This document shows positions 1 through 64,000 of a stretch of DNA of 64,000 bases, piece by piece. The position numbers and the translations under genes are program-made. Numbering within the stretch: the first letter of the stretch is position 1; every line of letters starts with the position of its first letter. The notes below the pieces were generated by a model. It saw nothing but the letters and a program-made list of their open reading frames with translations, searched no databases and had not been told where the DNA came from. The DNA is from a virus. The stretch lies in the IMG/VR virus record IMGVR_UViG_3300025010_000004, positions 49,295 through 113,294 of that record; one strand, 5' to 3'.

Positions 1-467
1 GTAGAAACTACGAGCTTCCTGCCAGATTTTATAACGTCTCCTAGCCTCGGCAGAAACTGCTTGCGGTTACTGAGCTTAAGTTCAGGGGCGCAATATTCGA
101 TTATCTCGTCATTGTCCTCAAGCTGCTTGGCAAGAATTTTAGATATCTTACCCGGCTGGCCTTTCATAATAATCTCATTTTTAACCAGAGATATAGTAGA
201 AAGGTCAATCTGATTACCCTTTTGCACAGCCTGATGCAGTAGATGCGCAACAACAGAGTAAGCAACAGGGTAATCCTTCCGCAGCATCTGTTCAGATTTG
301 ACCATAGGGATCTCAACGCGAAACATGTTGTCTTCGTTAAGCCCAACCATAGCGTCGATTTCAGCCTTAGCCTTGCGCATTGTGGCATACACTTTGTCAA
401 GCGCGCCTGTAGGAATCCTGCGCTTTCGCAAAACCAATTCAATAGTTTTCAGCATTTCTTTGTTCAT
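1..467 (-). CDS. hypothetical protein, runs off the window edge
   Basis: Manual translation: ATG at 467 after AAGGAGG RBS, MNKEMLKTIELVLRKRR..., open to base 1; absent from ORF track. Confidence 0.75.
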   Translation of the reverse strand, partial: MNKEMLKTIELVLRKRRIPTGALDKVYATMRKAKAEIDAMVGLNEDNMFRVEIPMVKSEQMLRKDYPVAYSVVAHLLHQAVQKGNQIDLSTISLVKNEIIMKGQPGKISKILAKQLEDNDEIIEYCAPELKLSNRKQFLPRLGDVIKSGRKLVVS

Positions 468-488
468 TAAGGCCCTCCTTGCCGTTTT

Positions 489-677
489 TTATTTCTTCTG
501 AGCTGCCTCGATAAGCTTGGTAAGCTTTGCTCTCTCCTTCTTTGCACCTACACCTGCACCCAACCGCTTATCCAGCCGGTCGATTTGCTGCTGCGGCGTA
601 AGAAGGCCCCTCTGTTCGGCCCTAACCTGGGCGTCTTTACGTCTCTGGTCTTTTCTTTCAGGTGAATTAACAATCAT
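489..677 (-). CDS. small basic hypothetical phage protein
   Basis: 62 aa, AAGGAGG RBS, co-oriented with neighbours. Confidence 0.7.
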   Translation of the reverse strand: MIVNSPERKDQRRKDAQVRAEQRGLLTPQQQIDRLDKRLGAGVGAKKERAKLTKLIEAAQKK

Positions 678-713
678 GGTAGACCTCCTTGTGCTTGGTA
701 GTGTTTCGTTTGG

Positions 714-1139
714 TTACTTCCACCCCTTCTCTTCAAGTAGCCGTCTGAAGCGCGCTGCTTGTTCTTTTGCTTCAATAACTAGCTTGGCTTCTTCTACTTC
801 CCGCGCAGCAATCGCTTCGTCGGTAAAGTAGGTGTTGTACTTTTTTACTGCTATTTTTAGCTTCTTCCAGCCATCTGCGTGAATAACACAGGACCTAGAC
901 GGATGCCCTACTGGTGCGTTTAGTAAGTCTCTAGACAGCACCCTAAACTCAGCACCAGTAGTTGGGCCTGGTCGGCCATACGAAGAGCTGGCAAGTCTGA
1001 ACTTTGTAGTAGATATAAATCTTCGACTTTTATCTCCGAAATCTACGTAAGCGTGCGTCTGCTCCAGTATAGTTACTCTACAAAGTTCGAAATTATGCTC
1101 CGGGAGTAATTCTCCTTTAATCTTAATGTGCTTTGCCAT
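714..1139 (-). CDS. EQTH-family paralog 1
   Basis: KHIKI..VTILEQTH..FGD..W.KLK.AV..YN.YF pattern shared with 9 other genes; RBS GGGAGG. Confidence 0.85.
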   Translation of the reverse strand: MAKHIKIKGELLPEHNFELCRVTILEQTHAYVDFGDKSRRFISTTKFRLASSSYGRPGPTTGAEFRVLSRDLLNAPVGHPSRSCVIHADGWKKLKIAVKKYNTYFTDEAIAAREVEEAKLVIEAKEQAARFRRLLEEKGWK

Positions 1140-1158
1140 GAACCTCCCTTCTTAGAAT

Positions 1159-1183
1159 AGGCTGCGCTTAATAAGCGCAGCCT
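1159..1183. terminator. perfect inverted repeat, likely terminator or processing hairpin
   Basis: AGGCTGCGCTTA-A-TAAGCGCAGCCT, intergenic. Confidence 0.55.
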
Positions 1184-1199
1184 TTACTCATCCGTAGTA

Positions 1200-1544
1200 T
1201 TACCCGATAATTACCGTGCATACATCCGCTTTTTTCGGAGCCGGTGCAGGCACACATGCGAAGTACTTGTTATAGGCTTCGACAGCGGCTTTGAATTTGG
1301 CGTAGGTGGTTATGGGCATGGTGAGGGTGTAGTTGTTGCGGTAGGCGTTGTGGCCGCGAACAAAAACTTTATTGGCACCATCTACCTCAGGGTAAGCTGC
1401 GCTAGCAATGGTAAACCCACAGTGGGTAAACCTATCACTGCAGTCCCCGAAGTTGCTGTTAATATGAGTTTGCGAAAGGATCTGAACTTTTACAGTCTGG
1501 AAATCAGGAGCCACCGGGGTTACTTTACACGTAATTTTTTTCAT
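1200..1544 (-). CDS. EQTH-family paralog 2 (CxVIIG tail)
   Basis: ILSQTH..FGD..VRG..AAVEAYNKYF..PAPKKADVCTVIIG*. Confidence 0.85.
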   Translation of the reverse strand: MKKITCKVTPVAPDFQTVKVQILSQTHINSNFGDCSDRFTHCGFTIASAAYPEVDGANKVFVRGHNAYRNNYTLTMPITTYAKFKAAVEAYNKYFACVPAPAPKKADVCTVIIG

Positions 1545-1602
1545 TAATTTTCCTCCTTGGAATGTTGTGGGGCCGCTTAGGCGGCCCCTGTGTGAAATAG
1601 AA

Positions 1603-1953
1603 TTAGCCGACGATTACAGCACACGCATCAGCTTTGGGAGCCGGTGGAGCACAGACAGCGTTTACACGGTTGTACTCTTTGACCGCCTCAACAACTTTCG
1701 CCCACAGCTTTTTGCCAACAACGACGGTGTTTCCGTTTTTGGCAGCGTCGGACCCACGGAGCCAGATGGTGTTATTGTCATCTTTGTCACGGGCGGGGTG
1801 CTTGTTGGAACCGAGGACGATTCCGTTGGAAGCGCGGAACTTGTTGCTGTAGCCCTTACCGAAGGCGTATCCGGTGTGGGTCTGCTCGGTAACATTAAAC
1901 ATGACCTTATTGTAGTTCGGGTTCACCACGGCCTGAAGTATAACTTTTTTCAT
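1603..1953 (-). CDS. EQTH-family paralog 3 (CxVIIG tail)
   Basis: VTEQTH..F.ASNGIVL.SN.HPARD..WLRGS..AVKEYN..ADACAVIVG*. Confidence 0.85.
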   Translation of the reverse strand: MKKVILQAVVNPNYNKVMFNVTEQTHTGYAFGKGYSNKFRASNGIVLGSNKHPARDKDDNNTIWLRGSDAAKNGNTVVVGKKLWAKVVEAVKEYNRVNAVCAPPAPKADACAVIVG

Positions 1954-2073
1954 GAGAATTCCTCCTTTGTCTTTCGGGCATAGCCCTACAGTTAACTTGG
2001 TAGGAGGCTAACCGACTCCGCCGGAAGCCTCCTTGTATATAAATTTATTCAGTTGTTCGCTACTGTGTTAATA

Positions 2074-2475
2074 TTAGCCGATGATTACAGCGCAGAAATC
2101 AGCAGGCTGTGCCGCAGGCTTACGCGGTGCCGGAGCCTTGGGAGCTGCATAGCAGCGAGGATCTGCGAAATCGAAGGCATTGTACTCTTTAACAGCAGCG
2201 ACGATTTTTTCCCACTCAGCTTTGGTACATTCAACTGCGGAATCGTTGCTTTTCGCCTTGGAGCCACGCAGCCAGATAACGTTCTTCTCATCTGTGTCGC
2301 GTGCCGGGTGGCTGTTGGAAGCAAGAACGATGCCGTTGCTGGCAACGAACTTACGGGGGTCAAGGCTCCGCACGTCACCGAAGTCGCGTCCTTTGTGTGT
2401 CTGCTCCAGCACTTTAAAGAGCACCTTCGTAAAGTTGGGAACGACTTGTGCGGTAATCTTGATGTGTTTTCTCAT
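2074..2475 (-). CDS. EQTH-family paralog 4 (CxVIIG tail)
   Basis: Start moved to MRKHIKI at 2475 (AAGGAGG RBS); close paralog of 1603..1953; ends ADFCAVIIG*. Confidence 0.85.
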   Translation of the reverse strand: MRKHIKITAQVVPNFTKVLFKVLEQTHKGRDFGDVRSLDPRKFVASNGIVLASNSHPARDTDEKNVIWLRGSKAKSNDSAVECTKAEWEKIVAAVKEYNAFDFADPRCYAAPKAPAPRKPAAQPADFCAVIIG

Positions 2476-2508
2476 GGTAAATCCTCCTTTTGTTTGTATG
2501 CTGTTTAG

Positions 2509-2524
2509 GTAGAACAAGTTCTAC
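2509..2524. promoter_or_regulatory. GTAGAA-N4-TTCTAC palindrome
   Basis: GTAGAACAAGTTCTAC, intergenic, upstream of RBS. Confidence 0.8.
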
Positions 2525-2538
2525 CTTCCCAACAGTGG

Positions 2539-3108
2539 TTAATGTTTATTCCTGTTTCCTCCGAAGTAGACCTTTTGATAGGCACGCTCCGCGCGCCAAG
2601 GCTCTACTTTTTCTTTAGCCGGTCTTTCCTTAACAGGAACACCAACCTTTTTGACTGCTGCGCTTATGGAACTCTTTTCTTTTTCTGGTTCTTTTACATC
2701 ATGAAACTCGTTGTACGCTTTTACCGCCTGCTTGAACCGATCATAGGTTTCTTTGCCAAGCTCGAACGATACTTTTCCTACATCGCTAGGACGAAACAAA
2801 AGAACTACACAGGTTCGATAGTGCAGACCTGGCTCATATTCACTAATTCTACCAAGCTCCAGAGAATACAAGTTAAGAGCATCTTCACCCTCAACTTTGT
2901 GGTTGAACACCTTAGACTTGTCGTTAAAATTTTCACCAAAATGAGTCTGTTCGGTTATAGTCACCTTAACGGTTTCAAATAACGGAGGTGTTATTTCCGC
3001 CTTATATTTTATGTGTCTTCTAACTTTTTTAGTAACAAAAGCACCTGTAACCCATTCGTACCGTTCAGGGTAAGTCTCTCCCTCATGGTAGGTGTAGTAT
3101 TTATACAT
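2539..3108 (-). CDS. EQTH-family paralog 5 (N- and C-terminal extensions)
   Basis: RHIKY..VTITEQTHFG..FKQAVKAYNEF. Confidence 0.8.
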   Translation of the reverse strand: MYKYYTYHEGETYPERYEWVTGAFVTKKVRRHIKYKAEITPPLFETVKVTITEQTHFGENFNDKSKVFNHKVEGEDALNLYSLELGRISEYEPGLHYRTCVVLLFRPSDVGKVSFELGKETYDRFKQAVKAYNEFHDVKEPEKEKSSISAAVKKVGVPVKERPAKEKVEPWRAERAYQKVYFGGNRNKH

Positions 3109-3119
3109 TTTAGCCCTCC

Positions 3120-3383
3120 CTATGTAAAGATGTAGCCACTAATTTTCAACAGCGCCCTACAGGATTTACATAGGTCCGAAAAAGAAGATACCTCTTCTCC
3201 ATTTTCGTCTGCGTCGCCGACAGTGGCTCCATCGTCTGAATAGTAACTTCCTTTACAGCACCAACATCCTTTCTTGTCGGAGTGCTCTCTGCCATTAACC
3301 CTTTCAACGAATGGGTCTTCTGATGTTTCTCCTACTTCTAGGATTGGGTTTTCCTTGTTAAATTTATTAAGATCAAAGTCCAT
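3120..3383 (-). CDS. hypothetical protein with Cys pairs (possible Zn binding)
   Basis: CWCC and CKSC. Confidence 0.6.
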   Translation of the reverse strand: MDFDLNKFNKENPILEVGETSEDPFVERVNGREHSDKKGCWCCKGSYYSDDGATVGDADENGEEVSSFSDLCKSCRALLKISGYIFT

Positions 3384-3423
3384 TTTACCCCCGTAGAAAC
3401 GTTTTAAGTTAGTTAAGGCTACC

Positions 3424-4017
3424 TTACCCTTTATCTGAAAATAAGTCCAGTTGTAGCTCAGATTTGGGCTCCTCAGCTATGGTTTCTTTTTCTATGACAG
3501 GGGCAATATAGTCCTCTATCTTAAATTTCTTAGCTGCGGTCTTTAGAGGAGGCGAATATCCCCAACTTAACGGTTTTTCCTGCGCCAGAAATTTGGACAA
3601 TTTGAGCTTAGGCATGCGGGGCACGGTCAAATCTTTTTTGTCGTACATGTAAATTTTACATGCGTTAGCTATGCTGTCCTCCATAGAGCCTCTAGTAACC
3701 AGGAGATTTAGCCTCTCTGCTTCTATGAAAATGGCCCACATATCACGCTTGAAATCAGCGCGTATTGCTTCAGGCACGTAATCGTAACTGCATACCCACA
3801 ATTTACACTGCAGTGCCTTTACAGTGCATCCCCCAATCCCAAGGTATTTACAGTTAACGCAGCAGAAGTTTTCTCCTTCCCTTCTACGATGACGCTCGCA
3901 AGCTCCGCCGCTAATATGGCATGGATCGTAGTCAACCAGAAGTTGCAAAGTTCTATCATACAGATTGTTGAAAATAGGGATGAGCTTTTTAGCGTAGTCG
4001 TATTCTCCTACTGGCAT
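3424..4017 (-). CDS. Cys-rich hypothetical protein (possible Fe-S/Zn binding)
   Basis: PC..GAC..FCCVNCKYL...GCTVKALQCKLWVC; RBS AAGGAGG. Confidence 0.7.
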   Translation of the reverse strand: MPVGEYDYAKKLIPIFNNLYDRTLQLLVDYDPCHISGGACERHRRREGENFCCVNCKYLGIGGCTVKALQCKLWVCSYDYVPEAIRADFKRDMWAIFIEAERLNLLVTRGSMEDSIANACKIYMYDKKDLTVPRMPKLKLSKFLAQEKPLSWGYSPPLKTAAKKFKIEDYIAPVIEKETIAEEPKSELQLDLFSDKG

Positions 4018-4029
4018 GTAACACCTCCT

Positions 4030-4351
4030 TTAATCTTTGAAATACTCGTTGTATTCGTTAACCGCAGCTACTACCTCAGGCCAACGCGCAAATGGAATTG
4101 ACAGTTCGAAGTTATCTTCGTTTTTGTTATCTCCTTTGAGGAAAACATAATAGTGCTCACCTTCAAGAAAAGCCTCCGGCCTTCCCAAATCACTCATTAA
4201 TATGACTAGATTCGATGCCTTAAATTGATCTTCATATGCTCGGTCTTCGTAGGCACACCCGAACTCTTTATACACATGGGTCTGCTCTATTATTCTGACG
4301 CGCATTCTATCACCTTCGTCAGGCTTAGCTATCAGGCTTAATGTGCTTCAT
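4030..4351 (-). pseudogene. EQTH-family paralog 6 with a one-base insertion near the 5' end
   Basis: MKHIK (ATG 4351) is one base out of frame with LIAKPDEGDRMRVRIIEQTH...AAVNEYNEYF; could instead start at internal ATG 4305. Confidence 0.6.
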
Positions 4352-4361
4352 TCATGACCTC

Positions 4362-5738
4362 CTACTCGATGGTTATAAGGTACGTTCCAGTATCCTTTGC
4401 ATTATCTTTTTTGGTTGTCTTTGCCGGCGTGTTCTCGTAAGTTACAGCAGACACTTTTTCTTCGACTTTTCGCACAAGATCAACCTCGACCACACCTTTA
4501 GGCTTCACTCCCCTTCTAGCCTTCGGTTTAACCTCAGCCACTACTGCCGCTTCTTCTACCTTCTTTTTAGCTGCTGGCTTCTTAGTCACAACAGGCGGAG
4601 GTAGAACTTCTTCTACCTTTGGAGGCTCTACTACAGGTGCTTCAATTTTGTTTATATGTACAATCTTATTTCCAGGTATGTACCCCTTGTAGTTGTACGT
4701 GCTTCCTACACGGGTCCAATCTGCATGCTTACTGGCCAGCCCAAACACGAAGTCTCCAGCAGTTTCGTCGTAGCAAACAGAAAAGTCTTTACGTTGATTA
4801 TCACAATTAGGTAACGGGCACCAAGGAACTTTAACGTCACCAAGGGCTTCATGATAAACCGCAGGAACTCTGTAGTCGCAGAGAGTATCCATAGAGTATA
4901 ATTCAGTCTTTCCCTGTTTCTTCATGGCTTCGATTACCTGGGTTCTATATGCAGCCGATACGCATTTAACATCCCCATAATACGGGTATTCATCTTTGGC
5001 CATATTTTTACGGTATATCATCCACCTTGCGACTGGCTTTCCATCTACCATGAGATAGCAACCTTTAGCGTAGGGCTGGTAGTGATACCACGCAGAAGGG
5101 TAAACCCCAGTATCATCAGCCACTTTAGGCCAAACCTTTCGGCTAATGTCTCCCCAATAGTCGTTTCCGACTCCCATGCAAGAGCCAGGAACTTTGGTCT
5201 TGTACATTGTGTAGTAGTCTCTGACGGAGTTACATACCACTATCGCAGAAGGTAAGAAGCTGTCGGACACCATTTTGGCTAAATCTCTCACTTGTGCGTC
5301 TCCATAACCAAGCTCCTTTAAATTTGTGTAGTCAGCCACAAGTTTGGCGAATGTGGTAATCTCCCACTTTAACGCTAGCTTAACTGCTCGCTCTGGAGTT
5401 GCAAACCTAACCTCCGTCTTTGGGTCTTTCAGAATTTTGGTTATATATTCAAGCACGTCTTCTGCTTTGAAGTTAGCTTTAATGTTAGGGTATACCCTAA
5501 CCTTGTCGGGATCGGATTTTACAGGGAGGGCAAGGGGCATTTCCGGCTTTACTTTGTAGCCGTAGCCTGCTCCTTCAATAACACCTTTTATCTTCTTGGT
5601 GACATTTGCCTTTATCTTCGGCAATGTTATTGCAAGCCGGAGGAACTTTTCAGCAGGCTTACCCACAACTTCTTTTGACTTCTCTGCTGTCTCAGGTTTG
5701 AGTTTGCCGAGTGCGTCCTTGTAAAATTTAAGTGCCAC
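4362..5738 (-). CDS. hypothetical phage protein with SCM motif and Pro/Lys-rich tail
   Basis: 458 aa, GTG start with AAGGAGG RBS; GSCMG...YLMVDGKPVARWMIY. Confidence 0.8.
   Translation of the reverse strand: MALKFYKDALGKLKPETAEKSKEVVGKPAEKFLRLAITLPKIKANVTKKIKGVIEGAGYGYKVKPEMPLALPVKSDPDKVRVYPNIKANFKAEDVLEYITKILKDPKTEVRFATPERAVKLALKWEITTFAKLVADYTNLKELGYGDAQVRDLAKMVSDSFLPSAIVVCNSVRDYYTMYKTKVPGSCMGVGNDYWGDISRKVWPKVADDTGVYPSAWYHYQPYAKGCYLMVDGKPVARWMIYRKNMAKDEYPYYGDVKCVSAAYRTQVIEAMKKQGKTELYSMDTLCDYRVPAVYHEALGDVKVPWCPLPNCDNQRKDFSVCYDETAGDFVFGLASKHADWTRVGSTYNYKGYIPGNKIVHINKIEAPVVEPPKVEEVLPPPVVTKKPAAKKKVEEAAVVAEVKPKARRGVKPKGVVEVDLVRKVEEKVSAVTYENTPAKTTKKDNAKDTGTYLITIE
4601..4616. promoter_or_regulatory. 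GTAGAA-N4-TTCTAC palindrome (intragenic)
   Basis: AG-GTAGAACTTCTTCTAC-CT inside 4362..5738. Confidence 0.5.
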
Positions 5739-5781
5739 TGTTGTAATCCTCCTTAAAAGTAAAAAGTATACTTCTAGTTCT

Positions 5782-5970
5782 TTAGATAACCCATACTATA
5801 AGCGCTTCAATTCTAGCCAAGCATACTTCTAACGTAGGGGCAAACCTTATGTCTGCGTTGTCAATGTTGAACGCCATACAGAAGGCGGTTCCGAAATTCC
5901 ACAAGGGGTAAGGGTCGCTGAGGTATTTATTCTTGAATTCCGCGAAATCACGGTAGCTCAGTTCGATCAT
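5782..5970 (-). CDS. hypothetical protein
   Basis: 62 aa, AAGGAG RBS. Confidence 0.65.
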   Translation of the reverse strand: MIELSYRDFAEFKNKYLSDPYPLWNFGTAFCMAFNIDNADIRFAPTLEVCLARIEALIVWVI

Positions 5971-6020
5971 GTGTTTTCTCCTTCATTAAAAAATTATAAT
6001 GTTTGACATGCATTTTTTAC

Positions 6021-6182
6021 TTGACAAAATCAACTTTTTGTGGTATAATGCATTCATCGAGCCGTTAGGCGAAGATGAATGCTATAGGGTTTTAAGGTTA
6101 TGCCTTGCTGTATGCCTTGCTGTATGCTTTGCTTATGACCTTAACCCTGTGTCTACCCCGCCCGAAGGGCGGGAGGCGTTTT
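6021..6182 (+). promoter_or_regulatory. sigma70 promoter + conserved hairpin + 12-bp repeats (module copy 1)
   Basis: TTGACA-17-TATAAT, then GCATTCATC-GAGCCGTTAGGCGAA-GATGAATGC, about 3x TATGCCTTGCTG, hairpin CCCGCCC-GAA-GGGCGGG. Confidence 0.8.
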
Positions 6183-6191
6183 AATGAGAAT

Positions 6192-6207
6192 GTAGAACAT
6201 GTTCTAC
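6192..6207. promoter_or_regulatory. GTAGAA-N4-TTCTAC palindrome
   Basis: Perfect GTAGAACATGTTCTAC, contains the TAG stop of 6204..7739. Confidence 0.85.
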
Positions 6208-7739
6208 CGGCCAAGTAACCTTGCACGTATATCTGATAGGTTACCGTCAACCAACAGCACCCCGTCCTTAAATATTGGACGCAGTAGGTCAGTGCCAGCT
6301 GCCGCTATCATGTTTTGGTTGGCTATTGACAATCCATCAATAGCCTCAATACCTTCAGCAGTCTGGACTACAACAACCCTACCGGTCAATGACTTTTTGA
6401 TCTTGTCTGTATCAGTGGCAGGATCTTTGAAGATATTAACTTCCTTTCCTTTAATTACGCAGTGCGTTGACTTCATAGCGAAACCAAAGGTATCCCTAGT
6501 ATTGTATTGGTAGGTGTACGAACCTATACCAAATACAATATTTGTGGAAGCGAATCCTTTGCGCTTTAGGCGCTCGCAGATGTCTTTAGCCCTCTCAATG
6601 GTTATAGAGTCGCCGTAGATAGCGCCTATGTGGGGGTCAAGCTGCTTGTATCCTTTGCTGTTGATAGTGCCTCCGAAGGTATCCCACAGGATTTCTATGA
6701 GTCCTTTATAGGCGCTTTCACTACACTCCGGGTCAAACCTCTCAACATATACCTCGTAAGTGGAATAGTCAATCGTAGTGTTTAGCCCACAAATAATATC
6801 AGCAGGATCTCCAGAATCAGGACGGATTACAACTTTACCATCCCTAGCCATGATAATATCTTTGAGCTTAGGAAGAATATTGCTGGTAACATGCCACAAA
6901 TCCCAAGTATCAGATACGAGAGATACAATTCCCGTAGGATATACGTCTTGGATTAATCTACGAAATGTTTCATACTCATCTACTTTTCCTCCAGCGCAGA
7001 CTACGCTGTGCTCAGTCGCCGGAACGCTACAGCCCACCAATTCTTTTTCGATATTGGCGTTGTATTTATCCTCAAGATAAAGTATAGCCGGAATAGTGTC
7101 TGTTCCTACAAACGATAGCAAGTGCCCTGCCCCACTTACACAAGCTGCTTCTACGGCCCCCATACCCCGCATTGAGAAATCGTGCCCCTGGAACTGCACG
7201 AAGTCTGGCATATCAGAAGTTTCCTCAGCGTATCTAGAAAGAATTTTGTGATATTCATACGCGATAGTGGCACTTGTGGAACCCTGCCACATCTCACACG
7301 AGGCCAAGGTTTCAATGTAGTTGGTAAGCCAGCCGAATCGTGGGTCGGTATTCTCAACAGTAAGCATAGGAACCCTTAGTGGAACAAGCGTTCCCTCCGG
7401 GACCGCTTTTATCAACAAAGGAAGATGCCCAAGTTCATGTAGCGCTCTTATATGTGTAGTATCAGGTTCCGCCACGCCTAACGTGAATTTAATCACCCTG
7501 CCGTACTCTCCAGCAACTTCATCAACAGGACGGCTGAAGAAGTTTTCGTTAAAGAAGTCGATAAGCCAGTCTTTAACGAACCCCTGGAAGGAAAACGCCA
7601 CCACTTTGTCAACGAACTTAATCCTTGACGTGCGAGGAATCCATGTGCTGTACACAATCTCAGTTCCGTCAGGATACTGGTCCTTGTGTCCGATTTTGTA
7701 GAAATCACACAGTAACGTTGCAATTAGTCCTTTACGCAT
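6204..7739 (-). CDS. nadV: nicotinamide phosphoribosyltransferase family (Nampt/Namat-like)
   Basis: DFYKIGH..QYP, HDFSMRG, SVPATEHSV, VSDTWD, VIRPDSGDP, IYGDSIT, GIGSYTYQYNTRDTFGFAMK. Confidence 0.93.
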   Translation of the reverse strand: MRKGLIATLLCDFYKIGHKDQYPDGTEIVYSTWIPRTSRIKFVDKVVAFSFQGFVKDWLIDFFNENFFSRPVDEVAGEYGRVIKFTLGVAEPDTTHIRALHELGHLPLLIKAVPEGTLVPLRVPMLTVENTDPRFGWLTNYIETLASCEMWQGSTSATIAYEYHKILSRYAEETSDMPDFVQFQGHDFSMRGMGAVEAACVSGAGHLLSFVGTDTIPAILYLEDKYNANIEKELVGCSVPATEHSVVCAGGKVDEYETFRRLIQDVYPTGIVSLVSDTWDLWHVTSNILPKLKDIIMARDGKVVIRPDSGDPADIICGLNTTIDYSTYEVYVERFDPECSESAYKGLIEILWDTFGGTINSKGYKQLDPHIGAIYGDSITIERAKDICERLKRKGFASTNIVFGIGSYTYQYNTRDTFGFAMKSTHCVIKGKEVNIFKDPATDTDKIKKSLTGRVVVVQTAEGIEAIDGLSIANQNMIAAAGTDLLRPIFKDGVLLVDGNLSDIRARLLGR

Positions 7740-8550
7740 CTCTTTTTACCTCCGTATAAAGTTGGTGTATGATAAGATTTTCTAGAGCAGTTGAATTACA
7801 CATTATGCTGTTTGTAGTATATACTTCGTCTATTAACTTTGATGTAAATATTTTCCCTGAGAATATAGTGTGCTCACAATGAGCAACCATAAGGTAAATA
7901 TTCGCAGCGCCATGGGATTTAAGCGCCTCGGCTGCCGCAATAAAAGTTCCGCCTTTGGAGCATAGATCGTCTACTATCAGAACTTTTTTACCTTTTACAC
8001 CTGTGCCTGACACAGAGTATTTTATGATATCACCAGTCTTGAAATCCCTTTCCTTGCTACCTACAGCGGAAGGATACCTTGCAACGTGACTATATCTCTT
8101 CTCAGCTCCTGCATCTGGGTAGAAAAGTATGGTGTTGTCCATTCCGTGCTTATCAACAAAGAGGGCCATGAGGGCTGGTATAATACTAATGTTTGTACAC
8201 CGGTTTAGAAGAGCAGTAGAAACGTCGGAATGTGCGTCAACTACTTTAACTCTCGCAAAGTGCATTGCGTTAATCATATCGCATATGTACTTTAAGTTGA
8301 AAGTGTATGTGTTGTTGGCTCTGTCCATTCTGCTGTACGGCATGTACAGAATCTTCAACGTCATTATGTTGTTCGGAATAACGTCATTCATGTAACTGCG
8401 AAGTATGTACAAGTCCATAAGGTCTTGATCGGTTTCGAACTTTAGTACAACAACTGAGCTGTTGTGAAAAGTTATCTTATTGTAGTTCAGGTATCTTTCG
8501 TTGTTAGGAAAAACACCGAACTCAACTTTTACATTGTCAATTAAAATCAC
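7732..8550 (-). CDS. prs: ribose-phosphate pyrophosphokinase family (Prs/Adps-like)
   Basis: FPNNE, YMPYSRMDR, DAHS, PDAGA, K.RD, IVDDLCSKGGTF; overlaps nadV start. Confidence 0.9.
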   Translation of the reverse strand: MILIDNVKVEFGVFPNNERYLNYNKITFHNSSVVVLKFETDQDLMDLYILRSYMNDVIPNNIMTLKILYMPYSRMDRANNTYTFNLKYICDMINAMHFARVKVVDAHSDVSTALLNRCTNISIIPALMALFVDKHGMDNTILFYPDAGAEKRYSHVARYPSAVGSKERDFKTGDIIKYSVSGTGVKGKKVLIVDDLCSKGGTFIAAAEALKSHGAANIYLMVAHCEHTIFSGKIFTSKLIDEVYTTNSIMCNSTALENLIIHQLYTEVKRDA

Positions 8551-8573
8551 TGGATGTTACCTCCTTTATTTAG

Positions 8574-8589
8574 GTAGAACATGTTCTAC
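8574..8589. promoter_or_regulatory. GTAGAA-N4-TTCTAC palindrome
   Basis: Perfect copy, contains stop of 8586..8879. Confidence 0.85.
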
Positions 8590-8879
8590 TTATGCATTTC
8601 TTCGTAGTATCCTATGATTGGAGTGGTTATCGCAACGAACACTAGCCCAAAGATAGCTGAGCAGAACCCTAGAGACACGACTTCCTTTACGGTAGATATA
8701 TCCATTACGAAGTAGGCCACTAGCAGGCCTATCCAGAAACACTGGCAGAACGCGCAGTTATTTAGGAACCTTGTAGGAGTGGTTTTACTCATTAGTTTAG
8801 TCAGCCAACGCATGTGCTTGTGCTGAAACAGGAAGAACTGAACCCCTAATACGGTTAGTAGGAAAATACAGAATAACAT
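8586..8879 (-). CDS. small membrane protein with CxxC..W motif (DUF1360-like)
   Basis: 3 hydrophobic segments, CAFCQCFW. Confidence 0.6.
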   Translation of the reverse strand: MLFCIFLLTVLGVQFFLFQHKHMRWLTKLMSKTTPTRFLNNCAFCQCFWIGLLVAYFVMDISTVKEVVSLGFCSAIFGLVFVAITTPIIGYYEEMHK

Positions 8880-8888
8880 TTTGCCTCC

Positions 8889-9977
8889 TTATTCTTTCGC
8901 TTTTATATTTAGCACAGGTTTTATGAAATCAACTACATCAATAGTAATACCCTCCTGCGCCTTCATGACGTAGTTAATGTCTTTGTATGCCTCTGGAGCC
9001 TCATCTAGTATGCTCCTATCTGTGGAACAAACAACGCCTTCCATCTGGCCTACGAATTTATCGTAGTCAAGATTCTTCTTGGCGGCGTTTCTGCCCATAG
9101 TTCGTCCACACCCGTGAGACGCCGATGAAAGAAACTTTTCATTACCAAGTCCTTTGGTGATGTACACACCATCCCTCATATTAGCAGGAATTATGCCAAG
9201 TTGATGTGCGTCGGCTGGCGTAGCACCTTTTCGGTGCAGCACTCCTTCTTTTGTAATAATTGCGTGGTTATGGTTTTCGTTAATTAGAAGATTGCTCTTG
9301 TATGTGACACCGAGAATCTTACATATTTTGTTTATCATTTTTAACCTGTTATATAACGCCCACTCTAACGCAAAATTCATATCCCCTAAGTAGGACAACC
9401 CAAGGTCTGATAATAAAGGAAACATTCTTCCTTGTTTCATGTACCACCCGCCTATTGTATGCCCAACGTTACGACTTCCTGAATGAATAGTCACACAATA
9501 CGTGCCAGTATTTTGGCTTATCCCTATCTCTATGAAGTGATTGCCCCCTCCTAGAGTACCTAGCTGCATAACAGATTTTTCTTTTACTCTCTGTTTCACT
9601 TCTTTAGGCATGTGAGAGTGGATAACATATTCAAAATGATAGTCTGACTTATCAAGAGATGAAAATCCAGTAGGGATGGTTTTAACTATATCATCGTATA
9701 ACTGTTTAAGGTTATCCTTTGATAGCTCATACTGAGGTATGTTTGTGTCAACCGAGCACATACCACATCCCACGTCGAAGCCTACGAAGCTAGGAGAGAT
9801 CATGCCGTCAAGCAAGGCCACTCCGCCGATTGGAAGATCATAACCAGCGTGAACGTCAGGCATAATAGCCAATTTTTTAAGACATTCCAATGAAAGAACG
9901 TCATAAATCTGCTGCTGCGCTGACTGCTCTATTTCTTCCATCGGCACCATAGACTGTAGTTTGTCAAGCTTGCTCAT
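8889..9977 (-). CDS. rtcB: RtcB RNA ligase
   Basis: MPDVHAG, VGFDVGCG, GTLGGGNHFIE, HSGSR, HNHA, HRKGAT, SASHGCGR, DEAPEAYKDI. Confidence 0.95.
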   Translation of the reverse strand: MSKLDKLQSMVPMEEIEQSAQQQIYDVLSLECLKKLAIMPDVHAGYDLPIGGVALLDGMISPSFVGFDVGCGMCSVDTNIPQYELSKDNLKQLYDDIVKTIPTGFSSLDKSDYHFEYVIHSHMPKEVKQRVKEKSVMQLGTLGGGNHFIEIGISQNTGTYCVTIHSGSRNVGHTIGGWYMKQGRMFPLLSDLGLSYLGDMNFALEWALYNRLKMINKICKILGVTYKSNLLINENHNHAIITKEGVLHRKGATPADAHQLGIIPANMRDGVYITKGLGNEKFLSSASHGCGRTMGRNAAKKNLDYDKFVGQMEGVVCSTDRSILDEAPEAYKDINYVMKAQEGITIDVVDFIKPVLNIKAKE

Positions 9978-9987
9978 ATAATCTCCT

Positions 9988-10338
9988 TTACTCCTTGAAA
10001 TATTCGTTGTATGCTTCTACTGCGGCTTTGATTCTGGGCCAGTCTTCCGAATAAATATCGAAAGTATGATAGTTTTGTATTGCAGACCCTCGCAGGTAGC
10101 ATGTTAAAGTTGTTCGCCTAGCATGACTTACTACTTTTTGGGTGTGCGGAATATTCCCAGCGTGTGATACTAGGCGCACTCCGTTATGACAGAAGTCTAC
10201 CGCTTGTTGTATTTGTACTACCTTTGGCAACTTTAAATCCCCAAAATCAGTATGAAAATGAGTTTGCTCAAGTATAGTTACAGCAGCCGCAGTCCTATCC
10301 TCAGACAAAACACATTTAAGTTTTATATGTTTAGGCAT
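9988..10338 (-). CDS. EQTH-family paralog 7
   Basis: KHIKL..VTILEQTHF..LRG..WPRIKAAVEAYNEYFKE. Confidence 0.85.
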   Translation of the reverse strand: MPKHIKLKCVLSEDRTAAAVTILEQTHFHTDFGDLKLPKVVQIQQAVDFCHNGVRLVSHAGNIPHTQKVVSHARRTTLTCYLRGSAIQNYHTFDIYSEDWPRIKAAVEAYNEYFKE

Positions 10339-10340
10339 AG

Positions 10341-10676
10341 TTACTCCTTGAAATATTCGTTGTAGGCTTTAACGGCCTCCTTAATTAAAGGCCACATGTC
10401 GGCAGGTACGTCGAACGCTACGTTTTTTCTACTACTGGATATTAACCTAACATCAACTTGCCCGTCAGTCTTGTTTCGTCCGTCAAAGTTAGGATAATTA
10501 TGCGTAGCAGAGAACAGGTCAATAACTCCGTGTCTGAATACTCTGCTATGCATTCTACCGGAAATATTTCCTCCAAACTCATCATCAAAATGTGTCTGTT
10601 CAAGTATAGTCACGGATGCGGTTTGTTTGTTTTTAGATAGTATGGCGGATAATTTAAGGTGTTTATGCATATTCAC
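10341..10676 (-). CDS. EQTH-family paralog 8
   Basis: KHLKL..VTILEQTHF..WPLIKEAVKAYNEYFKE; last 21 nt identical to the neighbouring paralog. Confidence 0.85.
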   Translation of the reverse strand: MNMHKHLKLSAILSKNKQTASVTILEQTHFDDEFGGNISGRMHSRVFRHGVIDLFSATHNYPNFDGRNKTDGQVDVRLISSSRKNVAFDVPADMWPLIKEAVKAYNEYFKE

Positions 10677-11004
10677 CCCTTCAACACATCTTTGTCATCA
10701 ACCCACACGTAGCCGGTAGCCAACTTGACTAAAGTTTTTCTGGCTACCCGCTCATAGACCGCGCCTTTAACCCCAAGCGTAGGAATGAACACCTCTTCGC
10801 GTTGCTTGATTATATTGGCAGATTTCCTATATCTTTTGGTTTCGGATTTCATTTATCGTACCTCCCGAATCCCTTGCCTTTACGGGCCTGTTTCCGGTCT
10901 ATCTTAAAGCCCTTGTCTTTTTCAACCTTCACGCCCTTTGTAGGAATCTTGCCGGACTTGATCTTCTCGAAGTTATTAGCGGATTGAGCCATTCGTAGTC
11001 TCCT

Positions 11005-11193
11005 TTACTTGGTAGCTTTCAGTAAGGTGTTGGTGTGGAGTCTTCTGCAGTAGCCGTAAGTCTCTCTGCGGCTGTATGAAACCCAAGCTAAACAAAACTT
11101 GGTCGCACAAAGGTTTCTATTTCCGTCTTCGTTTGATATTCCTACTCCGAAAGGACAGCGTAGTTTTACAGCTTCTTCTTCCAGAATTCGCAT
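11005..11193 (-). CDS. small Cys-rich hypothetical protein
   Basis: CPF..C...C.AW..GYC; AAAGGAG RBS. Confidence 0.6.
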   Translation of the reverse strand: MRILEEEAVKLRCPFGVGISNEDGNRNLCATKFCLAWVSYSRRETYGYCRRLHTNTLLKATK

Positions 11194-11292
11194 TATTAAT
11201 GTCTCCTTTGAATGCGGTTGATATTACTTTGGCGTAGTATAAAGCATTTTTAAATGAGTCACCTAGCAGCCAATATTTTATAGTCAGTAGTA

Positions 11293-12639
11293 TCACTTTA
11301 ACGCCGCCTTCATTCTTGCGACGGCCTCTTTCTTTCCAAGGACGTGCATTACATTTACTACAGGAGGCGAAGCTGTTTTACCTGTGAGAGCCATGCGTAT
11401 TTGCGGTCCGAGTTCTTTTAGCGTTACGTTATGTTTTTTACAGCCGTGGCTAATGGCCTCTTCTATATCTTCTATAGAATAGGTCTTTTTCTTCTCAAGT
11501 ATTTCCACTATGGAACCTACTGAATGATCGGCCCTTACCGCTTTAGGCTTTTTGTAATACACCTCAGCCATTTCTGCAATCTCAATTAAAGTCTTTGCCC
11601 TCGGCTGCAACAACTTCACAACCTCAATAATATCAGGGCCTTTGTCAGTTTTGTAGTGCATGAACGGCTTGGCTTGTTCCGCTATTCTCTTGGGATCGCC
11701 GTTCTTAATCCAATGCGCGTTAATGTGCAGCATTTTGTTCGGATCAAGACACCCTGGCGCTCTACCTACCGAATTAAGCGAGAACTTTTGTATCAGGTCG
11801 TCCATTGAGAATATTTCTTCATTCTTGTAGCTCCAGCCTACACGGGCAAGCCCATTGACAACAGCCTCCGGAAGAAAACCTTTATCCCTGTAGTCAAGGA
11901 CAGAAGCATCACCGTTTCTCTTACTGAGTTTTTCGCCTTTATCATTAAGGATGAACGGGGTGTGGGCATATTCAGGAACCGGAAAGCCAAGCGCCTGATA
12001 CAGCATAGTCTGGGCTGGCACGTTGCCTACTCCGTCAACGCCTCGGACAATATGTGTAACACCCTGTAGGGCATCATCAACCATATTTGCAAGGAGGTAT
12101 CCTACGCTTCCGTCCTGCCGTTGGATTACGAAGTCGCTGATCTCGCTGTTCTTCACGCTGATCTTTCCGAGAACATGATCTTTCCATTCTACGCGGCCCT
12201 GGTCTTGGGTCTTAAACCGTATGACGAATGGCTTTCCTTCTTGCTCTGGCTTTTCATAGCAGGTTCTATCGTAGAGGGGCTTTTGCTTGTTCCTCAGCAT
12301 TTCATCCCTTTTTGCTGTGAGTTCTTCTGCCGTGCAGTAACACTTGTAGGCTTTTTTCTCTTTCAGGAGTTTATCTACGTATTCCTTGTAGATGTGACCT
12401 CGTTCGCTTTGGTAGATTATTTCTACGTCACTTTTGATGCCAAGCCAGTTGAGCCCTTCTAAAATGTTGTCTGCGAACTCTTGGGTAGATCTTGAAAAAT
12501 CGGTATTCTCAATACGCACGATAAAAGTTCCTTTATGTTGCCTAGCAAAAATATAATTATGCAAACTCTGGCGGGCCATCCCACAGTGCCCTGGGCCGGT
12601 GTTAGATGGTGCTACGCGGCATACAATAGGTTTAGTCAT
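11293..12639 (-). CDS. gltX: glutamate--tRNA ligase (divergent)
   Basis: RVAPSNTG.HCGM, RIENTD, YQSER, AYKCYC..YDRTC, VDD..HIVRG, KLSKR, anticodon domain IRMALTG...P; start at MTKPIV. Confidence 0.92.
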   Translation of the reverse strand: MTKPIVCRVAPSNTGPGHCGMARQSLHNYIFARQHKGTFIVRIENTDFSRSTQEFADNILEGLNWLGIKSDVEIIYQSERGHIYKEYVDKLLKEKKAYKCYCTAEELTAKRDEMLRNKQKPLYDRTCYEKPEQEGKPFVIRFKTQDQGRVEWKDHVLGKISVKNSEISDFVIQRQDGSVGYLLANMVDDALQGVTHIVRGVDGVGNVPAQTMLYQALGFPVPEYAHTPFILNDKGEKLSKRNGDASVLDYRDKGFLPEAVVNGLARVGWSYKNEEIFSMDDLIQKFSLNSVGRAPGCLDPNKMLHINAHWIKNGDPKRIAEQAKPFMHYKTDKGPDIIEVVKLLQPRAKTLIEIAEMAEVYYKKPKAVRADHSVGSIVEILEKKKTYSIEDIEEAISHGCKKHNVTLKELGPQIRMALTGKTASPPVVNVMHVLGKKEAVARMKAALK

Positions 12640-12669
12640 AATTAAATTCTCCTTTGTGTTAGTTTGTAA

Positions 12670-12685
12670 GTAGAACATTTTCTAC
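12670..12685. promoter_or_regulatory. GTAGAA-N4-TTCTAC palindrome
   Basis: AA-GTAGAACATTTTCTAC-TT upstream of gltX RBS. Confidence 0.75.
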
Positions 12686-12693
12686 TTTTTAGT

Positions 12694-12723
12694 TAATAAA
12701 AAATGCTTATATTCGGTATATAA
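12694..12723 (+). promoter_or_regulatory. putative phage late promoter
   Basis: TAATAAAA-N14-GTATATAA, same spacing as 3 late-region copies. Confidence 0.7.
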
Positions 12724-12774
12724 TACATATAGGAGCAGTTGGATTCGGCTCAAATAACTTATACTGGAGACGCG

Positions 12775-14031
12775 ATGAACCATTTTTACGTTTACTGCTA
12801 CACAAACCCAACAAAACCTGGAAGGTTCACTTTCCCTAATACAAATCTTTCTTTTCTATATGAACCTTTTTACATCGGTAAAGGTGCTTTAGATAGGATG
12901 TATAATCATGTTAATGAGTCAATTAAAAAGAAAAATAAAACATGGAAAAATAAAACAATTTTATCTATATTAGAATCTGGGTACAATCCTAAAGACTTTG
13001 CATTTAAGCTGGCTGTACAATTAACAGAGGAGGAGGCATACTCAGTAGAGGAAACGTTAATAGCCACTATCGGCAGGCTGTCTACTAGAAAAGGCCCACT
13101 ACTTAATATACGAACTGGCGGGTTAGGGAGTAGTAATAAAAGTTATTGGAAAACAACTAATAAACTAACCCCAATACAAGAATACGAATGTGTATCTTTA
13201 TACTTAAATGGTGAATCTATTAGTACATTATCAGCTAGGTTTGGGTTATTTAAAACCGCCATCCGAGGTATATTACTACGGCACGATGTAACAATAGTAC
13301 GTAAACCCACAGAAAAAAGAAGCAAGACTTTAAGTCTCATCCCAAATATTCTAGAAGACTACGAAAACGGTATGTCATCTATAAAAATAGGACAAAAATA
13401 CTGTATATCAAAACGCACTGTATTATCAGAGCTTAGGAAAGCAGGAGTAACTATGAAAGAGCCTGCTTTCTATAAGACTATAAAAGATGAAGATGTACCT
13501 AATATAAGAGCCGCCTTTTTACGTGGAGAACGTGTAGAAGCTTTGGCCAAAAAATATAAAGTATCCACTAATACTATAAATAGGGCTATTCGTTATAATG
13601 AAGTAGTAACAGCAACTGGAAAATTAAAAATTAAAACTAACATTACCAGGCATAACCTGCTTAAAAAACTAACCGAAGACCAAGAATATCAACTAGGTCA
13701 AGACTACATAGCTGGTATGTCATCTAGTGAATTAGCAGCAAAGTATAACGTTTTCTACACAACAGCCCTAGCAATTTTGAAACGACTCAACATACAAACT
13801 AGGCCTAGTTCAACACCAGACAAAACAACAATTGACCTAACACCAGAAGTTATAGAAATGTACCAGTCAGGACTAAGCTCTCTCGATATATTCAGAAAGT
13901 TGCCAGTAAGTCGCAACACAATTTTACGCATTCTTCACAGAAATAATGTACCACTTAGGCAAAGTGGAAAGCAGCCTACTAAGGTTATAGGTAGTAGTGA
14001 TGCAGAAGAACTTGATGCTATGATGCAATAG
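12775..14031 (+). CDS. GIY-YIG-like free-standing homing endonuclease with several C-terminal HTH-like repeats
   Basis: FYVYCY..PFYIGKG..R..H..E..LI..IGR..GPLLN; repeated Y..G.S...(L/I)..KY; opposite strand, AT-rich. Confidence 0.8.
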   Translation: MNHFYVYCYTNPTKPGRFTFPNTNLSFLYEPFYIGKGALDRMYNHVNESIKKKNKTWKNKTILSILESGYNPKDFAFKLAVQLTEEEAYSVEETLIATIGRLSTRKGPLLNIRTGGLGSSNKSYWKTTNKLTPIQEYECVSLYLNGESISTLSARFGLFKTAIRGILLRHDVTIVRKPTEKRSKTLSLIPNILEDYENGMSSIKIGQKYCISKRTVLSELRKAGVTMKEPAFYKTIKDEDVPNIRAAFLRGERVEALAKKYKVSTNTINRAIRYNEVVTATGKLKIKTNITRHNLLKKLTEDQEYQLGQDYIAGMSSSELAAKYNVFYTTALAILKRLNIQTRPSSTPDKTTIDLTPEVIEMYQSGLSSLDIFRKLPVSRNTILRILHRNNVPLRQSGKQPTKVIGSSDAEELDAMMQ

Positions 14032-14050
14032 TAATAGCCTGTATTGAAAC

Positions 14051-14083
14051 AGGGAAGGCTAGCCATAAACACAAGCCTTCCCT
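14051..14083. terminator. terminator between convergent genes
   Basis: AGGGAAGGCT...AGCCTTCCCT. Confidence 0.6.
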
Positions 14084-14115
14084 TCTTCTAACAGTCTACA
14101 ACGGTAGTTACATTT

Positions 14116-14781
14116 TTATCCGATCACAACAGCACAGGCGTCCACCGGTACTTCTATTGCTTTTGCAGGCGCAGCACATTTCTTCGATGCAGCGTAAACT
14201 TCGTTGTATTCTTTGACTGCATCTGCGAGCTTCTTGAAAGTGGCCGCAGGAACACGCATGACGTTGTTGTCCGAGCGGTTATCGGTTCCTCGCAGATATA
14301 GTTCGTTATGACCTATGCTGTAAAACGCTGGAGATGTATCGCTCAAAAGCTTGAACCCATTCGAGGCCACAAAATAGTTTGCATTTTCAGAAAAATCTTT
14401 TCGAATGTGCGTCTGCTCAAGAACCTGAACATCCACAAACTGAAAGTCGGGGCCAACCGGAGTGCCGGAGATCTTGATGTGGCGCGGGTCGAAGGAGAAG
14501 AAGGCGTTGTAGGCTTCGACGGCAGCTTTGATCTTGACGTATGTAGCAACTGGTACGGCTATGGTTCGGTGGTCCAGATCGCGCCGAGTTCCACGTACAT
14601 ACAGAAGACCCCCATAGAGAGCCAAAGCCCCTTGACTACTAAGAGTGAACCCATCGTGCTTGAATTCCTCACCACAAGTACCGAATTCAGCTCCCCTGTG
14701 GCTCTGCTCAACAATTCCTATCTCTACTGTCTGAAAATCCGGCCCGATAGGTTTCACACTCAGTTTGATACTTTTCTTCAT
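14116..14781 (-). CDS. EQTH-family paralog 9, two tandem domains + CxVIIG tail
   Basis: P(I/V)GPDFQ.V...EQ(S/T)H..RGT..AV..YN twice; ends VDACAVVIG*. Confidence 0.85.
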   Translation of the reverse strand: MKKSIKLSVKPIGPDFQTVEIGIVEQSHRGAEFGTCGEEFKHDGFTLSSQGALALYGGLLYVRGTRRDLDHRTIAVPVATYVKIKAAVEAYNAFFSFDPRHIKISGTPVGPDFQFVDVQVLEQTHIRKDFSENANYFVASNGFKLLSDTSPAFYSIGHNELYLRGTDNRSDNNVMRVPAATFKKLADAVKEYNEVYAASKKCAAPAKAIEVPVDACAVVIG

Positions 14782-14821
14782 TTGTTACCTCCTTTGTTGT
14801 GGTTGTGTTGCAAATTGAGAA

Positions 14822-14837
14822 GTAGAACTTGTTCTAC
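14822..14837. promoter_or_regulatory. GTAGAA-N4-TTCTAC palindrome
   Basis: GTAGAACTTGTTCTAC, 2 bp after a stop codon. Confidence 0.8.
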
Positions 14838-14839
14838 TT

Positions 14840-15115
14840 TCACAGACTTATCAGTATACTCTTGCCGCGTTTGCGAATAGAAACCTCATAATTATCTTCT
14901 TTTTCTTGGGCGGAAATAAGAGAATCTCCATACCATACACAATATTTTTCATCACATTTAGCATCGTCTGGGAGCAGCCATATGGCCAAACGCTCTTCTG
15001 AGGTCTGCAGTTCGCGTAGGGCTTTTTCCAAGTCGGCGCGTACTAATTCCACCCTTTTCTTTGCGGCCAGCCACGTCTTTACAAGTTCTTCACCTTTACT
15101 TGTTAGATCAGACAT
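14840..15115 (-). CDS. hypothetical protein
   Basis: 91 aa, GGAGG RBS, N-terminal coiled coil. Confidence 0.7.
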   Translation of the reverse strand: MSDLTSKGEELVKTWLAAKKRVELVRADLEKALRELQTSEERLAIWLLPDDAKCDEKYCVWYGDSLISAQEKEDNYEVSIRKRGKSILISL

Positions 15116-15190
15116 TTATTCCTCCAAGCTTGAATTAAGTAGCAACCTCTATTGAAAGCATAAGCCAACGCCGGTGCTTCTAAGAACCTA

Positions 15191-15718
15191 TCACCAGTCG
15201 CCTCCGCCTCCGCCACCTCCGAAATCTCCACCGCCTCCGCCGAAGTCGCTACCGCTGCTACTTCCACTGTCTCCTCCACCGCCGAACATCGAGCCTAGCG
15301 CAAATCCTGCTGCAGCAGCAAGGATAGAGTCGCCTGTTTCGCTGTGGCTGCGTTTGTGTTTACGTGCTTCCTCTTCCTCGCGCTCTTTTCGACGCTGTGT
15401 AGGCGACTTTGTTTCAGCCGGAGTAGGCCTTGGTGTAGGTGGTTGTTTATACATAGGAGTTGGGTTGGAAAAATTACCAGCAACATACCCGGCTGTAGCA
15501 ACTCCTAACGGAGCGTAGTTAGCTCCATTACGCTCGTTGTAGCTCTTTACTTCACTTCGGTAAGCAGCCACCTCAGCTAAGCGCCTTTCTTCGTCCTTCC
15601 GGCTCTGTTCGGCTTTTCTGCGTCTTCGGTTTCGTATAGCCAGAGCTATGGAAAGCCCGACGAAGAACACAAAAGCTACTACGAAAACAAGAATACAAAC
15701 TCTTGCAAGTGCATCCAT
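15191..15718 (-). CDS. membrane protein with Gly-rich C-terminus (resembles the C-terminal half of TPM proteins)
   Basis: N-terminal TM + RRRRK, ends GGGGGDFGGGGGGGDW. Confidence 0.75.
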   Translation of the reverse strand: MDALARVCILVFVVAFVFFVGLSIALAIRNRRRRKAEQSRKDEERRLAEVAAYRSEVKSYNERNGANYAPLGVATAGYVAGNFSNPTPMYKQPPTPRPTPAETKSPTQRRKEREEEEARKHKRSHSETGDSILAAAAGFALGSMFGGGGDSGSSSGSDFGGGGGDFGGGGGGGDW

Positions 15719-15733
15719 TTCGCCTTCTCCTTT

Positions 15734-16327
15734 CTATTTAATAGTGTTTAGTACTGCGTCAACGGCATCAACGAACCCTTTGTCGAAGTTGCCTTCCTTA
15801 AACGCAATGCGCATTTTGTCTCTGACTATCTTACCGGCGGCAATATCGGTTAGCTTCTCTTCCAATCCACGGCCAACCTCAATCCTCATTTTACGATCAC
15901 CGCGAGATGCAAAGATAAGCACACCATCGTCTTTGCCTGACTTGCCCAACTTCCACGTTTCGCATACCGTCATTGTGTACGACTCAATATCAGAGTCGTT
16001 CAGGGACGGTATCGTAAGAATGGCTATTTGTGGGCCTCCACTTTTTAAGGTAGAGATGAGCAGTCTGTTCAACTGGTTTTTAGCCGAGTCAGAAATCATC
16101 CCGGCATAGTCATTGACCGGAGCTTTTAGCTCAGGTATTACCGCCTTGTTGACGGGAGTTGTGTCACTGCACCCGGCTGCCATTCCTAAGGCAAAGATAA
16201 CTAACGCCAATGCTATTGGGGCTAATGCTTCCTTTAACCTGTACAAGCGATAACTGCAGGAGTACCCTGGCTGCCACACTTCTCGCAACCCACCTAGCCA
16301 GTATTGCAGGCGTTCTTTCATGCACAT
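15734..16327 (-). CDS. TPM-domain (YgcG-like) protein
   Basis: VNDYAGMIS, QIAILTIPSL...IE.Y, WKLG..GKDDGVL, RKMRIEVGRGLE..LTD. Confidence 0.9.
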   Translation of the reverse strand: MCMKERLQYWLGGLREVWQPGYSCSYRLYRLKEALAPIALALVIFALGMAAGCSDTTPVNKAVIPELKAPVNDYAGMISDSAKNQLNRLLISTLKSGGPQIAILTIPSLNDSDIESYTMTVCETWKLGKSGKDDGVLIFASRGDRKMRIEVGRGLEEKLTDIAAGKIVRDKMRIAFKEGNFDKGFVDAVDAVLNTIK

Positions 16328-16332
16328 CTCCT

Positions 16333-16956
16333 TTACGGTTTATTGTTTGATGGAGCTGCGCCACTGAAGCTGACTTTGGGCGCAATCTTCGCTCCCTCGT
16401 CAGACTTGAACGGTGTCTTCTTTTCCAGGTTAAGCAGGAGCGAGTTTGTAATTGAATTTGGGAACGTTCGTATCATGGTGTTGAATTCAGCCACTACTTT
16501 GTTGTAGCGCACACGTTCCGTGTTTATCCGGTTCTCGGTTCCCTCCAATTGGCTTTGCAGATTCATAAAACTTTCATTGGCCTTGAGGTCGGGGTATTTT
16601 TCAGTTACCATCATAAGCCGAGACAAGGCGGAGCCGATTGTTTGTTGCTGCGCCTGGAACTTGGCCATTTGCGCTGCATCCTGAAGACCTTTAGGATCAA
16701 GTTTGATTTGACCTACCGAGGCGCGTGCTTGAGCAACCTGTGTAAAGGTTTCTTTTTCGTGGGCAGCGTAGCCCTTTACGACCTCTACGAGGCTGGGGAT
16801 GAGATCTGCACGCCGTTGATAAGCAGCCTCAACATCGGCCCACTTGGCAAACACTTGCTCTTCCTTCGCTTGGATGGAGTTGTAGCCGCACCCGCTGTTA
16901 ATCAACATGAACGCCGCCATTGCCAACATCAGCCCTACTCTTACGAAACTCTTCAT
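16333..16956 (-). CDS. lemA: LemA family protein
   Basis: GCGYN, W..VE..YQRRADLIPSLV..VKGYA.HE, E.YPDLKAN..F..LQ.QLEGTENRI..R..YN. Confidence 0.95.
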   Translation of the reverse strand: MKSFVRVGLMLAMAAFMLINSGCGYNSIQAKEEQVFAKWADVEAAYQRRADLIPSLVEVVKGYAAHEKETFTQVAQARASVGQIKLDPKGLQDAAQMAKFQAQQQTIGSALSRLMMVTEKYPDLKANESFMNLQSQLEGTENRINTERVRYNKVVAEFNTMIRTFPNSITNSLLLNLEKKTPFKSDEGAKIAPKVSFSGAAPSNNKP

Positions 16957-16978
16957 TTGTTCCTCCTTTGGTGTGATA

Positions 16979-16994
16979 GTAGAACAAGTTCTAC
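16979..16994. promoter_or_regulatory. GTAGAA-N4-TTCTAC palindrome
   Basis: GTAGAACAAGTTCTAC upstream of lemA RBS. Confidence 0.8.
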
Positions 16995-17004
16995 TTGGTT
17001 AAGG

Positions 17005-17331
17005 TTAACGCATGCGATGCATCTCATCAAGGTCAACGTACAGTACGTCGCCTTCGTTACCAAAAAGTCCAAAAATGTTTATTCGTTCTTCTGTTGACAC
17101 CACCTCAAGCATGGCCCAGTCATTGCTGTAGGTCGCAGACGCTCCTTGTTCTCTGCTTCTGTTTTTCTCGTCCCTACCCCCGTAATACTGCTTGACTATT
17201 ACTACTTCGTCAAGCCCTACATGTGGGTTGTTTTGGTACTTAACGAACTGTGGCACAACAATCGCTAGTATCATACCAACAATTGCTACCACAATAAGCA
17301 ACTCTATCAACGTAAATCCACGCGATTTCAT
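17005..17331 (-). CDS. type IV pilin-like protein (prepilin N-methylation motif)
   Basis: MKSRG|FTLIELLIVVAIVGMILAIVVPQF. Confidence 0.88.
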   Translation of the reverse strand: MKSRGFTLIELLIVVAIVGMILAIVVPQFVKYQNNPHVGLDEVVIVKQYYGGRDEKNRSREQGASATYSNDWAMLEVVSTEERINIFGLFGNEGDVLYVDLDEMHRMR

Positions 17332-17500
17332 TTTACCTCCTTTAACTCATTATTTTGTATCTTCCACCAAAGTTTATGTGCATAGCTGTTATGGGCGGAT
17401 TAGGCAAAGGCTTTCCACAAACCACACACTTAGGAATTTTGTAAAGGTTCAATACTTCCGCCGGAATGTACTTGCATATATGCTTAGCAAAAGTCATACG

Positions 17501-17695
17501 TCACCAGAACTTATGCAAGAAGTGAAACACTACGTAGGGAATGTAGCCTGCCCATAACACACACCCTAACCCAGTGACAGCAGCCGCTATTACTAAGAGT
17601 AGTATAACAATGTTCCTGTGAGGAAGCACACAAGAGGCTGTTATGACAAGACCAAACGCTATGAACATGTAAAGTATACAAGGATCAACAGACAT
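17501..17695 (-). CDS. small membrane protein
   Basis: Two hydrophobic segments, AAGGAG RBS. Confidence 0.6.
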   Translation of the reverse strand: MSVDPCILYMFIAFGLVITASCVLPHRNIVILLLVIAAAVTGLGCVLWAGYIPYVVFHFLHKFW

Positions 17696-17707
17696 ATTGG
17701 TTTCTCC

Positions 17708-18283
17708 TTAATCTTCGAGATGTGCCCCGTAGTTCCTGCCGTCTGGAAGAGGTCTAATGGCTGCCTTGTACTTTTGGTATAGAGGGTTTCTCATTAAAAG
17801 GTTCTTACCGTACATGTCATAAATCTTATCAAATATACCACAACCTACATCATGGGTAGGCCCGGTTCCAGAAACACCACCAGTAAGCATGGCAATGAAT
17901 ATAAGCTCTTCCTCTGAAAAATATATCTGTGGCTTTGGCTCTTCCTTTGGTTTATCTGAGAAGTGTTCATTGTAGGCTTCGATTGCTGCTTTTACGCGGG
18001 GCCAATACCCAAGGGGTATACTAACCTCCATATTATCCCCCCCTTTGTTAGCCCCTCTGGTGTAAAGAGCTATATCAGCTTTACCGTCCATGAACCTTGG
18101 AAGCCCGTCTTTCGTATAGAACTGTGGGTGAGCAGAAGATACAATAGCGCACCCTCCAGAGAAGAATACCCCTACTCCTTGTGTAATAGTATCTCCAAGA
18201 TCAACTCCTCGATGAGTCTGTTCCACTATTACGATTTTCATAGTATTTCCTGCCAATTTGCCTACTACTCTTATGTGTTTCAT
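17708..18283 (-). CDS. EQTH-family paralog 10 with extra C-terminal domain
   Basis: Start moved to MKHIRV at 18283 (GAGGAGG RBS); IVEQTH..TRG..WPRVKAAIEAYNEHF. Confidence 0.8.
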   Translation of the reverse strand: MKHIRVVGKLAGNTMKIVIVEQTHRGVDLGDTITQGVGVFFSGGCAIVSSAHPQFYTKDGLPRFMDGKADIALYTRGANKGGDNMEVSIPLGYWPRVKAAIEAYNEHFSDKPKEEPKPQIYFSEEELIFIAMLTGGVSGTGPTHDVGCGIFDKIYDMYGKNLLMRNPLYQKYKAAIRPLPDGRNYGAHLED

Positions 18284-18300
18284 ACCGGTAAATTCCTCCT

Positions 18301-18723
18301 CTATTGTGCTTCGTTTTTGTCGTAGATAGCGGCATACAAGGGTATATTGGCCGTGCAGCACTGTGAGTTGTAGGCTGCCAAATCGTAGCCTACAACTGCG
18401 AACGCCTTGTACATCATTATCCATAGCTTGAGTTCGGCTATCCTTTTGCGGACTGCCTTGCCGAACACGTAGAAGCGGATGGTGCGTATGATTGGGAGGC
18501 GCAGAATAGCATATTCTGCTACTGTTGGTAGTCCTTCGTATCTATTACATCTATGCCCTTTTATACTTATCCACGGGCAGGAGTCGCACTTAAGATTACT
18601 TACTTTGCACAAAGAACAACCCGTATAGGTCGTCTTGTGCGTGTATTTACGATACTCCACTATAAGCTGTTCCATAGCCTTGATATTCTCTTTGACGTTT
18701 ACCGGGGCCTTAAGCAGTCGCAT
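18301..18723 (-). CDS. hypothetical protein with CxxC..CxxCPW motif
   Basis: CSLC....CDSCPW; overlaps upstream stop. Confidence 0.65.
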   Translation of the reverse strand: MRLLKAPVNVKENIKAMEQLIVEYRKYTHKTTYTGCSLCKVSNLKCDSCPWISIKGHRCNRYEGLPTVAEYAILRLPIIRTIRFYVFGKAVRKRIAELKLWIMMYKAFAVVGYDLAAYNSQCCTANIPLYAAIYDKNEAQ

Positions 18724-20086
18724 TTTTGATTTCTCCTTTTTCTATGAGGGTTTTAGTGTATAACAGCCCGTCTTCCCTTGTCAAGAACTTTTCTTCCATT
18801 TGGTCTTCATACAGCCGTTGGAGGATAGCGCCGAAATGTTTTCCAGGCTCCATGCCCATATCAATAAGGTCTCGGCCAAGAATAATCGGGGTGACTTGTG
18901 ATTTTATTTCCTCGAACACGCGCATGACCTCAGAAATCCTAGCTGAGTTTTCAGGCTCATATTCAGCGGCTACAACACCACCACGTCCAAGCCTATCCGC
19001 CTTGTGCAATTTTACTAGCTTATACATGTCAACCGAGGCGGCCAACTTGCGCACAGCCTTACGGCTCACCCCTGCTTTCTTAAAATCGTAAGGCCTCATG
19101 TGATGCTTAATGAGATTTATAGCGGATTCAGTAAGTCCTATCTCATTTGTTAGCCGAGCGATAGCCTTTTCAGCCAAAGAAGTCTCTTCCGCGTGACCTT
19201 TGAAATGAATCTTACCGCTGTCTTCTGTGTTGACCTCATTAGGAACAAGCCCCTTCCCTAAATCATGAAATAAGAGGGCCAGCATAATATCCAATTCCCT
19301 GTCAATAACAGGAATGGCATCTATTGCCATAAGGGTGTGATTATACACGGAACCTTCTGGATGATACGTGCTTCCTTGTTCAATTTTCTTGGTAGCGACC
19401 AGCTCAGGAAACAGTACATCGAGAATGTCCATAGCCTCAAGCGTCTTGAAGAAAACGGATGGAAGAGGAGCGTTCATTAGAACTCGCACCACTTCATTAA
19501 ACACTCGTTCCTGAGGCAGAGCTTTAACTTTAATTGGGCCGTGTACTTTGCATAGCGCCATTGTTTGAGCTTCTATGTTCATGAACGGGTAAATAGCCTT
19601 GAACCTCGCTACTCTCAATATACGCAAAGGGTCTTCCATGAATGTGCCAACATTCACGTGCTTTATGCGCAAGATACGAAGGTCAGGTATCCCATTAAAC
19701 GGGTCTTCGAACTTACCCGTCAACGGATCGAGGTAAATAGCGTTCATCGTCAAGTCCCTACGAACCGCTGCCAAGCTCAACGGCAGCTCTTCGCGTATCC
19801 TAGCGGTTAGATCACGGTGTCCTTCGCCAGTTTGCTCATCAAGCCTCGGCAGGCTAACGTCAATATCTTTGACTTTGTAAACTCCGTATTGCTTGCCTAC
19901 GTAGTTGACCTCACCGAAAGTTTCGAGAACTGCTTCGAGCTTCTCGGCTGAGAGGTTGAAAACTTCAATGTCTATGTCGGTGGAAGGTATGCCTAGGAGT
20001 AAATTTCTTACGTGGCCTCCTGTATAAAAAACTGAACCTCCCGCCTTGTGAATTGCCAACGATAGTTCAAGCGCAAACTTTTGCAT
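18710..20086 (-). CDS. cca: CCA-adding tRNA nucleotidyltransferase with HD domain
   Basis: GGHVRNLLLG...DIDIE, RRDLTMNAI, EDPLRILRVARF, ERV..E, HPEG.V..HT, HDLGK. Confidence 0.92.
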   Translation of the reverse strand: MQKFALELSLAIHKAGGSVFYTGGHVRNLLLGIPSTDIDIEVFNLSAEKLEAVLETFGEVNYVGKQYGVYKVKDIDVSLPRLDEQTGEGHRDLTARIREELPLSLAAVRRDLTMNAIYLDPLTGKFEDPFNGIPDLRILRIKHVNVGTFMEDPLRILRVARFKAIYPFMNIEAQTMALCKVHGPIKVKALPQERVFNEVVRVLMNAPLPSVFFKTLEAMDILDVLFPELVATKKIEQGSTYHPEGSVYNHTLMAIDAIPVIDRELDIMLALLFHDLGKGLVPNEVNTEDSGKIHFKGHAEETSLAEKAIARLTNEIGLTESAINLIKHHMRPYDFKKAGVSRKAVRKLAASVDMYKLVKLHKADRLGRGGVVAAEYEPENSARISEVMRVFEEIKSQVTPIILGRDLIDMGMEPGKHFGAILQRLYEDQMEEKFLTREDGLLYTKTLIEKGEIKNATA

Positions 20087-20102
20087 CTTCTTTCTCCTTA
20101 TG

Positions 20103-20118
20103 GTAGAATATGTTCTAC
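20103..20118. promoter_or_regulatory. GTAGAA-N4-TTCTAC palindrome
   Basis: GTAGAATATGTTCTAC, 2 nt from the cca RBS. Confidence 0.8.
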
Positions 20119-20122
20119 TTGT

Positions 20123-20287
20123 GCTTCTGTCCTTAGTATCACATGCAAGATTACGTGTGCAATGTTATAAGTAAACTAAAGACCCTGCCTCTAATTTGCC
20201 AGTAAACTGGCGTTTCGAGTTCTCGACTAAGTTTAATTTATCCTTAGAACACCTTTATCTCTTGCATGTGAGACTAAAAACAGAAGC
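20123..20287 (-). ncRNA. putative structured RNA closed by a ~28-bp stem
   Basis: GCTTCTGTTTTTAGTCTCACATGCAAGA...TCTTGCATGTGATACTAAGGACAGAAGC; G.U pairs fit the minus strand. Confidence 0.55.
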
Positions 20288-20334
20288 TAGTTCTGTTTTT
20301 AGTTTTACGGATCAAATCAAGCCGCTATCTGGTA

Positions 20335-20595
20335 TCAGTCGAATCGCACCGTTGCGCCTTTGAAAAGAATACCTGAGCAAACAGTACCGTTAACGCTTGA
20401 TCCGTTGGGTGATTTTGCGGAAAATCCCGTATGATAAAAATCATCATCTGAGCAGGCAAAGAAGTTGTAGCCAGTAATTTGAATTTCTTTGTAGCCTTGC
20501 GCAGTCAGAACAGATGTTGCCTTCGATGCATCAGTGCAACCAGATAACAAACAGATGCAGCCCACCAACGTCATTGCCTTCATAGACTTTTTCAT
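20335..20595 (-). CDS. small phage lipoprotein
   Basis: Lipobox LSGC; GY..I.ITGY.FFACS.DD...TGF.A..G.VCSG. Confidence 0.8.
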   Translation of the reverse strand: MKKSMKAMTLVGCICLLSGCTDASKATSVLTAQGYKEIQITGYNFFACSDDDFYHTGFSAKSPNGSSVNGTVCSGILFKGATVRFD

Positions 20596-20619
20596 GTGTT
20601 TTCTCCTTTTATTGTTTAT

Positions 20620-20886
20620 TGCCTAGCTACCCAGCCTAGAGGAATCAGATGGCCAATCTACTAATGCCAAAGACCTTTACCTAGGATTTGAAAGACCTTT
20701 AAACTTTTCCACCTGAACTCTAAGGGTAAGACGCCTGAATATTGAGAGTTGAAGCCTGATCTTTAAGCTTTGAGCTTTGAAGACGGACGACTTTATAGGT
20801 CGTGTTAGCTTTTATATTCTCGCAATAAGAACGCTCTAACCCTTGCGTTAGGGGAGTAGAGTTTACTGATTTCGGGCAACTAGGCA
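20620..20886 (-). ncRNA. putative ~267-nt structured RNA with seven heptad repeats
   Basis: 13-bp terminal stem TGCCTAGTTGCCC/GGGTAGCTAGGCA (2 G.U), internal hairpins, heptads at 20733-20781. Confidence 0.7.
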
Positions 20887-20893
20887 GTGTTGA

Positions 20894-21517
20894 TTATTCC
20901 GGTACTTCTACCTCAGTGATAGCGTTGCTTGTTGAAAGCGCCAGGTCAACTTCTCCCTCGAACTCGAAAATGTACTTCTGTAGCTTTTCGATCTCTTCAC
21001 GAATAGTGATCTGGTCGATTATGGAGTAGAGGTTGTTTTCCTTGAAGTTCTCTTCAAACTTCTTGTCGGCTTCGTGGTCAACCTTTCCTTCTTTACCACG
21101 CGCCACTTTGAGCATTTCGTCAAGCCGCGCGTTGGCGTCTTTGTTACCTGTTTCGATTGCCTTCGATATCTTGCCGAACTGGTTACGCAACTCATTGAGC
21201 AACTGCTTCTGGTACTCAATACTGGACTTTCGCTCAATAGCGTCGGCGACGGTGTAAGTAGTGCCAGCAATATCAACTGTCGTTGTAGCGTTGCTGACGA
21301 CTATGATGGCCTTGATCTTGTTGCGCCTATCAACAAGAGCGGTAACTGAATCGTAGCAGCCTTTGATCGTTTCCTTTACCTTTGCCTCATCAGTGAACCC
21401 TGCCGGTAGCGTCTTACCAACTTTCAGCGAGACGAATATACCGCCTGCAATTCCATGCTCGATGCGCTTGCCGAGCGTCTTCAACTCTACCAACAGTGCT
21501 GCGATTGACTTCTTCAT
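20894..21517 (-). CDS. DIP1984/DUF6847-like coiled-coil protein
   Basis: SIAALL.ELK.L..RI, I..SNATT.V...TVADAIERK, EVD.ALS.SNA.T. Confidence 0.7.
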   Translation of the reverse strand: MKKSIAALLVELKTLGKRIEHGIAGGIFVSLKVGKTLPAGFTDEAKVKETIKGCYDSVTALVDRRNKIKAIIVVSNATTTVDIAGTTYTVADAIERKSSIEYQKQLLNELRNQFGKISKAIETGNKDANARLDEMLKVARGKEGKVDHEADKKFEENFKENNLYSIIDQITIREEIEKLQKYIFEFEGEVDLALSTSNAITEVEVPE

Positions 21518-21543
21518 TGATTGTTACCTCCTGAGGTTTGATT

Positions 21544-21559
21544 GTAGAACAAGTTCTAC
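21544..21559. promoter_or_regulatory. GTAGAA-N4-TTCTAC palindrome
   Basis: Contains stop of 21556..21891. Confidence 0.8.
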
Positions 21560-21891
21560 CTGTTAACTATAGTGTTGTAAAGTTCATCCGGCGTCAGTTC
21601 TCTGTACCTTCCAGTAGGGTTAGCGCTATGTATATTCTCATATTCAAACATACGAGGCTGCGCACATATTTCAACAGCTGATACTTTAGCAGCCTCAATT
21701 GTGTCCTCCAAATCCTGATCGTCGCCGGACAGTGTGGTAATGTACTTACCGATCATGTCCTTTTGCATCTTAACAGCGCAGTCACGTTCGTACTGCGTAA
21801 CTAGGTGGCTCTCCATGCGCCAGATAGGAGTATCATTTGAGCACCCTTGCACCATAACTGATACTGCTAAGATTAAAATAAATAGTTTCAT
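21556..21891 (-). CDS. putative lipoprotein
   Basis: Signal peptide + VQGC. Confidence 0.65.
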   Translation of the reverse strand: MKLFILILAVSVMVQGCSNDTPIWRMESHLVTQYERDCAVKMQKDMIGKYITTLSGDDQDLEDTIEAAKVSAVEICAQPRMFEYENIHSANPTGRYRELTPDELYNTIVNR

Positions 21892-22232
21892 ATCCTCCCC
21901 TTCGCTATCGCCTTAGATAATTCAAGGGTTGACAAATTCCTACTAGCAACCCTACGCCGCATGGAATTGGCTACAATTTGGGCACGGAAATTGGACGGCT
22001 CGGTATGGTCGTAGTTATTATTCACGTAAATCTCGCAGCCTCTTACTGTTACAGTTACATACTGCCCAGCCAGTGCATGAGACACATGACTCGGTTTATG
22101 AACAGGAGGATTGCAAATATCACAGATTGATTTCTTTGAAGGTGTTCCACATCTTTGGCACGTCATGGCCCCGCTCAAATTCTTGATGATAACATCATCT
22201 CTCACTGAATAGTCAAGCGCAATTGTTTCCAT
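21888..22232 (-). CDS. hypothetical protein with zinc ribbon
   Basis: CQRC..CDIC. Confidence 0.65.
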   Translation of the reverse strand: METIALDYSVRDDVIIKNLSGAMTCQRCGTPSKKSICDICNPPVHKPSHVSHALAGQYVTVTVRGCEIYVNNNYDHTEPSNFRAQIVANSMRRRVASRNLSTLELSKAIAKGRI

Positions 22233-22261
22233 TACGATGCCCTCCTAAGGCGTCTGTTGAG

Positions 22262-22277
22262 GTAGAACAAGTTCTAC
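22262..22277. promoter_or_regulatory. GTAGAA-N4-TTCTAC palindrome
   Basis: GTAGAACAAGTTCTAC. Confidence 0.8.
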
Positions 22278-22437
22278 CATGTGCTGTAAAGCCCTCATAA
22301 TTAGTGGTAACATTTTTAAAGCTGAGTGAGGATACACTTCGACGCTAAATTAGCGCTGGGTATACGTCTGCGCTAAATTGGACGTAACTATGCCCAATTA
22401 TTTAGATAGTACAGTACAAACGTTGCGGTTGATTGGT

Positions 22438-22644
22438 TTAGCAGGAGGTTAAATATTTATCTACATGATGGGAGTTATACGGTGTGAAGAATTCTACGGT
22501 GGGGGATACTATGATGGAGAATCGCCGGAAGAATGAAGAAGATTTTAGACGCTTCATTAGGGAGAGTTTGGTGGCACGGGCTATGAATTTCTTATTGCAA
22601 AGCTGGATGAATTGGTTTTTGAGGACTTTTGTGGACTGGTACAT
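22438..22644 (-). CDS. small basic hypothetical protein behind a structured leader
   Basis: AAGGAGG RBS; atypical composition. Confidence 0.4.
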   Translation of the reverse strand: MYQSTKVLKNQFIQLCNKKFIARATKLSLMKRLKSSSFFRRFSIIVSPTVEFFTPYNSHHVDKYLTSC

Positions 22645-22809
22645 GGGTGAGGCCTCCTTGGCTTTCGCCGGTCAGTGCCTGGTTGTACAATTACAACCAA
22701 GGCTATACTACACCGCTTTTGTTATCTCAGAGCGGCAACTGAGGTTCCCGCAACGGATTGTGGCAACATAAGTTACCCACGCTCCCTGCGGTCAATCGTT
22801 ATACTTTAA

Positions 22810-23289
22810 TTAGAAAGGAAATACCATGGAAACTACTATTGGGCGTCTTCTGTTGTCTGCAAGCTCGCTTCCCAATCCTCCTTTGCTGTTTAGATAAACA
22901 ACTGTGGCTTGGAGAACAGCTACACTTCCCCAGATTGTGCGTCGTATTGTTTTGGATTCTACGTAACTTGCGGCAGCAGTGGTTATAGCACACCCAGCAA
23001 AGTAAAAGTATATTCTGTCGTCGCTAGGGTGCTCTCCTAATGCTGCGTTGGATTCATACTTATTTCGCCAGTTCTTAATGTCTAAGGTTTGCCCTAAATC
23101 ATCGGCAAGCAGTTTAATAGCATTGCCTAACATAACCTTATCCACCAATTCAAGCTGGTTTGATTGCAATTTTAGTGTAATCTCATCCTCAGAAAATGAA
23201 TGGGTAACTGAGGATAATAGAAGCGCTGTTGTCACTACTGCATACTTCCAGATAGTCTGAAACATTATACACCTCCTTACACATTTCAT
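22810..23289 (-). CDS. secreted/membrane hypothetical protein
   Basis: Signal-like N-terminus (probable start MFQTIW), E.N..LG.HPS motif, ends in F. Confidence 0.7.
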   Translation of the reverse strand: MKCVRRCIMFQTIWKYAVVTTALLLSSVTHSFSEDEITLKLQSNQLELVDKVMLGNAIKLLADDLGQTLDIKNWRNKYESNAALGEHPSDDRIYFYFAGCAITTAAASYVESKTIRRTIWGSVAVLQATVVYLNSKGGLGSELADNRRRPIVVSMVFPF

Positions 23290-23747
23290 TAAAGGTTAAG
23301 CATTTTGCGCATGCTCGCAAAAATTTCTTCGGCGGTTCCTGTGAAGGTAACAACCATTTGTGCGCCCTTTTGCTTCTTATCTACGTGCGGTTCTTTAGAT
23401 GACTCCTTCTTTTCCTTTATATGCTTTTCTATAGACTGCTTTAAAGGAGTCCCAGCAGCCCTAGCAACCCACCCGTGTGACTTATTTACCCAAATGTTCC
23501 TTATTCCGTCTGACTCTATTTCTTTCCTGAGTACAGCTGGACTATTAAACGATACGGCTGCCTTGCCCATTTTCTCGGAAGACGGATATCGCCAGTAGCG
23601 TTCACGATCATCTCCTGTGTTATGCTTGTAGGCTACGATAAGCATATCACCGTTATCAAGCCTAGCACATATCTCTTTAAGAGTCATGTCCTGCTCAACA
23701 TTAATTGCTATAGACATTTTACCCATGTTTACAATCATCTTTTTCAT
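23289..23747 (-). CDS. hypothetical protein
   Basis: 152 aa, AAGGAG RBS. Confidence 0.7.
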   Translation of the reverse strand: MKKMIVNMGKMSIAINVEQDMTLKEICARLDNGDMLIVAYKHNTGDDRERYWRYPSSEKMGKAAVSFNSPAVLRKEIESDGIRNIWVNKSHGWVARAAGTPLKQSIEKHIKEKKESSKEPHVDKKQKGAQMVVTFTGTAEEIFASMRKMLNL

Positions 23748-23788
23748 TGGCTACTCCTTTGCTGTAGTCATGCTGTTGATGTGGCCAT

Positions 23789-24058
23789 CTACCCCTTTAC
23801 AAGTTTTAGCTTAGGCTTCCTTATCCACCATATACGGTGTGCGGTACGCCTAGCCTTTGCCTCGTCCTTCTTATTCTCAGTTAGCCACTTAACGCCCAAA
23901 CACTTCTTATGGATTATTATGTCCTTGTAGTCAGGCTGCTTGACATACACCATATCAGAGCAGTTCCCAACCTGGCCACACCCGTTACACCTAACCTGCT
24001 TCTTATCATCTTCTATTTCAAACCATGTCGTAACTTCAACTTTGTCTTTGGCTTTCAT
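23789..24058 (-). CDS. hypothetical protein (CxxC..HxxC)
   Basis: 89 aa, GAGGTG RBS. Confidence 0.65.
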   Translation of the reverse strand: MKAKDKVEVTTWFEIEDDKKQVRCNGCGQVGNCSDMVYVKQPDYKDIIIHKKCLGVKWLTENKKDEAKARRTAHRIWWIRKPKLKLVKG

Positions 24059-24075
24059 AAGTCACCTCGTAAGAT

Positions 24076-24091
24076 GTAGAAGATGTTCTAC
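24076..24091. promoter_or_regulatory. GTAGAA-N4-TTCTAC palindrome
   Basis: GTAGAAGATGTTCTAC, contains stop of a small ORF ending DKLYDR*. Confidence 0.75.
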
Positions 24092-24223
24092 CTATCGTAA
24101 AGCTTGTCTGATATTGATTCAACAAAATTCTCGTCTTCGGCGTAGTACTCCCCGAACTCGTGAAGGAAGTGCTTAAGGAATTCTATTTCATCGTCTGTAA
24201 AGAATATTTTTCTGCCCACGTAG

Positions 24224-24889
24224 TTACCTCTCTTCTGGTGGTCTATATCCAATCTGCAAAGCGCGGAATATAGATTCCTCTGTTGGAGTTATAAGTTTGC
24301 CATTAGGCGTAAATATACCTTTCTCCGATAACTTCCACCCTCTGCGCTTAGCTTCTTCGCGCATAAGTATGTTTAACCTAGCGGAGCCAGTCCTGTATAG
24401 CAACTGCGGCGCCCAATCTTCTTCATCGACTCTGTTGATATCGAGAGGGACTTCTTCCCAGGTTCCTCTTAATGTAACTGGGCCGTTAATCTTAACTTTA
24501 AACTCATTCTGACCTACCATGAACTGTTTGAACCGTTCAAATGTATCAGCGTCAGTCTGGAGTATAATATCTACGTCCTTGGAGTCAGGAAGGAGCCTCC
24601 TATAGGAGCCTACAACTTCCCACTTGCCACCTGTCCATTCCAGCATCGGTACTATTTCTGATAATACTTCATCTATTCTAGCGCGAGTTATACGCAGCTC
24701 TTTTACAGCCTGTAAAGTAGGCTTAGCAGGTAGTAATTGCAGATGTTTGCAAGTACCACGAAACCGAAACCCTTCGCAACTACAGTGCCAGTGTACCTTT
24801 TTCTTTGTGAGAGCATACACTTTCCCATCCCACCTCTCCACTTTATATTCCGTGTCAGACACGGGTATGAGTCGGTATCCGTATAGCAT
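24224..24889 (-). CDS. minimal family X DNA polymerase fused to a SWIM zinc finger
   Basis: CSC.GF.FRG.CKH; GSYRR..KDVDI, LYRTGS..N..MR..AK..G.KLSE.G, TEE.IF..L...Y.PPEER. Confidence 0.85.
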   Translation of the reverse strand: MLYGYRLIPVSDTEYKVERWDGKVYALTKKKVHWHCSCEGFRFRGTCKHLQLLPAKPTLQAVKELRITRARIDEVLSEIVPMLEWTGGKWEVVGSYRRLLPDSKDVDIILQTDADTFERFKQFMVGQNEFKVKINGPVTLRGTWEEVPLDINRVDEEDWAPQLLYRTGSARLNILMREEAKRRGWKLSEKGIFTPNGKLITPTEESIFRALQIGYRPPEER

Positions 24890-24901
24890 TGGAAGCCTCT
24901 T

Positions 24902-25354
24902 TTACCACTTTAGGATAGGAGTATACCCGAGCGACTTTATCTCAGACATTTCTTCCTCAGTGGGAATGCCTACGTACAAGTTAGTGTTATACGAACACAA
25001 CTCACGCATTCTCTTCGCTATAGCAGCATCATACTTCCACACTGTATAGATTCCATCGGCGAGCATCACAAGCACATAGCTTGCTCTTGTTAACTCAAGC
25101 ACCGGATCTACGTTGTGGGCTATTACTTTCAGAATGTTAAGGTGTGCCTCAGCAACCTCAGTAGTCTCTGCCAAACCCCCGTGAAAGTTGGCTGAAAGAA
25201 CTACTGTAAAGTCTGGGATGTGCAACAAGGCGTCTGCCTGCCACATCCTACCCTTAGCCTTAGGCGCTCCAGGAACCATCTTGAGATGAGAAGCAACCCT
25301 CGCCCCTCTAAGTAGTAGCGACTGGTAGTAATTTGGATGCTTTTGGACGTTCAT
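24902..25354 (-). CDS. hypothetical protein
   Basis: 150 aa, AAAGGAG RBS. Confidence 0.7.
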   Translation of the reverse strand: MNVQKHPNYYQSLLLRGARVASHLKMVPGAPKAKGRMWQADALLHIPDFTVVLSANFHGGLAETTEVAEAHLNILKVIAHNVDPVLELTRASYVLVMLADGIYTVWKYDAAIAKRMRELCSYNTNLYVGIPTEEEMSEIKSLGYTPILKW

Positions 25355-25372
25355 TGTGAACTCCTTTGTAGG

Positions 25373-25388
25373 GTAGAATATGTTCTAC
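25373..25388. promoter_or_regulatory. GTAGAA-N4-TTCTAC palindrome
   Basis: Contains stop of 25385..26077. Confidence 0.8.
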
Positions 25389-26077
25389 TTCGCTATAATT
25401 AAACTAACAGCGTTGTCCGCTATAGCAGTAAAATCTATAGTGCATTCCGCCGCCGCCCTCGCCGCCGCGCTCGCCGCGCTCGCCGCCCTCGCCGCCGCCT
25501 CCGCCGCGCTCGCCGCCCATCCCGCCTCCGCCGCCCTCGCCGCCGCCTCCGCCGCCCTCGCCGCCCATCCCGCCTCCGCCGCCCTCGCCGCCCATCCCGC
25601 CCCCGCCGCCTCCGCCGCCGCCCCCGCCGCCTCCTTGGAAGGGGTTATAGCGTATTGTTTAGCAGCGTTTATTGCTTCTCTAACGCGCGTATCTGAAGGG
25701 CGTGTGTCTTCGAATACACTAAGTACTGACTCAGCGCAAAGCGCCGCAAACATAGTTCTTACTTGTGCATCAATAGCGCTACCTACCCACGTAGGAGAAC
25801 TTAGTTCACGTAAGGTGGTAAGTTTAAAGCACCCGACTTTACCAAAATCACTACACACTACTTTACCGGAAGCTTCCCATAGTCTAGGACTGTGTATGTT
25901 AGCGTGTATAGGATTGAGAAGGAATGCTAAGGTTGCGTTACTATAAGCGTGTAACACATCTGATGAGCAAAGACTGGGGTTGTCTTTTTTATTTTTCTTA
26001 TGGGTGACATTTTCGCCCCAGACTGTTGTTTTGTGGTAAGTTGTGTTGTCCTGTTCAGTTAGTTTGAAAAGTTTCAT
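25385..26077 (-). CDS. Imm5-like helical protein with Ala-rich repeat
   Basis: FA..CAE.VL..FE...P.D.R.R.AI.AA followed by (A/E/R/W/S)AA repeats. Confidence 0.7.
   Translation of the reverse strand: MKLFKLTEQDNTTYHKTTVWGENVTHKKNKKDNPSLCSSDVLHAYSNATLAFLLNPIHANIHSPRLWEASGKVVCSDFGKVGCFKLTTLRELSSPTWVGSAIDAQVRTMFAALCAESVLSVFEDTRPSDTRVREAINAAKQYAITPSKEAAGAAAEAAGAGWAARAAEAGWAARAAEAAARAAEAGWAASAAEAAARAASAASAAARAAAECTIDFTAIADNAVSLIIAK
25447..25634 (-). repeat. GCG-rich low-complexity coding repeat
   Basis: GCG GCG NNN units, extremely GC-rich against an AT-rich background. Confidence 0.9.
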
Positions 26078-26091
26078 TTTATCTCCTTACG

Positions 26092-26107
26092 GTAGAATAT
26101 GTTCTAC
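26092..26107. promoter_or_regulatory. GTAGAA-N4-TTCTAC palindrome
   Basis: GTAGAATATGTTCTAC, 2 nt from RBS. Confidence 0.8.
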
Positions 26108-26121
26108 TTCATGACACTTAA

Positions 26122-26376
26122 TTATACTTGAATATCTAACAAGCCTTTACGCGCTTCCTCCATACTAATTGAGTGCCTATGTGCCCCTCTTTCAAGATTA
26201 GCTCTTATCATTACCCGTCTGATAGACGCACCACGTAATACTTTTGTGTTTCTATATCCAAGTAACTTATAGAGGTAGAACCTTATAAATGATACCTTGA
26301 ATGGAGTCCCTATGCCGCCGAAATAGTCAAACGCAACGCCTCCACTTCGATGTAAATAATAGTCGTATCTCTTCAT
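26122..26376 (-). CDS. hypothetical protein
   Basis: 84 aa, co-oriented. Confidence 0.55.
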   Translation of the reverse strand: MKRYDYYLHRSGGVAFDYFGGIGTPFKVSFIRFYLYKLLGYRNTKVLRGASIRRVMIRANLERGAHRHSISMEEARKGLLDIQV

Positions 26377-26397
26377 TTAAGCCCTCGCTAATTAGCT

Positions 26398-26472
26398 TGG
26401 CGTCCCTTACAGGATTTGAACCTGTGTCTCTCGCGTGAAAGGCGAGTGTCCTGTCCACTAGACTAAAGGGAC
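26398..26472 (-). tRNA. tRNA-Glu (TTC)
   Basis: GTCCCTT/AAGGGAC acceptor, CTCGC-CTTTCAC-GCGAG anticodon arm, TTCAAAT T-loop, encoded CCA. Confidence 0.95.
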
Positions 26473-26476
26473 GTAT

Positions 26477-26866
26477 CTACGCTGCATCGTCTGGCTCTTC
26501 ATCCCAGTACTTTGATATATCGGCTTTCTCTTTTTCGGTGGCGTCAGTAACAGAAAGCAACTTCCTAAGAATTCCGTAGAATTCGTCTGCTTCCTCTGCT
26601 ACAACTCCGCCATCTACGTTGTCCAGCCAATAATCTATTGTCTTAAACTCTGCTAGTGTTAGCAGAGGTTTTTGCGCGCCTGTAGAAGATATAGCTTTAA
26701 GCGCTCTATTGTAAGAATCTACCTCTTGCTGAAGTTCCTCTAGGTGTATTGATAACTCTCCAAACCTAACAAACATAGAGTCTCCGTCTTTATCCTTGTG
26801 GGACTTAACTAAGTGCTTGCGTATAAGATCGCGAGACTCTGTAATCCTGGACTCAGACAACTTCAT
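26477..26866 (-). CDS. hypothetical protein
   Basis: 129 aa, AGGAGG RBS. Confidence 0.7.
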   Translation of the reverse strand: MKLSESRITESRDLIRKHLVKSHKDKDGDSMFVRFGELSIHLEELQQEVDSYNRALKAISSTGAQKPLLTLAEFKTIDYWLDNVDGGVVAEEADEFYGILRKLLSVTDATEKEKADISKYWDEEPDDAA

Positions 26867-27067
26867 TTTACCTCCTGATAGAAAAGAGTTAGTAACCGCT
26901 ACTTAGCTTACGAGGGCCTCGGATTTCGCACCCAACCATTAGAAATGGCCTTGTAGTTTGGCGGGCCGGAGCAGGCCCGCATTTATTCAGTTGTATGTTG
27001 GTGTATGTTAGAGCATTGTTATACACCTCCTTTCTCTATGCCGGAAAGGAGTCCAGCAACTCAAGTG

Positions 27068-27083
27068 GTAGAACATGTTCTAC
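27068..27083. promoter_or_regulatory. GTAGAA-N4-TTCTAC palindrome
   Basis: Perfect copy, contains stop of 27080..27319. Confidence 0.85.
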
Positions 27084-27319
27084 TTACTACAAAACTGCCT
27101 AACTGCATTAACTACTTTGACGTAGGCGTAGCCTGTGAAGTAATTGTTGGCCACTTCTTTCAGAAACTTCTTGGACGGAGCTGTGGTAACGTCCATCTTT
27201 AGGTGCGCAGACAACGCACTCTTGAATTCTTCATCCGTCATTTTACCATCAACGAACTCTCTCATTATCTGCTTGGTCATTGGTTGACTCATGGCCTTAT
27301 CCCCATGCTCATAAAACAT
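27080..27319 (-). CDS. hypothetical protein
   Basis: 79 aa, probable start MSQPMT. Confidence 0.6.
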   Translation of the reverse strand: MFYEHGDKAMSQPMTKQIMREFVDGKMTDEEFKSALSAHLKMDVTTAPSKKFLKEVANNYFTGYAYVKVVNAVRQFCSK

Positions 27320-27745
27320 GTTTTTATAGGGGTTACAAAACAGCCCCTAAGCAGCTGACTAACTTTTAATACTCAGCATACGCAGTTTGCAATAGGGTGT
27401 CGGCATTCAGCACAACAAATTCCCCTGGTTTCATCGACCTTAATCTTTATTGCAACTGGCTTAGGCATATTAACTATAGCCTTAGCAAATTCTTTAATCG
27501 ACTCCTTTTTTCTCTTTCGACGTTTCTTTTCTTGCTGGGACATTACGCCCTCCTTTGGGCAATAGGCTACCGCGAAGTATCCTTATTTCGAGTTAACCCT
27601 TACCGAGAAGGTAGCACCGGAGCGAACAACCACAGACGTTGATTTCTTCTTTCCTTTTTCCGCCAGTTGGCAACCTAGCGCCTTTTCCAGCATAGCAACC
27701 ACTGATGTAGCCATGACATTTCCCTCCTTGGATTAATTAAATTAG

Positions 27746-28150
27746 CTACCTCTTAGAGGCAACTTGAATAGTCTTCTTGTCTACTTCTTTACCATCTTCG
27801 TCTCTGATAACTACGGTTATGTACGTGGAACCGCGTTCCTTGACAGCTACGGTATGCGTCATAGGGACATATTGCTTAATGTGCTTTACAACATCTCCTA
27901 GAAGGAAGAAAGACATTCCATCCATGAAGTAGCTACGACTCGGAACACGCTCAACATCTTCGTGGCCGACGTTTATGATATGATTCCAGTTGCCAGCGGG
28001 AATGCTGTGTACAGGATCATACATATACACTCTTAGATGCTCTTTGGCAACCTCAAGAACCAGGCCAGTACCTCCTATGAGGCTGGTGGAGTAATCGCCA
28101 TGGTACTTTAGGATTCTAACTGCTGATCCTTTCTTAATGTCTGGGTTCAT
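27746..28150 (-). CDS. hypothetical protein (SH3/KOW-like N-terminus)
   Basis: IKKGSAVRI..GGTGLV.EV; AAGGAG RBS. Confidence 0.65.
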   Translation of the reverse strand: MNPDIKKGSAVRILKYHGDYSTSLIGGTGLVLEVAKEHLRVYMYDPVHSIPAGNWNHIINVGHEDVERVPSRSYFMDGMSFFLLGDVVKHIKQYVPMTHTVAVKERGSTYITVVIRDEDGKEVDKKTIQVASKR

Positions 28151-28293
28151 GATGTGCTCCTTGCTATTTATTTTTAAGCACCAAAGAACTTTCTTTCCGC
28201 TTCTTTCTGCTTTCTGGCTGACTTACGATCTACCTTGCTCATAACGCCTCCTTAGTCATTGAATGTGTGCCATGATAACCGACCATGCAGAAG

Positions 28294-28309
28294 GTAGAAC
28301 ATGTTCTAC
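28294..28309. promoter_or_regulatory. GTAGAA-N4-TTCTAC palindrome
   Basis: AG-GTAGAACATGTTCTAC-CT. Confidence 0.85.
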
Positions 28310-28550
28310 CTAACTTATGTTGTTTGATTTCATTTTCAAAGCTTCTTGTAGGGACTAAGGTAGCCTTGAAAATAACATCAAAGGTATTTTGGAGGCAGAC
28401 TATTAGCGGTCTGCCAGCGCACCAGCGACAACTGGAAACAGTTTTAAGTCATGCTTAGGACTATAGCATTGCGCCGGAGCAGCAGGGGGCTACAGCGGGA
28501 AGCATCCATTTGATCGTTTTCATGGTGATTCCTCCTTTCTTTTGGGTTAA

Positions 28551-28775
28551 TTAACAGTATTTACCATCCAAAGGGATGAATGTGACTATGTTTCTAGCGC
28601 CGTCTGGGATATGTTGAAAGTAATCTTGAAGACAGCACACCCAGGCCTCTTCTGTGGTTTTGCTAATACCATGTCCTGGCGTTCTCCAATATCCTTTATC
28701 AGTAATGTATATGTGCCCTTTAGTTTCTAAGGGAAGGGCTTTAATTTCTTCTTGGGTTAGTGTTTGAGGTGGCAT
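28551..28775 (-). CDS. hypothetical protein
   Basis: 74 aa, AGGAG RBS. Confidence 0.65.
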   Translation of the reverse strand: MPPQTLTQEEIKALPLETKGHIYITDKGYWRTPGHGISKTTEEAWVCCLQDYFQHIPDGARNIVTFIPLDGKYC

Positions 28776-28804
28776 TTAACGTCTCCTAAGATGTAAGAAA
28801 GCGA

Positions 28805-28820
28805 GTAGAACATGTTCTAC
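28805..28820. promoter_or_regulatory. GTAGAA-N4-TTCTAC palindrome
   Basis: Perfect copy next to the 12-bp array. Confidence 0.85.
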
Positions 28821-28856
28821 CTTTAGGGTAACATGTAAGGTAAGGTAACTTACCGT

Positions 28857-29016
28857 TAATATATCTGTTAACCTTTGAGGTAACATGCAAGGTAACATGC
28901 AAGGTAATATATCTGTTAACCTTTGAGGTAACATGCAAGGTAACATGCAAGGTAACATGCAAGGTAACATGCAAGGTAACATGCAAGGTAACATGCAAGG
29001 TAACATGCAAGGTAAC
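28857..29016. repeat. 12-bp tandem repeat AGGTAACATGCA (iteron-like)
   Basis: 7 perfect copies at 28926-29009 plus 2 earlier copies inside a duplicated 48-bp unit. Confidence 0.95.
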
Positions 29017-29372
29017 GCACTAACTAACCTATCCGTTAACCTTTAAGGTGATGATTAAGGTAATAACCCCAAATCCTACCGACCCTCGGTTTCCCCAAAC
29101 ATTATATAGAATATCAATAATAACAAAGTTTATGGGGGTTATGAAACACTACCTTCACCCAAAACAACCAAAACATAAATCCAATTCTCCCCATACCGCC
29201 TTGCCATATGTGATTTCAACTACTTAGCAACTACTCTCAAGGTCATTTTCAAGGCCACATTCCAGCAATTTTAGGTGCCTCTATTGCCACCTGGGAGTTG
29301 AAACCCAACCGTCCGGAATGTGACCTTGAAAGTGACCTTGAAGGTTATCTTTTAAAAACCTTCAAGGTCAAG

Positions 29373-29388
29373 GTAGAACATGTTCTAC
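29373..29388. promoter_or_regulatory. GTAGAA-N4-TTCTAC palindrome
   Basis: Perfect copy. Confidence 0.85.
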
Positions 29389-29413
29389 CCACCGAAAATC
29401 AACTCCACCTCCG

Positions 29414-29563
29414 CTAGCGCACAATTAGCCTTTTATCAGGAACTACGATAACCGGCACGATAAGGCCCCGAGCTATAACCCCGTCCTTGAACAGGTTGAA
29501 TTCATTTCTGGTATTGGACATAATGCGGTGGATTTTCTCTTTGCCTCTTAGCAGGTCTTTCAT
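29414..29563 (-). CDS. small hypothetical protein
   Basis: MKDLLRGK start with AGGAGG RBS. Confidence 0.55.
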   Translation of the reverse strand: MKDLLRGKEKIHRIMSNTRNEFNLFKDGVIARGLIVPVIVVPDKRLIVR

Positions 29564-29587
29564 TTGCTTCCCTCCTAGGTTTGTGAG

Positions 29588-29603
29588 GTAGAACATGTTC
29601 TAC
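29588..29603. promoter_or_regulatory. GTAGAA-N4-TTCTAC palindrome
   Basis: Perfect copy, contains stop of a small TM ORF ending KPTTKR*. Confidence 0.85.
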
Positions 29604-29790
29604 CTTTTAGTTGTTGGTTTGTTTCTGAAGTAGAGAGTCGATGCGATGCACACAACGGTACACCACGCTAAGAACAATAGCGTTTCTTCTAGGGATGTGA
29701 GATGTGGCATTTGGTAATCCTCCTTATTTTTTAATTAAAGCCGAAGGCGGCTAAATTAAAAAATTATAATGTTCAAATCAAAAATAAAGC

Positions 29791-29901
29791 TTGACAAAAT
29801 CGCAAAAGTGTGGTATAATAGAGGCATATCTTGAGTGAAACGAAAGATATGCGGTTATAGGTTTATAAGCCTTTAGGTATGCCTTACCCTAAACCTTAAC
29901 C
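29791..29901 (+). promoter_or_regulatory. sigma70 promoter + hairpin + 12-bp repeats (module copy 2)
   Basis: TTGACA-17-TATAAT; GCATATCTT-GAGTGAAACGA-AAGATATGC; CCTT cores every 12 bp. Confidence 0.75.
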
Positions 29902-30103
29902 TATCTATATTTTCGTGCCGATTCCTGAATGATTCCGAAGGGTTACACAATACACTAATGATTACGGGTATTTATGTGTAGCCTTTATCAGCTTTATTAA
30001 CCTTCCAGGCACCTTCAATGTTACCTTGCAATTTATTCAGGCGTAGCCAAGTAATGTGCAAGGTAATGTTGAAGGTAGAAATCAAGTTACTTTCCTTTCA
30101 AAG

Positions 30104-30119
30104 GTAGAACATGTTCTAC
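30104..30119. promoter_or_regulatory. GTAGAA-N4-TTCTAC palindrome
   Basis: AAG-GTAGAACATGTTCTAC-CTT (22-bp palindrome). Confidence 0.85.
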
Positions 30120-30375
30120 CTTCATAGCTTCTGTTTTAAGGCGCAAAAAAGCCGATCTAACGCAATTATAGGTCAGTACCTGGGCATGGATACCCAAGAT
30201 ATGGCTATAGTGGTTAGAATCGGCTTGTGGCTTTTTCATAGTTAATTTCCTTATAGCCCTTGTTTCGGCTATTTAGTGTATGTGGTTTATGCTTCAAATT
30301 TGACTTGTAAGGTAATTTGATTAATCACCTTAGCATGAGCTAGAGTAACTAATCAAGTGACCTTACAGGCATGGT

Positions 30376-30416
30376 TAAGGTGCCTGTAAGGTGCCTGTAA
30401 GGTGCCTGTAAGGTGC
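30376..30416. repeat. 11-bp tandem repeat TAAGGTGCCTG x3.7
   Basis: Read directly; inverted copy at 30361-30371. Confidence 0.9.
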
Positions 30417-30420
30417 ATAT

Positions 30421-30615
30421 TTAGGTGGTCAGGTCGATGTATTGACCACAGTTAGTCAGGCAAAAGTCAAGGTTAACGTGGTCAGGATTAACACCTGCTT
30501 TCAATTCAAAGACTTCATGTGCATAGAGGCACTGGCACTGCATATGCTCATAGTGCGTACATAGCGTACAAACTTTACGTGTACGCGCATTTTCATCGGC
30601 GATAATTCTAGCCAT
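30421..30615 (-). CDS. small Cys/His-rich protein
   Basis: MARII start with AAGGAG RBS; CTLCTH..CQC. Confidence 0.6.
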   Translation of the reverse strand: MARIIADENARTRKVCTLCTHYEHMQCQCLYAHEVFELKAGVNPDHVNLDFCLTNCGQYIDLTT

Positions 30616-30668
30616 GGTTAATGCTCCTTTGCTACGTTCTTTTCTACGTAGCACGCTCAAATTTAGCT

Positions 30669-30730
30669 TCTAAAGGCTTTTCTAAAGGTCACTGGTATAG
30701 ATACTAGTAACCTTTAGAAAAGCCTTTAGA
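30669..30730. repeat. 30-bp near-perfect inverted repeat
   Basis: TCTAAAGGCTTTTCTAAAGGTCACTGGTAT-AG-ATACTAGTAACCTTTAGAAAAGCCTTTAGA. Confidence 0.85.
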
Positions 30731-30762
30731 CTGCCATATCGACAGCCTAAAGGCCCTTGTTG

Positions 30763-31476
30763 TTAGCCGTTAACCGCTTCTGCCTCCGGCTTTTCTTCTG
30801 CAGGAATAGCGCCTTCTTTAGCTTTCAGCTCCCTCTGCTTTTTCTCTTTTTCGGCCTTTTCAGCGTCAAGATCTGGACGCAACGCGTCTGCTATGGCGGT
30901 CAATGCCGGTTTGATTTCTTCCTTCAGCTCCGGTGACAGAAGCGCCGATTCTTCAAGCACTTTCAATGCAGCAAAGACCTTTGCAAGGTTCTTTTCGTGT
31001 TCCGTAGCGATAGGAGCAAAGGCGGGTTTTTTAGCCTTTACTACTTCGCCGGTAGTTTCATCCTTTACCGGCTCGCCGTCTTTCATTAGCACTTCTTCCG
31101 TAAAGTAAAGGTCGGTTATATTCCGGTCGATGTATTGCTGTAAAGCTTTCAGGCCGGAAGCGCGCTTGTTACCGTGCTTTATTGCTGCGGTAGTCCAGCT
31201 GTAAAACTTTGCCGGATTGTTGGGGTTAACGGTGCGGTGTTCTTCCGGAAAGGTATCATAGATGCGCTGTACGAAAAGCACTGTGTTTGCTTTTCCCGTC
31301 GAATAATCGGTAGTCATCGGGAAAATCGGTTTAAACATTTCAAACAATTCCTTGCTTCCCTCGTTAATTGCGTCAATCCCCTTGGAGAGGTTAAGCGCCT
31401 TTTCTGACGCGATTTTCCCCATTTCAATGAGGTTGACTGCCGCTGAACCTACAAGAATTTCCGCTGTGTTTGCCAT
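30763..31476 (-). CDS. hypothetical protein, first gene of the leftward arm
   Basis: 237 aa, AAAAGGAG RBS, charged C-terminus. Confidence 0.8.
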   Translation of the reverse strand: MANTAEILVGSAAVNLIEMGKIASEKALNLSKGIDAINEGSKELFEMFKPIFPMTTDYSTGKANTVLFVQRIYDTFPEEHRTVNPNNPAKFYSWTTAAIKHGNKRASGLKALQQYIDRNITDLYFTEEVLMKDGEPVKDETTGEVVKAKKPAFAPIATEHEKNLAKVFAALKVLEESALLSPELKEEIKPALTAIADALRPDLDAEKAEKEKKQRELKAKEGAIPAEEKPEAEAVNG

Positions 31477-31533
31477 GGTGATAACTCCTTTTCTGTTGTC
31501 TGCTTTTGGCAGGGTATTCGCTTCCCGTTATGA

Positions 31534-31549
31534 GTAGAACATGTTCTAC
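31534..31549. promoter_or_regulatory. GTAGAA-N4-TTCTAC palindrome (rightmost full copy)
   Basis: Perfect copy. Confidence 0.85.
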
Positions 31550-31602
31550 TTGTGGAAAGCTACGTTGTTTTAATGAGGATGCACTAATCCCTTGGTCTTA
31601 CG

Positions 31603-32078
31603 TTGGCATGGTTCTTGCATACCAGGGCCTTCATCTGCAAAGGCAGGAATTAGAACAATCTAATGAGAGAGACCGGGCCTAATGCCTTGCGGCATCACGC
31701 TATACATCACTCATATTGCAGAAGGAGTGCCAGTCTTGTTATGCCTGGCATTTTATTTTTATTACTTAGCAATATAGCATAGTTACAAGGTTACTATAAT
31801 GTTGTTATGCCTGTTATAACATTGGCTATGGGCCTTACTTGCTTAGATAGTAGGCACTATTTTCTGATAATTGTGTAAGTACGTGTAATTGTTACATAAT
31901 GTGCTGCCTAATAAATAGACAGCGTTGATTAAATAATAGGCAATATGCAATGAGCGTGCCAATATGTAATGAGTAGAACATTTGAGACTTATGTTGATTG
32001 TATGGCATGATATATGCATAGTAGCTATAATTGTAATAGTGGTTGGTATGGTATATGCATTAGCATATAGTGTGCCAA
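31603..32078. promoter_or_regulatory. cluster of six sigma54-type -24/-12 motifs
   Basis: TGG(C/T)A..N..TGC(A/T) with GG-N10-GC spacing at 31603(+), 31717(-), 31946(-), 32003(+), 32044(+), 32062(-). Confidence 0.65.
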
Positions 32079-32340
32079 CGTATAGTCTACTTAATCTATC
32101 GACTAAGTATATTAGCTTATCTTCATTAATACGGTCAGTCCTCATGCCTGTATTATACACTAGAACAGTGTTATAAAGCCAGCGGAGTATCATTATCCTG
32201 GCTTAATGAGTATACGTGGGGGCGGTGCGCTCATTAGAGCCGTTTTAATGAGAGCTATTTCCCATCCGTTCCACCTGAATAGTTATTTTAAACGTTACAT
32301 AATTGTAACAACCAAACATAACCATAAACATTATTTAAGT

Positions 32341-32532
32341 CACTTTCAATACCACCTTCAAGACTACCTTAAACATCACCATAAAGGTTACCTTTAAGGT
32401 TACCTTAACATCACCTTAACCCGCACCTACCCAGTATTTTACTTAAGGCACCCCAAAGATTACCTTAAATGTTACTTTCAATATCACCACAAACATTACA
32501 TTAAACATCACCATAAAAGTAACCTTCAAGAT
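32341..32532. repeat. degenerate 12-bp periodic repeat (YACCTT core)
   Basis: cactttcaatac caccttcaagac taccttaaacat caccataaaggt tacctttaaggt..., second run from 32461. Confidence 0.8.
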
Positions 32533-32584
32533 CAATTCCTAAAATTTAAAAATAAATACCAAATACTATATAGCCATATAAGAA

Positions 32585-32611
32585 AAGCCTCTCTATAAAA
32601 TAGAGAGGCTT
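32585..32611 (-). terminator. rho-independent terminator ending the 32.6-43 kb leftward block
   Basis: AAGCCTCTCTA-N5-TAGAGAGGCTT with U-tract on the minus strand. Confidence 0.7.
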
Positions 32612-32841
32612 CCTTCTTCCATAAAAAATTTGGTCAAACGCTATATAACCCTACCATCCATATAGAGTATCGCGTCTAAAACTACAACACCTCTCCCTCA
32701 AGCTTCTTAATCGACTCGTCAAACCTCATAACGTCATCAATCAAGCAATCTACTATGCCATCCAATTCTCCAACCTCATCGTCAAGCTCTTCAAACATCT
32801 GCTCAAGCTTTTCCAACCTACTCAATATGTTTTTAATATTA

Positions 32842-33141
32842 TCATCTGTCAGCATCTATAATCTCCTTTACTTGTTTATACCTGCGTTTAGCCAGCTCAT
32901 CCAATTCAGCCTTCTCAACCTCATTAGTCCTAACTTCTTCTTCATATTCAGCAATCTCGTCTTTTATAGTAGGGCACAATAAGCATACCTTCCTATATAG
33001 CTTAGCCCCGCTTTGCACAGACACAGTGCCAAACCCAAACGACTTAGAGTTTCTAACCTTGTCCTTAATTCTAGACTGCCAATCATAGTCAACCACAATC
33101 CACTTATGAAAACCTAACCTGCATCTTAGGGGCATGTCCAT
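32842..33141 (-). CDS. hypothetical protein (C.LG.HKW, DUF1660-like)
   Basis: LRCRLGFHKW...C..C. Confidence 0.6.
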   Translation of the reverse strand: MDMPLRCRLGFHKWIVVDYDWQSRIKDKVRNSKSFGFGTVSVQSGAKLYRKVCLLCPTIKDEIAEYEEEVRTNEVEKAELDELAKRRYKQVKEIIDADR

Positions 33142-33143
33142 AA

Positions 33144-33611
33144 TTACTCTACCTTAAACCTAAAAGGTTCCTTTCCTTGTCTAAACAACCATATTGCCTC
33201 AGCCTGGCAGCAATGACCTTCCTGCCCGAAGAAGTCAGAGAAGCCATTATACTGTTCTATGACTTTTATAAGTTCAGGGTTTCCTTTTAGGTACACCCAC
33301 CATAGCATGTAATAGAATTCTTTCAATAAACTTACCGGCCATTTTTTACCATTAAACATAAAAGCAACTGTGGTCTTTCCTTTAGCTTCCTTCCAATGTA
33401 ACCCAGTCTCTAAATTGCCCCAGGCATCTTCAATTACTTTGGCACGCTGGAACCTAGACTCTATTGACTCGCTTAGGATTCCGCTGCCTATGTAGGCGTT
33501 AAAAGCACTAAATCTCTTATCGCCTCTATTACTACATTCAAGGAATGGCGGTTCTCCAAAGAACTGCATATTATCTATCCCTACTAATATCAGATAGACT
33601 TGTTCTGTCAT
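33144..33611 (-). CDS. NADAR-like (DarG1-type) ADP-ribosyl hydrolase
   Basis: LECS.RGDKRFSAFNA, IE..FQ..KV, FY..LW..YL..NPEL...Y.GFSD.F..CQA; probable start Met at 33569. Confidence 0.6.
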   Translation of the reverse strand: MTEQVYLILVGIDNMQFFGEPPFLECSNRGDKRFSAFNAYIGSGILSESIESRFQRAKVIEDAWGNLETGLHWKEAKGKTTVAFMFNGKKWPVSLLKEFYYMLWWVYLKGNPELIKVIEQYNGFSDFFGQEGHCCQAEAIWLFRQGKEPFRFKVE

Positions 33612-33921
33612 TTAGACCACACAGCATATTACCTAAGGAATTAATTAATAGCCTATCTGTTTCTTTAAAAAAGGTATGAACATCCTCTATACCCTGTGCA
33701 TAGTCATATATGTCCGGTACGGGCTCCGCCTTAACTTCCTCAGCTTCATACGTAGGAAATATCTCTATGGCCTCTTTAAGGTCACTTTTAACTTCAGTCA
33801 AGCAGTTCTCGCATCTAACAAGATAGTAGAAATCGTACCACCCTGTCTTTGCGTTTATCTTAGCCAACTTGTTTACGTGTGCTCTGCCGTAGCATACAGG
33901 GCAAACTCTTCGTTTGTTCAT
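33571..33921 (-). CDS. Lar-like zinc-finger protein
   Basis: CPVC.G.A...Y.VRCENC...EAIE. Confidence 0.55.
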   Translation of the reverse strand: MNKRRVCPVCYGRAHVNKLAKINAKTGWYDFYYLVRCENCLTEVKSDLKEAIEIFPTYEAEEVKAEPVPDIYDYAQGIEDVHTFFKETDRLLINSLGNMLCGLNDRTSLSDISRDR

Positions 33922-34025
33922 TGTTCCTCCAATGGTGTATTTAAAGCCTTTTTAGCAGTTTTACACAAAAAATGACGAAAATCGTTTAAAATTCGTCATT
34001 TTTTGTGCGAAACCTTCGGTTTTCT

Positions 34026-34247
34026 TTAATTTTCTTCTGTTTCCTCAGCTTTTTCTTCTTTTTTGCTGTGTTCTTGCGTCTTTTTTATAAGCCATTTGCT
34101 CAATATATTCTCTGAAATGCAGTCTATACTCCATTTCAATGCCCTTGTAGATGCCTCTGAAACTCCGTAAGCTATGAATATAGGCAGGCTAAGCAGTAGA
34201 ATTATACAAGCTGTTACATTGGTTAGGACTTTAAACAGCTTGTACAT
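34026..34247 (-). CDS. small membrane protein
   Basis: N-terminal TM segment. Confidence 0.6.
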   Translation of the reverse strand: MYKLFKVLTNVTACIILLLSLPIFIAYGVSEASTRALKWSIDCISENILSKWLIKKTQEHSKKEEKAEETEEN

Positions 34248-34248
34248 G

Positions 34249-34563
34249 TTAGCATACCTCTACAATGTAGCAGGTGCTTTCTGGTTTTGTTGGGATGAAC
34301 AGCTTGTAGCCTTTAAAGTACCTAAGGCACCTTTCAGCAAACTCTACTGCATCTTCCCATATAGATGCTGGGCATTCATCAGCTTCTGGGCTAAGCGCTC
34401 TAACCGCTGCTAGAGCCAACGCGTAGTCTGGGTCGAATGTGTCCGTTTTGCTACAAAGGGAATATCCAACCCTAATCTGTCCGTCAATTACAGTCCCTAG
34501 GAACATGCCTACCTTCTGCTCTCTTCCCTGTCTTCGTTTATAAATGTATTGCGTAATGAACAT
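34249..34563 (-). CDS. hypothetical phage protein (GxSxCx3DxFD motif)
   Basis: Start MFITQY with AAGGAGG RBS; GYSLCSKTDTFDP..AL.LA..RA. Confidence 0.7.
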   Translation of the reverse strand: MFITQYIYKRRQGREQKVGMFLGTVIDGQIRVGYSLCSKTDTFDPDYALALAAVRALSPEADECPASIWEDAVEFAERCLRYFKGYKLFIPTKPESTCYIVEVC

Positions 34564-34576
34564 GTGCTTCCTCCTT

Positions 34577-34885
34577 TTAGTTACTGATATATCTAATAAT
34601 ACTTCCGTCATATGTGTAATACCCACTACCGTCCCACCGGTTAATAGTTACCCCGGTAGCCAAATCTTCATTCCTATTTAGCATACTCCAAGTTTTCTTT
34701 TCTAGTTGGCCGCATGGGTATACTCGGTAAACAATATCGTTCCTAGTCTTAACTTCGATATAGTCTTTTCCTTCTACAGTGTCTACCGTAATCTTCCCGT
34801 CTTTGGTAACAAACTCCTGTGCCAATACAATCATAGGCGATGTTACGAGTACCGCAATCATTGATATAGCTAGTACTAATTTCAT
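34577..34885 (-). CDS. secreted hypothetical protein
   Basis: Signal peptide ending VLA|Q. Confidence 0.65.
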   Translation of the reverse strand: MKLVLAISMIAVLVTSPMIVLAQEFVTKDGKITVDTVEGKDYIEVKTRNDIVYRVYPCGQLEKKTWSMLNRNEDLATGVTINRWDGSGYYTYDGSIIRYISN

Positions 34886-34900
34886 TTATATTTCTCCTTT

Positions 34901-35098
34901 TTATTTTGTGCATGCTTTAACTGCTGCTTCTAGTACACCATCAGCGTCTTTTATTACTGATTGGAATGTAAACTTATAAACTATGTCTTTGCTCCATTTA
35001 GGAATTAACTCTACTAGTTCTTCTACAGGAGACACCCTGATTAGAGTTCCTGTTGGTAGCGCTTTATTTAGTCTTTCTACAAAATCTGCTTCTCTCAT
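34901..35098 (-). CDS. hypothetical protein
   Basis: 65 aa, AGAGGA RBS. Confidence 0.6.
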   Translation of the reverse strand: MREADFVERLNKALPTGTLIRVSPVEELVELIPKWSKDIVYKFTFQSVIKDADGVLEAAVKACTK

Positions 35099-35281
35099 GT
35101 TATCCTCTTTAGGAGAAACTGCAAGCTCCTAGGGTTTGAATATCTAAACCTTTAACTCTATTAGGCCAAGGTTTTGTTGCTACTATCTCTTTTAGACTGT
35201 CTATTTCTTTTAGAAGTTCTACCTCAATTTTAAGGTGCTCGATCTCTTTTTCTAGTTGTTTGATTCTTTCTTGGTTAGTCA

Positions 35282-35548
35282 CTATACGCTCCTATAATAA
35301 ATATGCCCATATTGCTCAAACTCTTTATCTGTTATACTAATATGGTAGTCAGAGTCTAGCTGAGATTTCACGTTAGCCATAATTCCACCTATATTGCAAG
35401 GTATTAATTTCCACAAAGTTTTGGTTATGATCGAATTTTTAGAGTAGTGCTCTTGGCATCTAAAGAAGGCTGAAGTTAAGTGTTTTGAAGCCATAGCCAA
35501 GTCATGTGCAGTGGCAAGGTGGTCTTCTAGGGTCATGGGTAGTTTCAT
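35282..35548 (-). CDS. hypothetical protein
   Basis: 88 aa, GGAGG RBS, downstream of a promoter. Confidence 0.7.
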   Translation of the reverse strand: MKLPMTLEDHLATAHDLAMASKHLTSAFFRCQEHYSKNSIITKTLWKLIPCNIGGIMANVKSQLDSDYHISITDKEFEQYGHIYYRSV

Positions 35549-35583
35549 CGTAAATGTTACCTCCGTTTATTATTTATGCTTGC

Positions 35584-35612
35584 ATTATACCACACTTTAG
35601 GTGATTTGTCAA
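35584..35612 (-). promoter_or_regulatory. sigma70-type promoter
   Basis: TTGACA-17-TATAAT with AAAGTGTGG before the -10. Confidence 0.85.
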
Positions 35613-35644
35613 GCTTTATTTTTAATTTTAATGTTACAAACAAA

Positions 35645-35670
35645 GAGGGCGAGAACTTAATCTCGCCCTC
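35645..35670 (-). terminator. terminator after tRNA-Ser and tRNA-sized RNA
   Basis: GAGGGCGAGA-N6-TCTCGCCCTC then TTTGTTT on the minus strand. Confidence 0.75.
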
Positions 35671-35673
35671 CCG

Positions 35674-35749
35674 GTACTGCCTAGCATTCGAACTCACAAA
35701 AAGTGAAAGGAGGAGAACACCTTTCGCAACCGACTAGCTTAAGCAGTAC
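35674..35749 (-). ncRNA. 76-nt tRNA-sized structured RNA with anti-SD-like segment
   Basis: GTACTGC/GCAGTAC closing stem, CTAG/CTAG, GAAAGG-TGTTCTCCT-CCTTTC hairpin. Confidence 0.45.
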
Positions 35750-35753
35750 AATT

Positions 35754-35845
35754 TGGAGGAAGAGCAGGGATTCCAACCCTGAGAGCCTTTCAGCCCAACG
35801 CTTTTCAAGAGCGCGCCCCGCAAAGCCACTGGGGTCAACTCTTCC
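35754..35845 (-). tRNA. tRNA-Ser (TGA)
   Basis: GGAAGAG/CTCTTCC acceptor, CTTGAAA loop, long variable arm, CCA; T-loop TTGGAAT is atypical. Confidence 0.85.
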
Positions 35846-35863
35846 TTAATTTTAATTGAACAC

Positions 35864-35892
35864 ATTATACCATACTTTTGTTGATTTGTCAA
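35864..35892 (-). promoter_or_regulatory. sigma70-type promoter for tRNA-Ser
   Basis: TTGACA-17-TATAAT. Confidence 0.85.
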
Positions 35893-35909
35893 GCTTTATT
35901 TTTAGTTAT

Positions 35910-37301
35910 TTAAAGAATATTTGCTGCTATCTCTGCCAGCTTGCTTCTTTCAGATTTTGTTAGGGTGATGTGCCCAGCTATTGTTTCGTTTTTAAATTTG
36001 TCTACTACATACGACAGGCCGTTGCTTGAAGCGTCTAGATACGGTACATCTATTTGTTCGAGGTCGCCCATAATCAAAATTTTAGTCCCTTCTCCTGCCC
36101 TAGTTATAATAGTTTTAATGGCATGTGGTGTTAACGACTGGGCTTCGTCAATAATTATGTACTGGTTTGGCAGACTTCTTCCTCGAATATGCTCTAGAGA
36201 GCCAAGCTCCAGTATGTTCTGGTCTATGAACTCATGCGCCCAACTTACTTTAGCCCTGTCTTTATTGTCTAGGCTACTAGTGACACTGAACTTCTCGCTC
36301 TTACCCTTTGTCTTAACTTTAGGCACATCATCAGCCTTCTTAGCTTCACCCATAATGAAGTCTATGTTGTCGTAGTAAGATGCCATCCAAGGTGCAAGCT
36401 TTTCTTCCATACTTCCAGGTAGAAATCCTAGTTGGTGTTTGTTGTCCATAGAAATTACAGGCTTTAGTAGTAACACCTTCTTGTACATCTTTTCTACCAT
36501 CACACTATGAAGGCCTGCTGCTAGAGCTACGAGAGTTTTTCCTACCCCGGCCTTTCCTATAATAGTAACCAAACTAATATCTGGGTTCAACAGCAAATCC
36601 AAAGCAAACTGTTGCTCTGAGTTTCTTGGCATCAATCCTAGGGTCTTTAAGTCCTGAGGTAGTAAGTCAAACCGCTTCATAATAGAGTTGTAGGTGACTA
36701 AAGCGGAATGTTTAGGATTGTCCATGCTATACAAAACAAAGCACTGGTTTGGGCTAGGAAAGTCCCCTGTTACAGTTACTAAGGCTTCGTCCAAAGCCCC
36801 TAGTGTATAAATTGCATCTAGGTTATCTTCTGTTACGTAGGCTTTACCTGTTCCTGTATAAAGGGTGTCTACGTTTACTTTAAGGTTATCGTATTCTTCT
36901 GCCTTGATTCCTACGCCCTCAGCTTTGATAGCTAGGTTGGAATCGTTTGTTATTAGGATGCCGTTGCATTGAATAGCTACGGCTAATATACGATTGTCTG
37001 CTAGGTCTTCATCTAGGTCAAGAGGCAGTCTGTCTAGAACTCTCCTAAGGGCTACCTCTATTCTTAGAGTCCCTCCACTTTTAAGGTCAACTCCCTCGTT
37101 TAGCATTCCTAGCTTGCGGCATTCTTTTAGGTTTCTTGCTACCTGCCTAGAGTTTCTTCCTAAATCGCTTTGGTCCTTTTTGTGATTGTCAATCTCCTCT
37201 ATGACTGTTATTGGTATGATTACATTATTGTCATCAAACTTAAACATTGCTTCTGGGTCATTCAACAGTACATTAGTGTCAAGGACGTAGGTTTTGGTCA
37301 T
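35910..37301 (-). CDS. phoH: PIN-PhoH family protein (PhoH2/YlaK-like)
   Basis: YVLDTNVLL, ADNRIL, GKAGVGKT, GFLPG..EK, IRGRSL, IIDEAQ, TRAG. Confidence 0.92.
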   Translation of the reverse strand: MTKTYVLDTNVLLNDPEAMFKFDDNNVIIPITVIEEIDNHKKDQSDLGRNSRQVARNLKECRKLGMLNEGVDLKSGGTLRIEVALRRVLDRLPLDLDEDLADNRILAVAIQCNGILITNDSNLAIKAEGVGIKAEEYDNLKVNVDTLYTGTGKAYVTEDNLDAIYTLGALDEALVTVTGDFPSPNQCFVLYSMDNPKHSALVTYNSIMKRFDLLPQDLKTLGLMPRNSEQQFALDLLLNPDISLVTIIGKAGVGKTLVALAAGLHSVMVEKMYKKVLLLKPVISMDNKHQLGFLPGSMEEKLAPWMASYYDNIDFIMGEAKKADDVPKVKTKGKSEKFSVTSSLDNKDRAKVSWAHEFIDQNILELGSLEHIRGRSLPNQYIIIDEAQSLTPHAIKTIITRAGEGTKILIMGDLEQIDVPYLDASSNGLSYVVDKFKNETIAGHITLTKSERSKLAEIAANIL

Positions 37302-37424
37302 GTTGGTTCCTTAGTTAGATTTAGGCTTCCTTGGTTTTCTAGGCTTCTTGGGTGGCTTCATAGGCATCGGAGCCATTCCCGGCATGGGCATTACTACTGG
37401 TGACATTCTTTACCTCCTTAGTAG

Positions 37425-37619
37425 TTACTTCCAAACGTATGAATTGTCGCTAAGTTTTACACACATTTTGTTTTCGTATACAACTCCTACAGCTTCTTTG
37501 TCGCATACAACTGTAGGTTCCTCTGGAAGTAATACCTCCATAACCTCTAGTGTACTGTCTAGAAATGCACAGCTTGGTAGTACAAAGGCAATTAGTAAAA
37601 TAGGTATGTATTTACGCAT
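37425..37619 (-). CDS. small lipoprotein
   Basis: LPSC lipobox. Confidence 0.6.
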   Translation of the reverse strand: MRKYIPILLIAFVLPSCAFLDSTLEVMEVLLPEEPTVVCDKEAVGVVYENKMCVKLSDNSYVWK

Positions 37620-37635
37620 AGTCTTCCTTTAAAAT

Positions 37636-37711
37636 TGGAGCCTCCTCCCAGATTCAAACTGGGAACCTACTGATTACAAATCAGTTACTCTTTCAATTGA
37701 GTTAAGGAGGC
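37636..37711 (-). tRNA. tRNA-Thr (TGT)
   Basis: GCCTCCT/AGGAGGC, ACTGA-TTTGTAA-TCAGT, CCA; D-loop lacks GG. Confidence 0.85.
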
Positions 37712-37715
37712 AATT

Positions 37716-37786
37716 TGGTCAGGTGTGCTGCGTCTAGCAACGGTCTTCCGCTCACAAAGCGGTTGTTCTAGTTGAACTATCACCTG
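37716..37786 (-). tRNA. atypical/degenerate tRNA (TGT anticodon, Pro-like body)
   Basis: CAGGTG/CACCTG-A-CCA, short D-loop, 5-nt T-loop TAGAC. Confidence 0.5.
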
Positions 37787-37792
37787 TTAGTT

Positions 37793-37877
37793 TGGTGGGA
37801 GATACAGAAATCGAATCTGTACGCCTGTCGGCACGACTTTCTAAAAATCGCATGTCTACCTGTTCCATCAATCTCCC
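37793..37877 (-). tRNA. tRNA-Leu (TAG)
   Basis: GGGAGAT/ATCTCCC, TTTAGAA loop, variable arm, TTCGATT, A-CCA. Confidence 0.9.
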
Positions 37878-37887
37878 AAATATTAAG

Positions 37888-37960
37888 TAGCGGGTACGGG
37901 AGTCGAACCCGTAAGCAGAAGGTTATGAGCCTTTGCGTTAACCATTACTTACAACCCGCA
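37888..37960 (-). tRNA. tRNA-Met (CAT), initiator-like, no encoded CCA
   Basis: 1:72 mismatch, CTCATAA loop, TTCGACT; weak D-arm. Confidence 0.75.
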
Positions 37961-38136
37961 TAAAATTACTCATCCAACATTACCAACTCTTCACCCAAAA
38001 ACGTCCAAACAGCACCGCATAATCCACACTCCCTAACATCTTGAGAAAACCCGTCAGACGAGCTTAGTGCTACTTTTTTACGTTCTTTGCATCTAGGGCA
38101 CTTCATGTTATTTTCCTTTTCAATTTAATATGACAC

Positions 38137-38165
38137 ATTATACCACACTTTGTGTAATTTGTCAA
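38137..38165 (-). promoter_or_regulatory. sigma70-type promoter upstream of the tRNA cluster
   Basis: TTGACA-17-TATAAT. Confidence 0.85.
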
Positions 38166-38168
38166 GCT

Positions 38169-38888
38169 TTATTTTTTGTTCCAGATACTTTTCTTATTCT
38201 CGTATGCTTCAACGTCAAGGGTCCAATCTTTAATAGTTAACTCATGGTTGTTGAAAGGCAGTTGGAAAGTTTCATTTGCAGGGTACCCTCCCCACTTTTC
38301 GCTAAAGTACTTTCCGTCCATTCCAAAAGTAATACTATTAGCACTATTGTAGCTTTCTGACTTTCTTATAGTGGCCGAACCATAGTGCCAAAACAGCGAC
38401 TGGTTTCCTATAAAGGCCCAATTAATGCCGGACAAATGCACCCTATGGTGGTAGTCGTTATCGCTGTAATACACGAACATATTTGGATCGAACGAGCCTA
38501 CGGTTTCGTAGCACTCTTTAGACATTGCCCAACAGTTCCAACTGTATTCATTTGCTACTGCAAACTGTAGGTTTTTATCCTCGAATTCTTTAACATAATT
38601 TTCTAGAAACCCAGGCTCCATTGTCGTATCAGAACCAACCACTACTACTAGCTCGTAGCCATTACTGAATGCATACTCTAGTATTTTATTCCAAGCGGCA
38701 CTTACTCCATTATGGTCAATACTTCTAAGAGTCGTAATTGTCTCTGTAAGCACTGAGTCAAATATACCAGTATCTTTATCTATGAACACAAGGTGGTCTA
38801 CACTATCTGATTTAGGCCAGCTTTTAATACATTTCTCTAGTAGGTCTGGGTTTGAAAATGCGGATGTAGCCAGTAAGCATTTTTTCAT
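38169..38888 (-). CDS. GT-A (GT2-like) glycosyltransferase
   Basis: N.GVSAAWN, VG.FD..FVYYSDNDY..R. Confidence 0.8.
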   Translation of the reverse strand: MKKCLLATSAFSNPDLLEKCIKSWPKSDSVDHLVFIDKDTGIFDSVLTETITTLRSIDHNGVSAAWNKILEYAFSNGYELVVVVGSDTTMEPGFLENYVKEFEDKNLQFAVANEYSWNCWAMSKECYETVGSFDPNMFVYYSDNDYHHRVHLSGINWAFIGNQSLFWHYGSATIRKSESYNSANSITFGMDGKYFSEKWGGYPANETFQLPFNNHELTIKDWTLDVEAYENKKSIWNKK

Positions 38889-38920
38889 ACTAATCCTTTG
38901 CAGGTAACTTTGGTATTAGG

Positions 38921-39640
38921 CTAGAATACTCTAGGGTCGTTCTCATGAGCGCTTAACTCATTTCTTATCTGCTCTTCGGTTATATTATGATGGTGTGCAG
39001 TAAGGCCTTTTTCTAAGTTAGACCTAGACATACGTTCTTTCCTATTTTTAACTCTACGTTCTACTACATAAGAAGGGTCTGCCATCTGCCAGTGACTTCC
39101 TATAAAAGCTGGTTCGTTACTGTCCCACGAGCAGTAATGTTTATCCCCTACCCAACACTCGTGGATACCTAGGCCCCATTTAAAATTAGGCAATCCACCT
39201 TTAATGATATTCGGTTTTTTGTACATTTTGTGAAAGACCCCGTGCCTGCGTTGTTCTTTTATAGGCAGGCTAGGGTTAAGATCAGTTTCTGTATGGTGCC
39301 TAAAAACATCGTACAGCTTAGTAAAGTAAACATCCTTTGTCCCGTCTAAGAGTTGGTAGTCAAGGATAAATTCATCTGCATCGACGAGGAACACAAAATC
39401 TGCAGATGAATTTTGGTAGGCTTGGTTTAGAATATCCGTCTTTATAATATCATCCATTCCCGATGGAAATGAAAAGGAGCGAATTCTAGTATTAGGATAG
39501 CCCTCTACTATTCTTTTGGTATCGTCGGTAGTATCGGCATCTAAATACACAGTGATTAAGTCTATGTCTTTGTAGTGGTTTAAGAAGAATGGCATAAGAA
39601 ATTGTTCGTTATAAGCCATAACAATTAATTCAGTGGTCAT
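38921..39640 (-). CDS. GT-A (GT2-like) glycosyltransferase
   Basis: AYNE...PFFL.HY, D..TTD.T, VDADEF. Confidence 0.8.
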   Translation of the reverse strand: MTTELIVMAYNEQFLMPFFLNHYKDIDLITVYLDADTTDDTKRIVEGYPNTRIRSFSFPSGMDDIIKTDILNQAYQNSSADFVFLVDADEFILDYQLLDGTKDVYFTKLYDVFRHHTETDLNPSLPIKEQRRHGVFHKMYKKPNIIKGGLPNFKWGLGIHECWVGDKHYCSWDSNEPAFIGSHWQMADPSYVVERRVKNRKERMSRSNLEKGLTAHHHNITEEQIRNELSAHENDPRVF

Positions 39641-40527
39641 TATAGTAGCTCTCCCACAAACCCTCTACCTTCTCCGCAGTTTTCGTCATCGGCTATGTCG
39701 CCTCTATAGTTACCTGGATACCAGCTTTTAATATTTTCTGCTAATTCTTCTTTAGTAAACTTATGGTCAAATATTTCTACGTCTGAGTCGTCAACCTTCT
39801 TAAGCCCAGCTTCCCTAAACTTAGCTAGAAGTAGCGGAGTAAACTTCTCAGTCTTATTTTTAATGAACTCCCTCTGCATTGGTATAGCCATACCACAGTT
39901 ACCACAAAGCGCGCTAACTTGGTCTTGAAAGTCGTATGGAGTTTTGTCCCACCACCCATCCACAACAGGCCAAGCGTTAGCCCCGCCGTTTAGTATTAAA
40001 TCCTGGCTGGCTGCGACTTCGCAGAAGTAACTCCCATGTTCATTGATGGTAGGGCACCAACTTTTCTGTACCCAGCACTGATTTAGGAGTTGGTCCTTTA
40101 TACGCTTGTCCTCTACTACCTCCGACAAAGCCACAGTAAGAGGTTGGTGCTTGCACACCTCCTTCTGTGCTGGGTCATGTGGGTTGAATGCTACATACGA
40201 AAACGTTTCATTTATAGTTGGGAGATACTCGTTGTATCTAGGCCCTCCAGAAGTCCACAGGTACACCTTATTTCTAGGAAACTTGCTTCTAATTAAAGCG
40301 CACATTTCTATAAAGTTGCTGTGGAGTACTGGTTCGCCTCCAATTATACCTATAAGGTTAGGCCAGTTCTTAAGGGAGTTTAGAGCTTCTTCTATCTTCT
40401 CTAAGCTCATATCTTTTACCTGGTCTGGCCTTAAATGCCTACTGTATCTGGAGCAGTACAAGCAAGCTCTTCCACATTTTGAGGTAACATCTATCTGGCA
40501 TACCCAGGCGTGATAAATAGGATTCAT
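39640..40527 (-). CDS. radical SAM protein with C-terminal Cys cluster
   Basis: CGRACLYC, GGEPVLH, C..YFC..CGNC. Confidence 0.9.
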   Translation of the reverse strand: MNPIYHAWVCQIDVTSKCGRACLYCSRYSRHLRPDQVKDMSLEKIEEALNSLKNWPNLIGIIGGEPVLHSNFIEMCALIRSKFPRNKVYLWTSGGPRYNEYLPTINETFSYVAFNPHDPAQKEVCKHQPLTVALSEVVEDKRIKDQLLNQCWVQKSWCPTINEHGSYFCEVAASQDLILNGGANAWPVVDGWWDKTPYDFQDQVSALCGNCGMAIPMQREFIKNKTEKFTPLLLAKFREAGLKKVDDSDVEIFDHKFTKEELAENIKSWYPGNYRGDIADDENCGEGRGFVGELL

Positions 40528-40530
40528 TAG

Positions 40531-41115
40531 TTATTTCCTTAGGAACTCTTTGAATTTATCTACAGATATTAACCTCAAGGCATCTACGCGATTCTCTACT
40601 AGCCACTCCCAAGTAAGCTCTTCGTCCACACTAGGATTGTAAATTTTGTGCTCCTTAGGGAAAAATACTCCAACCCCGTAGTCAGTGTCTACTACGAAAG
40701 ATTCGTACCCATAGCCATAATTTATATCTACAACGGCCTTCCACACAGGACCCGTCCATTCTGAACATGTAGGAGGGACTGTTTGTAGATATTCTGAGTG
40801 TGGACTGCAATCATGCATAACTATTACGCCATTTGAATTAAGAACTTCCAGTGAATTCTGAAAATCCTTAAAAGACTGCTCTCTAGTGTGAAGTCCGTCT
40901 ATAAAAACTATATCAAACTTATCTTTATTGCCTGCGAAGAATTCATCAGAAGTCATTTCATGTGTGACCTCTTCACATTGCTTTACAGGGTCAACTCCTA
41001 CCTTAATTTGTGCATTTACGTTTCTTATAGAGTCGCCTACGTTGACACCTATTTCAAGATAGCTTTTGTAGCCGTACTTATCAATAAGACTATTAATTAT
41101 ATCTATTCTATTCAT
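40531..41115 (-). CDS. class I SAM-dependent methyltransferase (Methyltransf_24-like)
   Basis: YLEIGV, GVDP, TSDEFF, FDIVFIDGLH, HDC.P. Confidence 0.88.
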   Translation of the reverse strand: MNRIDIINSLIDKYGYKSYLEIGVNVGDSIRNVNAQIKVGVDPVKQCEEVTHEMTSDEFFAGNKDKFDIVFIDGLHTREQSFKDFQNSLEVLNSNGVIVMHDCSPHSEYLQTVPPTCSEWTGPVWKAVVDINYGYGYESFVVDTDYGVGVFFPKEHKIYNPSVDEELTWEWLVENRVDALRLISVDKFKEFLRK

Positions 41116-42451
41116 GCATTCCCTCTATAGCTACAGATTCGTCTTTCATTACTTCCTCAATTACACCTTCGAATTCTTTTGCAGCAAAGTCCCAACTGAA
41201 CTCAGGTTTGTTGGCGAAGGCTATTGCCGACTTCGACCAAGCCTCTCTCTTTTTATCATCCCTAATCATATTCTTCATAGCGTTGGCGAAATCCGTAGGC
41301 TTTACTAGAGGACGTTCAAACGGCCCGTGCATTCCACCTAACCAGTATTTTTCTGCGTTAACTAAGAGGCCATTGCCTTTAACCATATCAGTTATACTAC
41401 CAGCTCCGTCAACTCCTATCTGTGGTAGTCCACAGGCTGCTGATTCTAAGTGGCAAAGTTCAAACCCTCCGCCTATACAAGTAGAAATAAAGCAATCGGA
41501 CATTCTATATATGTCTGCTATCTCTTCGTTAGTAAGACCTTCAGTGGCTCTGTCTGAACTGTTGTTCGTTATGATTACCTTTCCATTAATTCCAAGCCTG
41601 TCTATAAGTTCTGTTAAGTTCCACCCAACATCAACATTTTTGCAACCCAAGACTAGTACTGAGTTTGGGTATTTCCTTACAACCTCTTTGAATGCCTGCA
41701 AGGCTAGAGGCTGCTGTTTACGAACTGAGTTTCTTCCTACGTATGTAAAAACGAACGCATCCTTGTTAATGTTGAATTTGCTTCTGATTTCAGCTTTGCG
41801 TTCAGGTGAACAGGGGTAGTACGTCGATAGATCAACCCCATGATTTATTGTTTTCATACTTGCTAAAGCCCTACTATAGTTGCCTATATGTAGTTTTATA
41901 AACTCCAGTTGCTTATCTACCCAAGCAGTTTCAGTACTTCTAGATTCTATAAGCTGATGCCCTGCCGCTCTAAGTTTGGTTATCTGTCTGACAAACTCGT
42001 TTCGTATAGACACAAACCCAAATTCGTGGATAGGTACTATGTAGTTAAACCCAGCCAACATTTTAAGCCAGTTAATAGGAAGAGGCGCCCCGTCTATAGG
42101 AACATGAGTAACTGCCTTAAAAGTATTTCTGAGTTTGATAGGCACTATGGTATTATCGTTTATAAAAGAGTTCATGTGTACGTCCAACAGAGATATTACA
42201 ACGGCAGGTTTGTACTCTTCTACGATTGATACAAATTTATCTTCTGAATACTGGTCTTCCCCGCTAGTATATATTTTCCAGTTAGGCTCTTGCTTGTAGC
42301 CTTTACCTTCTGGATTTCCTAGCCCTAGTTCAGCTATTTCGTATTTATTAGTGGCGCTAAGTCTGTTCAGCAACTCTAAGGATACTTTTCCAAATCCTGA
42401 GTTAGAGGATACTGAGCAGTCAGAGTGCCATAGAATTTTAAGTTTGGACAT
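41108..42451 (-). CDS. GT-B (GT4-like) glycosyltransferase
   Basis: SGFG, HGVD..Y.P, VGRN..RK, IY..SD, GGFEL..LE..ACG.P. Confidence 0.88.
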   Translation of the reverse strand: MSKLKILWHSDCSVSSNSGFGKVSLELLNRLSATNKYEIAELGLGNPEGKGYKQEPNWKIYTSGEDQYSEDKFVSIVEEYKPAVVISLLDVHMNSFINDNTIVPIKLRNTFKAVTHVPIDGAPLPINWLKMLAGFNYIVPIHEFGFVSIRNEFVRQITKLRAAGHQLIESRSTETAWVDKQLEFIKLHIGNYSRALASMKTINHGVDLSTYYPCSPERKAEIRSKFNINKDAFVFTYVGRNSVRKQQPLALQAFKEVVRKYPNSVLVLGCKNVDVGWNLTELIDRLGINGKVIITNNSSDRATEGLTNEEIADIYRMSDCFISTCIGGGFELCHLESAACGLPQIGVDGAGSITDMVKGNGLLVNAEKYWLGGMHGPFERPLVKPTDFANAMKNMIRDDKKREAWSKSAIAFANKPEFSWDFAAKEFEGVIEEVMKDESVAIEGMHE

Positions 42452-42517
42452 TAAAAGCTTCCTTCATATAGTTTATATACATCAAAGTGGTGGTAAAATA
42501 TTAAAGTTATTTTCTAA

Positions 42518-42703
42518 TTACTGTGGAGTATACCCGTCTTTTGCCCAGCCTTTACCTTTGAAAACTACAGCTACAGGGCCTACAGTTGGTTCCATGTCGC
42601 TTCCGCAGGTTGGACATTCGTACGTCCTAGGACTATTATATTTTTTATATACGTCAGTTACAACTTCTCCGCATAATTTGCAACTAAAATCAAGCAACGG
42701 CAT
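42518..42703 (-). CDS. FmdB-family zinc ribbon protein
   Basis: MP..DF.C..CG...CP.CG...FKG.GW. Confidence 0.85.
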   Translation of the reverse strand: MPLLDFSCKLCGEVVTDVYKKYNSPRTYECPTCGSDMEPTVGPVAVVFKGKGWAKDGYTPQ

Positions 42704-42706
42704 TTT

Positions 42707-42979
42707 CTATTTCCCCCTGTTCTTACGTCTTGAATCTTTGGCCATCTTGCGCTTGACCTTGGATTTAGCTTTTTTATTCTGAACCTTCTTCTGTGTAATC
42801 TCAAGCTTCTTTAGTTGAGATTTTTTGTAGGCCAGCAAATCAGCCACAACTTTATCGCGGCGGGATACTGCCTCTTCTATTCTAGCTACCTCGTCTACTG
42901 AAATTGATTCGCCGGGTGAATCTGTCATTTTAAATCCTCCTTGATTTTTAAATAATGCATTATACCATACTTTGCCCAA
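42707..42979 (-). CDS. small basic protein
   Basis: Probable start MTDSPG (AAGGAGG RBS); K.KRKMAKDSRRKNR tail. Confidence 0.65.
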   Translation of the reverse strand: MGKVWYNALFKNQGGFKMTDSPGESISVDEVARIEEAVSRRDKVVADLLAYKKSQLKKLEITQKKVQNKKAKSKVKRKMAKDSRRKNRGK

Positions 42980-42987
42980 AAAGTCAA
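42959..42987 (-). promoter_or_regulatory. sigma70-type promoter
   Basis: TTGACT-17-TATAAT, divergent from the late region. Confidence 0.8.
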
Positions 42988-43045
42988 GTAAAATATTTCA
43001 ATTTGGAAAAATAAAAAATTATTTTCACTTTCTGAAAGATTTTAC

Positions 43046-43170
43046 TTGACAAATTTCAATTTCTGTGGTATGATGCATTCATCGAGCCGTTAGGCGAAGA
43101 TGAATGCTAAGAGGTTGTCATGGTGTTGACTTTGACTTATGCCTTTATATGCCTCCCCTACCCCTAAACA
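43046..43170 (+). promoter_or_regulatory. sigma70 promoter + hairpin + repeats (module copy 3)
   Basis: TTGACA-17-TATGAT, hairpin identical to copy 1, TATGCCT x2 at 12-bp spacing. Confidence 0.8.
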
Positions 43171-43197
43171 TTATTTTATACGCCTTTCATTTTTTTC

Positions 43198-43226
43198 TTG
43201 ACTTTTGGTGAAAAGTGTGGTATAAT
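43198..43226 (+). promoter_or_regulatory. sigma70-type promoter
   Basis: TTGACT-17-TATAAT. Confidence 0.8.
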
Positions 43227-43241
43227 AGGTTTATTTTAAAT

Positions 43242-43271
43242 TAATAAAAAAATAAGATTTTAGGTATATAA
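43242..43271 (+). promoter_or_regulatory. putative late promoter
   Basis: TAATAAAA-N14-GTATATAA. Confidence 0.7.
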
Positions 43272-43290
43272 AAGATATAGGAGAAGTTGA

Positions 43291-43674
43291 ATGAACCTCG
43301 CATCAATGTCCAAACACAGCATAGAACCAGAACAGGTTAGTAGAGACAATTCAGATTTGTGGAGATACAGCACAGTATTGTTCTCCGAGCTTAGGAAAGA
43401 AAAGTATTCCAAGGCCGACCCCGCAGCTTACCTAAAGTACTGTGAGGCAGTTGGCCTAGAGTCGTATTCAGAACCATTTAAAGATATAGATTTGAAACTA
43501 GATATCGAGAAGTTCAAGACCAAGCTTAAAGGAGTAGACCTTGAAGTTTTTACTTTAATGCTTTTAGGAATGAAGCATAGAGAAATTAAAGATATAGTAG
43601 GAATAAGCCAAGCTTCTGTTAGTCTTAGGCTCAAGAGGATAAGATCACTTTTTAAAGATTTCTATTTTGATTAG
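43291..43674 (+). CDS. sigma-70 region 4-like HTH protein (candidate late regulator)
   Basis: L...DLEVF.L...G.KHREI..IVGISQASVS.RL.RIR. Confidence 0.7.
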   Translation: MNLASMSKHSIEPEQVSRDNSDLWRYSTVLFSELRKEKYSKADPAAYLKYCEAVGLESYSEPFKDIDLKLDIEKFKTKLKGVDLEVFTLMLLGMKHREIKDIVGISQASVSLRLKRIRSLFKDFYFD

Positions 43675-43682
43675 GAGTACTT

Positions 43683-44186
43683 GTGGATTTGTTTGAAGAT
43701 ATACCCAAGATAGACCCTACAGACGTACCTGATGTTGACCGTCGTGTAACTGTACAGGAAAGGCCTAGAGATTGGGAAGCAGAGAAATACGAAGTGGCTG
43801 AGTTGTTGGCCACTAAAGGCATGACACTACAAAGAGTCAGTGAAGTAACTGGTATCCCTATTTCAGCTATAAAGAGATGGAAGACTCAACCTGACTTTAG
43901 AAAGTACGTAAATGATTATGTATTAGAGATAGCAGAAACATTAAAAGCTTACAGGCTTAGTTTATACCTGAGGATGATCGACGCTAGAGTTGAGAAGATT
44001 GAAGAGATGGGAGATTATAGCCTACTGTCTACAAAAGATACTCTAGAAATTCTAGAAGCAATGAGACGGGAAACAGAGAAATCTGAAGATAAAGAACAGA
44101 CTCAGTATCTTAAAACAATAACGGCGCTAATCGACAAATCTCCTAGCACCATAGAAATAACTCATAGAGGAGATAAAAGTGAATAG
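43683..44186 (+). CDS. putative terminase small subunit (HTH)
   Basis: AELLA..G.T...VSE..GI....I.RW...P.F; lies before terL. Confidence 0.65.
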   Translation: MDLFEDIPKIDPTDVPDVDRRVTVQERPRDWEAEKYEVAELLATKGMTLQRVSEVTGIPISAIKRWKTQPDFRKYVNDYVLEIAETLKAYRLSLYLRMIDARVEKIEEMGDYSLLSTKDTLEILEAMRRETEKSEDKEQTQYLKTITALIDKSPSTIEITHRGDKSE

Positions 44187-44601
44187 CCTATTTAACAAAA
44201 TTAAAAATATATTTACAGAATCTGTAGAATACCATACCAAGACTCCTTCGGCTGTTTTCAAAGCGTTTATTTCAATGGTGCTAATACAATTTGCAATGCT
44301 AAGTCTAGTATCTATAGGCTGTGGCGTTAAAGACATACCTGTAGCAGAAGGCGTGGTTTCTTCTGCACATTTTTGGTGGGGGCTTCTGGGGTTATTTGGA
44401 GCCTCTGCTTTAGCGTTTGAGAAGTACATCAAAGGCGATAAGTTGATGCTAGTACTAGGATACTTATCCGCTATATTGTCGTTGTCTGTGCTGACATATG
44501 ACTTCGCTGGAAGTCAACCTCCAATCCTAACCGGAGGAATATTGACCGCAACTGCTATTATGTTCCTAGGAGGACTGCTATATGGAAGGCTCAAAGCCTA
44601 A
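44179..44601 (+). CDS. 4-TM membrane protein (holin-like)
   Basis: Four hydrophobic segments. Confidence 0.55.
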   Translation: MNSLFNKIKNIFTESVEYHTKTPSAVFKAFISMVLIQFAMLSLVSIGCGVKDIPVAEGVVSSAHFWWGLLGLFGASALAFEKYIKGDKLMLVLGYLSAILSLSVLTYDFAGSQPPILTGGILTATAIMFLGGLLYGRLKA

Positions 44602-44872
44602 TCAATACAACAAGGACTTATGTGATTTAAGGCATGAGACACAGGTGAAAGAGGCAGAGAGCCTTAGAGACGAAGATAGAAAACTATGGGCAGCTATAGA
44701 CGAAATTATAAACCCAGCCACTGGCCACATAGCTATCCTTAGAGTAGACCTAGAAAGGAAGATTGACAGGCAGGACTCAAGATTAAACGGGCTTATAATC
44801 TCAATAATCACAGTGGCTGTCAGTGTCGCTATTGCAATAGGAGCCGAATTCTTTAAGAAATTCGTGAAATAA
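44582..44872 (+). CDS. coiled-coil protein with C-terminal TM segment
   Basis: C..RH..coiled coil..TM. Confidence 0.6.
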   Translation: MEGSKPNQYNKDLCDLRHETQVKEAESLRDEDRKLWAAIDEIINPATGHIAILRVDLERKIDRQDSRLNGLIISIITVAVSVAIAIGAEFFKKFVK

Positions 44873-44876
44873 CCAA

Positions 44877-46448
44877 ATGAGTGTAGCAAAGAAACAGCCA
44901 GCATTACGTAGTTCGAAGGTATTAGACTACCTAAAAGTAAAAGGAAGAATTAGTTCTTATACATTTCTCGACCATGTAGGAAACATACCTCACGACGGAC
45001 AGCGAAAATTAATTGACGCGTATATGGAGAAGATAGAGCCTTGCGCAGAAACGGCAGCACTAGGGCTGGCCTTTGATTATAGGTACAGAACTTTAGTAGC
45101 TGCTTGTGGTCGTAGATGGGGCAAATCTTTCATTGTTTCAAATCTCGCAGCAGAGGAAATGCTTTACCCTAATGCCCAAGTTCTTATATGTTCTTACCGT
45201 CTAGAGAACTGTAAAGTTATTTTTAACCAAGTCAGAGAGATAATTAAAAAGCTTGGGGTCGAGATAGTAGCAGATAGGAAAAAGGAACTTGAGCTTGAGT
45301 TAGCGCATGGGGCTAAGCTTTGTGTAGCATCTAACGATAACGTAGAATCTAGGCTAGGTAATTCAGTATCCCTTTTAATTATTGACGAAGCTAAGTTGTT
45401 CCAGCGAGATTTGTACGAGACATACCTAGAGCCTCAGCTTCTAGACTACGCTCCATACTCTAGAGCAATTCTAATTAGCTCTCCTAAAGAGGGTTGGCTG
45501 CAAGACTACTATGACAGAGGGCAGAGTAACCATCCTGACTTTGAAGATTTTTGGTCAACGTCTTTTCCTACTTCATCAAACCCAACAATTTCAAAACAGT
45601 TCTTGGATAGACTGCAGAAACGAGTACCGCCTGATGTTTGGGAACAGGAGTACGAAGGAAAATTTGTATCTACCGCTGGTAAAGTGTTCAAAGAGTTTAA
45701 CAGACTAAACAACGTATTCACGGATAACGAGTTTCCTAAGTTTTGGGACTGGGTTAGAAGTAGAAACAACCCATTGTTTCACTCTGTAGACAGCGGCTAC
45801 ACACATTACTTCGCTGGTATATATTGCTTGCATATGGAAGACCTGGACACTTATTTTCTGTTCGGAGAGTATCAGGTTAATAAGAAGGTAACACCAGTAC
45901 ATGCTGATAACATAAAGACCTATGAAGAACGCTACGGAGTAGAACCGTATTTGCGATTTGCAGACCCAGCGGCTGCCCAGCAGATAGCAGACTTTACAGA
46001 ATATGATCTGTATTTCAACTTGTCTAGCAAGAGCCTTAGAGAGTCTATTAACTGCGTTAACACATTGTTCTTTCAGGATAGTAAAGTTACTAAAAGGAAG
46101 AGGCTTCTAGTGCATGAAAGTTGCGGAGAGCTTATACGGCAGTTATCACAGGTAGGTTGGAAAGAAGACTCCACGCAGATGGCTAGAGAGAACTCATCTG
46201 GAAGTGTAAAGCCTTTCACTAAGGACGATAACAATACCGACTGGGATTTGATAGACGCACTTAGGTATGGTCTGTTTAGTTACATAAAAATAGGAAACAC
46301 CGACCTGTCAGTTATAGATCATACCATAGGTCTTACACCAGCAGGTTATGAAGAAGACGCAGACGAAGAAGATATGGATATGTATAGAGCTTTAGCTGCC
46401 CAAGGGATGTTTAGAGTATCCAGCAATATAGACAATGAAGATGACTAG
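44877..46448 (+). CDS. terL: terminase large subunit
   Basis: PH.GQ, CGRRWGKS, LIIDEA, ISSP, QEY.G.F, DSG, DLIDALRYG. Confidence 0.95.
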   Translation: MSVAKKQPALRSSKVLDYLKVKGRISSYTFLDHVGNIPHDGQRKLIDAYMEKIEPCAETAALGLAFDYRYRTLVAACGRRWGKSFIVSNLAAEEMLYPNAQVLICSYRLENCKVIFNQVREIIKKLGVEIVADRKKELELELAHGAKLCVASNDNVESRLGNSVSLLIIDEAKLFQRDLYETYLEPQLLDYAPYSRAILISSPKEGWLQDYYDRGQSNHPDFEDFWSTSFPTSSNPTISKQFLDRLQKRVPPDVWEQEYEGKFVSTAGKVFKEFNRLNNVFTDNEFPKFWDWVRSRNNPLFHSVDSGYTHYFAGIYCLHMEDLDTYFLFGEYQVNKKVTPVHADNIKTYEERYGVEPYLRFADPAAAQQIADFTEYDLYFNLSSKSLRESINCVNTLFFQDSKVTKRKRLLVHESCGELIRQLSQVGWKEDSTQMARENSSGSVKPFTKDDNNTDWDLIDALRYGLFSYIKIGNTDLSVIDHTIGLTPAGYEEDADEEDMDMYRALAAQGMFRVSSNIDNEDD

Positions 46449-46457
46449 GAGTAATAC

Positions 46458-47900
46458 ATGAGTATTTTTAATAAATTGTTTGGCACTAAAGAAGTCGAAT
46501 CGGTGCAGCAGGAGGTGGCCATATCTTCTCCTGATATATGCCTGTTCTACTCCGATGCCAAACCAGTAGTTAACTATACTGAGAAAGATAATCGGGCAGA
46601 TAAGGTTAACTTTAGAGGTATAGGTTCAAGTAAGTATGGCTCTGGAACTCCTCCTGCGCTTTACGACAAATCTATAACAGCGGTAAAATCGTTCCCGATT
46701 GTGTATGGGTGTATAACCGCTATATCAGAAGCTATAGCATCCTTGAATGTAAAAGTGTACGAAGTTAACGGTGGGCAGAAGACCGAGGTAACAGACCATC
46801 CATTCTACCAGCTATTTTCAAGACCCAACCCTTACCAAGGAAGCTACGAGTTTCTAGAGGAACTGCAGCAGACTCTGGATGTAATGGGCAATGTATTTAT
46901 AGGTATAGAGAAGGTAGCAGGTACGCTTGAGCTTTACTTGCTTAACCCTAAATATGTAGCCATACTGCCTGACCCTAGAATTAAGGTAAAGGGTTACGTA
47001 TACTACATCAACGGCGAGACAGTAAAATATAAGCCAGAAGAAATAATCCATATTAAGTATACTGACGTTGATGACCCTTACTATGGAATCCCACCTTTGA
47101 GTGCAGCGACAGATGTTCTGTCGTTTGAAACTTCACGCCTTAAGTACGCCAATCAATTCTTTATTAACGGAGCTATCCCTACAGGTGTGTTAGAAACTGA
47201 TAGCAATCTAGGAGACTCCCTTCTTAAAAAACTAAGGTCTGAATGGTCTAACTTACATAGAGGCGTTTCTAATAGCCATAAGGTAGCTATCTTGCAGGGA
47301 GGTTTGAAATACAGAAACATAGCCTCTCCCATCAAAGATCTAGATTTTAAGGCTCTTAAAGAGGTAACTAAGGAAGACATACTTACTATTTACAAAGTTC
47401 CTGAGAGCGTTCTGGGCAACCAGTCGGGGACGGGTAGTAATGAAGGAAAGTCTGCCTTGACAGCGTTCTGGAGAGGCAGCCTTGTACCTAGACTTAAGCG
47501 TATAGAAAGTTGTCTTAACCGAGGGCTGTCTATAGATGTATTTGGGCAGGGAAAATTTTACTTCGAGTTTAATATCAAAGAAATCGAGGCCTTACAAGAA
47601 GATAAAGTAGCGCAATCTCAATACCTTAAAGAGATGATGGGGTCTAGTGTACTAACTGCTAATGAGTGTAGAGCCGTGCTTGGGTACCCTAGAATCGAAG
47701 ATGAATACGCTGATAAGTTGTTGATTTCTAACAGTTTTTTTGGAAATGCTTTGTTACCGGCAGACGCAGCTACTGCTGCGGCTAGTGCTGGAGGGGCTGG
47801 TAGTACTCAAGAAAAACCAGCTGTTAAGCCTATTGTGGCACCTAATCCGTCAAAACCTAAGCCAGCAAAAACTACTCCTGAAAAGAAGCCTAAAAAATAA
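46458..47900 (+). CDS. HK97-family portal protein
   Basis: VY.CI..I..AIA, RPNP, GN.F, IIH, YG.PP, F.NGA.P.GVL, LTANE.R. Confidence 0.95.
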   Translation: MSIFNKLFGTKEVESVQQEVAISSPDICLFYSDAKPVVNYTEKDNRADKVNFRGIGSSKYGSGTPPALYDKSITAVKSFPIVYGCITAISEAIASLNVKVYEVNGGQKTEVTDHPFYQLFSRPNPYQGSYEFLEELQQTLDVMGNVFIGIEKVAGTLELYLLNPKYVAILPDPRIKVKGYVYYINGETVKYKPEEIIHIKYTDVDDPYYGIPPLSAATDVLSFETSRLKYANQFFINGAIPTGVLETDSNLGDSLLKKLRSEWSNLHRGVSNSHKVAILQGGLKYRNIASPIKDLDFKALKEVTKEDILTIYKVPESVLGNQSGTGSNEGKSALTAFWRGSLVPRLKRIESCLNRGLSIDVFGQGKFYFEFNIKEIEALQEDKVAQSQYLKEMMGSSVLTANECRAVLGYPRIEDEYADKLLISNSFFGNALLPADAATAAASAGGAGSTQEKPAVKPIVAPNPSKPKPAKTTPEKKPKK

Positions 47901-47913
47901 TTTTATTTTTATT

Positions 47914-47943
47914 TAATAAAAATAACCGTATAAACGTATATAA
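47914..47943 (+). promoter_or_regulatory. putative late promoter
   Basis: TAATAAAA-N14-GTATATAA before protease/capsid. Confidence 0.75.
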
Positions 47944-48009
47944 TAGTATAGAGGGATTAATGAACATACTTGCTACTCCTACAGCAAAGGAGTATTTTGG
48001 AGTACTTGA

Positions 48010-48993
48010 ATGAGCAACCTTATAGATAAAAAAGAATTTAAAATAATTGCCCCCTTTGAGGTAAAATCAGAAGAGTCCACTGGTGAGATACTTACGCTAG
48101 AGGGCTTTGCAAACTACATGGGTGAGCCTGATTCTAACGGGTATGGCACCTATTCAGATCTTCAAGATGATACGGTACAAGTGAAAGGAATAGACCTTTC
48201 CATCTACAAGATTAACCCTATAGTTCTTCTACAGCATGATAAAGCACAGCCTATTGGAAAATGCGTTAAGATAGAAAAACGAAAAAATGGTTTGTGGGTG
48301 CGTATAGAAATTTACAAAGATGCTTGTGATGAAAAAGATTTCAACAGGATAAAGAATGAGATAATTAAGTCGTTTTCAATTGGGTTTATGGCCTTGAAAA
48401 CTGAGCTTAAAGAAACAGATTCTGGAAACTTCGTTAGATACATTATGAAGTCTAGACTGCTAGAGATATCGTGTGTATCAATACCGGCATCATCTCCATC
48501 TGTGTATAGCGTTATTAAATCAATTGATGGTGAGGGGTTCTATACAGAGCAGGTAGAAGACGAGGAAACTATTAGTAATACCAATTCAGATACTACATCA
48601 AATACCAAAGAGGAACTAACGATGAATATTAAACTGAAAAGGGCTGATCTTCTGACTGAGGCAGATCTAGATACTTTTAAATCCCTTGGGGGAAATACTG
48701 AGGAAGAAGTCGAAGTAGGCCTTTCCGATTTTATTAAAAGTATCGTAGCTAGAGAAGTTGCTGATATTCTAGCTGCTAAAGAATCTGCTCAGAAAGAAGC
48801 TGAGGCTAAAGCTCAAGAAGAGGCAGAAGCCAAAGCACAGGAAGAGGCTGAACTTAAGGCTGCAGAAGAAGCGAAACTTGCCGCAGAAGCAGAGGCGGTT
48901 AAATTGGAAGAAGCAAAAGAACTGGAAGCCGAGCTGGTTGAACTTAAAGCTCTCATAGACGAACTCCGAAGTTTGGCGACGGAAGAGAAATAA
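48010..48993 (+). CDS. HK97-type prohead protease with C-terminal coiled-coil (scaffold-like) region
   Basis: NPIVLLQHD..PIG, FSIGF, LLEISCVSIPA; EAEAKAQE repeats. Confidence 0.92.
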   Translation: MSNLIDKKEFKIIAPFEVKSEESTGEILTLEGFANYMGEPDSNGYGTYSDLQDDTVQVKGIDLSIYKINPIVLLQHDKAQPIGKCVKIEKRKNGLWVRIEIYKDACDEKDFNRIKNEIIKSFSIGFMALKTELKETDSGNFVRYIMKSRLLEISCVSIPASSPSVYSVIKSIDGEGFYTEQVEDEETISNTNSDTTSNTKEELTMNIKLKRADLLTEADLDTFKSLGGNTEEEVEVGLSDFIKSIVAREVADILAAKESAQKEAEAKAQEEAEAKAQEEAELKAAEEAKLAAEAEAVKLEEAKELEAELVELKALIDELRSLATEEK

Positions 48994-49019
48994 TAACTAA
49001 TTATTAGGAGATAGAAAAA

Positions 49020-50339
49020 ATGAACGAAATTGAAGTTCTTAAACGTGAAATTGCTGAGCTTACTCAGCTGATGCAAACTAAGGCGCAGGCTGGGCAGTCC
49101 GCAGAAGTTAAAGAGCTTAGCGAAAAATTCGCAGCTCTTGAGTCTGCCGTTGCTGAGCGGAAGTTCAAATTTGATACCGCTGAGAAATCTCAGGTTGGTA
49201 TCTCTAAAGAAGCTGAGAAGAAGCTTGACGAACTTTTCATTGCCTCTGCTCTGCTTGTCCGTAAAGATGGCCGGCTCGACAAAGATGCTTACGCATCTAT
49301 CGCTGCTGCTCCTGACTATCGTGACGTACTCAAGGACGCCGTAGCTCTCCCTAACCAGGGTACTAGCTCTTCGCAGACTACTGCTGATGCAGTAGGTGGC
49401 GACTTTATTCCTTCTGGGTTCTCTTCTACCCTTCTTGAAGAAATCTGGCTCAAACTTGAAATCGCAGCTCTGTTTGATCGGTTCAATATGACCGCTTCAA
49501 CCTACACCTTCCCGTTTGCACCTGACCGTTTGGTTGCTCGTAAAGGTACTGAGGGTGCTGCGGTTTCTAAAGACCGCTTCGCAACCGACCAGATTATCTT
49601 CACCGCGAAGAAAATCATGGCGAACGTTGACTTCACTGACGAAATCGAGCAGGACAGCATTATAGCTATGCTTCCTCTTGTTCGTCGGAAGCTCATCGAA
49701 GGGTTCGCTATTGGTCAGGAGCAGATCTGTCTTAACGGTGATGTTACCTCTGGTGCCACTAACATTAACGGCGACCTAGATAGTACTCCGCAGGATATTC
49801 GCCTCACTGTGTCTGGTATCCGTAAGTCTGGTGCTTCACATATGTACAGCCTGGCTTCTGGTGGGCTGAGCGCCGACAACCTTCGGCTGCTTCGTACTAA
49901 AATGGGCAAGTATGGTAAAAACCCGTCCGACCTGTGCTACATCGTTAGCATGCAGGACTACAACAAGATTCTTGGGTTTGCAAACTACCAGACCCTTTAT
50001 CAGTATGGGCCTAACGCAGTAATCTTCACCGGAGAACTCGGAAGACTTGACGGAATCCCTGTTATCGTTACAGAGCTTCTGCCTTCGTCTGACGGTACTG
50101 CTACTACCGGCGTTAATGCCTCTGGCATTACTGACGCTACTGCAGAAAACAATGTCAAAAACATCTGTGGCCTTGTTAACAAGAATGCGTTTATGTGGGG
50201 AGATCGTAAATCGTTCGGTCTCGAAACCTTCCGTAACCCGTTCAACCAGATGACCTCCCTCATTGGTAGTCAGCGTCTAGACTTCCAGAAGGTTCTTACT
50301 TCTACCGATCCTACTGCGGTTTGGGGTATCAACTACTAA
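49020..50339 (+). CDS. major capsid protein (HK97 fold)
   Basis: N-terminal delta domain, GGDFIP, LNGD, GRLDGIPVIV; strong codon bias. Confidence 0.93.
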   Translation: MNEIEVLKREIAELTQLMQTKAQAGQSAEVKELSEKFAALESAVAERKFKFDTAEKSQVGISKEAEKKLDELFIASALLVRKDGRLDKDAYASIAAAPDYRDVLKDAVALPNQGTSSSQTTADAVGGDFIPSGFSSTLLEEIWLKLEIAALFDRFNMTASTYTFPFAPDRLVARKGTEGAAVSKDRFATDQIIFTAKKIMANVDFTDEIEQDSIIAMLPLVRRKLIEGFAIGQEQICLNGDVTSGATNINGDLDSTPQDIRLTVSGIRKSGASHMYSLASGGLSADNLRLLRTKMGKYGKNPSDLCYIVSMQDYNKILGFANYQTLYQYGPNAVIFTGELGRLDGIPVIVTELLPSSDGTATTGVNASGITDATAENNVKNICGLVNKNAFMWGDRKSFGLETFRNPFNQMTSLIGSQRLDFQKVLTSTDPTAVWGINY

Positions 50340-50350
50340 GATTAAATACA

Positions 50351-50372
50351 GAGGGGCTGTTCGCAGCCCCTC
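50351..50372 (+). terminator. hairpin after capsid gene
   Basis: GAGGGGCTG-TTCG-CAGCCCCTC. Confidence 0.7.
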
Positions 50373-50390
50373 TACTCCTAAGAGGTTTGT

Positions 50391-50609
50391 GTGGAACTAC
50401 TTTGTATACAAAAATATAATGATATTAGATTTACACTTCTTCCAGGCGATACCACTGAAAAAGTTCCTTACCTTGATGACGAGTTTAAACTGGATCTATT
50501 GATGGACTATCCCGGTAACTTCAAGCTAATTAAAATGGAAGAAGCGCCAAAGGAATTCAAGATAGAGCTAAAAGAAGACAAACTAAAGAGTAAGATAACT
50601 AAGAAATAG
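50391..50609 (+). CDS. hypothetical virion-associated protein
   Basis: 72 aa, position. Confidence 0.6.
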   Translation: MELLCIQKYNDIRFTLLPGDTTEKVPYLDDEFKLDLLMDYPGNFKLIKMEEAPKEFKIELKEDKLKSKITKK

Positions 50610-50617
50610 AGGCTTAC

Positions 50618-51169
50618 ATGGCATTCACTACAGTAGACAACGTAACACTATTTCTGAATAATCCTACACTAAGCCGTCCTCATGAGCTGCTTATCCCGAT
50701 GCTAATTTCTATGATTGATGGTTCTATTAAGAATTATTGTGGGTGGGAAATATCGGCAAAGGATTATGTTACAAAGTTTGATGGTAACGGCACCAATACC
50801 TTAGACCTTAGAGTTTACCCTCTTAATACATTAACTAGTCTTACTATAGATGGTGAGGACTATACTGAAATAGTATCACTTAACGAAGCAGATGGTGAGC
50901 TTTATTTTGACAGCAACGTTGGATCGGTATTTACTGCTGGGAAGCAGAATGTAGTAGCCAGTTATAATGCCGGGTTTACCGCTATACCCGCTGATCTAGA
51001 ATACGTAGCAACTTACCTTGTAGTACTAAATTTTAATCGCATCACTCAGGAAGCTATTGGAGTTTCAGAAGATACGTTCAACAATGTTAAAGTAAAGTAT
51101 GATCCTTCTGATATTCCTAAGCTAGTAAGTAATGCGCTAGATATGTACAGACGACGCTCTGTATACTAA
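50618..51169 (+). CDS. head-tail adaptor
   Basis: I.NYCG, FDG.G, Y.AGF..IPADL, L..YRR. Confidence 0.85.
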   Translation: MAFTTVDNVTLFLNNPTLSRPHELLIPMLISMIDGSIKNYCGWEISAKDYVTKFDGNGTNTLDLRVYPLNTLTSLTIDGEDYTEIVSLNEADGELYFDSNVGSVFTAGKQNVVASYNAGFTAIPADLEYVATYLVVLNFNRITQEAIGVSEDTFNNVKVKYDPSDIPKLVSNALDMYRRRSVY

Positions 51170-51178
51170 GGGGTTGCC

Positions 51179-51796
51179 GTGCGAGGAGCTAAAAGTTCTG
51201 CTGACAGGATACTAAAAAGAGTAGGTATTATAGATGGTGAAGGCAGGATATACAACGTAGACTCTGCCACTTACAACTACGGTTATATTACCGTCAACCC
51301 TTTGGCCACAACTCCTTTTTCTAGGAGTATTGTACATAAAGGGTGGTTCTCTGGGACTTCTGATATAAGTAACGGAGACCTTCTGCAAGACCGAGGTGAC
51401 AACCTCTACTACCTTGTAATGTCGGTTAAGCAAGAAATTGATTCTGGCGCTTCTGCTTACATAGATGGAACGCTTTACTTAGCTAACAGGGTTGTAAACA
51501 TATATAGGTTTTCTGATACTTCTAAGAACTTCTTTGGAAAGGATGTTTCGGCTGGCCCTAGTGTAGTAGTTGAAAATATACGGGCTATGATTACTCCAAT
51601 AGCATTGGATGTACTTGAACAGCCTGACCAGACGTTGATTAAAGCCAAGATTAAAGTAGTTGTTCAGGCTAAGTATGGAGTTAAAGTTCAGGATAGAATA
51701 ACCACAACTTCTGGCGGCAACTATAAAGTAGTTTCTGTTGACAATGAATCTTTAGAGGGATTAACCGTACTGTACGTAGATGAGGATATTCGGTAA
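51179..51796 (+). CDS. head closure-like protein
   Basis: Position; DRI....Y.V.SV. Confidence 0.6.
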   Translation: MRGAKSSADRILKRVGIIDGEGRIYNVDSATYNYGYITVNPLATTPFSRSIVHKGWFSGTSDISNGDLLQDRGDNLYYLVMSVKQEIDSGASAYIDGTLYLANRVVNIYRFSDTSKNFFGKDVSAGPSVVVENIRAMITPIALDVLEQPDQTLIKAKIKVVVQAKYGVKVQDRITTTSGGNYKVVSVDNESLEGLTVLYVDEDIR

Positions 51797-52371
51797 TGAG
51801 TGTAGTGTCTCTGACAGCTAACAAAGCAGACTTAGACAGGATAGCTAAAAAGCTTACTGCCTTTTCTAAGGAACTTAAGGCACCAAGAGGACTATTGTTC
51901 ACATATAGGTTATACCTGCTAAACGAATACAAAGAAGCTATAGCTGGAGCTATGGGTTCTGTAAATGCTGTAGACGGGGGAATGGCGCAGATAAACTTTA
52001 TGAAACCAATTTCCGTTTTCTGGAAACCACTAACTCCATTTACACTTAAAGACAAGTCTATTAGGCATGGTGGGACAAAAAGAAGTTTGACTATATGGGA
52101 AGATTCTGGAGATACTAAGAAGGCTGTACGTGTATTTGAAAATGAAGGATTCGCCGGGATAAGTAGAGCAGCAAACCCTATAGAATACGAAAGAGCACTT
52201 AGTGTAGAATACGGCAATTTTATCTGGCAGGAATCCAAACAGATCAAAGGAGCAGCAAGAGCACTATTTACAATAGCAAATGAATCTTTTAACCAGAACA
52301 GAGACGTTATAGTAGAACAAGTTCTACTTAGGATAAGGGCTGCTAAAGAAAAGGTTAACTGGGGTGGTTAA
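51796..52371 (+). CDS. neck/tail-completion protein (HK97 gp10-like)
   Basis: W.PL...T, DSG, VEYG, AR.LF. Confidence 0.6.
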   Translation: MSVVSLTANKADLDRIAKKLTAFSKELKAPRGLLFTYRLYLLNEYKEAIAGAMGSVNAVDGGMAQINFMKPISVFWKPLTPFTLKDKSIRHGGTKRSLTIWEDSGDTKKAVRVFENEGFAGISRAANPIEYERALSVEYGNFIWQESKQIKGAARALFTIANESFNQNRDVIVEQVLLRIRAAKEKVNWGG

Positions 52372-52791
52372 ATGGTAGGACTAGATGATGTAGAAGCAAG
52401 CCTTTTTAAATACCTCTATGATACGCTAGAAGTTGGAAAAGGTATTGCAGTACATGACAGTATAACGCTAGAAGATTTTTCAGCGTTTACTAAATGGGTG
52501 GTAATGGATACACTCAACACTTACGTAGGAGCACAACCTAAAACTCTTTATTTTCTAAGAGCCGCTGTACAACATGGAATGAAGAATGAAAGTACCGAAC
52601 TTGCTAGTTTAGTTGACACGGTTGTAAATGAGGTAGATGGAGCGAACGTACCTATCTATGACTATGAAACTGAAGAGCTTGTCGGTAATATGAATATAAC
52701 TGTAGATTCAATATCTCCTGCTATACCACATAGTAGTGGAGGTAGTTTTAGAAGTATAACACTTACTGTGACCTATGAAGGTCACGCTTAA
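52372..52791 (+). CDS. tail terminator-like protein
   Basis: Size and position before the tail tube gene. Confidence 0.55.
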   Translation: MVGLDDVEASLFKYLYDTLEVGKGIAVHDSITLEDFSAFTKWVVMDTLNTYVGAQPKTLYFLRAAVQHGMKNESTELASLVDTVVNEVDGANVPIYDYETEELVGNMNITVDSISPAIPHSSGGSFRSITLTVTYEGHA

Positions 52792-52815
52792 TTAACTTAA
52801 TAGGAGAAATATATT

Positions 52816-53802
52816 ATGGCTACTCTTGGAAAAGAATATCAGCCTAGGGTAAAAGATGCCGCTAACGTACTCGTAGGTGTTGCTCAGGTTAGGGTTGGAC
52901 GACCTTCCGTGCGCGCTGCTGGTACTGCTGCTGTAAAGGCTGTGCAGTTTGTTGGAACAAGTGCTATTACTGTAGATACTTCTACTGGCACTAGTGTAGA
53001 TATCGTTAGACCTAGTGATATGTCAACTGGTGGGACATTGCCTACTGGATGTACCTTGGCAGCTTCTGGCACGTACACTGGCGATTACGACGGTTGTTTT
53101 ATTATTCGGGTAACTGACTCTACTACCGTTGATATTTACGGCCCGAATGCCTATAAGGATGCTGATGTTGCTATTTCTAGTCTTACTAACTACAATATGA
53201 AGTTGGCCGCTGCGACTACCTCTGGTGCTCTTATTTCGGGAACTCCGGCTACTTCGCCTACGGCTGGACAGACGTTTGTAGTTCCGGTCTGGTCGGGAAC
53301 TGCTCAGGATAAGAATCAGACTGGTATCGTGTCTCCTTACTCGATGTTTTCTGGGTCTACTGAGTCGGTTGGTGGTTTGAAATCTGCTTCGTTTTCTCCT
53401 AAACTCGAATCCGTAAAAACCTTGGAAGCGGGGTTTCCGTCTGAGGTATTTGATAGGATAGTCGAGCGCACGTCAGTTGAAGTGGCTTTTGAGAGTTTTG
53501 AATACACCAACGATAACATTCAATATCTTAAAAATATGGTATCGGAAATTATTAACGAAGCTAAACTTCCGTCTGTGCCGGTTGAGATAGTGATGCGCAC
53601 GCGCGGTAATAGCTTAATCAGCTTCTGGATCAATAATTGCAGTATTACCCAATTTCCGAGCTACTCCCCGATCTCCGATTATTCAGCCCTCACTTGGAGC
53701 CTCGGGACGACAAAGTTGACTGAGATAACAGGGGCCACTTCAGAATACAATGTCTGGCTTTCTAATGCTCCTATTTACACTGAACTTCTTTATACCCACT
53801 AG
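52816..53802 (+). CDS. major tail (tube) protein
   Basis: Thr/Ser/Gly-rich, highly-expressed codon bias, precedes chaperone and tape measure. Confidence 0.75.
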   Translation: MATLGKEYQPRVKDAANVLVGVAQVRVGRPSVRAAGTAAVKAVQFVGTSAITVDTSTGTSVDIVRPSDMSTGGTLPTGCTLAASGTYTGDYDGCFIIRVTDSTTVDIYGPNAYKDADVAISSLTNYNMKLAAATTSGALISGTPATSPTAGQTFVVPVWSGTAQDKNQTGIVSPYSMFSGSTESVGGLKSASFSPKLESVKTLEAGFPSEVFDRIVERTSVEVAFESFEYTNDNIQYLKNMVSEIINEAKLPSVPVEIVMRTRGNSLISFWINNCSITQFPSYSPISDYSALTWSLGTTKLTEITGATSEYNVWLSNAPIYTELLYTH

Positions 53803-53920
53803 ATAAGTATTTGATTTAACTAACTAAATTAAAGGGGCAGCGGATTGCAAGCCGTGGCAGAGTTTATCGCCTGCCAGCCCCTTTCTTAATTAACGATACT
53901 TTTGATAAGAAGGAGTTTAA

Positions 53921-54589
53921 GTGAAGACTTGTACTAAATGTAACAGAGAATTGAGTATAGATAACTTTAATAAAGATTCTAAGAACAAGAATAGGCTACA
54001 GACTGTATGCAAGGACTGCATGAAGATTTATCAAGCAGCCTGGTACCAAGCAAACAGAGCCAAAAAGTTGGAGCAAGGAAAACAATGGCGTATAGATAAC
54101 AAAGAGCACCACTCGAAACAAGCCAAGGAATATAATAAAGCCAATAAAGATAAACAAGCCAAAGTAGCTAAAGAGTGGTATAATAACAACAAAGAGCATA
54201 GGCTTGAACTGTGCAGAATTTGGAATAGCAATAATAAAGATAAGAGAAAAATATATTCACACGTCCGAAGAGCATTAGTAGCCGGAATGCCCGGATCGTT
54301 CACTGTGGAAGATATAGAGCAATTAAAAATCGCACAAAATAACATTTGCCCTTTCTGCGGAGAAAGTATTAGTACTACTCATGAGATAGACCACATTATA
54401 CCAGTAAGTCGAGAAGGGTCTTCTAATTTCCCTAGCAACTTACAACTTTTATGCAGAACTTGTAATAGACAAAAGCAGAACAAAACTAACGAAGAATTCC
54501 TACACTACCTTAAAATAACAGACAAAGCTAAATACAATACAGCTTTAAATATAAAACTAGAAGCAACTAAATTTCAGGAGGCAGCATAA
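53921..54589 (+). CDS. HNH homing endonuclease
   Basis: KTCTKC..CKDC; CPFCG..HEIDHIIP..G..N...NLQLLC..CN..K. Confidence 0.92.
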   Translation: MKTCTKCNRELSIDNFNKDSKNKNRLQTVCKDCMKIYQAAWYQANRAKKLEQGKQWRIDNKEHHSKQAKEYNKANKDKQAKVAKEWYNNNKEHRLELCRIWNSNNKDKRKIYSHVRRALVAGMPGSFTVEDIEQLKIAQNNICPFCGESISTTHEIDHIIPVSREGSSNFPSNLQLLCRTCNRQKQNKTNEEFLHYLKITDKAKYNTALNIKLEATKFQEAA

Positions 54590-54591
54590 TT

Positions 54592-54990
54592 ATGAGTTGG
54601 GAACGCATGAATGAAAAACTTTACTCCATCAGACTGAACGACAAAATGACAGATATCGAATGTCCCTACGGCAAGGTTGAAGCAGTATTTAAAGCTTTCG
54701 TTGGCGCAGGTGGCATCGTAACAGATGAAGGTGTCCAGACTGATATTGTTGGTCTGATTAACAATTTCGCAGTTGTAGGAGATATCATTCTTACTAAGTA
54801 TGACGATAAAGGTAAGATAGTAGAAGAAGGCAACTGCAGGAATCTTTCAGCCTCAGAGATCAGCGAGCTGTTTGAGATCGGTTCAGATATAGTAGAGGGT
54901 TTTTTAAACACCATTTCCAAACTAAACCAGAAAAAGAACCTGGGAATGGTAGACGAAAAAGGTTCGGAAAGCAAGACGAAGAAGGACTAA
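54592..54990 (+). CDS. tail assembly chaperone (G)
   Basis: Position upstream of TMP; slippery GGGTTTTTTAAAC at 54897-54909. Confidence 0.75.
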   Translation: MSWERMNEKLYSIRLNDKMTDIECPYGKVEAVFKAFVGAGGIVTDEGVQTDIVGLINNFAVVGDIILTKYDDKGKIVEEGNCRNLSASEISELFEIGSDIVEGFLNTISKLNQKKNLGMVDEKGSESKTKKD

Positions 54991-55307
54991 CGGTAGATGA
55001 GCTTATCCTTTCTTTAGCAGACTGGCAACCATCCGAAGCTATACTGTATAGGTGGAAATATAGTTGGCCTGAAATTCTAAAGTTCTTTAACCGCAAGCAA
55101 AAAGAGTATGTGGAAAAGAGATCGGTAGACTATGATTTCTTAGTACAATTAGCAACCGCTGCTCTGGGTGGGAAAAGTTCGGAAGAACAGGTAGGGGTAG
55201 ACACTGGAGAAGGCATAGAGGAAATGACTGCGGAGCAGGAAGCTAATCTAAGAGCTATGTTAGGTGCAGATTTTAATACCGTCTATGGAAATAATGAGAG
55301 TAGTTAA
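54904..55307 (+). CDS. tail assembly chaperone GT extension (-1 frameshift product)
   Basis: -1 frame open from about 54877 to 55307 (..LTVDELILSLADWQP..), includes ORF 55110..55307. Confidence 0.7.
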
Positions 55308-55372
55308 TAAGTGGTGGGTTGAACTGGGTAAAGCCGAGTCTTGACCCACCATTTTTAGTTTTTATATAGGAG

Positions 55373-58300
55373 ATGGGTATGCCAGCCAATGAGCGTTTAG
55401 GAATAGAAATACAATTTAACTTTGAAAAAAATCTAGAAGCCTCTATTTCTAAGATACAAGACGCTTTTAAGAAACTAAACGATCTTAAGATTGATCTTGG
55501 TATTAATAAACGTATTGGCGACGAGTTTAAAGGAACTGAGAAGTTCTTTGAAGAGTTTGCTAAGCAAAGTGGGCAGTCGTTTAACAAGTCAGCCGAAGAC
55601 GTTAAGAAGTTTAAAGAGCAACTAGCCGCTCTTCATACTCAGTTGTCAGCTAGAAAGAATGCTTACAATCTATTGAATCTTGAAGGCGCTTCTACGGAAA
55701 TCGACAAGCATCAAAAGAAGATAGCCGATTCAGTCAAAAAAGAAATTGAAGATAGAAATAGCGCCAATCAAAGAATTCTTAGAGCCTTCGCTGCGTACAA
55801 AGAGTCTAAACTAAAAGAAGAGGAGTCTCTTAATCAGAGGTCGCTTAGAGCTTTTGCTTCGTACCAAGAATCAAAAGATAGAGAAGAAGCAGCGGTTAAC
55901 AATAGGAGCCTAAGAAGCTATGCTAGGTTTCTAGAAGCAAAGCAGTCTATGCTTGATAGGCATAACCGTCAGATTGAAACTGCGCGTAAGATGATGTACA
56001 AAGACCAAGCCGACGCGGCAATAGGGTCTGGTAGCGCCTCTGCGTGGTCTGCTTCTATATCTTCTAGGATGCAGAATATAGTTGGAGTAGACAACACCAA
56101 GTGGGCAAGTGACATAGCTACTCAAGCTAAGCAAGCCGACCACTTCATGCAGTCGTTAGCCAAGCAAGGCTTGCGTATGGTTAACGGAGAGCTAGTACAA
56201 ATAACCAAAAGTGGAAAAGCTATGAACGATATGTTTTCTAAGCTTACCACTAGACTTATAGAGTTCTACTCAATCAGGAAAGTACTGTTCTTAATCTCTG
56301 GAGAGTTTCAAACTGCTTATCGGTCAGTAACAGATTTTAATCAGGCGCTTCACGACACTGCTGCTATTGCTAACGCTTCTAATAGTCAAATGGCTAAGTT
56401 ATCAGAAGCTGCTCTTCAAATTTCTACACATTCTAAATTCTCTGCTGCTCAAGTAATGGAATCTATGAAGATGCTGGCACAGTCTGGCGTCGAGTCAAAG
56501 GATATCCCAGAGGTAGCAAGGGCGGCAGACTTCTTTGCCACAGGTACAGGTTCAACTGCGCAGCAAGCTAGCCAAGTATTAACTACAGCTATGAACGTGT
56601 GGAAGATAGAAGCCAAGGATAGCACAAAGATAACCAATATTCTTACTGCTGCTCTTAACGCTTCTAAACTAGAAGTAGGGGATCTTTCTACCTCCTTTAA
56701 CTACTTAGCCAACCAGTCGGCGTTGTTTGGGAAGTCTATAGAAGAAACAACTGCGTTAATCGCAACTATGGCTAATCAGGGGATTAAGGCCAGCACTATA
56801 GGTACGTCTATGTCTCAGTTCATGACTAGACTAGCCGCGCCGACTCCTAAGTTTAACCAACTTCTTAAAGAGTATAATATAGCAGCAAAAGATATATCTC
56901 CGAAAACTCATACTATGGTTCAAATAGTAAAAACGTTTGAGGATGCGGTAAGTAGAACTGGAAAGAAGGGAGTAGAGGTAGAGCACATATTCCAGGCTTT
57001 AGAAGCTAGGGTAGGCAGAGGATTTGCTACGCTGGTACAGGCAGGTTCTGAAAAACTAGAATTAATGGAAAAGCGTATAACCAATACTAACGCTGCAGCC
57101 GTTGCGTGGAATGAGTCCATGAAGGGATTTCATGCCCAACTAAACGTGCTCCGTAGTGAGTTAGTAACAACGATTAACTCTCTACTTTCTGGGCTAGGTG
57201 AATCATTCAGGTCAATTGGCACCAAGATGCAAGACTTGCTTGTAGGTTTTAGAACAGGAACTGGAGAAATGGTAGTTCACGCTACTGCTATGACTACTGC
57301 TATCGCCGCCCTTTTCTGGACTTTGTATAGCCACCCTATTATAGCGGCTGTTTCATTAACCCTGGGCGGAGTTCTGTTTATTATAAAAGAGATAGGAGAA
57401 GCAGCAAACAAAACCGCTAGAGAGATCGAGGCAAGCACTACTAAGATGGCCGAGAACTCAGCTGAGTATCAGCGCAAAGCGGATGCCTTGTACACTATCT
57501 TAGGGTTAGTAGACAAAAACAACCTTGCAGAAGATGGAACTGTTAAAGTACAGGAGAAGAGCAGAAAGAAAATACAGGAACTTATAAATCTATACCCTAC
57601 TTTTTTCAAGGAGCTAGACGCTAAGAAACTTAAGTACGATGATATTACCTCCGCTATTAGAAGAATGAATGAAGAGCGGGATAAAGAAATACGCAGGGAT
57701 GTAGATAGCTACAACTCAAACGTACTTAAAACTGTACAGATTAGAAGAGAACTAGCTGACCTCGAAAAGGAAAGAGATAAAGAGTATGCAGAAGGTACTC
57801 AGGATTTCTTTGGCAACAAAGGTAGTGCTTTAGTAAATAGGAAAATAAAGAACAAGCAGATTGAGTTGCAGCAGGCGGAAAGTGCTATCAAAACACAAGA
57901 TGCCTCTTTAGCCCCTAATGGTGAATACGGAAAATATTTCAACGCAGGGGCAGGGGAGTATCTTTACAAGAAGCTAACAGATAAAGAAAAAGCTGAAGAA
58001 AAGGACAGCACTAAGCCTGAGTACGTAGCTCCACTTTCTAAAACTGAAAATGGACTTACTTTAGAGGATAAGTTAGAGAAGGATTTGGATATATTTAAAA
58101 AGAATCTATCCGACTATTCTAGAAAAACTACGGAGCTAGAAGAAAAGTCTAAGATGGATGGCCTAAAGGCCACTATGAAGTTAGACGAGAAGGTGCTATC
58201 TGACGGAAATGCTTCTTTTGAGGATAAGCTTGCGGCGTCTATGCGCCTACGGCAGAAGTGGGTAGAGTATTATGAAGCTGAATACCAGAAAGATGCTGCA

Positions 58301-59539
58301 GCAGCCAAGCGTGAATTGTTGGAAAAGTCTGGGGCTTATGGTCTTTATGAAGGAAATGGTGAGGCTGATAAAGCATTAAAAGCAAGGCTTGATGCTCTTA
58401 AGAAGGAAAGAGATGATAAAGTCTCTACTATACCTAAGCTAGGTGAATCCTTGCCTGATGAAGGTAGAGTAAAGATAACGTCTGATAGGCTGGAGAAGCA
58501 GGCCGACAAGGTTTTGTTCACTCGGCAGCAAGAAATAACGCTTCGCAAAGAAGATGCAGCCACAGCAGAAGAAGTGTTAGAGTTGACTATAAAGCAGACT
58601 GAGGCACAATTAGAAAACTCTGCTGCTAAGAAAAAAGCCTACGAAGACAATATATCTAGCCTTGAAGTTTGGGTTAGTGAAAATAATGAAAACAACAAGT
58701 ACTACAAAGAAAATGTGGACGCGCTTGAGTCTCTTAAAGACAAACATTCTGCGGTGGTGCAGCTTATAAAACAGCAGAACGCAGAACTAGCTAGACAGAA
58801 GGATAATAGTTTCGGCGGTAATTTCGGTAGAGGGGTTAAGAAGGGTTCCATAGGGTTTGGCACTACTAATGAGCGTACTGAGCAGCTAGGGGCTGATATT
58901 ACCTCTACTCTAGGAGATGGATTAACGTCTACTATAGACAATATGATTACGGCCCTAGGTAAAGGGCAAGATGCCTGGCGGTCTTTCAGGGAAGGGTTAG
59001 GCGGGATACTTAAAGATATCGGAGATATGCTACAGAAGTACATAGCTAAAATGATTGCAGTGGCTATAGTACAGAAGATAATAGGAATAGCCTCGTCTTT
59101 CGGGGGCGGTGCAGATATGGGCGGAGCACAGTTTACTCCTAGTCCTTATGAAACTACCGTTGTCGGCCCTGCAGGTTTTGCTGGCGGGGGCTACGTTACT
59201 GGAGGGGTTAAAGGTATTGATTCGGTGCCTGCTATGTTGGCTCCAGAAGAGTTTGTAGTTAAGGCAGAATCTGTTAGAAAGTACGGTGTTGATTTTATGA
59301 ATGAACTTAATGAAGGTAGGGTTAAGCGATTCTCTGACGGAGGAAGTGCGGGTGGTGCGGCTGCTACAAAAGAAAAAGCAGGCAGCTCTGAAGTAGGAAA
59401 TTTGCAAATTATAAATCTCGTAGATCCAAATACAATTCCACAGACTTCGGATGCCCAGATAATAAACGTAATAAACCTTGATATAGCGAAACGAGGCCCG
59501 ACATATAAAACGATTAAATTTGCACAGCAAGGAAATTAA
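55373..59539 (+). CDS. tape measure protein
   Basis: 1388 aa, helical, TP901-like core (LAQSG..GIKASTIGT), FAGGG.V.G..DSVPAML..EFV. Confidence 0.95.
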   Translation: MGMPANERLGIEIQFNFEKNLEASISKIQDAFKKLNDLKIDLGINKRIGDEFKGTEKFFEEFAKQSGQSFNKSAEDVKKFKEQLAALHTQLSARKNAYNLLNLEGASTEIDKHQKKIADSVKKEIEDRNSANQRILRAFAAYKESKLKEEESLNQRSLRAFASYQESKDREEAAVNNRSLRSYARFLEAKQSMLDRHNRQIETARKMMYKDQADAAIGSGSASAWSASISSRMQNIVGVDNTKWASDIATQAKQADHFMQSLAKQGLRMVNGELVQITKSGKAMNDMFSKLTTRLIEFYSIRKVLFLISGEFQTAYRSVTDFNQALHDTAAIANASNSQMAKLSEAALQISTHSKFSAAQVMESMKMLAQSGVESKDIPEVARAADFFATGTGSTAQQASQVLTTAMNVWKIEAKDSTKITNILTAALNASKLEVGDLSTSFNYLANQSALFGKSIEETTALIATMANQGIKASTIGTSMSQFMTRLAAPTPKFNQLLKEYNIAAKDISPKTHTMVQIVKTFEDAVSRTGKKGVEVEHIFQALEARVGRGFATLVQAGSEKLELMEKRITNTNAAAVAWNESMKGFHAQLNVLRSELVTTINSLLSGLGESFRSIGTKMQDLLVGFRTGTGEMVVHATAMTTAIAALFWTLYSHPIIAAVSLTLGGVLFIIKEIGEAANKTAREIEASTTKMAENSAEYQRKADALYTILGLVDKNNLAEDGTVKVQEKSRKKIQELINLYPTFFKELDAKKLKYDDITSAIRRMNEERDKEIRRDVDSYNSNVLKTVQIRRELADLEKERDKEYAEGTQDFFGNKGSALVNRKIKNKQIELQQAESAIKTQDASLAPNGEYGKYFNAGAGEYLYKKLTDKEKAEEKDSTKPEYVAPLSKTENGLTLEDKLEKDLDIFKKNLSDYSRKTTELEEKSKMDGLKATMKLDEKVLSDGNASFEDKLAASMRLRQKWVEYYEAEYQKDAAAAKRELLEKSGAYGLYEGNGEADKALKARLDALKKERDDKVSTIPKLGESLPDEGRVKITSDRLEKQADKVLFTRQQEITLRKEDAATAEEVLELTIKQTEAQLENSAAKKKAYEDNISSLEVWVSENNENNKYYKENVDALESLKDKHSAVVQLIKQQNAELARQKDNSFGGNFGRGVKKGSIGFGTTNERTEQLGADITSTLGDGLTSTIDNMITALGKGQDAWRSFREGLGGILKDIGDMLQKYIAKMIAVAIVQKIIGIASSFGGGADMGGAQFTPSPYETTVVGPAGFAGGGYVTGGVKGIDSVPAMLAPEEFVVKAESVRKYGVDFMNELNEGRVKRFSDGGSAGGAAATKEKAGSSEVGNLQIINLVDPNTIPQTSDAQIINVINLDIAKRGPTYKTIKFAQQGN

Positions 59540-59566
59540 TAAAATTTCCGCCTTTCAGGTATATAA
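59537..59566 (+). promoter_or_regulatory. putative late promoter
   Basis: TAATAAAA-N14-GTATATAA before tail-tip genes. Confidence 0.7.
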
Positions 59567-59587
59567 CTATAGTAGAGGTATAAATTA

Positions 59588-59971
59588 ATGTCAATACCAG
59601 CATACCCTGTAGTAGATGCTACCACTGGGAAAAAAATTAGAAATCCGTCTCGCCCTATTACGTACGGTGTTAAGACCAGCACTATTAAAGACCCATTTGA
59701 TAGCTCTCATAGTCAGAGACGCGCTAGGTCGAAGCCTATTAATACTTTTGAGTTTAAGTATGTAGCGTTAAATGCCACAGAATATTTAACTCTTAGAAAT
59801 TTTTTCATCTCAAGACTAGGGTCGGTAGAAGCCTTTACCTGGGTCGATCCTGTATCTAAAATAACGTACAAGGTAATTTTTGCTATGGACGTTTTCCAAG
59901 CCCAAAATACTTTTCATAATGTAGCTGGGCCTCTATACGAACTTTCAATAAAACTTGAGGAAGTACCTTAA
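59588..59971 (+). CDS. distal tail protein (lambda gpM-like)
   Basis: QRR, FF..R.G..EAFTW.DP, LEEV. Confidence 0.8.
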   Translation: MSIPAYPVVDATTGKKIRNPSRPITYGVKTSTIKDPFDSSHSQRRARSKPINTFEFKYVALNATEYLTLRNFFISRLGSVEAFTWVDPVSKITYKVIFAMDVFQAQNTFHNVAGPLYELSIKLEEVP

Positions 59972-60285
59972 TGTGCCCTAAAGATATTATAGAAAAAATA
60001 CAAGTTATGGCTGCTTTGCAACGCAAGGAAATCTGTGGTGTTGTACTAAAAGACAACACCATTATCCCAATAAAAAACGTTTCAAGCAGCCATAACACTT
60101 TTGTATTTGACAAGAGAGAATGGTTCACGTTGCTAAATACAAAACCAGACATACTATGTATTTACCATAGTCATCTAAATGGAAATACTGAACCTTCTGA
60201 AACCGATTTAAATTGTCAGAACATAATAATGTACGACTTTCTTATAGTAGCAGGAAACGATTGGAGCTACACACCCTATGCCTAA
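59971..60285 (+). CDS. JAB/MPN protein (gpK N-terminal half)
   Basis: EICG, IYHSH....PS..D. Confidence 0.85.
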   Translation: MCPKDIIEKIQVMAALQRKEICGVVLKDNTIIPIKNVSSSHNTFVFDKREWFTLLNTKPDILCIYHSHLNGNTEPSETDLNCQNIIMYDFLIVAGNDWSYTPYA

Positions 60286-61363
60286 AAATCTAACCACACT
60301 ATTCAAAACAGAAGCTGTAGCAGAAGAACAATCGCAGCTTTTACATTTGATGACTCTAGAAGTACCTGATGTGCCTGACTTCACCTTTTGCGACAGCAAT
60401 GACGATGCTACCTATAATAGTGTAGTGTACTCTAAATTCCCATGTAAATTTAATGGAGTAGAGGTAACTAGCACAGGAGAGATTAATAAGGCTAATATAC
60501 AAGTCTCTAACGTAGACAGGACTATTTCGTCTATGCTAGAGAACTACAATGGTCTTAGGGGCTGTACTTTAAGAGTTAAGACTGTATTTGCTAAGTTTTT
60601 AGACACGGTAAACACAGGCTGGAAATTTAAAAATAGTGTGTGCGGGTGGGGAGCAAGTGGTGCTACATTAGCGACTGGTGGGGATGGCGTTTTAGTAACA
60701 TCTACGTCCAACGACCCTATGTTTTACATATCTAACTTATCATTTTCTGGTGCTACTTACACAAAGGTTAAGGTACTGATAAAACGAATAGCAGGTACTT
60801 CTTGGGAAGGTATTCTGTTTTATCACACCACACTACATGGGGCAACAGAATCTTACAAAAAGATAGCAGCACAACCTACCTATTTTTCTGACTATATAGA
60901 GTTAATTTATGATATGTCGCAACTTTCAAACGGCGGTGATGATTGGGTTACTAGCACCATAACCGATTTAAGGTTTGATTTTGGAAGTACAAACCAAGAT
61001 GCTTTCAAGATAGCATACATAATCGTAGAAGACGGCAATGGAAACATACTAGAAGTCCCAAACCCCGACGCTAGCACTACTTCGTTTTCAGAAGAAGTTT
61101 ATGTAATTGACTCGTACACTGCTAATGAAAGTTCTGTTCAATTTAATCTAGAGCCTTTGATAGACTTTAGCGTTAAACTACCTAGGCGCAGATATACCAG
61201 TGTTTGCTATTGGAGATATAAAGACCCGCTTACCTGCGGGTACACTGGAGAGTTGCCTACCTGTAAGAAAGATTTGGTAGATTGCAAAGCACATAATAAT
61301 TTGGCTAGGTTTGGCGCGTTCCCCGGTGTGCCATCACACGGGAGACGAACGCTATATTTCTGA
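60278..61363 (+). CDS. minor tail protein gpL-like with inserted beta-sandwich domain
   Basis: SNVDR, C.WRY...CGY....C.K...C..N..RFG.FP; insert ..GW..DP..LRFD. Confidence 0.8.
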   Translation: MPKNLTTLFKTEAVAEEQSQLLHLMTLEVPDVPDFTFCDSNDDATYNSVVYSKFPCKFNGVEVTSTGEINKANIQVSNVDRTISSMLENYNGLRGCTLRVKTVFAKFLDTVNTGWKFKNSVCGWGASGATLATGGDGVLVTSTSNDPMFYISNLSFSGATYTKVKVLIKRIAGTSWEGILFYHTTLHGATESYKKIAAQPTYFSDYIELIYDMSQLSNGGDDWVTSTITDLRFDFGSTNQDAFKIAYIIVEDGNGNILEVPNPDASTTSFSEEVYVIDSYTANESSVQFNLEPLIDFSVKLPRRRYTSVCYWRYKDPLTCGYTGELPTCKKDLVDCKAHNNLARFGAFPGVPSHGRRTLYF

Positions 61364-61391
61364 CAACTATTTGATTTTATTGAGGTTTTTT

Positions 61392-62459
61392 GTGAACGGC
61401 AAAGTATTTACTAGGCTTACAGTGTTAAGAGATGTAGGTAGAAATAAATGGGGCGAAGTTATTTGGGAATGTCTATGTGATTGTGGCAAATTAACAACAG
61501 CTACTACTCACATTTTAAATCGTGGTGATAAAAAATCATGCGGTTGTTTAGGTAAAGGCGGAAAGAAAAACTGTGTTGGAAATACATATGGAAAATTAAC
61601 GGCACTATACGAGATAGGAAAGATAAATAAGTCAGAAAGCATTTACTATTTCTGCAAGTGCGATTGTGGTAATACTAGAGAAGTTTCTGGTGATTGTTTG
61701 AGAAGTGGTGATGTAGTATCCTGTGGTTGCACTAAAAATAAGAAGAGGTTGGTAGGAAAACGGTTCGGAAAATTAGTAGTGGAATCCGAACACGGCAGAA
61801 GCAGTAACGGGTGTATTATATGGAATTGTGTATGTGATTGTGGCAAAAGAGTTACTAGAATGTTTGTGTCATTACATGAATCTTCTTCTTGTGGGTGTGC
61901 TGTAGTTAGACTAAACCAGTATACTCCTCCAATAAAAGATATTTCAGGCCATAGGTTTGGCAAATTAACGGCCATAAAAATATCAGGCAAGTCGCATGGA
62001 AAATATAAGTGGGAATGTTTATGCGACTGCGGAAATACTGTAAGTGTTCTGGTATCAGCACTAACTGGCGGAAAAACAAAGTCCTGTGGTTGTATACTAA
62101 AAGTAGATCGTACTGGACCAAACCACCACAATTATAACCCAGAATTAACGGACGAACACAGACAAGCAGGTAGAGCGTTCCCAGCATACGCAGTCTGGAG
62201 AACAGAGGTATACAGACGAGATAGTTTTACTTGCCAGTGCTGTGGAGAAGTGGGTGGAAAATTAAATGCGCATCACTTAGAAGATTACGCTAATAATCCT
62301 ACACTGCGTACAGAATTAAGTAATGGAGTTACTTTGTGTGAAAGTTGCCACGAAATGTTTCACAGTATCTACGGAAAACAAAACAGAAATTACAAATGGC
62401 AATTTGAAAAATTTAAAGAGCAATATGAGCTATCTAGACTATCTAAAAATTCCGCATAA
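61392..62459 (+). CDS. HNH homing endonuclease with four GKL..C.CDCG repeats
   Basis: Start GTG 61392; RD.FTCQCC..LNAHH..NGVTLC..CH..FH. Confidence 0.9.
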   Translation: MNGKVFTRLTVLRDVGRNKWGEVIWECLCDCGKLTTATTHILNRGDKKSCGCLGKGGKKNCVGNTYGKLTALYEIGKINKSESIYYFCKCDCGNTREVSGDCLRSGDVVSCGCTKNKKRLVGKRFGKLVVESEHGRSSNGCIIWNCVCDCGKRVTRMFVSLHESSSCGCAVVRLNQYTPPIKDISGHRFGKLTAIKISGKSHGKYKWECLCDCGNTVSVLVSALTGGKTKSCGCILKVDRTGPNHHNYNPELTDEHRQAGRAFPAYAVWRTEVYRRDSFTCQCCGEVGGKLNAHHLEDYANNPTLRTELSNGVTLCESCHEMFHSIYGKQNRNYKWQFEKFKEQYELSRLSKNSA

Positions 62460-62820
62460 ACATCTAGGAAGAGACTTCAATGGCTGTGATTGTCTAGGAT
62501 TAATATTACTGTTTTACAAAAATAGTTTAAACATAGCCCTACCTGACTATACAGACTATGAAGAACATTGGCACCTAACTGATGCTAAGAAAGTTATACG
62601 ATTGTACTCAAGCTTCGGATTCACAAAAACTAACACCGTAAATAAGTATGACATTATATTAATAAACGAATCAGGATACCCGAAACACTTAGCAATAGTA
62701 CTAGATGAAAGCTACATGCTCCACACCATAGAAGCAGGAACTATCTGTAGCGAGTATAGGCAAGGTTTTTGGGCAGATAAAATACACAGCGTATACACAA
62801 GAGGTTTACATTGCGAGTAA
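62425..62820 (+). CDS. NlpC/P60 protein (gpK C-terminal half)
   Basis: GRD..GCDC.GL, H.AI...MLH; start MSYLDY. Confidence 0.85.
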   Translation: MSYLDYLKIPHKHLGRDFNGCDCLGLILLFYKNSLNIALPDYTDYEEHWHLTDAKKVIRLYSSFGFTKTNTVNKYDIILINESGYPKHLAIVLDESYMLHTIEAGTICSEYRQGFWADKIHSVYTRGLHCE

Positions 62821-64000
62821 TCTTTGACCCACATTTTAGAAAATACACATCATTTAAAGATGAAGTAACTACAGTAGGTGCTACTTTAAATGAGAATCTA
62901 CAGGATCTTTTTAATCAACTTCCTCAGTTGCTTGTGTATCTTACTGCTCAGAACTCAGAAGAAGCTGACAAGACTTCGTTTAAGTTAAACGATAGCTATG
63001 TATTCGAGGCAGACTCGTTGTGGGTTGAAGTTACTGCCGAAGATGTGTTGTATGTTGGTAGGGATATTCCCGAAGGTGCTGGGGCTGTCGGAAAGATAAT
63101 TGCTGGGGTGGTACTAATAGTAGCTGGTATTATTAGTAATGTAATTTGGCCTGGGAATCCGTTTCAGACCTACTTATACACTACAGGAGCTTCTCTAATA
63201 ATAGGTGGAATCGCTGAGGCTATTATAGGGCAGCCTACACTCCCGACCTTTGATTCAGGCACCTCTACTTCGTCTACCTACACATTCTCAGGAATAAAAA
63301 ATACCACTACTCCAGGCACTCCTGTAAGTATTATTTACGGGGAGCATAGGGTAGGTGGGCATACTCTTAATGCATTTGTAGATGTTTTAGGAACCGATCA
63401 ATTTCTCTATGCTCAATATGGGTTGTCTGAAGGAGAGATAGATAGTATAGACGTAAATTCTATAAAAGTTAATGACCAAAATATAACACATTTCGAGGAT
63501 ATAGCTGCGTTCTGGCGCGCCGGTACTGTTAATAATGAACCCAAGTGGCCTCTAATTGCCCCTAAAGAAACTAGCAGTTACTATAATCTAAACACGTCTC
63601 CTATCTATGTCTACCCAGAGGAAACCGGGTTTGAATTTATACTACTAAATGCTGAGTATATTAACGGGGTATCAATACCTTTTAGCCACGGTATTTCTCA
63701 CCATACCTCTTCCTTTGACGATCGCATCACGGATACAATTATAAATAAAGTAGAACTTTATTCTGGGGGCACTTTACTAGCTACAAAAGAAAATGTATTT
63801 CCAGTTACAGCTTTCCGTGAGTGGGTTGTCCCCAGTGGTTCCCTGTTTGCATACATAATGAACCCATTTACTGCTACTGTAGACTTATCGTTTGACCCTG
63901 TAAATACTCCTATTACTGTTAAAGTGTATTTGTCTGAGTGGTTGTCATATTATAATGACCATAATCATACCAGAAAAACCACGTTAGTAGTTAATGATTA
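62811..64000 (+). CDS. fused gpI/gpJ-like tail tip (central fibre) protein, truncated by window
   Basis: Manual translation from TTG 62811: ubiquitin-like N-domain ..IPEGAG, TM pair, TYTFSG..NT..G.PV.IIYG..RVGG, LSEGEI. Confidence 0.85.
   Translation, partial: MRVIFDPHFRKYTSFKDEVTTVGATLNENLQDLFNQLPQLLVYLTAQNSEEADKTSFKLNDSYVFEADSLWVEVTAEDVLYVGRDIPEGAGAVGKIIAGVVLIVAGIISNVIWPGNPFQTYLYTTGASLIIGGIAEAIIGQPTLPTFDSGTSTSSTYTFSGIKNTTTPGTPVSIIYGEHRVGGHTLNAFVDVLGTDQFLYAQYGLSEGEIDSIDVNSIKVNDQNITHFEDIAAFWRAGTVNNEPKWPLIAPKETSSYYNLNTSPIYVYPEETGFEFILLNAEYINGVSIPFSHGISHHTSSFDDRITDTIINKVELYSGGTLLATKENVFPVTAFREWVVPSGSLFAYIMNPFTATVDLSFDPVNTPITVKVYLSEWLSYYNDHNHTRKTTLVVND

Follow-up and report, generated by a model that had tools for sequence, protein, structure and literature searches.

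Networks in which one palindromic operator is repeated intergenically and read by one dimeric regulator are exemplified by the inverted repeats of the phiC31 repressor and the KorA/KorB operators of RK2. The promoters of T7, T3 and SP6 are asymmetric, self-contained elements of ~20 bp that need the phage polymerase, and in the PeSL cassettes of T4-type phages a sigma-70 early promoter is joined to a stem-loop, the cassettes being flanked by the element. The roadblock networks known so far are those of temperate phages. Cluster A stoperators are asymmetric 13-bp sites, oriented with transcription, to which the temperate-phage immunity repressor binds (L5 gp71 and relatives), and they block elongating polymerase (PMC6550527). 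The closest published analogue of the repeat described here is the 17-bp repeat of the Cluster O mycobacteriophages; Corndog carries 34 copies of TGTTCGG-N3-CCGAACA, for which a dimeric binder has been predicted (PMC4351075). Genome-wide palindromic phage repeats are already on record.

The repeat GTAGAA-N4-TTCTAC was characterized in the 113,294-bp genome of an uncultured phage, henceforth referred to as G000. The window, meaning the whole 64,000-nt stretch that was analysed, corresponds to genome positions 49295-113294, and coordinates are window coordinates unless marked as genome. Genes at ~1-43 kb (to 42.9 kb) lie on the minus strand, so that "upstream" and "downstream" in the sequence-only reading, an earlier annotation of these letters, need to be read right to left. 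Kinship to T5 is distant by best protein matches (terminase 30% to T5-like phages, polymerase 27%), and no close DNA relatives were present among 50,697 phage records. The sister phages of G000 are G001/G005, near-identical to each other, and G004; all are collinear, with ~50% protein identity. A terminase profile search for further relatives returned the same sisters only, and a metagenome scan with a CCA-enzyme profile returned nothing nearer than 41%. No prophage relatives or copies were found in 185,579 species genomes, and no tyrosine integrase was found by six-frame family search, an absence given which the phage looks lytic. Additionally, an Rfam scan yielded tRNAs only, three conserved proteins of unknown function gave zero tblastn matches among phages, and an ESM Atlas search with a 526-aa protein retrieved unnamed clusters only.

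All 20 copies of the palindrome listed by the sequence-only reading are exact matches. The same reading had found none at 32-64 kb, which is wrong by one, since a 21st exact copy lies at 52312-52327 in the structural arm. No match is expected by chance (0 in 100 dinucleotide-preserving shuffles of the window). The whole-phage scan that had been proposed gave 29 exact copies plus one centre variant (genome 31829), in which the centre is doubled to CATGCATG with 4 extra central bases. Restriction to the early arm is nearly right, with 2 of the 30 sites in the structural arm. The arms are indeed invariant, because a search allowing 2 mismatches adds just 3 sites, at chance level. The centre had been described as mostly CATG; this is the commonest form without being a majority (9/21 window copies, 14/29 genome copies). 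Extension of the symmetry by the flanks was confirmed as A-R-GTAGAAC-AT-GTTCTAC-Y-T; the flanks are symmetric within noise, and beyond the palindrome there is zero conservation from -60 to +60. As a word, the palindrome was not found in 8.4 million papers. The exact 16-mer gave 11 single matches in 2.9 million viral contigs, and the exact 18-mer occurred once each in 9 unrelated bacterial genomes among 185,579 species genomes (596 billion bases), both about the numbers estimated for chance.

The palindromes are independent of promoters. They are not followed by a T run on the transcribed strand, as an intrinsic terminator, a G+C-rich hairpin with a U run behind it, would require, and none is among the only 6 true terminators that a stringent scan detected on that strand. 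Sigma-70/sigma-A -35/-10 hexamers with 16-18 bp between them were found neither within the palindrome nor at a fixed distance from it, and promoter-like matches near the palindromes show no enrichment.

The typical site lies 0-5 nt past the upstream stop, in the order stop codon, site, Shine-Dalgarno (SD) sequence. About 27 sites stand between genes in the long non-structural arm, and ~26 of the 30 are intergenic and directly before an SD, at a distance of 0 to >40 nt. Where a gene follows, the motif precedes the start by about 11-57 nt, mostly 11-45 nt; the spacing given in the sequence-only reading agrees with this (13-57 nt from motif to start). That reading had the TAG of the motif serving as the upstream stop at seven or more sites. 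By our gene calls it does so at 6 sites in the window and 10 genome-wide, and at the others the upstream gene mostly ends 1-5 nt before the motif. The reported rise in density toward the gene-poor region holds, with a peak of 7 sites at 28.3-31.5 kb. At several long gaps the site keeps beside the upstream stop.

Following transcription, the arm begins its series of sites at 31534-31549, a copy that lies 57 nt ahead of the gene for a 237-aa protein (30763-31476, minus strand). The TAG of the motif is the stop of a 36-aa ORF at 29588-29603 (next start 24 nt on), of 25385-26077 (-) at 25373-25388 (18 nt ahead of the start of 24902-25354, -), of a 43-aa ORF at 24076-24091 (17 nt ahead of the start of 23789-24058, -), of 21556-21891 (-) at 21544-21559 (next start 26 nt on), of 8586-8879 (-) at 8574-8589 (23 nt ahead of the start of 7732-8550, -) and of the NAPRTase gene 6204-7739 (-) at 6192-6207. 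The last of these is faced from the other side by a plus-strand promoter (6021) and a terminator (6151-6178), both running towards the site. Further sites precede the starts of 28551-28775 (-) by 29 nt (28805-28820, just downstream, in the transcribed sense, of a 12-bp tandem array), of 21888-22232 (-) by 29 nt (22262-22277), of the CCA-adding enzyme (18710-20086, -) by 16 nt (20103-20118) and of 16333-16956 (-) by 22 nt (16979-16994). At 26092-26107 a stop lies 14 nt before and a start 14 nt after the site, and the copy at 14822-14837 is 2 nt past a stop, with the next start 40 nt on. The site at 12670-12685 lies 30 nt ahead of the GluRS start (-) and 53 nt ahead of a plus-strand GIY-YIG/HTH gene. 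Longer spaces follow the copies at 30104-30119 (within the 3' end of a 50-aa ORF, then ~390 nt without an ORF), 29373-29388 (25 nt past a stop, then ~600 nt without an ORF) and 27068-27083 (right after the TAA of ORF 27080-27319, -, with the next gene ~200 nt away). The copy at 28294-28309 is in the gene-poor zone, and that at 2509-2524 (centre CAAG, plus-strand reading) is 14 nt past the stop of 2539-3108 (-). The copy at 4601-4616 (centre CTTC) lies within a 458-aa ORF (4362-5738, -), at aa 375-380, just beyond the segment (aa 1-363) that is conserved in its G004 orthologue. The copy in the structural (+) arm, at 52312-52327, is inside ORF 51796-52371 at its 3' end, with the next start (52372) 44 nt on.

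GTAGAA-N4-TTCTAC is absent from G001/G005 and G004. It is replaced wholesale by AAATWGGT-AATT-ACCWA in G001/G005 and by CTTCCGA-YRYR-TCGGAAG in G004, with 26-31 copies each, and the stop-site-SD position is kept. Every version of the palindrome has arms of 7-8 nt and a 4-nt centre. The presence of a site before a gene correlates between orthologues in two of the pairs (odds ratio 8.3, p=0.018; odds ratio 32, p=0.005), the third pair giving p=0.12. In G001, GluRS and the orthologue of 24902-25354 are both preceded by that phage's own palindrome. A host-type promoter family is common to G000, G001/G005 and G004, so the difference in palindromes is not due to the host polymerase, and palindromes and host-type promoters are hardly ever found at one junction. 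Unrelated palindromes with equal placement point to a phage-encoded reader with changed specificity. In the G004 sites, the centre reads RYRYRY in 27/31 cases with 17 different hexamers; the symmetry is two-fold but involves no base pairing. Where the two arms converge, a palindrome is present in G001 (79106) and G004 (58874), and an ordinary bidirectional terminator in G000. At one orthologous junction a terminator-like hairpin comes after the site in G000, G001 and G005; the G000 hairpin is weak and was not called by the stringent scan. Some sites in G004 and G001 are 40-49 bp apart. Shared iterons were considered and rejected, as the 12-bp tandem array resembles the motif half-site in G000 only and the sister arrays are unlike their own motifs.

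Like the Cluster O repeat (PMC4351075), with its >30 copies, the G000 palindrome occurs ~30 times, varies at its centre but not in its inverted arms, becomes denser in the direction of one genome end and lies mostly away from predicted promoters, in phages that are not obviously temperate. The two are unrelated in sequence, phage lineage and probable host phylum, and the 4-nt centre of the G000 palindrome is a further difference. About one third of the Corndog sites are intragenic and unlinked to starts, unlike the predominantly intergenic sites of G000, and the five Cluster O phages have a single motif in common, in contrast to the sisters here, whose motifs all differ. The Cluster A stoperators (PMC6550527) are similar in number (~30 sites), in their short intergenic gaps mostly away from promoters, and in a motif that differs among related phages, in Cluster A in step with the repressor. 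The analogy to L5 stoperators drawn in the sequence-only reading holds for placement and fails for symmetry and lifestyle, the sites here being palindromic and neither integrase nor repressor having been found in the phage. The parS analogy fails, ParB not having been found in the genome. The phiC31 and RK2 operators differ in being located at promoters or close to them, in a temperate phage and a plasmid, and in having known binders; no ParB-type protein was found here.

Because the sisters place quite different palindromes at like positions, it is probable, judging from sequence comparison, that every phage encodes a two-fold symmetric DNA-binding protein of its own that controls the palindrome-marked genes. 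On the reading that we tentatively favor, the palindrome would be a duplex-DNA docking site for a phage-encoded dimeric protein with a gating role in transcription of the non-structural arm. Such a protein would dock at the ~27 junctions, and since no host-type promoters are tied to these, a single protein could control the arm one segment at a time. Its likeliest mode would be to block RNA polymerase arriving from either side, as a symmetric "stoperator", and the block could be used for timed shut-off or insulation in lytic growth. Dimeric DNA binding is the best supported of the three options offered by the sequence-only reading because of the whole-motif replacement in the sisters, the weak G001 hairpin and the centre symmetry in G004. 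The sites at convergent junctions and ahead of terminator-like hairpins, those that keep beside the upstream stop in long gaps, and the separation from host-type promoters also speak for docking. Against docking, the centre variant would misplace the half-sites for a rigid dimer, several sites are near the next start yet far from any stop, and the roadblock networks of temperate phages are poor precedents for a phage that looks lytic. A promoter role fits better than docking in one respect: over 36 kb of the arm, the transcribed strand shows no host-type promoter of >=11/12, none being found between genome 84906 and 44380, and the early block closes with strong terminators at genome 81881 and 80016, after which the first site follows. 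It is accordingly possible, if rather doubtful, that the palindrome is a self-contained phage-specific (middle) promoter, at which a phage factor redirects host RNA polymerase so that transcription begins within the 20-bp site or at its end. The short distance to start codons, even from inside the end of an upstream ORF (52312), the similar number of host promoters at corresponding T5 junctions and the small sigma-region-4-like protein conserved in all sisters agree with this, as does the likeness to the T7/T3/SP6 sets, in which a ~20-bp element before gene blocks also keeps its positions while its sequence differs between relatives. Unlike those promoters, a palindrome lacks direction. Sites are also found at convergent junctions without a gene to start (G001, G004) and directly ahead of terminator-like hairpins at a conserved junction, and the 40-49 bp spacing resembles operator clusters. 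Six-frame searches found neither sigma region 2 nor a T7-like polymerase, although the polymerase model matched no control genome either. The sigma-like gene lies ahead of the gene for the small terminase, where a late activator is usually encoded, while late genes have only 1-2 sites.

An intercistronic mRNA hairpin, by which a phage RNA-binding protein or nuclease would process, stabilize or translationally gate each cistron, is unlikely. It would account for the uniform arm and centre lengths and for sites adjoining a stop codon just 5' of the SD, and RNA folds are stable in both G000 (-5.7 to -9.2 kcal/mol) and G004 (-10.6 kcal/mol), with z about -5, the doubled-centre variant forming a longer perfect hairpin (-13.6 kcal/mol). 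The commonest G001 site, however, folds at -1.4 kcal/mol, no better than shuffles. Furthermore, the arms are invariant without compensatory or wobble changes (G-U in 1/12 single-mismatch G004 sites), purine/pyrimidine symmetry of the G004 centre would be meaningless in a loop, and the variable SD distance is too loose for a single translational operator. Shuffling of gene cassettes among phages of the same type, by recombination linkers or a mobile REP-like element, is very improbable. Between G001 and G005, 3 of 25 indel events have a boundary no more than 21 nt from a site, one of them the NAD-salvage cassette, and 9/100 breakpoints lie within 30 nt of a site versus 1.2 for random positions. 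As ~13% of junctions carry a site, 3/25 is the random-junction expectation, and 22/25 events fall off the sites; the comparison of relatives that the sequence-only reading had suggested thus gave shuffling nothing beyond chance. A length of 16-20 bp is short for homologous exchange, and the exchange of one motif for another at the same junctions speaks for a reader exerting selection and against the spread of an element. Unlike T4 PeSL cassettes, the sites have no promoter attached, and unlike REP elements with RAYT, no Y1 (IS200/IS605-type) transposase (PF01797) was found in G000, G001 or G004. Mimicry of a host regulator operator can hardly be entertained: the core GAAC-N2-GTTC resembles the Gram-positive LexA (Cheo) box, which is GAAC-N4-GTTC, but the spacing is 2 bp off. 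Unrelated palindromes in sisters with the same host-type promoter and the chance-level 16-mer and 18-mer matches argue further against it. Least credible of all is a role as signals for replication or packaging, T5-style single-strand nick sites included. The distant kinship to T5 is in its favor, but the T5 interruption consensus in the T5 annotation is NPu-pGCGCN and the palindrome is without GCGC, the first 50 kb of T5 are free of any palindrome network, a palindrome would get nicked on both strands, and a location between genes speaks for a role in gene expression.

The lineage lends itself to clean comparison: three collinear genomes share gene order and host-type promoters and carry three unrelated palindromes at partly the same junctions. 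On this shared background the reader should be findable as the protein whose sequence tracks the motif, and swapping sites should allow function to be tested. Should the sites act on host polymerase as roadblocks or starts, they would reveal how a virulent phage times ~60 kb of genes without its own polymerase and would supply ready-made orthogonal protein-operator pairs. A bolder proposition, to be held with considerable reserve, is that a lytic lineage runs most of its non-structural genes via a self-contained 20-bp palindromic element whose predicted reader has switched specificity completely at least 3 times among same-sample sisters, starting or stopping host polymerase at ~30 junctions. 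If true, the protein-site pairs would be naturally orthogonal and the temporal control of a kind not described for virulent phages.

The sequence-only reading saw no obvious cognate regulator in the window, and the binder searches likewise gave no identification. Six-frame searches of G000 for HTH_3, HTH_17, MarR and ParB returned no convincing match or fell below cut-off, and no repressor-like HTH over cut-off was found there. ParB (PF02195) is also absent from G001, and its sole match in G004 is within the tape-measure ORF. Among ~60 proteins searched against Pfam, PHROGs and NCBIfam, the binder leads were a weak sigma-region-4 match (a 127-aa protein), a small-terminase-like HTH and the GIY-YIG/HTH homing-type nuclease, which sits in different places in different sisters, and nothing else. 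A model of a conserved 104-aa early protein was unusable (pLDDT 55). By position alone, the 237-aa protein, encoded by the first gene behind the first site, is a candidate binder. Its predicted structure (pLDDT 85) gave no convincing fold match; matches were to the C-terminal helical hairpin only (Z up to 8), a common arrangement, and MarR-like rows were not significant (E 0.6-1.5). The protein has 13 homologues in 1.8 billion representatives. It heads the site-dense zone in G000, G004 and G001 with just 24-26% identity between sisters, and its G004 orthologue is preceded by G004's palindrome as well.

All 20 GTAGAA-N4-TTCTAC positions listed in the sequence-only reading were recovered among 21 copies in the window, the extra copy being located at window 52312. 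No match was obtained in 100 dinucleotide-preserving shuffles, compared to 21 in the window itself. When two mismatches were tolerated, the window yielded only three further sites against a chance expectation of four; in effect, none of the twelve arm positions varies. The whole record of the phage under study (G000; 113,294 bp, with a 127-bp terminal overlap), of which the window covers bases 49295–113294, contains 29 exact copies and one variant at genome 31829, CATGCATG, with a duplicated CATG centre. A position-by-position count gave the site consensus A-R-GTAGAAC-AT-GTTCTAC-Y-T and, from -60 to +60 around the sites, no other conserved element.

As indicated by composition skew and ORFs, the genes in window 1–42.9 kb are encoded on the minus strand and the structural genes, from window 43.3 kb on, on the plus strand. 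Of the 30 sites, 28 lie in the non-structural arm, which spans genome 92.2 kb to 14.6 kb in the direction of transcription. Read along transcription, the site immediately follows the upstream gene: the TAG within the motif is the stop codon of that gene at ten sites, and at the remaining sites the stop mostly lies 1–5 nt ahead of the motif. The next start codon is 13–57 nt away, with a strong AGGAGG-type Shine-Dalgarno (SD) sequence in between. A site was present in 11 of 21 arm gaps of 25–60 nt and in none of the gaps below 25 nt. The copy at genome 7791, in the plus arm, shows the identical layout relative to a plus-strand gene, and that at window 52312 lies within the 3' part of one ORF, 44 nt ahead of the next start. 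The copy at window 4601, previously described as intragenic, does fall inside a 458-aa ORF (residues 375–380) but beyond the part conserved in a sister phage, G004; since the alignment to the G004 orthologue is limited to residues 1–363, the site is located just past the conserved portion of the protein.

Collinear IMG/VR relatives with ~50% protein identity, namely G001 and the closely related G005, G004, and two small fragments (G002 and G003), were used for comparison; all records except G003 derive from one sample (3300025030). The G000 motif was not found above chance in these sister records. G001 carries 26 copies of a different palindrome, AAATWGGT-AATT-ACCWA, of which G005 has 13 copies in 64 kb, and G004 carries CTTCCGA-YRYR-TCGGAAG in 19 exact and 12 one-mismatch copies. 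The palindromes of G000 and its sisters have 7–8-bp arms and a 4-bp centre throughout, share the order stop, site, SD, peak in the gene-poor, repeat-rich zone directly behind the early block, and occur in one or two copies per phage in the structural arm. Orthologues preceded by a site tend to coincide between G000 and G001 (odds ratio 8.3, p = 0.018) and between G001 and G004 (odds ratio 32, p = 0.005), with p = 0.12 for G000 and G004; the 122-aa gene before the DNA polymerase has a site ahead of it in G000, G001 and G004. On these sequence comparisons, the position of the element is kept while its sequence is replaced wholesale. Such a pattern would be expected if a phage-encoded protein recognising the palindrome (the putative reader) changed its specificity and the sites then followed. 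No palindrome network was detected in the first 50 kb of T5.

The predicted RNA hairpins of the G000 and G004 sites are good (-5.7 to -10.6 kcal/mol), and the commonest G001 site folded as RNA reaches only -1.4 kcal/mol, no improvement on shuffled sequence. The six central positions of the G004 palindrome read RYRYRY in 27 of 31 sites, across 17 different hexamers. This centre is reverse-complement symmetric without self-pairing, which makes sense for a putative two-fold reader of duplex DNA and would be meaningless for a hairpin loop. The change in the G004 one-mismatch sites is mostly at the outermost base, with G-U in only 1 of 12. The variant at genome 31829 argues in the other direction, because its four extra central bases separate the half-sites that a DNA reader would contact but yield a longer perfect hairpin in RNA. 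The sites of G000 have symmetric flanks; in G001 and G004 the upstream flank is skewed toward A, which was attributed to TAA stops fused to the site.

A perfect host-type promoter family, CTTGACAAA-N11-TGTGnTATAAT, whose spacer is partly conserved, is present in about 12 copies in G000 and is common to sisters G001 and G004. Copies are located at window 42987, 38165, 35892 and 35612 on the minus strand and at window 6021, 29791, 43046 and 43198 on the plus strand, with further copies at genome 26467, 36166, 36249 and 44380. Host-type promoters stand at the head of both arms and occur frequently across the opening 10 kb of the non-structural arm, where palindromes are absent; almost no junction has both. 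The first (early) block is closed by three strong terminators (genome 84939, 83265 and 81881), and a further terminator, at genome 80016, follows the first palindrome-preceded gene. From genome 84906 to 44380, no promoter matching at least 11 of 12 positions was found on the transcribed strand.

Weighing the evidence for a role in starting against one in stopping transcription placed a symmetric roadblock or operator first, as a tentative assignment, and a phage-specific promoter second, which appears rather unlikely. Sites near start codons, over 36 kb in which other recognisable promoters are absent and behind an early block closed by terminators, would suit a promoter, as would the analogy to T5, in which junctions of this kind carry about thirty host promoters. 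A stop or gate role is favoured by the palindrome being without direction and by a site located precisely at the convergence of the two arms in both G001 and G004, with no gene start on either side; at that point, an ordinary bidirectional terminator is present in G000 instead. The same role would suit the terminator-like hairpin directly after the site behind a conserved 291-aa gene in G000, G001 and G005, six long gaps in which the site lies beside the upstream stop, at a distance of up to 600 nt from the following gene, and G004 and G001 sites only 40–49 bp apart. Sigma region 2 was not found, nor was a T7-type polymerase; the latter is a weak negative, since the polymerase model was silent in all control genomes too.

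The proposal that the palindromes are cassette-shuffling sites was not borne out by G001 and G005, which are 86–95% identical and have a common palindrome. Relative to random positions, breakpoints between them are enriched near sites (9 of 100 within 30 nt, compared to 1.2 expected). A site is, however, present at about 13% of junctions, and the 25 indels or replacements found, of which three break no more than 21 nt from a site, thus match the level of random junctions. One of these three events concerns an NAPRTase-family enzyme and a PRPP synthetase that form an NAD-salvage pair (window 6204–8550, minus strand); the pair is flanked by palindrome sites on both sides in G000, lies directly after a site in G005 and is absent from the near-identical G001.

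A 237-aa gene at window 30763–31476 is the first behind the first site and, in G000, G001 and G004 alike, stands at the head of the zone richest in sites. Its product is unusually divergent (24–26% identity among sisters), belongs to a family of 13 members in 1.8 billion representatives, and gave a confident model (pLDDT 85) with no convincing fold match; it is a candidate reader by position only. A 127-aa protein (window 43291–43674, plus strand) contains a sigma-70 region-4-type helix-turn-helix (HTH), is conserved in all sisters and has a G004 orthologue above the Pfam cut-off for this type; its recognition helix differs only moderately among sisters. Late activators of Gram-positive phages are usually located before the small terminase gene, and the 127-aa gene, the first of the structural arm, lies directly ahead of it; the protein probably activates late genes. 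A GIY-YIG nuclease of 430 aa, with roughly five HTH repeats (window 12739–14031, plus strand), is encoded on the opposite strand within the arm and, given 29–32% identity and other positions in the sisters, is probably a free-standing homing endonuclease. A ParB N-terminal-like domain in G004 (L057; 73719–73898, minus strand; 27.7 bits, over the cut-off) lies within a 1774-aa tape-measure ORF.

Among published cases, the closest is the 17-bp dyad repeat of Cluster O mycobacteriophages, present in 34 copies with invariant arms and a variable centre, denser toward one end and not promoter-linked, in phages that are not obviously temperate (PMC4351075). Cluster A stoperators, whose motif co-varies with the repressor, resemble the sites of G000 and its sisters in placement but, in contrast to the palindromic G000 sites, are asymmetric and oriented; they occur in temperate phages (PMC6550527). 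Novel features here are the lineage, the tight linkage of the site with the upstream stop and the SD and, most notably, the full replacement of the palindrome between sisters with unchanged host-type promoters.

No close cultured relative of G000 was found; its large terminase shares 30% identity with that of T5-like phages and its DNA polymerase 27% with those of Vibrio and Bacillus phages. Replication genes of the arm form a T5-like set (family A polymerase, primase, two helicases, SbcCD-like nuclease, flap endonuclease and ligase); further products of the arm are NrdD/NrdG, dUTPase, ClpP, PhoH and NAD-salvage enzymes. Because no integrase was found in G000 and no prophage relatives were found in 185,579 species genomes, the phage looks virulent. 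A TRTG box ahead of the -10 is typical of Gram-positive promoters and, with the strong SD sequences, hints at a Gram-positive host of the Bacillota. Glutamyl-tRNA synthetase (window 11293–12678), CCA-adding enzyme (18710–20086) and RtcB RNA ligase (8889–9977), all on the minus strand of the arm, and five tRNAs resemble a set for repairing and charging tRNAs, which may counter host anticodon nucleases. An early-block protein (window 33144–33611, minus strand) has a NADAR (DarT1-associated antitoxin-like) domain and may be a counter-defence gene.

The gene-poor zone contains tandem arrays of 12-bp period at window 28857–29016, 29316–29342, 30376–30416 and 32341–32534, for example AGGTAACATGCA x 11.6, and the equivalent zone of G001 and G004 has its own 12-bp arrays; these could be an origin, iterons or a T5-like injection-stop region. 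TGGCAC-N5-TTGCA is present within window 31604–32077. At window 6021–6178 (plus strand), a perfect promoter aimed against the arm is followed ~130 nt on by a strong plus-strand terminator, the end of which is 14 nt short of a palindrome site. A second copy of this unit lies near genome 36249, and the two probably encode a small antisense or non-coding RNA.

Follow-up and report, generated by a model that had tools for sequence, protein, structure and literature searches.

A gene for a 207-aa protein and a structured RNA of 267 nt directly behind it form a module that is real, widespread and nearly uncatalogued. The RNA is confirmed to have a closing helix, two pseudoknots and a conserved 3′ domain. 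Its linkage to the gene is obligate, and no functional RNA-only locus was found in searches from the gene side or from the RNA side.

The module lies in a window of 64,000 nt (positions 49,295 to 113,294 of virus record IMGVR_UViG_3300025010_000004). The source genome is a complete virus record of 113,294 bp with terminal repeats, recovered from groundwater, and the window is its right part. The sequencing runs listed for this genome are of groundwater and sediment DNA. The phage has six tRNAs and a single copy each of the gene and the RNA, and all genes of the stretch around the module are on the minus strand. The features below are numbered by window position, with nt counted from the 5′ end of the RNA.

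20620..20886, minus: structured RNA, whole, 267 nt (nhmmer family match, E 1e-39; bounds from the closing helix)
20620..20633, minus: 3′ arm of closing helix P1, UGGGUAGCUAGGCA (nt 254-267), 14 bp with the 5′ arm
20634..20685, minus: 3′ domain with P5 CCUAG (20681-20685)/CUAGG (20635-20639), P6 AGG/CCU and P7 GGC/GCC
20643..20648, minus: 3′ strand of pseudoknot PK2, CUGAUU (nt 239-244), within the 3′ domain, pairing with AAUCAG
20686..20732, minus: linker between the heptad tract and the 3′ domain, with further heptad-like units, CUUAGAG UUCAGGU .. UUUAAAG, whose phase is shifted (from sequence and alignment columns)
20733..20781, minus: heptad tract, 7 units (nt 106-154; lag-7 test)
20782..20829, minus: variable region with two local hairpins, longer in relatives (from the alignment)
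20830..20853, minus: H-type pseudoknot, S1 CCC (34-36)/GGG (45-47) and S2 AACGC (38-42)/GCGUU (53-57) (from relatives)
20866..20871, minus: 5′ strand of PK2, AAUCAG (nt 16-21), partner CUGAUU at 20643-20648
20873..20886, minus: 5′ arm of P1, UGCCUAGUUGCCCG (nt 1-14), pairing with 20620-20633
20894..21517, minus: partner gene, 207 aa, stop TAA (ORF call)
21515..21542, minus: four in-phase heptad-like units, AUCAAAC CUCAGGA GGUAACA AUCAAUG, spanning the Shine-Dalgarno sequence and AUG (from sequence)
21545..21558, minus: palindrome TAGAAC-TT-GTTCTA upstream of the partner gene (from sequence)

The next gene (20335-20595, minus; 86 aa, phrog_902, with a lipoprotein-like N-terminus) starts 24 nt past the RNA and has a strong ribosome-binding site (RBS). 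Because of this strong RBS, and because no terminator lies between them, read-through from the RNA into this gene is likely. A CCA-adding enzyme with PolyA_pol head, RNA-binding and HD domains is encoded at 18710-20086 (minus), 0.5 kb downstream of the RNA. When the locus was compared by blastn with 50,697 phage records, a set from which the phage's own or very near genome records are possibly absent, no match was found.

Fold of the RNA and phase of the heptad tract

The 298-nt spacer behind the gene folds with -80.8 kcal/mol on the minus strand (z -3.28 against shuffles); on the plus strand z is -1.82. A reading of the sequence alone (the sequence-only reading below), which was partly supported overall, had described an ORF-free RNA segment whose ends pair, beginning 7 nt past the stop. 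Both observations were borne out: the spacer from the TAA to the RNA is UCAACAC, and the closing helix has 14 bp. It includes three G·U pairs that are possible only on the gene strand, as the same reading had noticed. Among 48 non-redundant aligned family members, of which the window RNA is the shortest (family range 267-465 nt), P1 was 90.9% paired, with both sides changed in 12 of its 14 pairs. The G·U at its inner end is conserved in 41 of the 48 sequences. Such conserved G·U pairs fix the transcribed strand.

PK2 ties the 5′ end to the 3′ domain. Most members have a PK2 helix of 5-10 bp, with sequences that differ among them, and none of 2000 permutations reached the observed mean. A CUAAC/GUUAG hairpin had been proposed; the relatives instead support an H-type pseudoknot, formed by CCC/GGG and AACGC/GCGUU, with a conserved GGGUUA between its elements. 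Many members show this arrangement of stems, and S2 covaries among them (GGAGAGC/GCUCUCC and UGUGGUUA/UAACCACA are two examples); the search for it in single sequences was noisy (mean score 29.8 vs 24.1 for shuffles). Two other proposed hairpins, UUCUU/GAGAA and ACGAC/GUCGU, fall in the variable region and are unconserved.

In the 3′ domain, the CCUAG/CUAGG helix (P5; CCNNG/CNNGG in the family) had been recognized from the window alone, and it proved to be 97.1% paired over the 48 sequences, with covariation in 4 of its 5 pairs. P6 (58% paired) and P7 (48%) are weaker and limited by the alignment. The best-conserved sequence of the family, GAUAAAAUCC, is in this domain; the window has UUUCAAAUCC, the first five bases of which are in the upstream linker. 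For the whole proposed structure (48 members, alignment A3), 80% of cells were paired compared with 58.7% in shuffles, and 0 of 500 shuffles were as high. Controls with slid partners gave 36-46%. The sequence AAAGGUCUUU occurs twice within 20669-20700 (minus), 22 nt apart (RNA nt 187-196 and 209-218), flanking the CCUAG strand.

The seven units of the heptad tract are UUCAAAG CUCAAAG CUUAAAG AUCAGGC UUCAACU CUCAAUA UUCAGGC. Their exact 7-nt phase, another observation of the sequence-only reading, held up: lag-7 self-match over the 49 nt was 0.57 (0.51 at lag 14) against 0.26 in shuffles, and none of 5000 shuffles was as high. TRF reported only the first 3.4 units. The unit consensus is N-U-Y-A-A-R-N, and the family logo gives U2 0.89, Y3 0.85, A4 0.88 and A5 0.77. 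The number of units per member, roughly counted, is 6 to 16, with a median of 9. This variable number implies no fixed stoichiometry. It weakens the suggestion that one heptad serves each subunit of a fixed oligomer, as does the acidity of the protein family (median pI 5.65).

The tract is A-rich and shows no consensus pairing across the family alignment. It had been described as apparently unpaired. In thermodynamic folding across the family the tract is slightly more open (0.43 vs 0.37, 42 of 48 members); in single-sequence folding of the window RNA it is no more open than the rest (0.36 vs 0.35). Since the openness is only slight, a single-stranded state of the tract is to be taken as probable at most.

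Linkage of gene and RNA in phages and bacteria

The closest relative found at first, L001, whose protein is 47% identical, has a look-alike RNA with its closing helix rewritten by compensatory changes. With an iterated nhmmer profile, the RNA was detected directly downstream of the gene and on the same strand in 157 of 162 loci (80 of 82 viral and 77 of 80 bacterial). The RNA was seen by eye in three of the five misses (L042, the near-identical L055, and L151); in the remaining two, the copy is cut by an insertion (L122) or the contig ends (L145). The RNA starts about 1-85 nt past the gene stop in nearly all loci.

For the opposite direction, a degenerate pattern for the 3′ domain was used, which led to 34 viral loci. 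The gene was upstream of all 24 pattern RNAs that were confirmed by nhmmer and had upstream room; it was adjacent in 23 of them and separated by a 1.9-kb insert in one (L191). Four gene-less pattern matches (L166, L170, L181 and L190) were unconfirmed by nhmmer and were therefore rejected as chance. The family is defined by the closing helix, PK2, the covarying CCNNG/CNNGG helix, phased UYAA units and a phrog_1491 gene upstream, and the window copy has all of these.

The distribution in chromosomes was surveyed in 49 species representatives of the genus of B. safensis, using R1, a covariance model built on the 3′ domain, together with a protein profile. Fifteen species had both parts, adjacent to each other, 33 had neither, and one had an RNA-only remnant. 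In this last genome (L198, G023:C4:199500-201600), at a site syntenic with that of B. safensis, an 870-bp deletion has left only the 3′ domain of the RNA; its 5′ half and the gene are gone. The module is therefore dispensable there. In seven genomes of the B. pumilus group, the pair is found at a single syntenic location outside prophages, flanked by an amino-acid permease and by a subtilase region, and the neighbours of the module elsewhere are different. The module is therefore self-contained and is acquired and lost as a unit. The sequence-only reading had named homologous genes without a downstream RNA as the finding that would speak against it. Instead, the RNA stands behind the gene in essentially every locus, whichever of the two was searched for, and at the genome level the two were lost together.

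Among phages, the module is carried by T5 itself and by the T5-like phage SP15; 440 T5-like records match this type of copy, and the RNA stretch is almost always unannotated in them. Other large phages have it, as do chromosomes of Bacillus, Lysinibacillus, Brevibacillus and others. In T5 (L197, AY692264.1, 836-1633) the partner gene is unannotated, and an opposite-strand gene, T5p083, has been called over it; the RNA stretch of AY692264.1 is annotated only with "putative promoter" features. The T5 module is just outside the st0 deletion. The anti-retron protein Rad of T5 (Azam et al.; 189 aa, ORF75 of SP15) was considered as a candidate and is different from the 212-aa E0157_083.

Individual loci depart from the usual arrangement. 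In L001, a 78-aa ORF is inserted between gene and RNA (3618-3854), and a perfect 18-bp inverted repeat, TGCGACATGTCGCACTAA (3837/4218), brackets the RNA outside the closing helix. In Desulfogranum japonicum (L122:5615-5900), the RNA ends past the heptads at unrelated sequence, probably a mobile element, and the gene looks intact. A Parabacteroides MAG contig has two tandem nhmmer matches behind one gene (L119:5053-5317 and 5478-5680), possibly a duplicated RNA.

Co-oriented tRNAs were present within 2.5 kb in 34 of 55 loci, and seven tRNAs start 3-10 nt after the 3′ end of the RNA. Three members have a gene enclosed in the variable region: L019 and L038 each a tRNA, and L080 a tRNA-like gene whose anticodon loop is irregular. 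The phage tRNA-cluster home, these embedded and abutting tRNAs and the CCA-adding enzyme suggest a function in the metabolism of tRNA or RNA in the infected cell, so that we infer a link of the module to tRNAs. Other neighbours were also observed: a FuFi-1 RNA (RF02986, 68 bits) that shortly precedes the module in one gut phage (L058:2146-2318, minus), an AbiEii-like nucleotidyltransferase after it in Brevibacillus (L106:6660-7556), and a TOTE conflict-system primase-helicase after it in Pseudobacteroides (L117:6540-8339).

The only Rfam 15 entry for the family is RAGATH-27 (RF03100), an orphan candidate sRNA of 86 positions. It describes the 5′-terminal part of this RNA as it occurs in a subgroup of gut phages, with the 5′ arm of P1, CGAAAAC, AAACUA and the next hairpin. 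In cmscan it scored 97 bits in L051, 88 in L072 and 80 in L043, compared with a gathering cut-off of 76.1. The RAGATH-27 model covers the first 86 nt, mostly as unstructured sequence, without the closing helix, the pseudoknots, the heptads or the 3′ domain. The window RNA matched nothing in Rfam, RAGATH-27 included, at the gathering threshold (whole window) or at E 10 (20500-21000). In a literature search, no main-text paper naming RAGATH-27 was found, and nothing relevant was found on the RNA, the protein family, the pair, heptamer-repeat phage RNAs or T5 transcriptomes. The earlier statement that no description was known is thus nearly right, the exception being this 86-nt fragment of one subgroup.

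The partner protein and its remote homologues

The 207-aa protein matches phrog_1491 (E 6e-58) and had no match in Pfam, NCBIfam or PADLOC. The "tail fiber" label of phrog_1491 is probably spurious, because the T5 gene adjoins the tRNA region and the st0 deletion. AlphaFold models the protein (pLDDT 83) as a long bundle of helices, one end of which carries a small sheet. The protein-family profile gave only noise against PDB sequences, and Foldseek gave nothing at E 0.001 or better against the PDB. The VIA-align matches were generic helical bundles with Z no higher than 9.5, which is below the level that is meaningful for helical proteins, and the BFVD matches were uncharacterised phage homologues only. 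The family is mildly acidic, with a net charge of about -3 besides its low median pI.

The protein is probably a homodimer. The predicted dimer scored 0.65 compared with 0.00 for the best control, three runs shared at least 97% of contacts, and partner pLDDT was at least 89; in a benchmark, the mark applied was reached by 20 of 30 proteins whose solved structure is a pair of the same chain and by 1 of 23 whose solved structure is a single chain. We take this as support, not proof.

The protein had been called DIP1984-like. In the direct sense this was not confirmed: it matched neither the DIP1984 HMM (NF038048, curated cut-off 70 bits) nor that of DUF6847 (PF20935). Among 30 relatives, four reached only E 0.013 or worse against DIP1984 and one matched DUF6847. 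A remote relationship is nevertheless indicated by hhalign, which aligned the family to true DIP1984 proteins with 89.5% probability (E 2e-6, 114 columns; common SNAT..TVA(E/D)A) and to a 171-aa subfamily from Bacilli genomes with 93.8% (E 1.8e-7, 164 columns). By these profile comparisons, the window protein belongs to the DIP1984 superfamily as a remote member.

The RNAs of these homologues have an array with another motif. Most of 11 loci of the 171-aa subfamily show a closing helix of 9-14 bp, different in each, around a 7-nt array with a lag-7 self-match of about 0.5 and the unit U-N-A-C-C. Downstream of DIP1984 proper, the spacer is conserved and has NAC-type units about every 7 nt, less regularly. 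The RNA profile of the UYAA family matched the RNAs of neither group. Remote homologues thus have a stem-closed 7-nt array with another motif, and the array tracks the protein. From the arrays of the remote homologues, the common denominator of the superfamily is a stem-closed track of 7-nt units, the unit varying with the protein. This change of motif with the protein subfamily is the best available sign that the protein would read the units.

Heptad-like units are also found ahead of the gene. At least two perfect in-phase units were present in 14 of 48 gene leaders compared with 10 of 159 other leaders of the same loci (Fisher p 8e-5, the 48 leaders being phylogenetically non-independent). 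The T5 leader also shows in-phase units; the chromosomal copies examined in Bacillus have none. The palindrome that had been noticed before the gene is present in the window, next to these units. The leader units could possibly serve as an autoregulatory site.

A proposed ribonucleoprotein, its alternatives and known systems

Our preferred reading, to which we give a probability of about 60%, is that protein and RNA form a dedicated ribonucleoprotein, with the heptad array serving as a multivalent platform for the protein. ORF and RNA would be co-transcribed from the minus strand as one two-part module. The closing helix, PK2 and the H-type pseudoknot would form a compact RNA core, from which a long, probably single-stranded, A-rich loop with U-Y-A-A units every 7 nt may protrude. 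We infer that the helical-bundle protein, probably as a homodimer, binds its own RNA, most likely via the phased units. In the window phage, surplus protein might occupy the heptad-like units over its own RBS and so shut off its own translation. An acidic protein family is unusual for the coating of single-stranded RNA, and this counts against the platform reading.

More tentatively, the modules could represent a new ribonucleoprotein class of tRNA-carrying large phages and Bacillota. In this class, dimers of the DIP1984 superfamily would sit on a 7-nt track that a pseudoknotted scaffold holds as a closed loop, with the motif co-evolving with the protein. The complex may act on tRNAs or other RNAs in infection, for example, as a scaffold or as a decoy against tRNA-targeting defences. 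Whether the units imitate anticodon or T loops, or offer codons to tRNAs, is a matter of speculation.

Alternatively, the RNA could act alone, in the manner of the ornate RNAs ROOL and GOLLD, by self-assembly or catalysis. The protein would then be a co-expressed helper, such as a chaperone or stabiliser, or a partner linked in function that does not bind. The two pseudoknots, the highly conserved 3′ core, the acidity of the protein and the phage and tRNA neighbourhood with embedded tRNAs, as for GOLLD and ROOL (PMC5737381), fit such an RNA. The joint loss of the two parts and the failure of both search directions to yield a functional locus with the RNA by itself argue otherwise, as do the shift of the unit motif with the protein subfamily and the lack of a match to ROOL or GOLLD in Rfam, and we regard an RNA acting alone as unlikely. 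The gene-RNA pair could also be a conflict module resembling toxin-antitoxin systems, in which a harmful protein is checked by the repeat RNA for bacterial defence, phage counter-defence or addiction. It is a self-contained pair in phages and a stand-alone island in chromosomes, its occurrence is patchy (15 of 49 Bacillus species), and some copies adjoin the AbiEii-like nucleotidyltransferase or the TOTE conflict-system primase. However, the protein has no nuclease fold and no toxin match in PADLOC or Pfam, the RNA is downstream, and its non-identical 7-nt units are part of one large fold and not tandem pseudoknot repeats. The position is stable and syntenic in seven B. pumilus-group genomes, and the L122 gene is intact despite its cut RNA. 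A conflict module is thus quite improbable.

A further alternative is a cis-acting 3′ UTR element that controls only the stability, termination or translation of flanking messages. The RNA begins so close to the stop (7 nt here, and similarly near in almost every locus) that co-transcription is likely. A terminator comes directly after the RNA in B. safensis, and in the window the RBS of the next gene comes at once. On the other hand, 267-465 nt with two pseudoknots and a phased array far exceed the needs of such elements, and the downstream genes vary by locus (tRNAs, unrelated ORFs and opposite-strand genes). We consider a purely cis-acting role very improbable.

The module is present in T5, hundreds of phages and Bacillus-type chromosomes, yet neither part has an assigned function. 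A large structured RNA that is tied to one protein family, with a motif varying with the protein, offers a system for the study of periodic protein-RNA recognition, and it may reveal an undescribed step of phage tRNA or RNA biology.

Several known systems resemble the proposed ribonucleoprotein in part. ROOL and GOLLD, too, are large RNAs with pseudoknots that occur in phages and prophages, often close to tRNAs: GOLLD is often found near tRNAs and in prophages, and ROOL has similar properties (Weinberg et al. 2017, PMC5737381). Unlike the module, they lack both a heptad array and a protein gene as obligate partner, and the window has no match to their Rfam covariance models.

The comparison with type III toxin-antitoxin systems, drawn in the sequence-only reading, fails at their defining features. 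ToxI repeats are about 36 nt long, tandem and near-identical, and are upstream of the toxin gene, whereas the units of the module are 7 nt, degenerate, inside a 267-nt fold and downstream of the gene. An endoribonuclease fold of the ToxN/AbiQ/CptN type is absent, as judged from the helical-bundle model and the Pfam and PADLOC searches. The likeness of the type III systems (ToxIN, CptIN and TenpIN; PMC5086642) to the module is in the two-part composition of protein and repeat RNA, in bacteria and phages.

The combination of a protein with a dedicated noncoding RNA also recalls Ro60 (Rsr) and Y RNAs such as YrlA. Y RNAs are closed by a terminal stem and encoded beside rsr, in phages too. In one account, bacterial Y RNAs mimic tRNAs (PMC4201824). 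The window protein differs in having no TROVE match, the window RNA has no Y RNA or YrlA match in Rfam, and Y RNAs are without a heptad array.

For the array itself, the closest parallels are HutP on hut mRNA and TRAP on the trp leader in Bacillus, protein oligomers that read short motifs at fixed spacing on single-stranded RNA. The HutP sites are NAG every 7 nt. Both proteins form rings, and their sites are in leaders, where they control termination. For the window protein, the dimer was the only oligomer assessed, and its prediction passes; the protein is a helical bundle, unlike either HutP or TRAP. In contrast to their sites, the array of the module is carried by a stand-alone pseudoknotted RNA behind the gene, with the motif UYAA and a variable number of units.

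Follow-up and report, generated by a model that had tools for sequence, protein, structure and literature searches.

The control region examined here raises the question of why a phage carries, within ∼480 bp, six sites that resemble the −24/−12 promoters of the bacterial sigma factor σ54 (RpoN), and of what reads them. Bacterial promoters of the enhancer-dependent σ54 type (glnAp2, pspA, and nifH are examples) follow the consensus TGGCAC-N5-TTGCW. With no activator present, the holoenzyme (Eσ54) already forms closed complexes that are stable, and firing requires an ATPase activator through which a host signal is reported. Usual accounts of phage transcription invoke host σ70, phage sigma factors, and phage polymerases, and a σ54 route has rarely been described for phages. 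The virus record concerned is complete (113,294 bp, with a 127-bp terminal repeat); the window analyzed here is the 64,000-nucleotide stretch covering its bases 49295-113294, and all positions refer to this window unless stated otherwise.

By its protein sequences, the phage is a distant T5-like siphovirus, because its large terminase is ∼30% identical to the terminases of T5-like phages, and its portal and capsid proteins belong to standard families. Its genes run leftward from ∼43 kb down to the window start, and the cluster lies in the control region that heads the long leftward accessory arm. The upstream leftward module, which encodes glycosyltransferases, a radical SAM enzyme, four tRNAs, PhoH, and NADAR, is closed by an intrinsic terminator that is kept in L024, one of two relatives described below. 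The first protein of the arm (237 aa) is 94% identical in L024 over 203 aligned residues; searches of Pfam and PDB gave no match, and its one PHROG match was marginal (E = 0.008), with the function unassigned there. Beyond this gene, the arm encodes a Pol-beta-like nucleotidyltransferase, tRNA-Glu, a pilin-like protein, LemA, and a TPM-domain protein, as well as a CCA-adding enzyme, GluRS, the RNA ligase RtcB, and a NAPRTase/NAMPT-type enzyme. The sole long ORF across the region (31843..32193, minus strand) was rejected as a gene, being interrupted by a 41-nt indel in L024, and the cluster DNA is therefore taken as non-coding; its placement in non-coding DNA upstream of the first leftward gene (30763..31476, minus strand), as originally proposed, was correct.

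Several other features of the genome were recorded alongside. An RNA-repair and counter-defence set occupies 6204-20086, 26398-26472, and 33144-33611, and comprises RtcB, the CCA-adding enzyme, GluRS, five tRNAs, the NAPRTase/NAMPT-type NAD salvage enzyme, and a DarT-associated NADAR-like protein. The LemA and TPM-domain genes are adjacent (15734-16956), and the pair looks cell-derived. A 108-aa protein (17005-17331, minus strand) begins with a type IV pilin N-terminus (MKSRG followed by FTLIELLIVVAIVG; Pfam N_methyl), whereas its C-terminal part is unrelated. Directly downstream of the first arm gene, a gene-poor stretch (28290-30760) holds more tandem repeats, namely the 12-mer AGGTAACATGCA in 11.6 copies and the 11-mer TAAGGTGCCTG in 3.7 copies, together with a 30-bp inverted repeat near 30669. 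The phage genes carry strong Shine-Dalgarno sites.

Table 1. Features of the control region and its borders, in window coordinates.
Feature	Position	Strand	Description
Non-coding control region	31477..32681	.	1,205 bp between two leftward gene modules; 36.5% GC; from the ORF list
First gene of downstream arm	30763..31476	-	237 aa; ATG at 31476; no known family
Junction palindrome	31534..31549	.	GTAGAACATGTTCTAC; copy nearest the cluster
GTTTTAATGAG motif	31567..31577	+	Adjoins S1; family D14; next to S1 in all three phages
S1	31604-31619	+	TGGCATGGTTCTTGCA; PWM 18.4 bits; faces away from arm
Predicted small non-coding RNA from S1	31630..31765	+	∼125-135 nt; antisense to S2 leader
Nearly invariant 45-nt block	31655..31700	-	Hairpin AUGCC-GCAA-GGCAU, GNRA loop on leftward strand; -14.5 kcal/mol, z -4.4
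S2	31717-31732	-	TGGCACTCCTTCTGCA; PWM 16.0 bits; faces arm
Terminator-like hairpin	31724..31754	+	-12.9 kcal/mol; U-rich tail to ∼31765
Near-palindrome	31803..31821	.	TGTTATGCC-T-GTTATAACA; ∼100 nt upstream of S2; candidate activator site
S3	31946-31961	-	TGGCACGCTCATTGCA; PWM 20.1 bits, best site; faces arm
S4	32003-32018	+	TGGCATGATATATGCA; PWM 16.4 bits; faces away from arm; back to back with S3
S5	32044-32059	+	TGGTATGGTATATGCA; PWM 13.6 bits; weaker; faces away from arm
S6	32062-32077	-	TGGCACACTATATGCT; PWM 15.8 bits; faces arm; inverted repeat I10 with S5
Conserved 23-mer with TATAAT hexamer	32150..32172	-	AACAYTGTTCTAGTGTATAATAC; candidate σ70 promoter for arm
Inverted repeat CTCATTA-N9-TAATGAG	32230..32252	.	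Candidate protein site or hairpin
Iteron-like repeats, 12-bp phase	32314..32534 (L006 1080-1400)	.	Adjoin the cluster
Intrinsic terminator of upstream leftward module	32585..32611	-	12-bp perfect stem, then UUUUCUUAU on minus strand

All six sites, in both orientations, were found where the original prediction had placed them, and in 6/6 the GG and GC dinucleotides are exactly 10 nt apart, as in σ54 promoters. S3, which had been singled out as a perfect consensus, does match TGGCACG-N4-TTGCA at all 12 consensus positions, and S5 reads TGGTAT, with a T in place of the C after GG (repeat family D5). Three sites (S2, S3, and S6) point toward the arm and three (S1, S4, and S5) away from it. Each site is asymmetric, which is expected of a sigma factor and not of a dimeric regulator. 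The comparison with a PWM and with shuffled sequence, proposed along with the original prediction, came out in favor of enrichment. The pattern TGGYAY-N6-TGCW occurs six times in the 1,205-bp region against 0.04 expected (2,000 dinucleotide-preserving shuffles, maximum 2), while the wrong spacings N3-N5 and N7-N9 gave no match in the region and 0-3 genome-wide, and the reversed pattern gave none in the region. Pattern scans of the 64-kb window returned 6 and 8 matches against 0.5 and 0.4 expected, numbers that 0/100 shuffles equaled. With an approximate PWM built on the published consensus, the five best scores in the whole 113-kb genome (20.1, 18.4, 16.4, 16.0, and 15.8 bits) all fall inside the 480-bp cluster; the remaining good matches are few and intragenic. 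The low complexity of the region is all that speaks for a clustering of matches by chance in this AT-rich non-coding DNA, and the probability of such clustering is negligible: none of the 2,000 local shuffles reached even 3 matches, one spacing only is enriched, and the sites are conserved in two relatives. Spacing-specific enrichment together with conservation in L024 refutes such an origin.

A site at 42415 was also considered as the promoter of a glycosyltransferase operon and was rejected, as it lies inside the GT4 coding sequence, with a classic σ70 promoter upstream instead. A textbook σ70 promoter, TTGACT-17-TATAAT at 42955-42990 (minus strand), heads the upstream leftward module, and the host therefore uses canonical −35/−10 promoters.

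Relatives were sought with an 18-mer probe, which returned 20 loci; the true relatives among these are L024 and G001 only, the other loci having no protein similarity and being chance matches. L024 is a 7.9-kb metagenome contig with flanking proteins ∼92-94% identical and intergenic DNA 81.5% identical to those of the window. G001 is an 18.5-kb viral contig whose portal protein is 73% identical; its synteny extends through PhoH and a 125-aa gene, and its intergenic DNA is unalignable save for short islands. A blastn search of the region against cultured phages gave no match, nor did searches of viral contigs with the 237-aa gene and the exact S3 20-mer, or with a profile of the 125-aa neighbor gene. 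A 67%-identical homolog, P0003, sits on a 112,665-bp contig that is probably the best third relative.

L024 keeps S1-S4. S1 is the sole site with a positional ortholog in all three phages (TGGCACGTTTCTTGCA in L024 and CGGCACAATTCTTGCA in G001), and these orthologs share GGCAY-NN-TTCTTGCATAC and the upstream GTTTTAATGAG motif in otherwise diverged DNA; in G001, the ortholog is the site nearest the downstream genes. In L024, (i) S2 differs at 4/6 spacer bases, with TGGCAY and TGCA intact; (ii) S3 has an unchanged core and two spacer changes; (iii) S4 is identical and takes the place of S5 in the face-to-face pair, with the same 2-nt gap; (iv) S5 is missing, through the 41-nt indel between ATGCATATA direct repeats; and (v) S6 is weakened at one core base (ATGCT to AGGCT). 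The loss of S5 through this indel between direct repeats shows S4 and S5 to be a local duplication. Counting ungapped columns only, with the flank columns tallied by hand from the alignments, L024 differs at 3/50 core positions and at 25/122 positions of the spacers and aligned flanks (Fisher p = 0.013); two of the three core changes are C/T swaps that the consensus allows, and counting only the one that breaks it gives p = 0.0008. By this footprint, the selective constraint is on the −24/−12 core rather than on the spacer. The orthologous 1.3 kb of G001 contains sites of 16.8 and 15.9 bits against ∼0.03 expected [Poisson P(≥2) ∼6e-4]. The σ54 reading is the most economical one, since the sites are real, are enriched only at the σ54 spacing, and are conserved with a core footprint; as two relatives keep sites, the phage probably uses or holds the host σ54 polymerase.

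The same alignments bear on the view that these are ordinary σ70 promoters, in which TTGGCA is a −35 hexamer and the σ54 match is incidental. S3 (TTGGCA-18-TATTAT), S4 (ATGGCA-18-TATAAT), and S5 (TTGGTA-17-TATAGT) do lend themselves to it, with 9-10 of 12 positions matching. However, S1, S2, and both G001 sites have, by reading, no −10 hexamer at the proper distance, and the deletion in L024 takes the TATAAT of S4 and leaves its σ54 core. The TGCW element, moreover, would fall in the spacer of such a promoter, yet it is present in 6/6 sites and conserved, and σ70-type matches are not enriched in the region (6 against 5.9 in shuffles). The phage's clear σ70 promoter, for comparison, is TTGACT-17-TATAAT. 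As read from the aligned DNA, −35/−10 hexamers that lie 16-18 nt apart and are kept in the relatives do not account for the cluster, and we regard this explanation as quite improbable.

What, then, would read the sites? Searches of the phage genome detected no Sigma54_DBD or Sigma54_CBD domain, none of the domains of enhancer-binding proteins (Sigma54_activat, Sigma54_activ_2, and HTH_8), and no Sigma70_r2 domain; no T7-type RNA polymerase was found either, which is a weak negative because the search control was also silent. Since the phage is without a detectable σ54, enhancer-binding protein, σ70-type sigma factor, or T7-type polymerase, a host enzyme must read the sites, and host Eσ54 is the simplest reader because each site is asymmetric and matches the host consensus. 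As to the host itself, the phage LemA protein matches the phylum of a Desulfobulbaceae MAG at up to 64% identity and 261 bits (26/251 genomes at ≥225 bits), compared with at most 52% and 184 bits in Pseudomonadota, at most 54% and 217 bits in Bdellovibrionota, and no match in the fourth phylum. LemA, a single gene that may have been transferred and that, of the four phyla sampled, lies nearest to Desulfobacterota, is thus a hint of a host in that phylum; in 5/5 of the Desulfobacterota genomes that best match it, rpoN is present by its Sigma54_DBD domain. The phage GluRS, with 26-44% identity to scattered lineages, is uninformative on the host. A Geobacter-like host had been suggested, and what stands of this, weakly, is the affinity of LemA with Desulfobacterota and the rpoN genes there; the pilin-like N-terminus does not add to it, as it is of a generic type IVa kind.

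S5 and S6 face each other, their 16-mers separated by 2 nt, and this face-to-face pair makes up a 34-bp palindrome; the two footprints overlap, so that simultaneous occupancy of both is impossible. A search for mirror-image pairs of TGGCAY-N6-TGCW with a gap of 0-8 nt found this arrangement in at least 120 viral contigs (IMG/VR loci L034-L153), whereas the same search with N8 spacers, as a control, found 8. Among the matches listed, the gap is confined to 2-5 nt, the GC content of the contigs ranges from 30 to 66%, and the pairs often occur in tandem sets of 2 to 7 (as in L034, L047, and L054). The 90 pair groups with callable flanks among these matches comprise 33 at divergent, 17 at convergent, and 40 (44%) at co-directional junctions, compared with 15% divergent, 10% convergent, and 74% co-directional for random positions in the same loci (divergent excess, p = 7e-7). 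The excess at divergent junctions fits promoter use in many phages; in the present phage, both flanks are co-directional. These contig sequences point to the face-to-face pair with a 2-5-nt gap as a general phage module.

The recurrence of the pair also weighs on the proposal that the motif is bound by a phage protein (a repressor, an initiator, or a partition-like protein) or is part of a replication origin with 12-bp iterons. Several features of the region are of the kind that this proposal would need: the cluster adjoins 12-bp iteron-like repeats, S5 and S6 make the 34-bp palindrome, TGGCAA...TGCCAA words occur inside the iterons of G001, and other local motifs, such as TAATGAG, are co-enriched. 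G001 has a tandem array at the equal relative position, with a period of ∼12 bp by reading and a different sequence (units such as AGTAGTATGGCA); differing sequences at an equal position are expected for origin iterons that co-evolve with their initiator. However, the iteron sequences differ between the window and G001, whereas the σ54 motif does not. Further, the single sites are asymmetric, S3 fits the 12-position host consensus exactly, and the same bipartite motif and mirror-pair form are found in phages of 30-66% GC, a recurrence that argues for a shared host factor rather than a phage-specific protein. We therefore consider a phage-encoded reader or an origin improbable.

The motifs around the sites are partly conserved as well. 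The 23-mer at 32150-32172 lies upstream of all six sites; 22/23 of its bases are equal in G001, and all three phages share its 18-mer core without a mismatch. The 23-mer carries a TATAAT hexamer and may be a σ70 promoter feeding the arm. A second copy of GTTTTAATGAG at 32242-32252 makes the two copies bracket the cluster, and TAATGAG occurs six times within 31571-32246; in G001, two copies flank the sites there. The whole 23-mer CTCATTA-N9-TAATGAG is present in L024 (5059-5081) as its exact reverse complement, with the loop flipped and the stem kept, so that either a short stretch was inverted or selection acts solely on the hairpin. The near-palindrome upstream of S2 is perfect in L024 (TGTTATGCC-A-GGCATAACA). 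It had been suggested that palindromes of the region act as enhancers, an idea for which no support emerged: the near-palindrome upstream of S2, searched for as TTATGCC-N-GGCATAA, had 3 matches among 251 genomes from the candidate host phylum, about the number expected by chance, and GTAGAA-N4-TTCTAC is no local enhancer, because its 29 copies (∼0.02 expected) lie at gene junctions genome-wide. Of these, 28 are at junctions of the leftward arm (2509-31534), the cluster standing directly upstream of the last, and one is at 52312; an operator, a processing site, or a hairpin is possible as their role. No IHF consensus was found in the control region.

Placing starts 12 nt after the GC, the predicted transcripts of S2 (start ∼31706), S3, and S6 would begin ∼230, 459, and 575 nt upstream of the arm's first ATG (31476). 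The 45-nt block at 31655..31700, which is nearly invariant in the L024 alignment, lies at the 5′ end of the predicted S2 transcript. S1 aims at a terminator-like hairpin ∼125 nt downstream, whose 5′ arm coincides with the complement of the S2 −24 box. L024 has an equal hairpin and tail, and a C-to-T change in S2 there turns a G.U pair into A-U. This hairpin, also kept in L024, suggests that S1 gives rise to a small antisense RNA. As a terminator it is only moderate (an 11-nt loop and G.U pairs). The predicted RNA has no conserved ORF (39 codons in the window and 17 in L024, by reading of the sequences), and an Rfam search of 28-33 kb gave only spurious, sub-threshold microRNA matches. The layout of promoter, short non-coding body, and terminator is present in the window and in L024, and is unconvincing in G001. 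S4 and S5 face no clear transcription unit.

From these observations, the six sites are most probably bound by host Eσ54, and we propose that at least some of them are activator-dependent promoters, including that of the S1 antisense RNA, a reading whose chances we judge to be about even. S6, S3, and S2 would start transcripts that enter the arm from downstream of the σ70-type element at 32150-32172. S1 would start an RNA of ∼125 nt that ends at the hairpin partly built of the −24 box of S2 and is antisense to the S2 leader. S4/S5 and S6 would make up a compact face-to-face arrangement: a polymerase bound on one side would keep a second from binding opposite, and the transcript from either site would begin within its partner. 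Firing would require a host enhancer-binding ATPase, and part of the arm's expression would therefore depend on the signaling state of the host. Against promoter use stand (i) the 3/6 sites that face away from the arm and the overlap of the S5 and S6 footprints, (ii) the failure to find an activator gene in the phage or a recognizable upstream activator site in the region, (iii) the long leaders of 230-575 nt, (iv) the conserved σ70-type element, which could drive the arm alone, (v) the fast turnover of sites, with S5 absent and S6 weakened in L024, and (vi) the S1 layout in G001. The σ54-driven "early" transcription of the original prediction was not borne out, half of the sites facing away from the arm.

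Alternatively, the sites may bind host Eσ54 mostly as silent closed complexes, either sequestering σ54, in which case the scarce factor would be tied up and the host σ54 regulons shut down, or acting as a roadblock, in which case σ70 transcription entering the arm from 32150-32172 would be blocked or gated. The 3:3 balance of orientations and the overlapping footprints of face-to-face pairs suit such binding, as do the location of the conserved TATAAT element on one side of all six sites and of the first gene on the other, and the lack of any activator gene or activator site among our finds. Redundancy and turnover between close relatives also fit an array in which the total number counts, Eσ54 closed complexes are stable without an activator, and 44% of the phage mirror pairs, among the matches listed, lie between co-directional genes, like here. 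Non-productive intragenic sites are, in addition, known from E. coli (PMC4591121). On the other hand, six sites per genome are a small sponge unless the phage copy number is high; S1 is individually kept in three phages and is aimed at a terminator-like hairpin, which suggests that there is a product rather than occupancy alone; and phage mirror pairs show the excess at divergent junctions that promoters would be expected to show. We judge silent binding to be rather unlikely. Sequence alone cannot separate promoter use from decoy use.

A decidedly unlikely, more specific possibility is that the cluster is a switch gated by a host signal rather than a simple set of promoters. Transcription into the arm would be held or blocked by closed Eσ54 complexes, the mutually exclusive face-to-face pair among them, until a stress-activated host enhancer-binding protein fires them. 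A sensor of damage to RNA or membranes, of the RtcR or PspF type, could serve as this activator, and the phage would read the damage alarm of its host to time its counter-defence arm (RtcB, CCA-adding enzyme, GluRS, tRNA, and NAD salvage). The face-to-face pair with its 2-5-nt gap would then be a phage-specific regulatory module common to many unrelated phages.

Returning to the sites as host-read σ54 elements, they share with bacterial σ54 promoters the bipartite −24/−12 motif, the exact spacing, an extended consensus that S3 fits, and a location in non-coding DNA upstream of a transcription unit. They differ in that the phage has no detected activator gene and no recognizable upstream activator or IHF site, and in the crowding of six sites in both orientations, with an overlapping face-to-face pair, into 480 bp. 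Small RNA genes under σ54 control include GlmY/GlmZ, Qrr1-5, and NrsZ. The predicted S1 unit is like these in its σ54-type promoter, its ∼125 nt without a conserved ORF, and its hairpin with a U-rich tail; it differs in having no Rfam match, a moderate terminator, and an unconvincing layout in G001, and the predicted RNA would be cis-antisense to a phage leader and not a trans-acting host sRNA.

Among phages, Pseudomonas phage YuA has one σ54-like promoter according to PMC10914365 (citing Ceyssens et al. 2008). YuA is alike in relying on host σ54 besides σ70, whereas the present phage, which is unrelated and distantly T5-like, carries in place of one site a dense cluster in both orientations. 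In the literature searched, YuA is the sole documented case of a σ54-like phage promoter (PMC10914365), and within that literature σ54 use can rightly be called unusual for a phage. Weak structural similarity to σ54 has also been reported for one phage protein (PMC7693777). In E. coli, genome-wide evidence has revealed many non-productive intragenic and antisense σ54 sites (PMC4591121). The phage sites resemble these in having a strong consensus in orientations that serve no downstream gene, so that a non-promoter or antisense role is possible; the E. coli sites, in contrast, are scattered singly inside host genes (PMC4591121), and the phage sites are clustered, intergenic, and conserved as a cluster. 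Our literature search found no paper describing clustered or face-to-face σ54 sites in phages.

The present cluster is of value as a clean case that has comparative support and includes a candidate sRNA unit. The RtcB genes of E. coli and Salmonella lie in a σ54/RtcR-dependent operon, and because the arm of this phage has RNA-repair genes, the link between an RtcB-bearing arm and σ54 becomes a concrete, testable question. By placing σ54 sites at the head of its accessory arm, the phage would either tie these genes to a physiological signal of the host or tie up the host σ54 polymerase.
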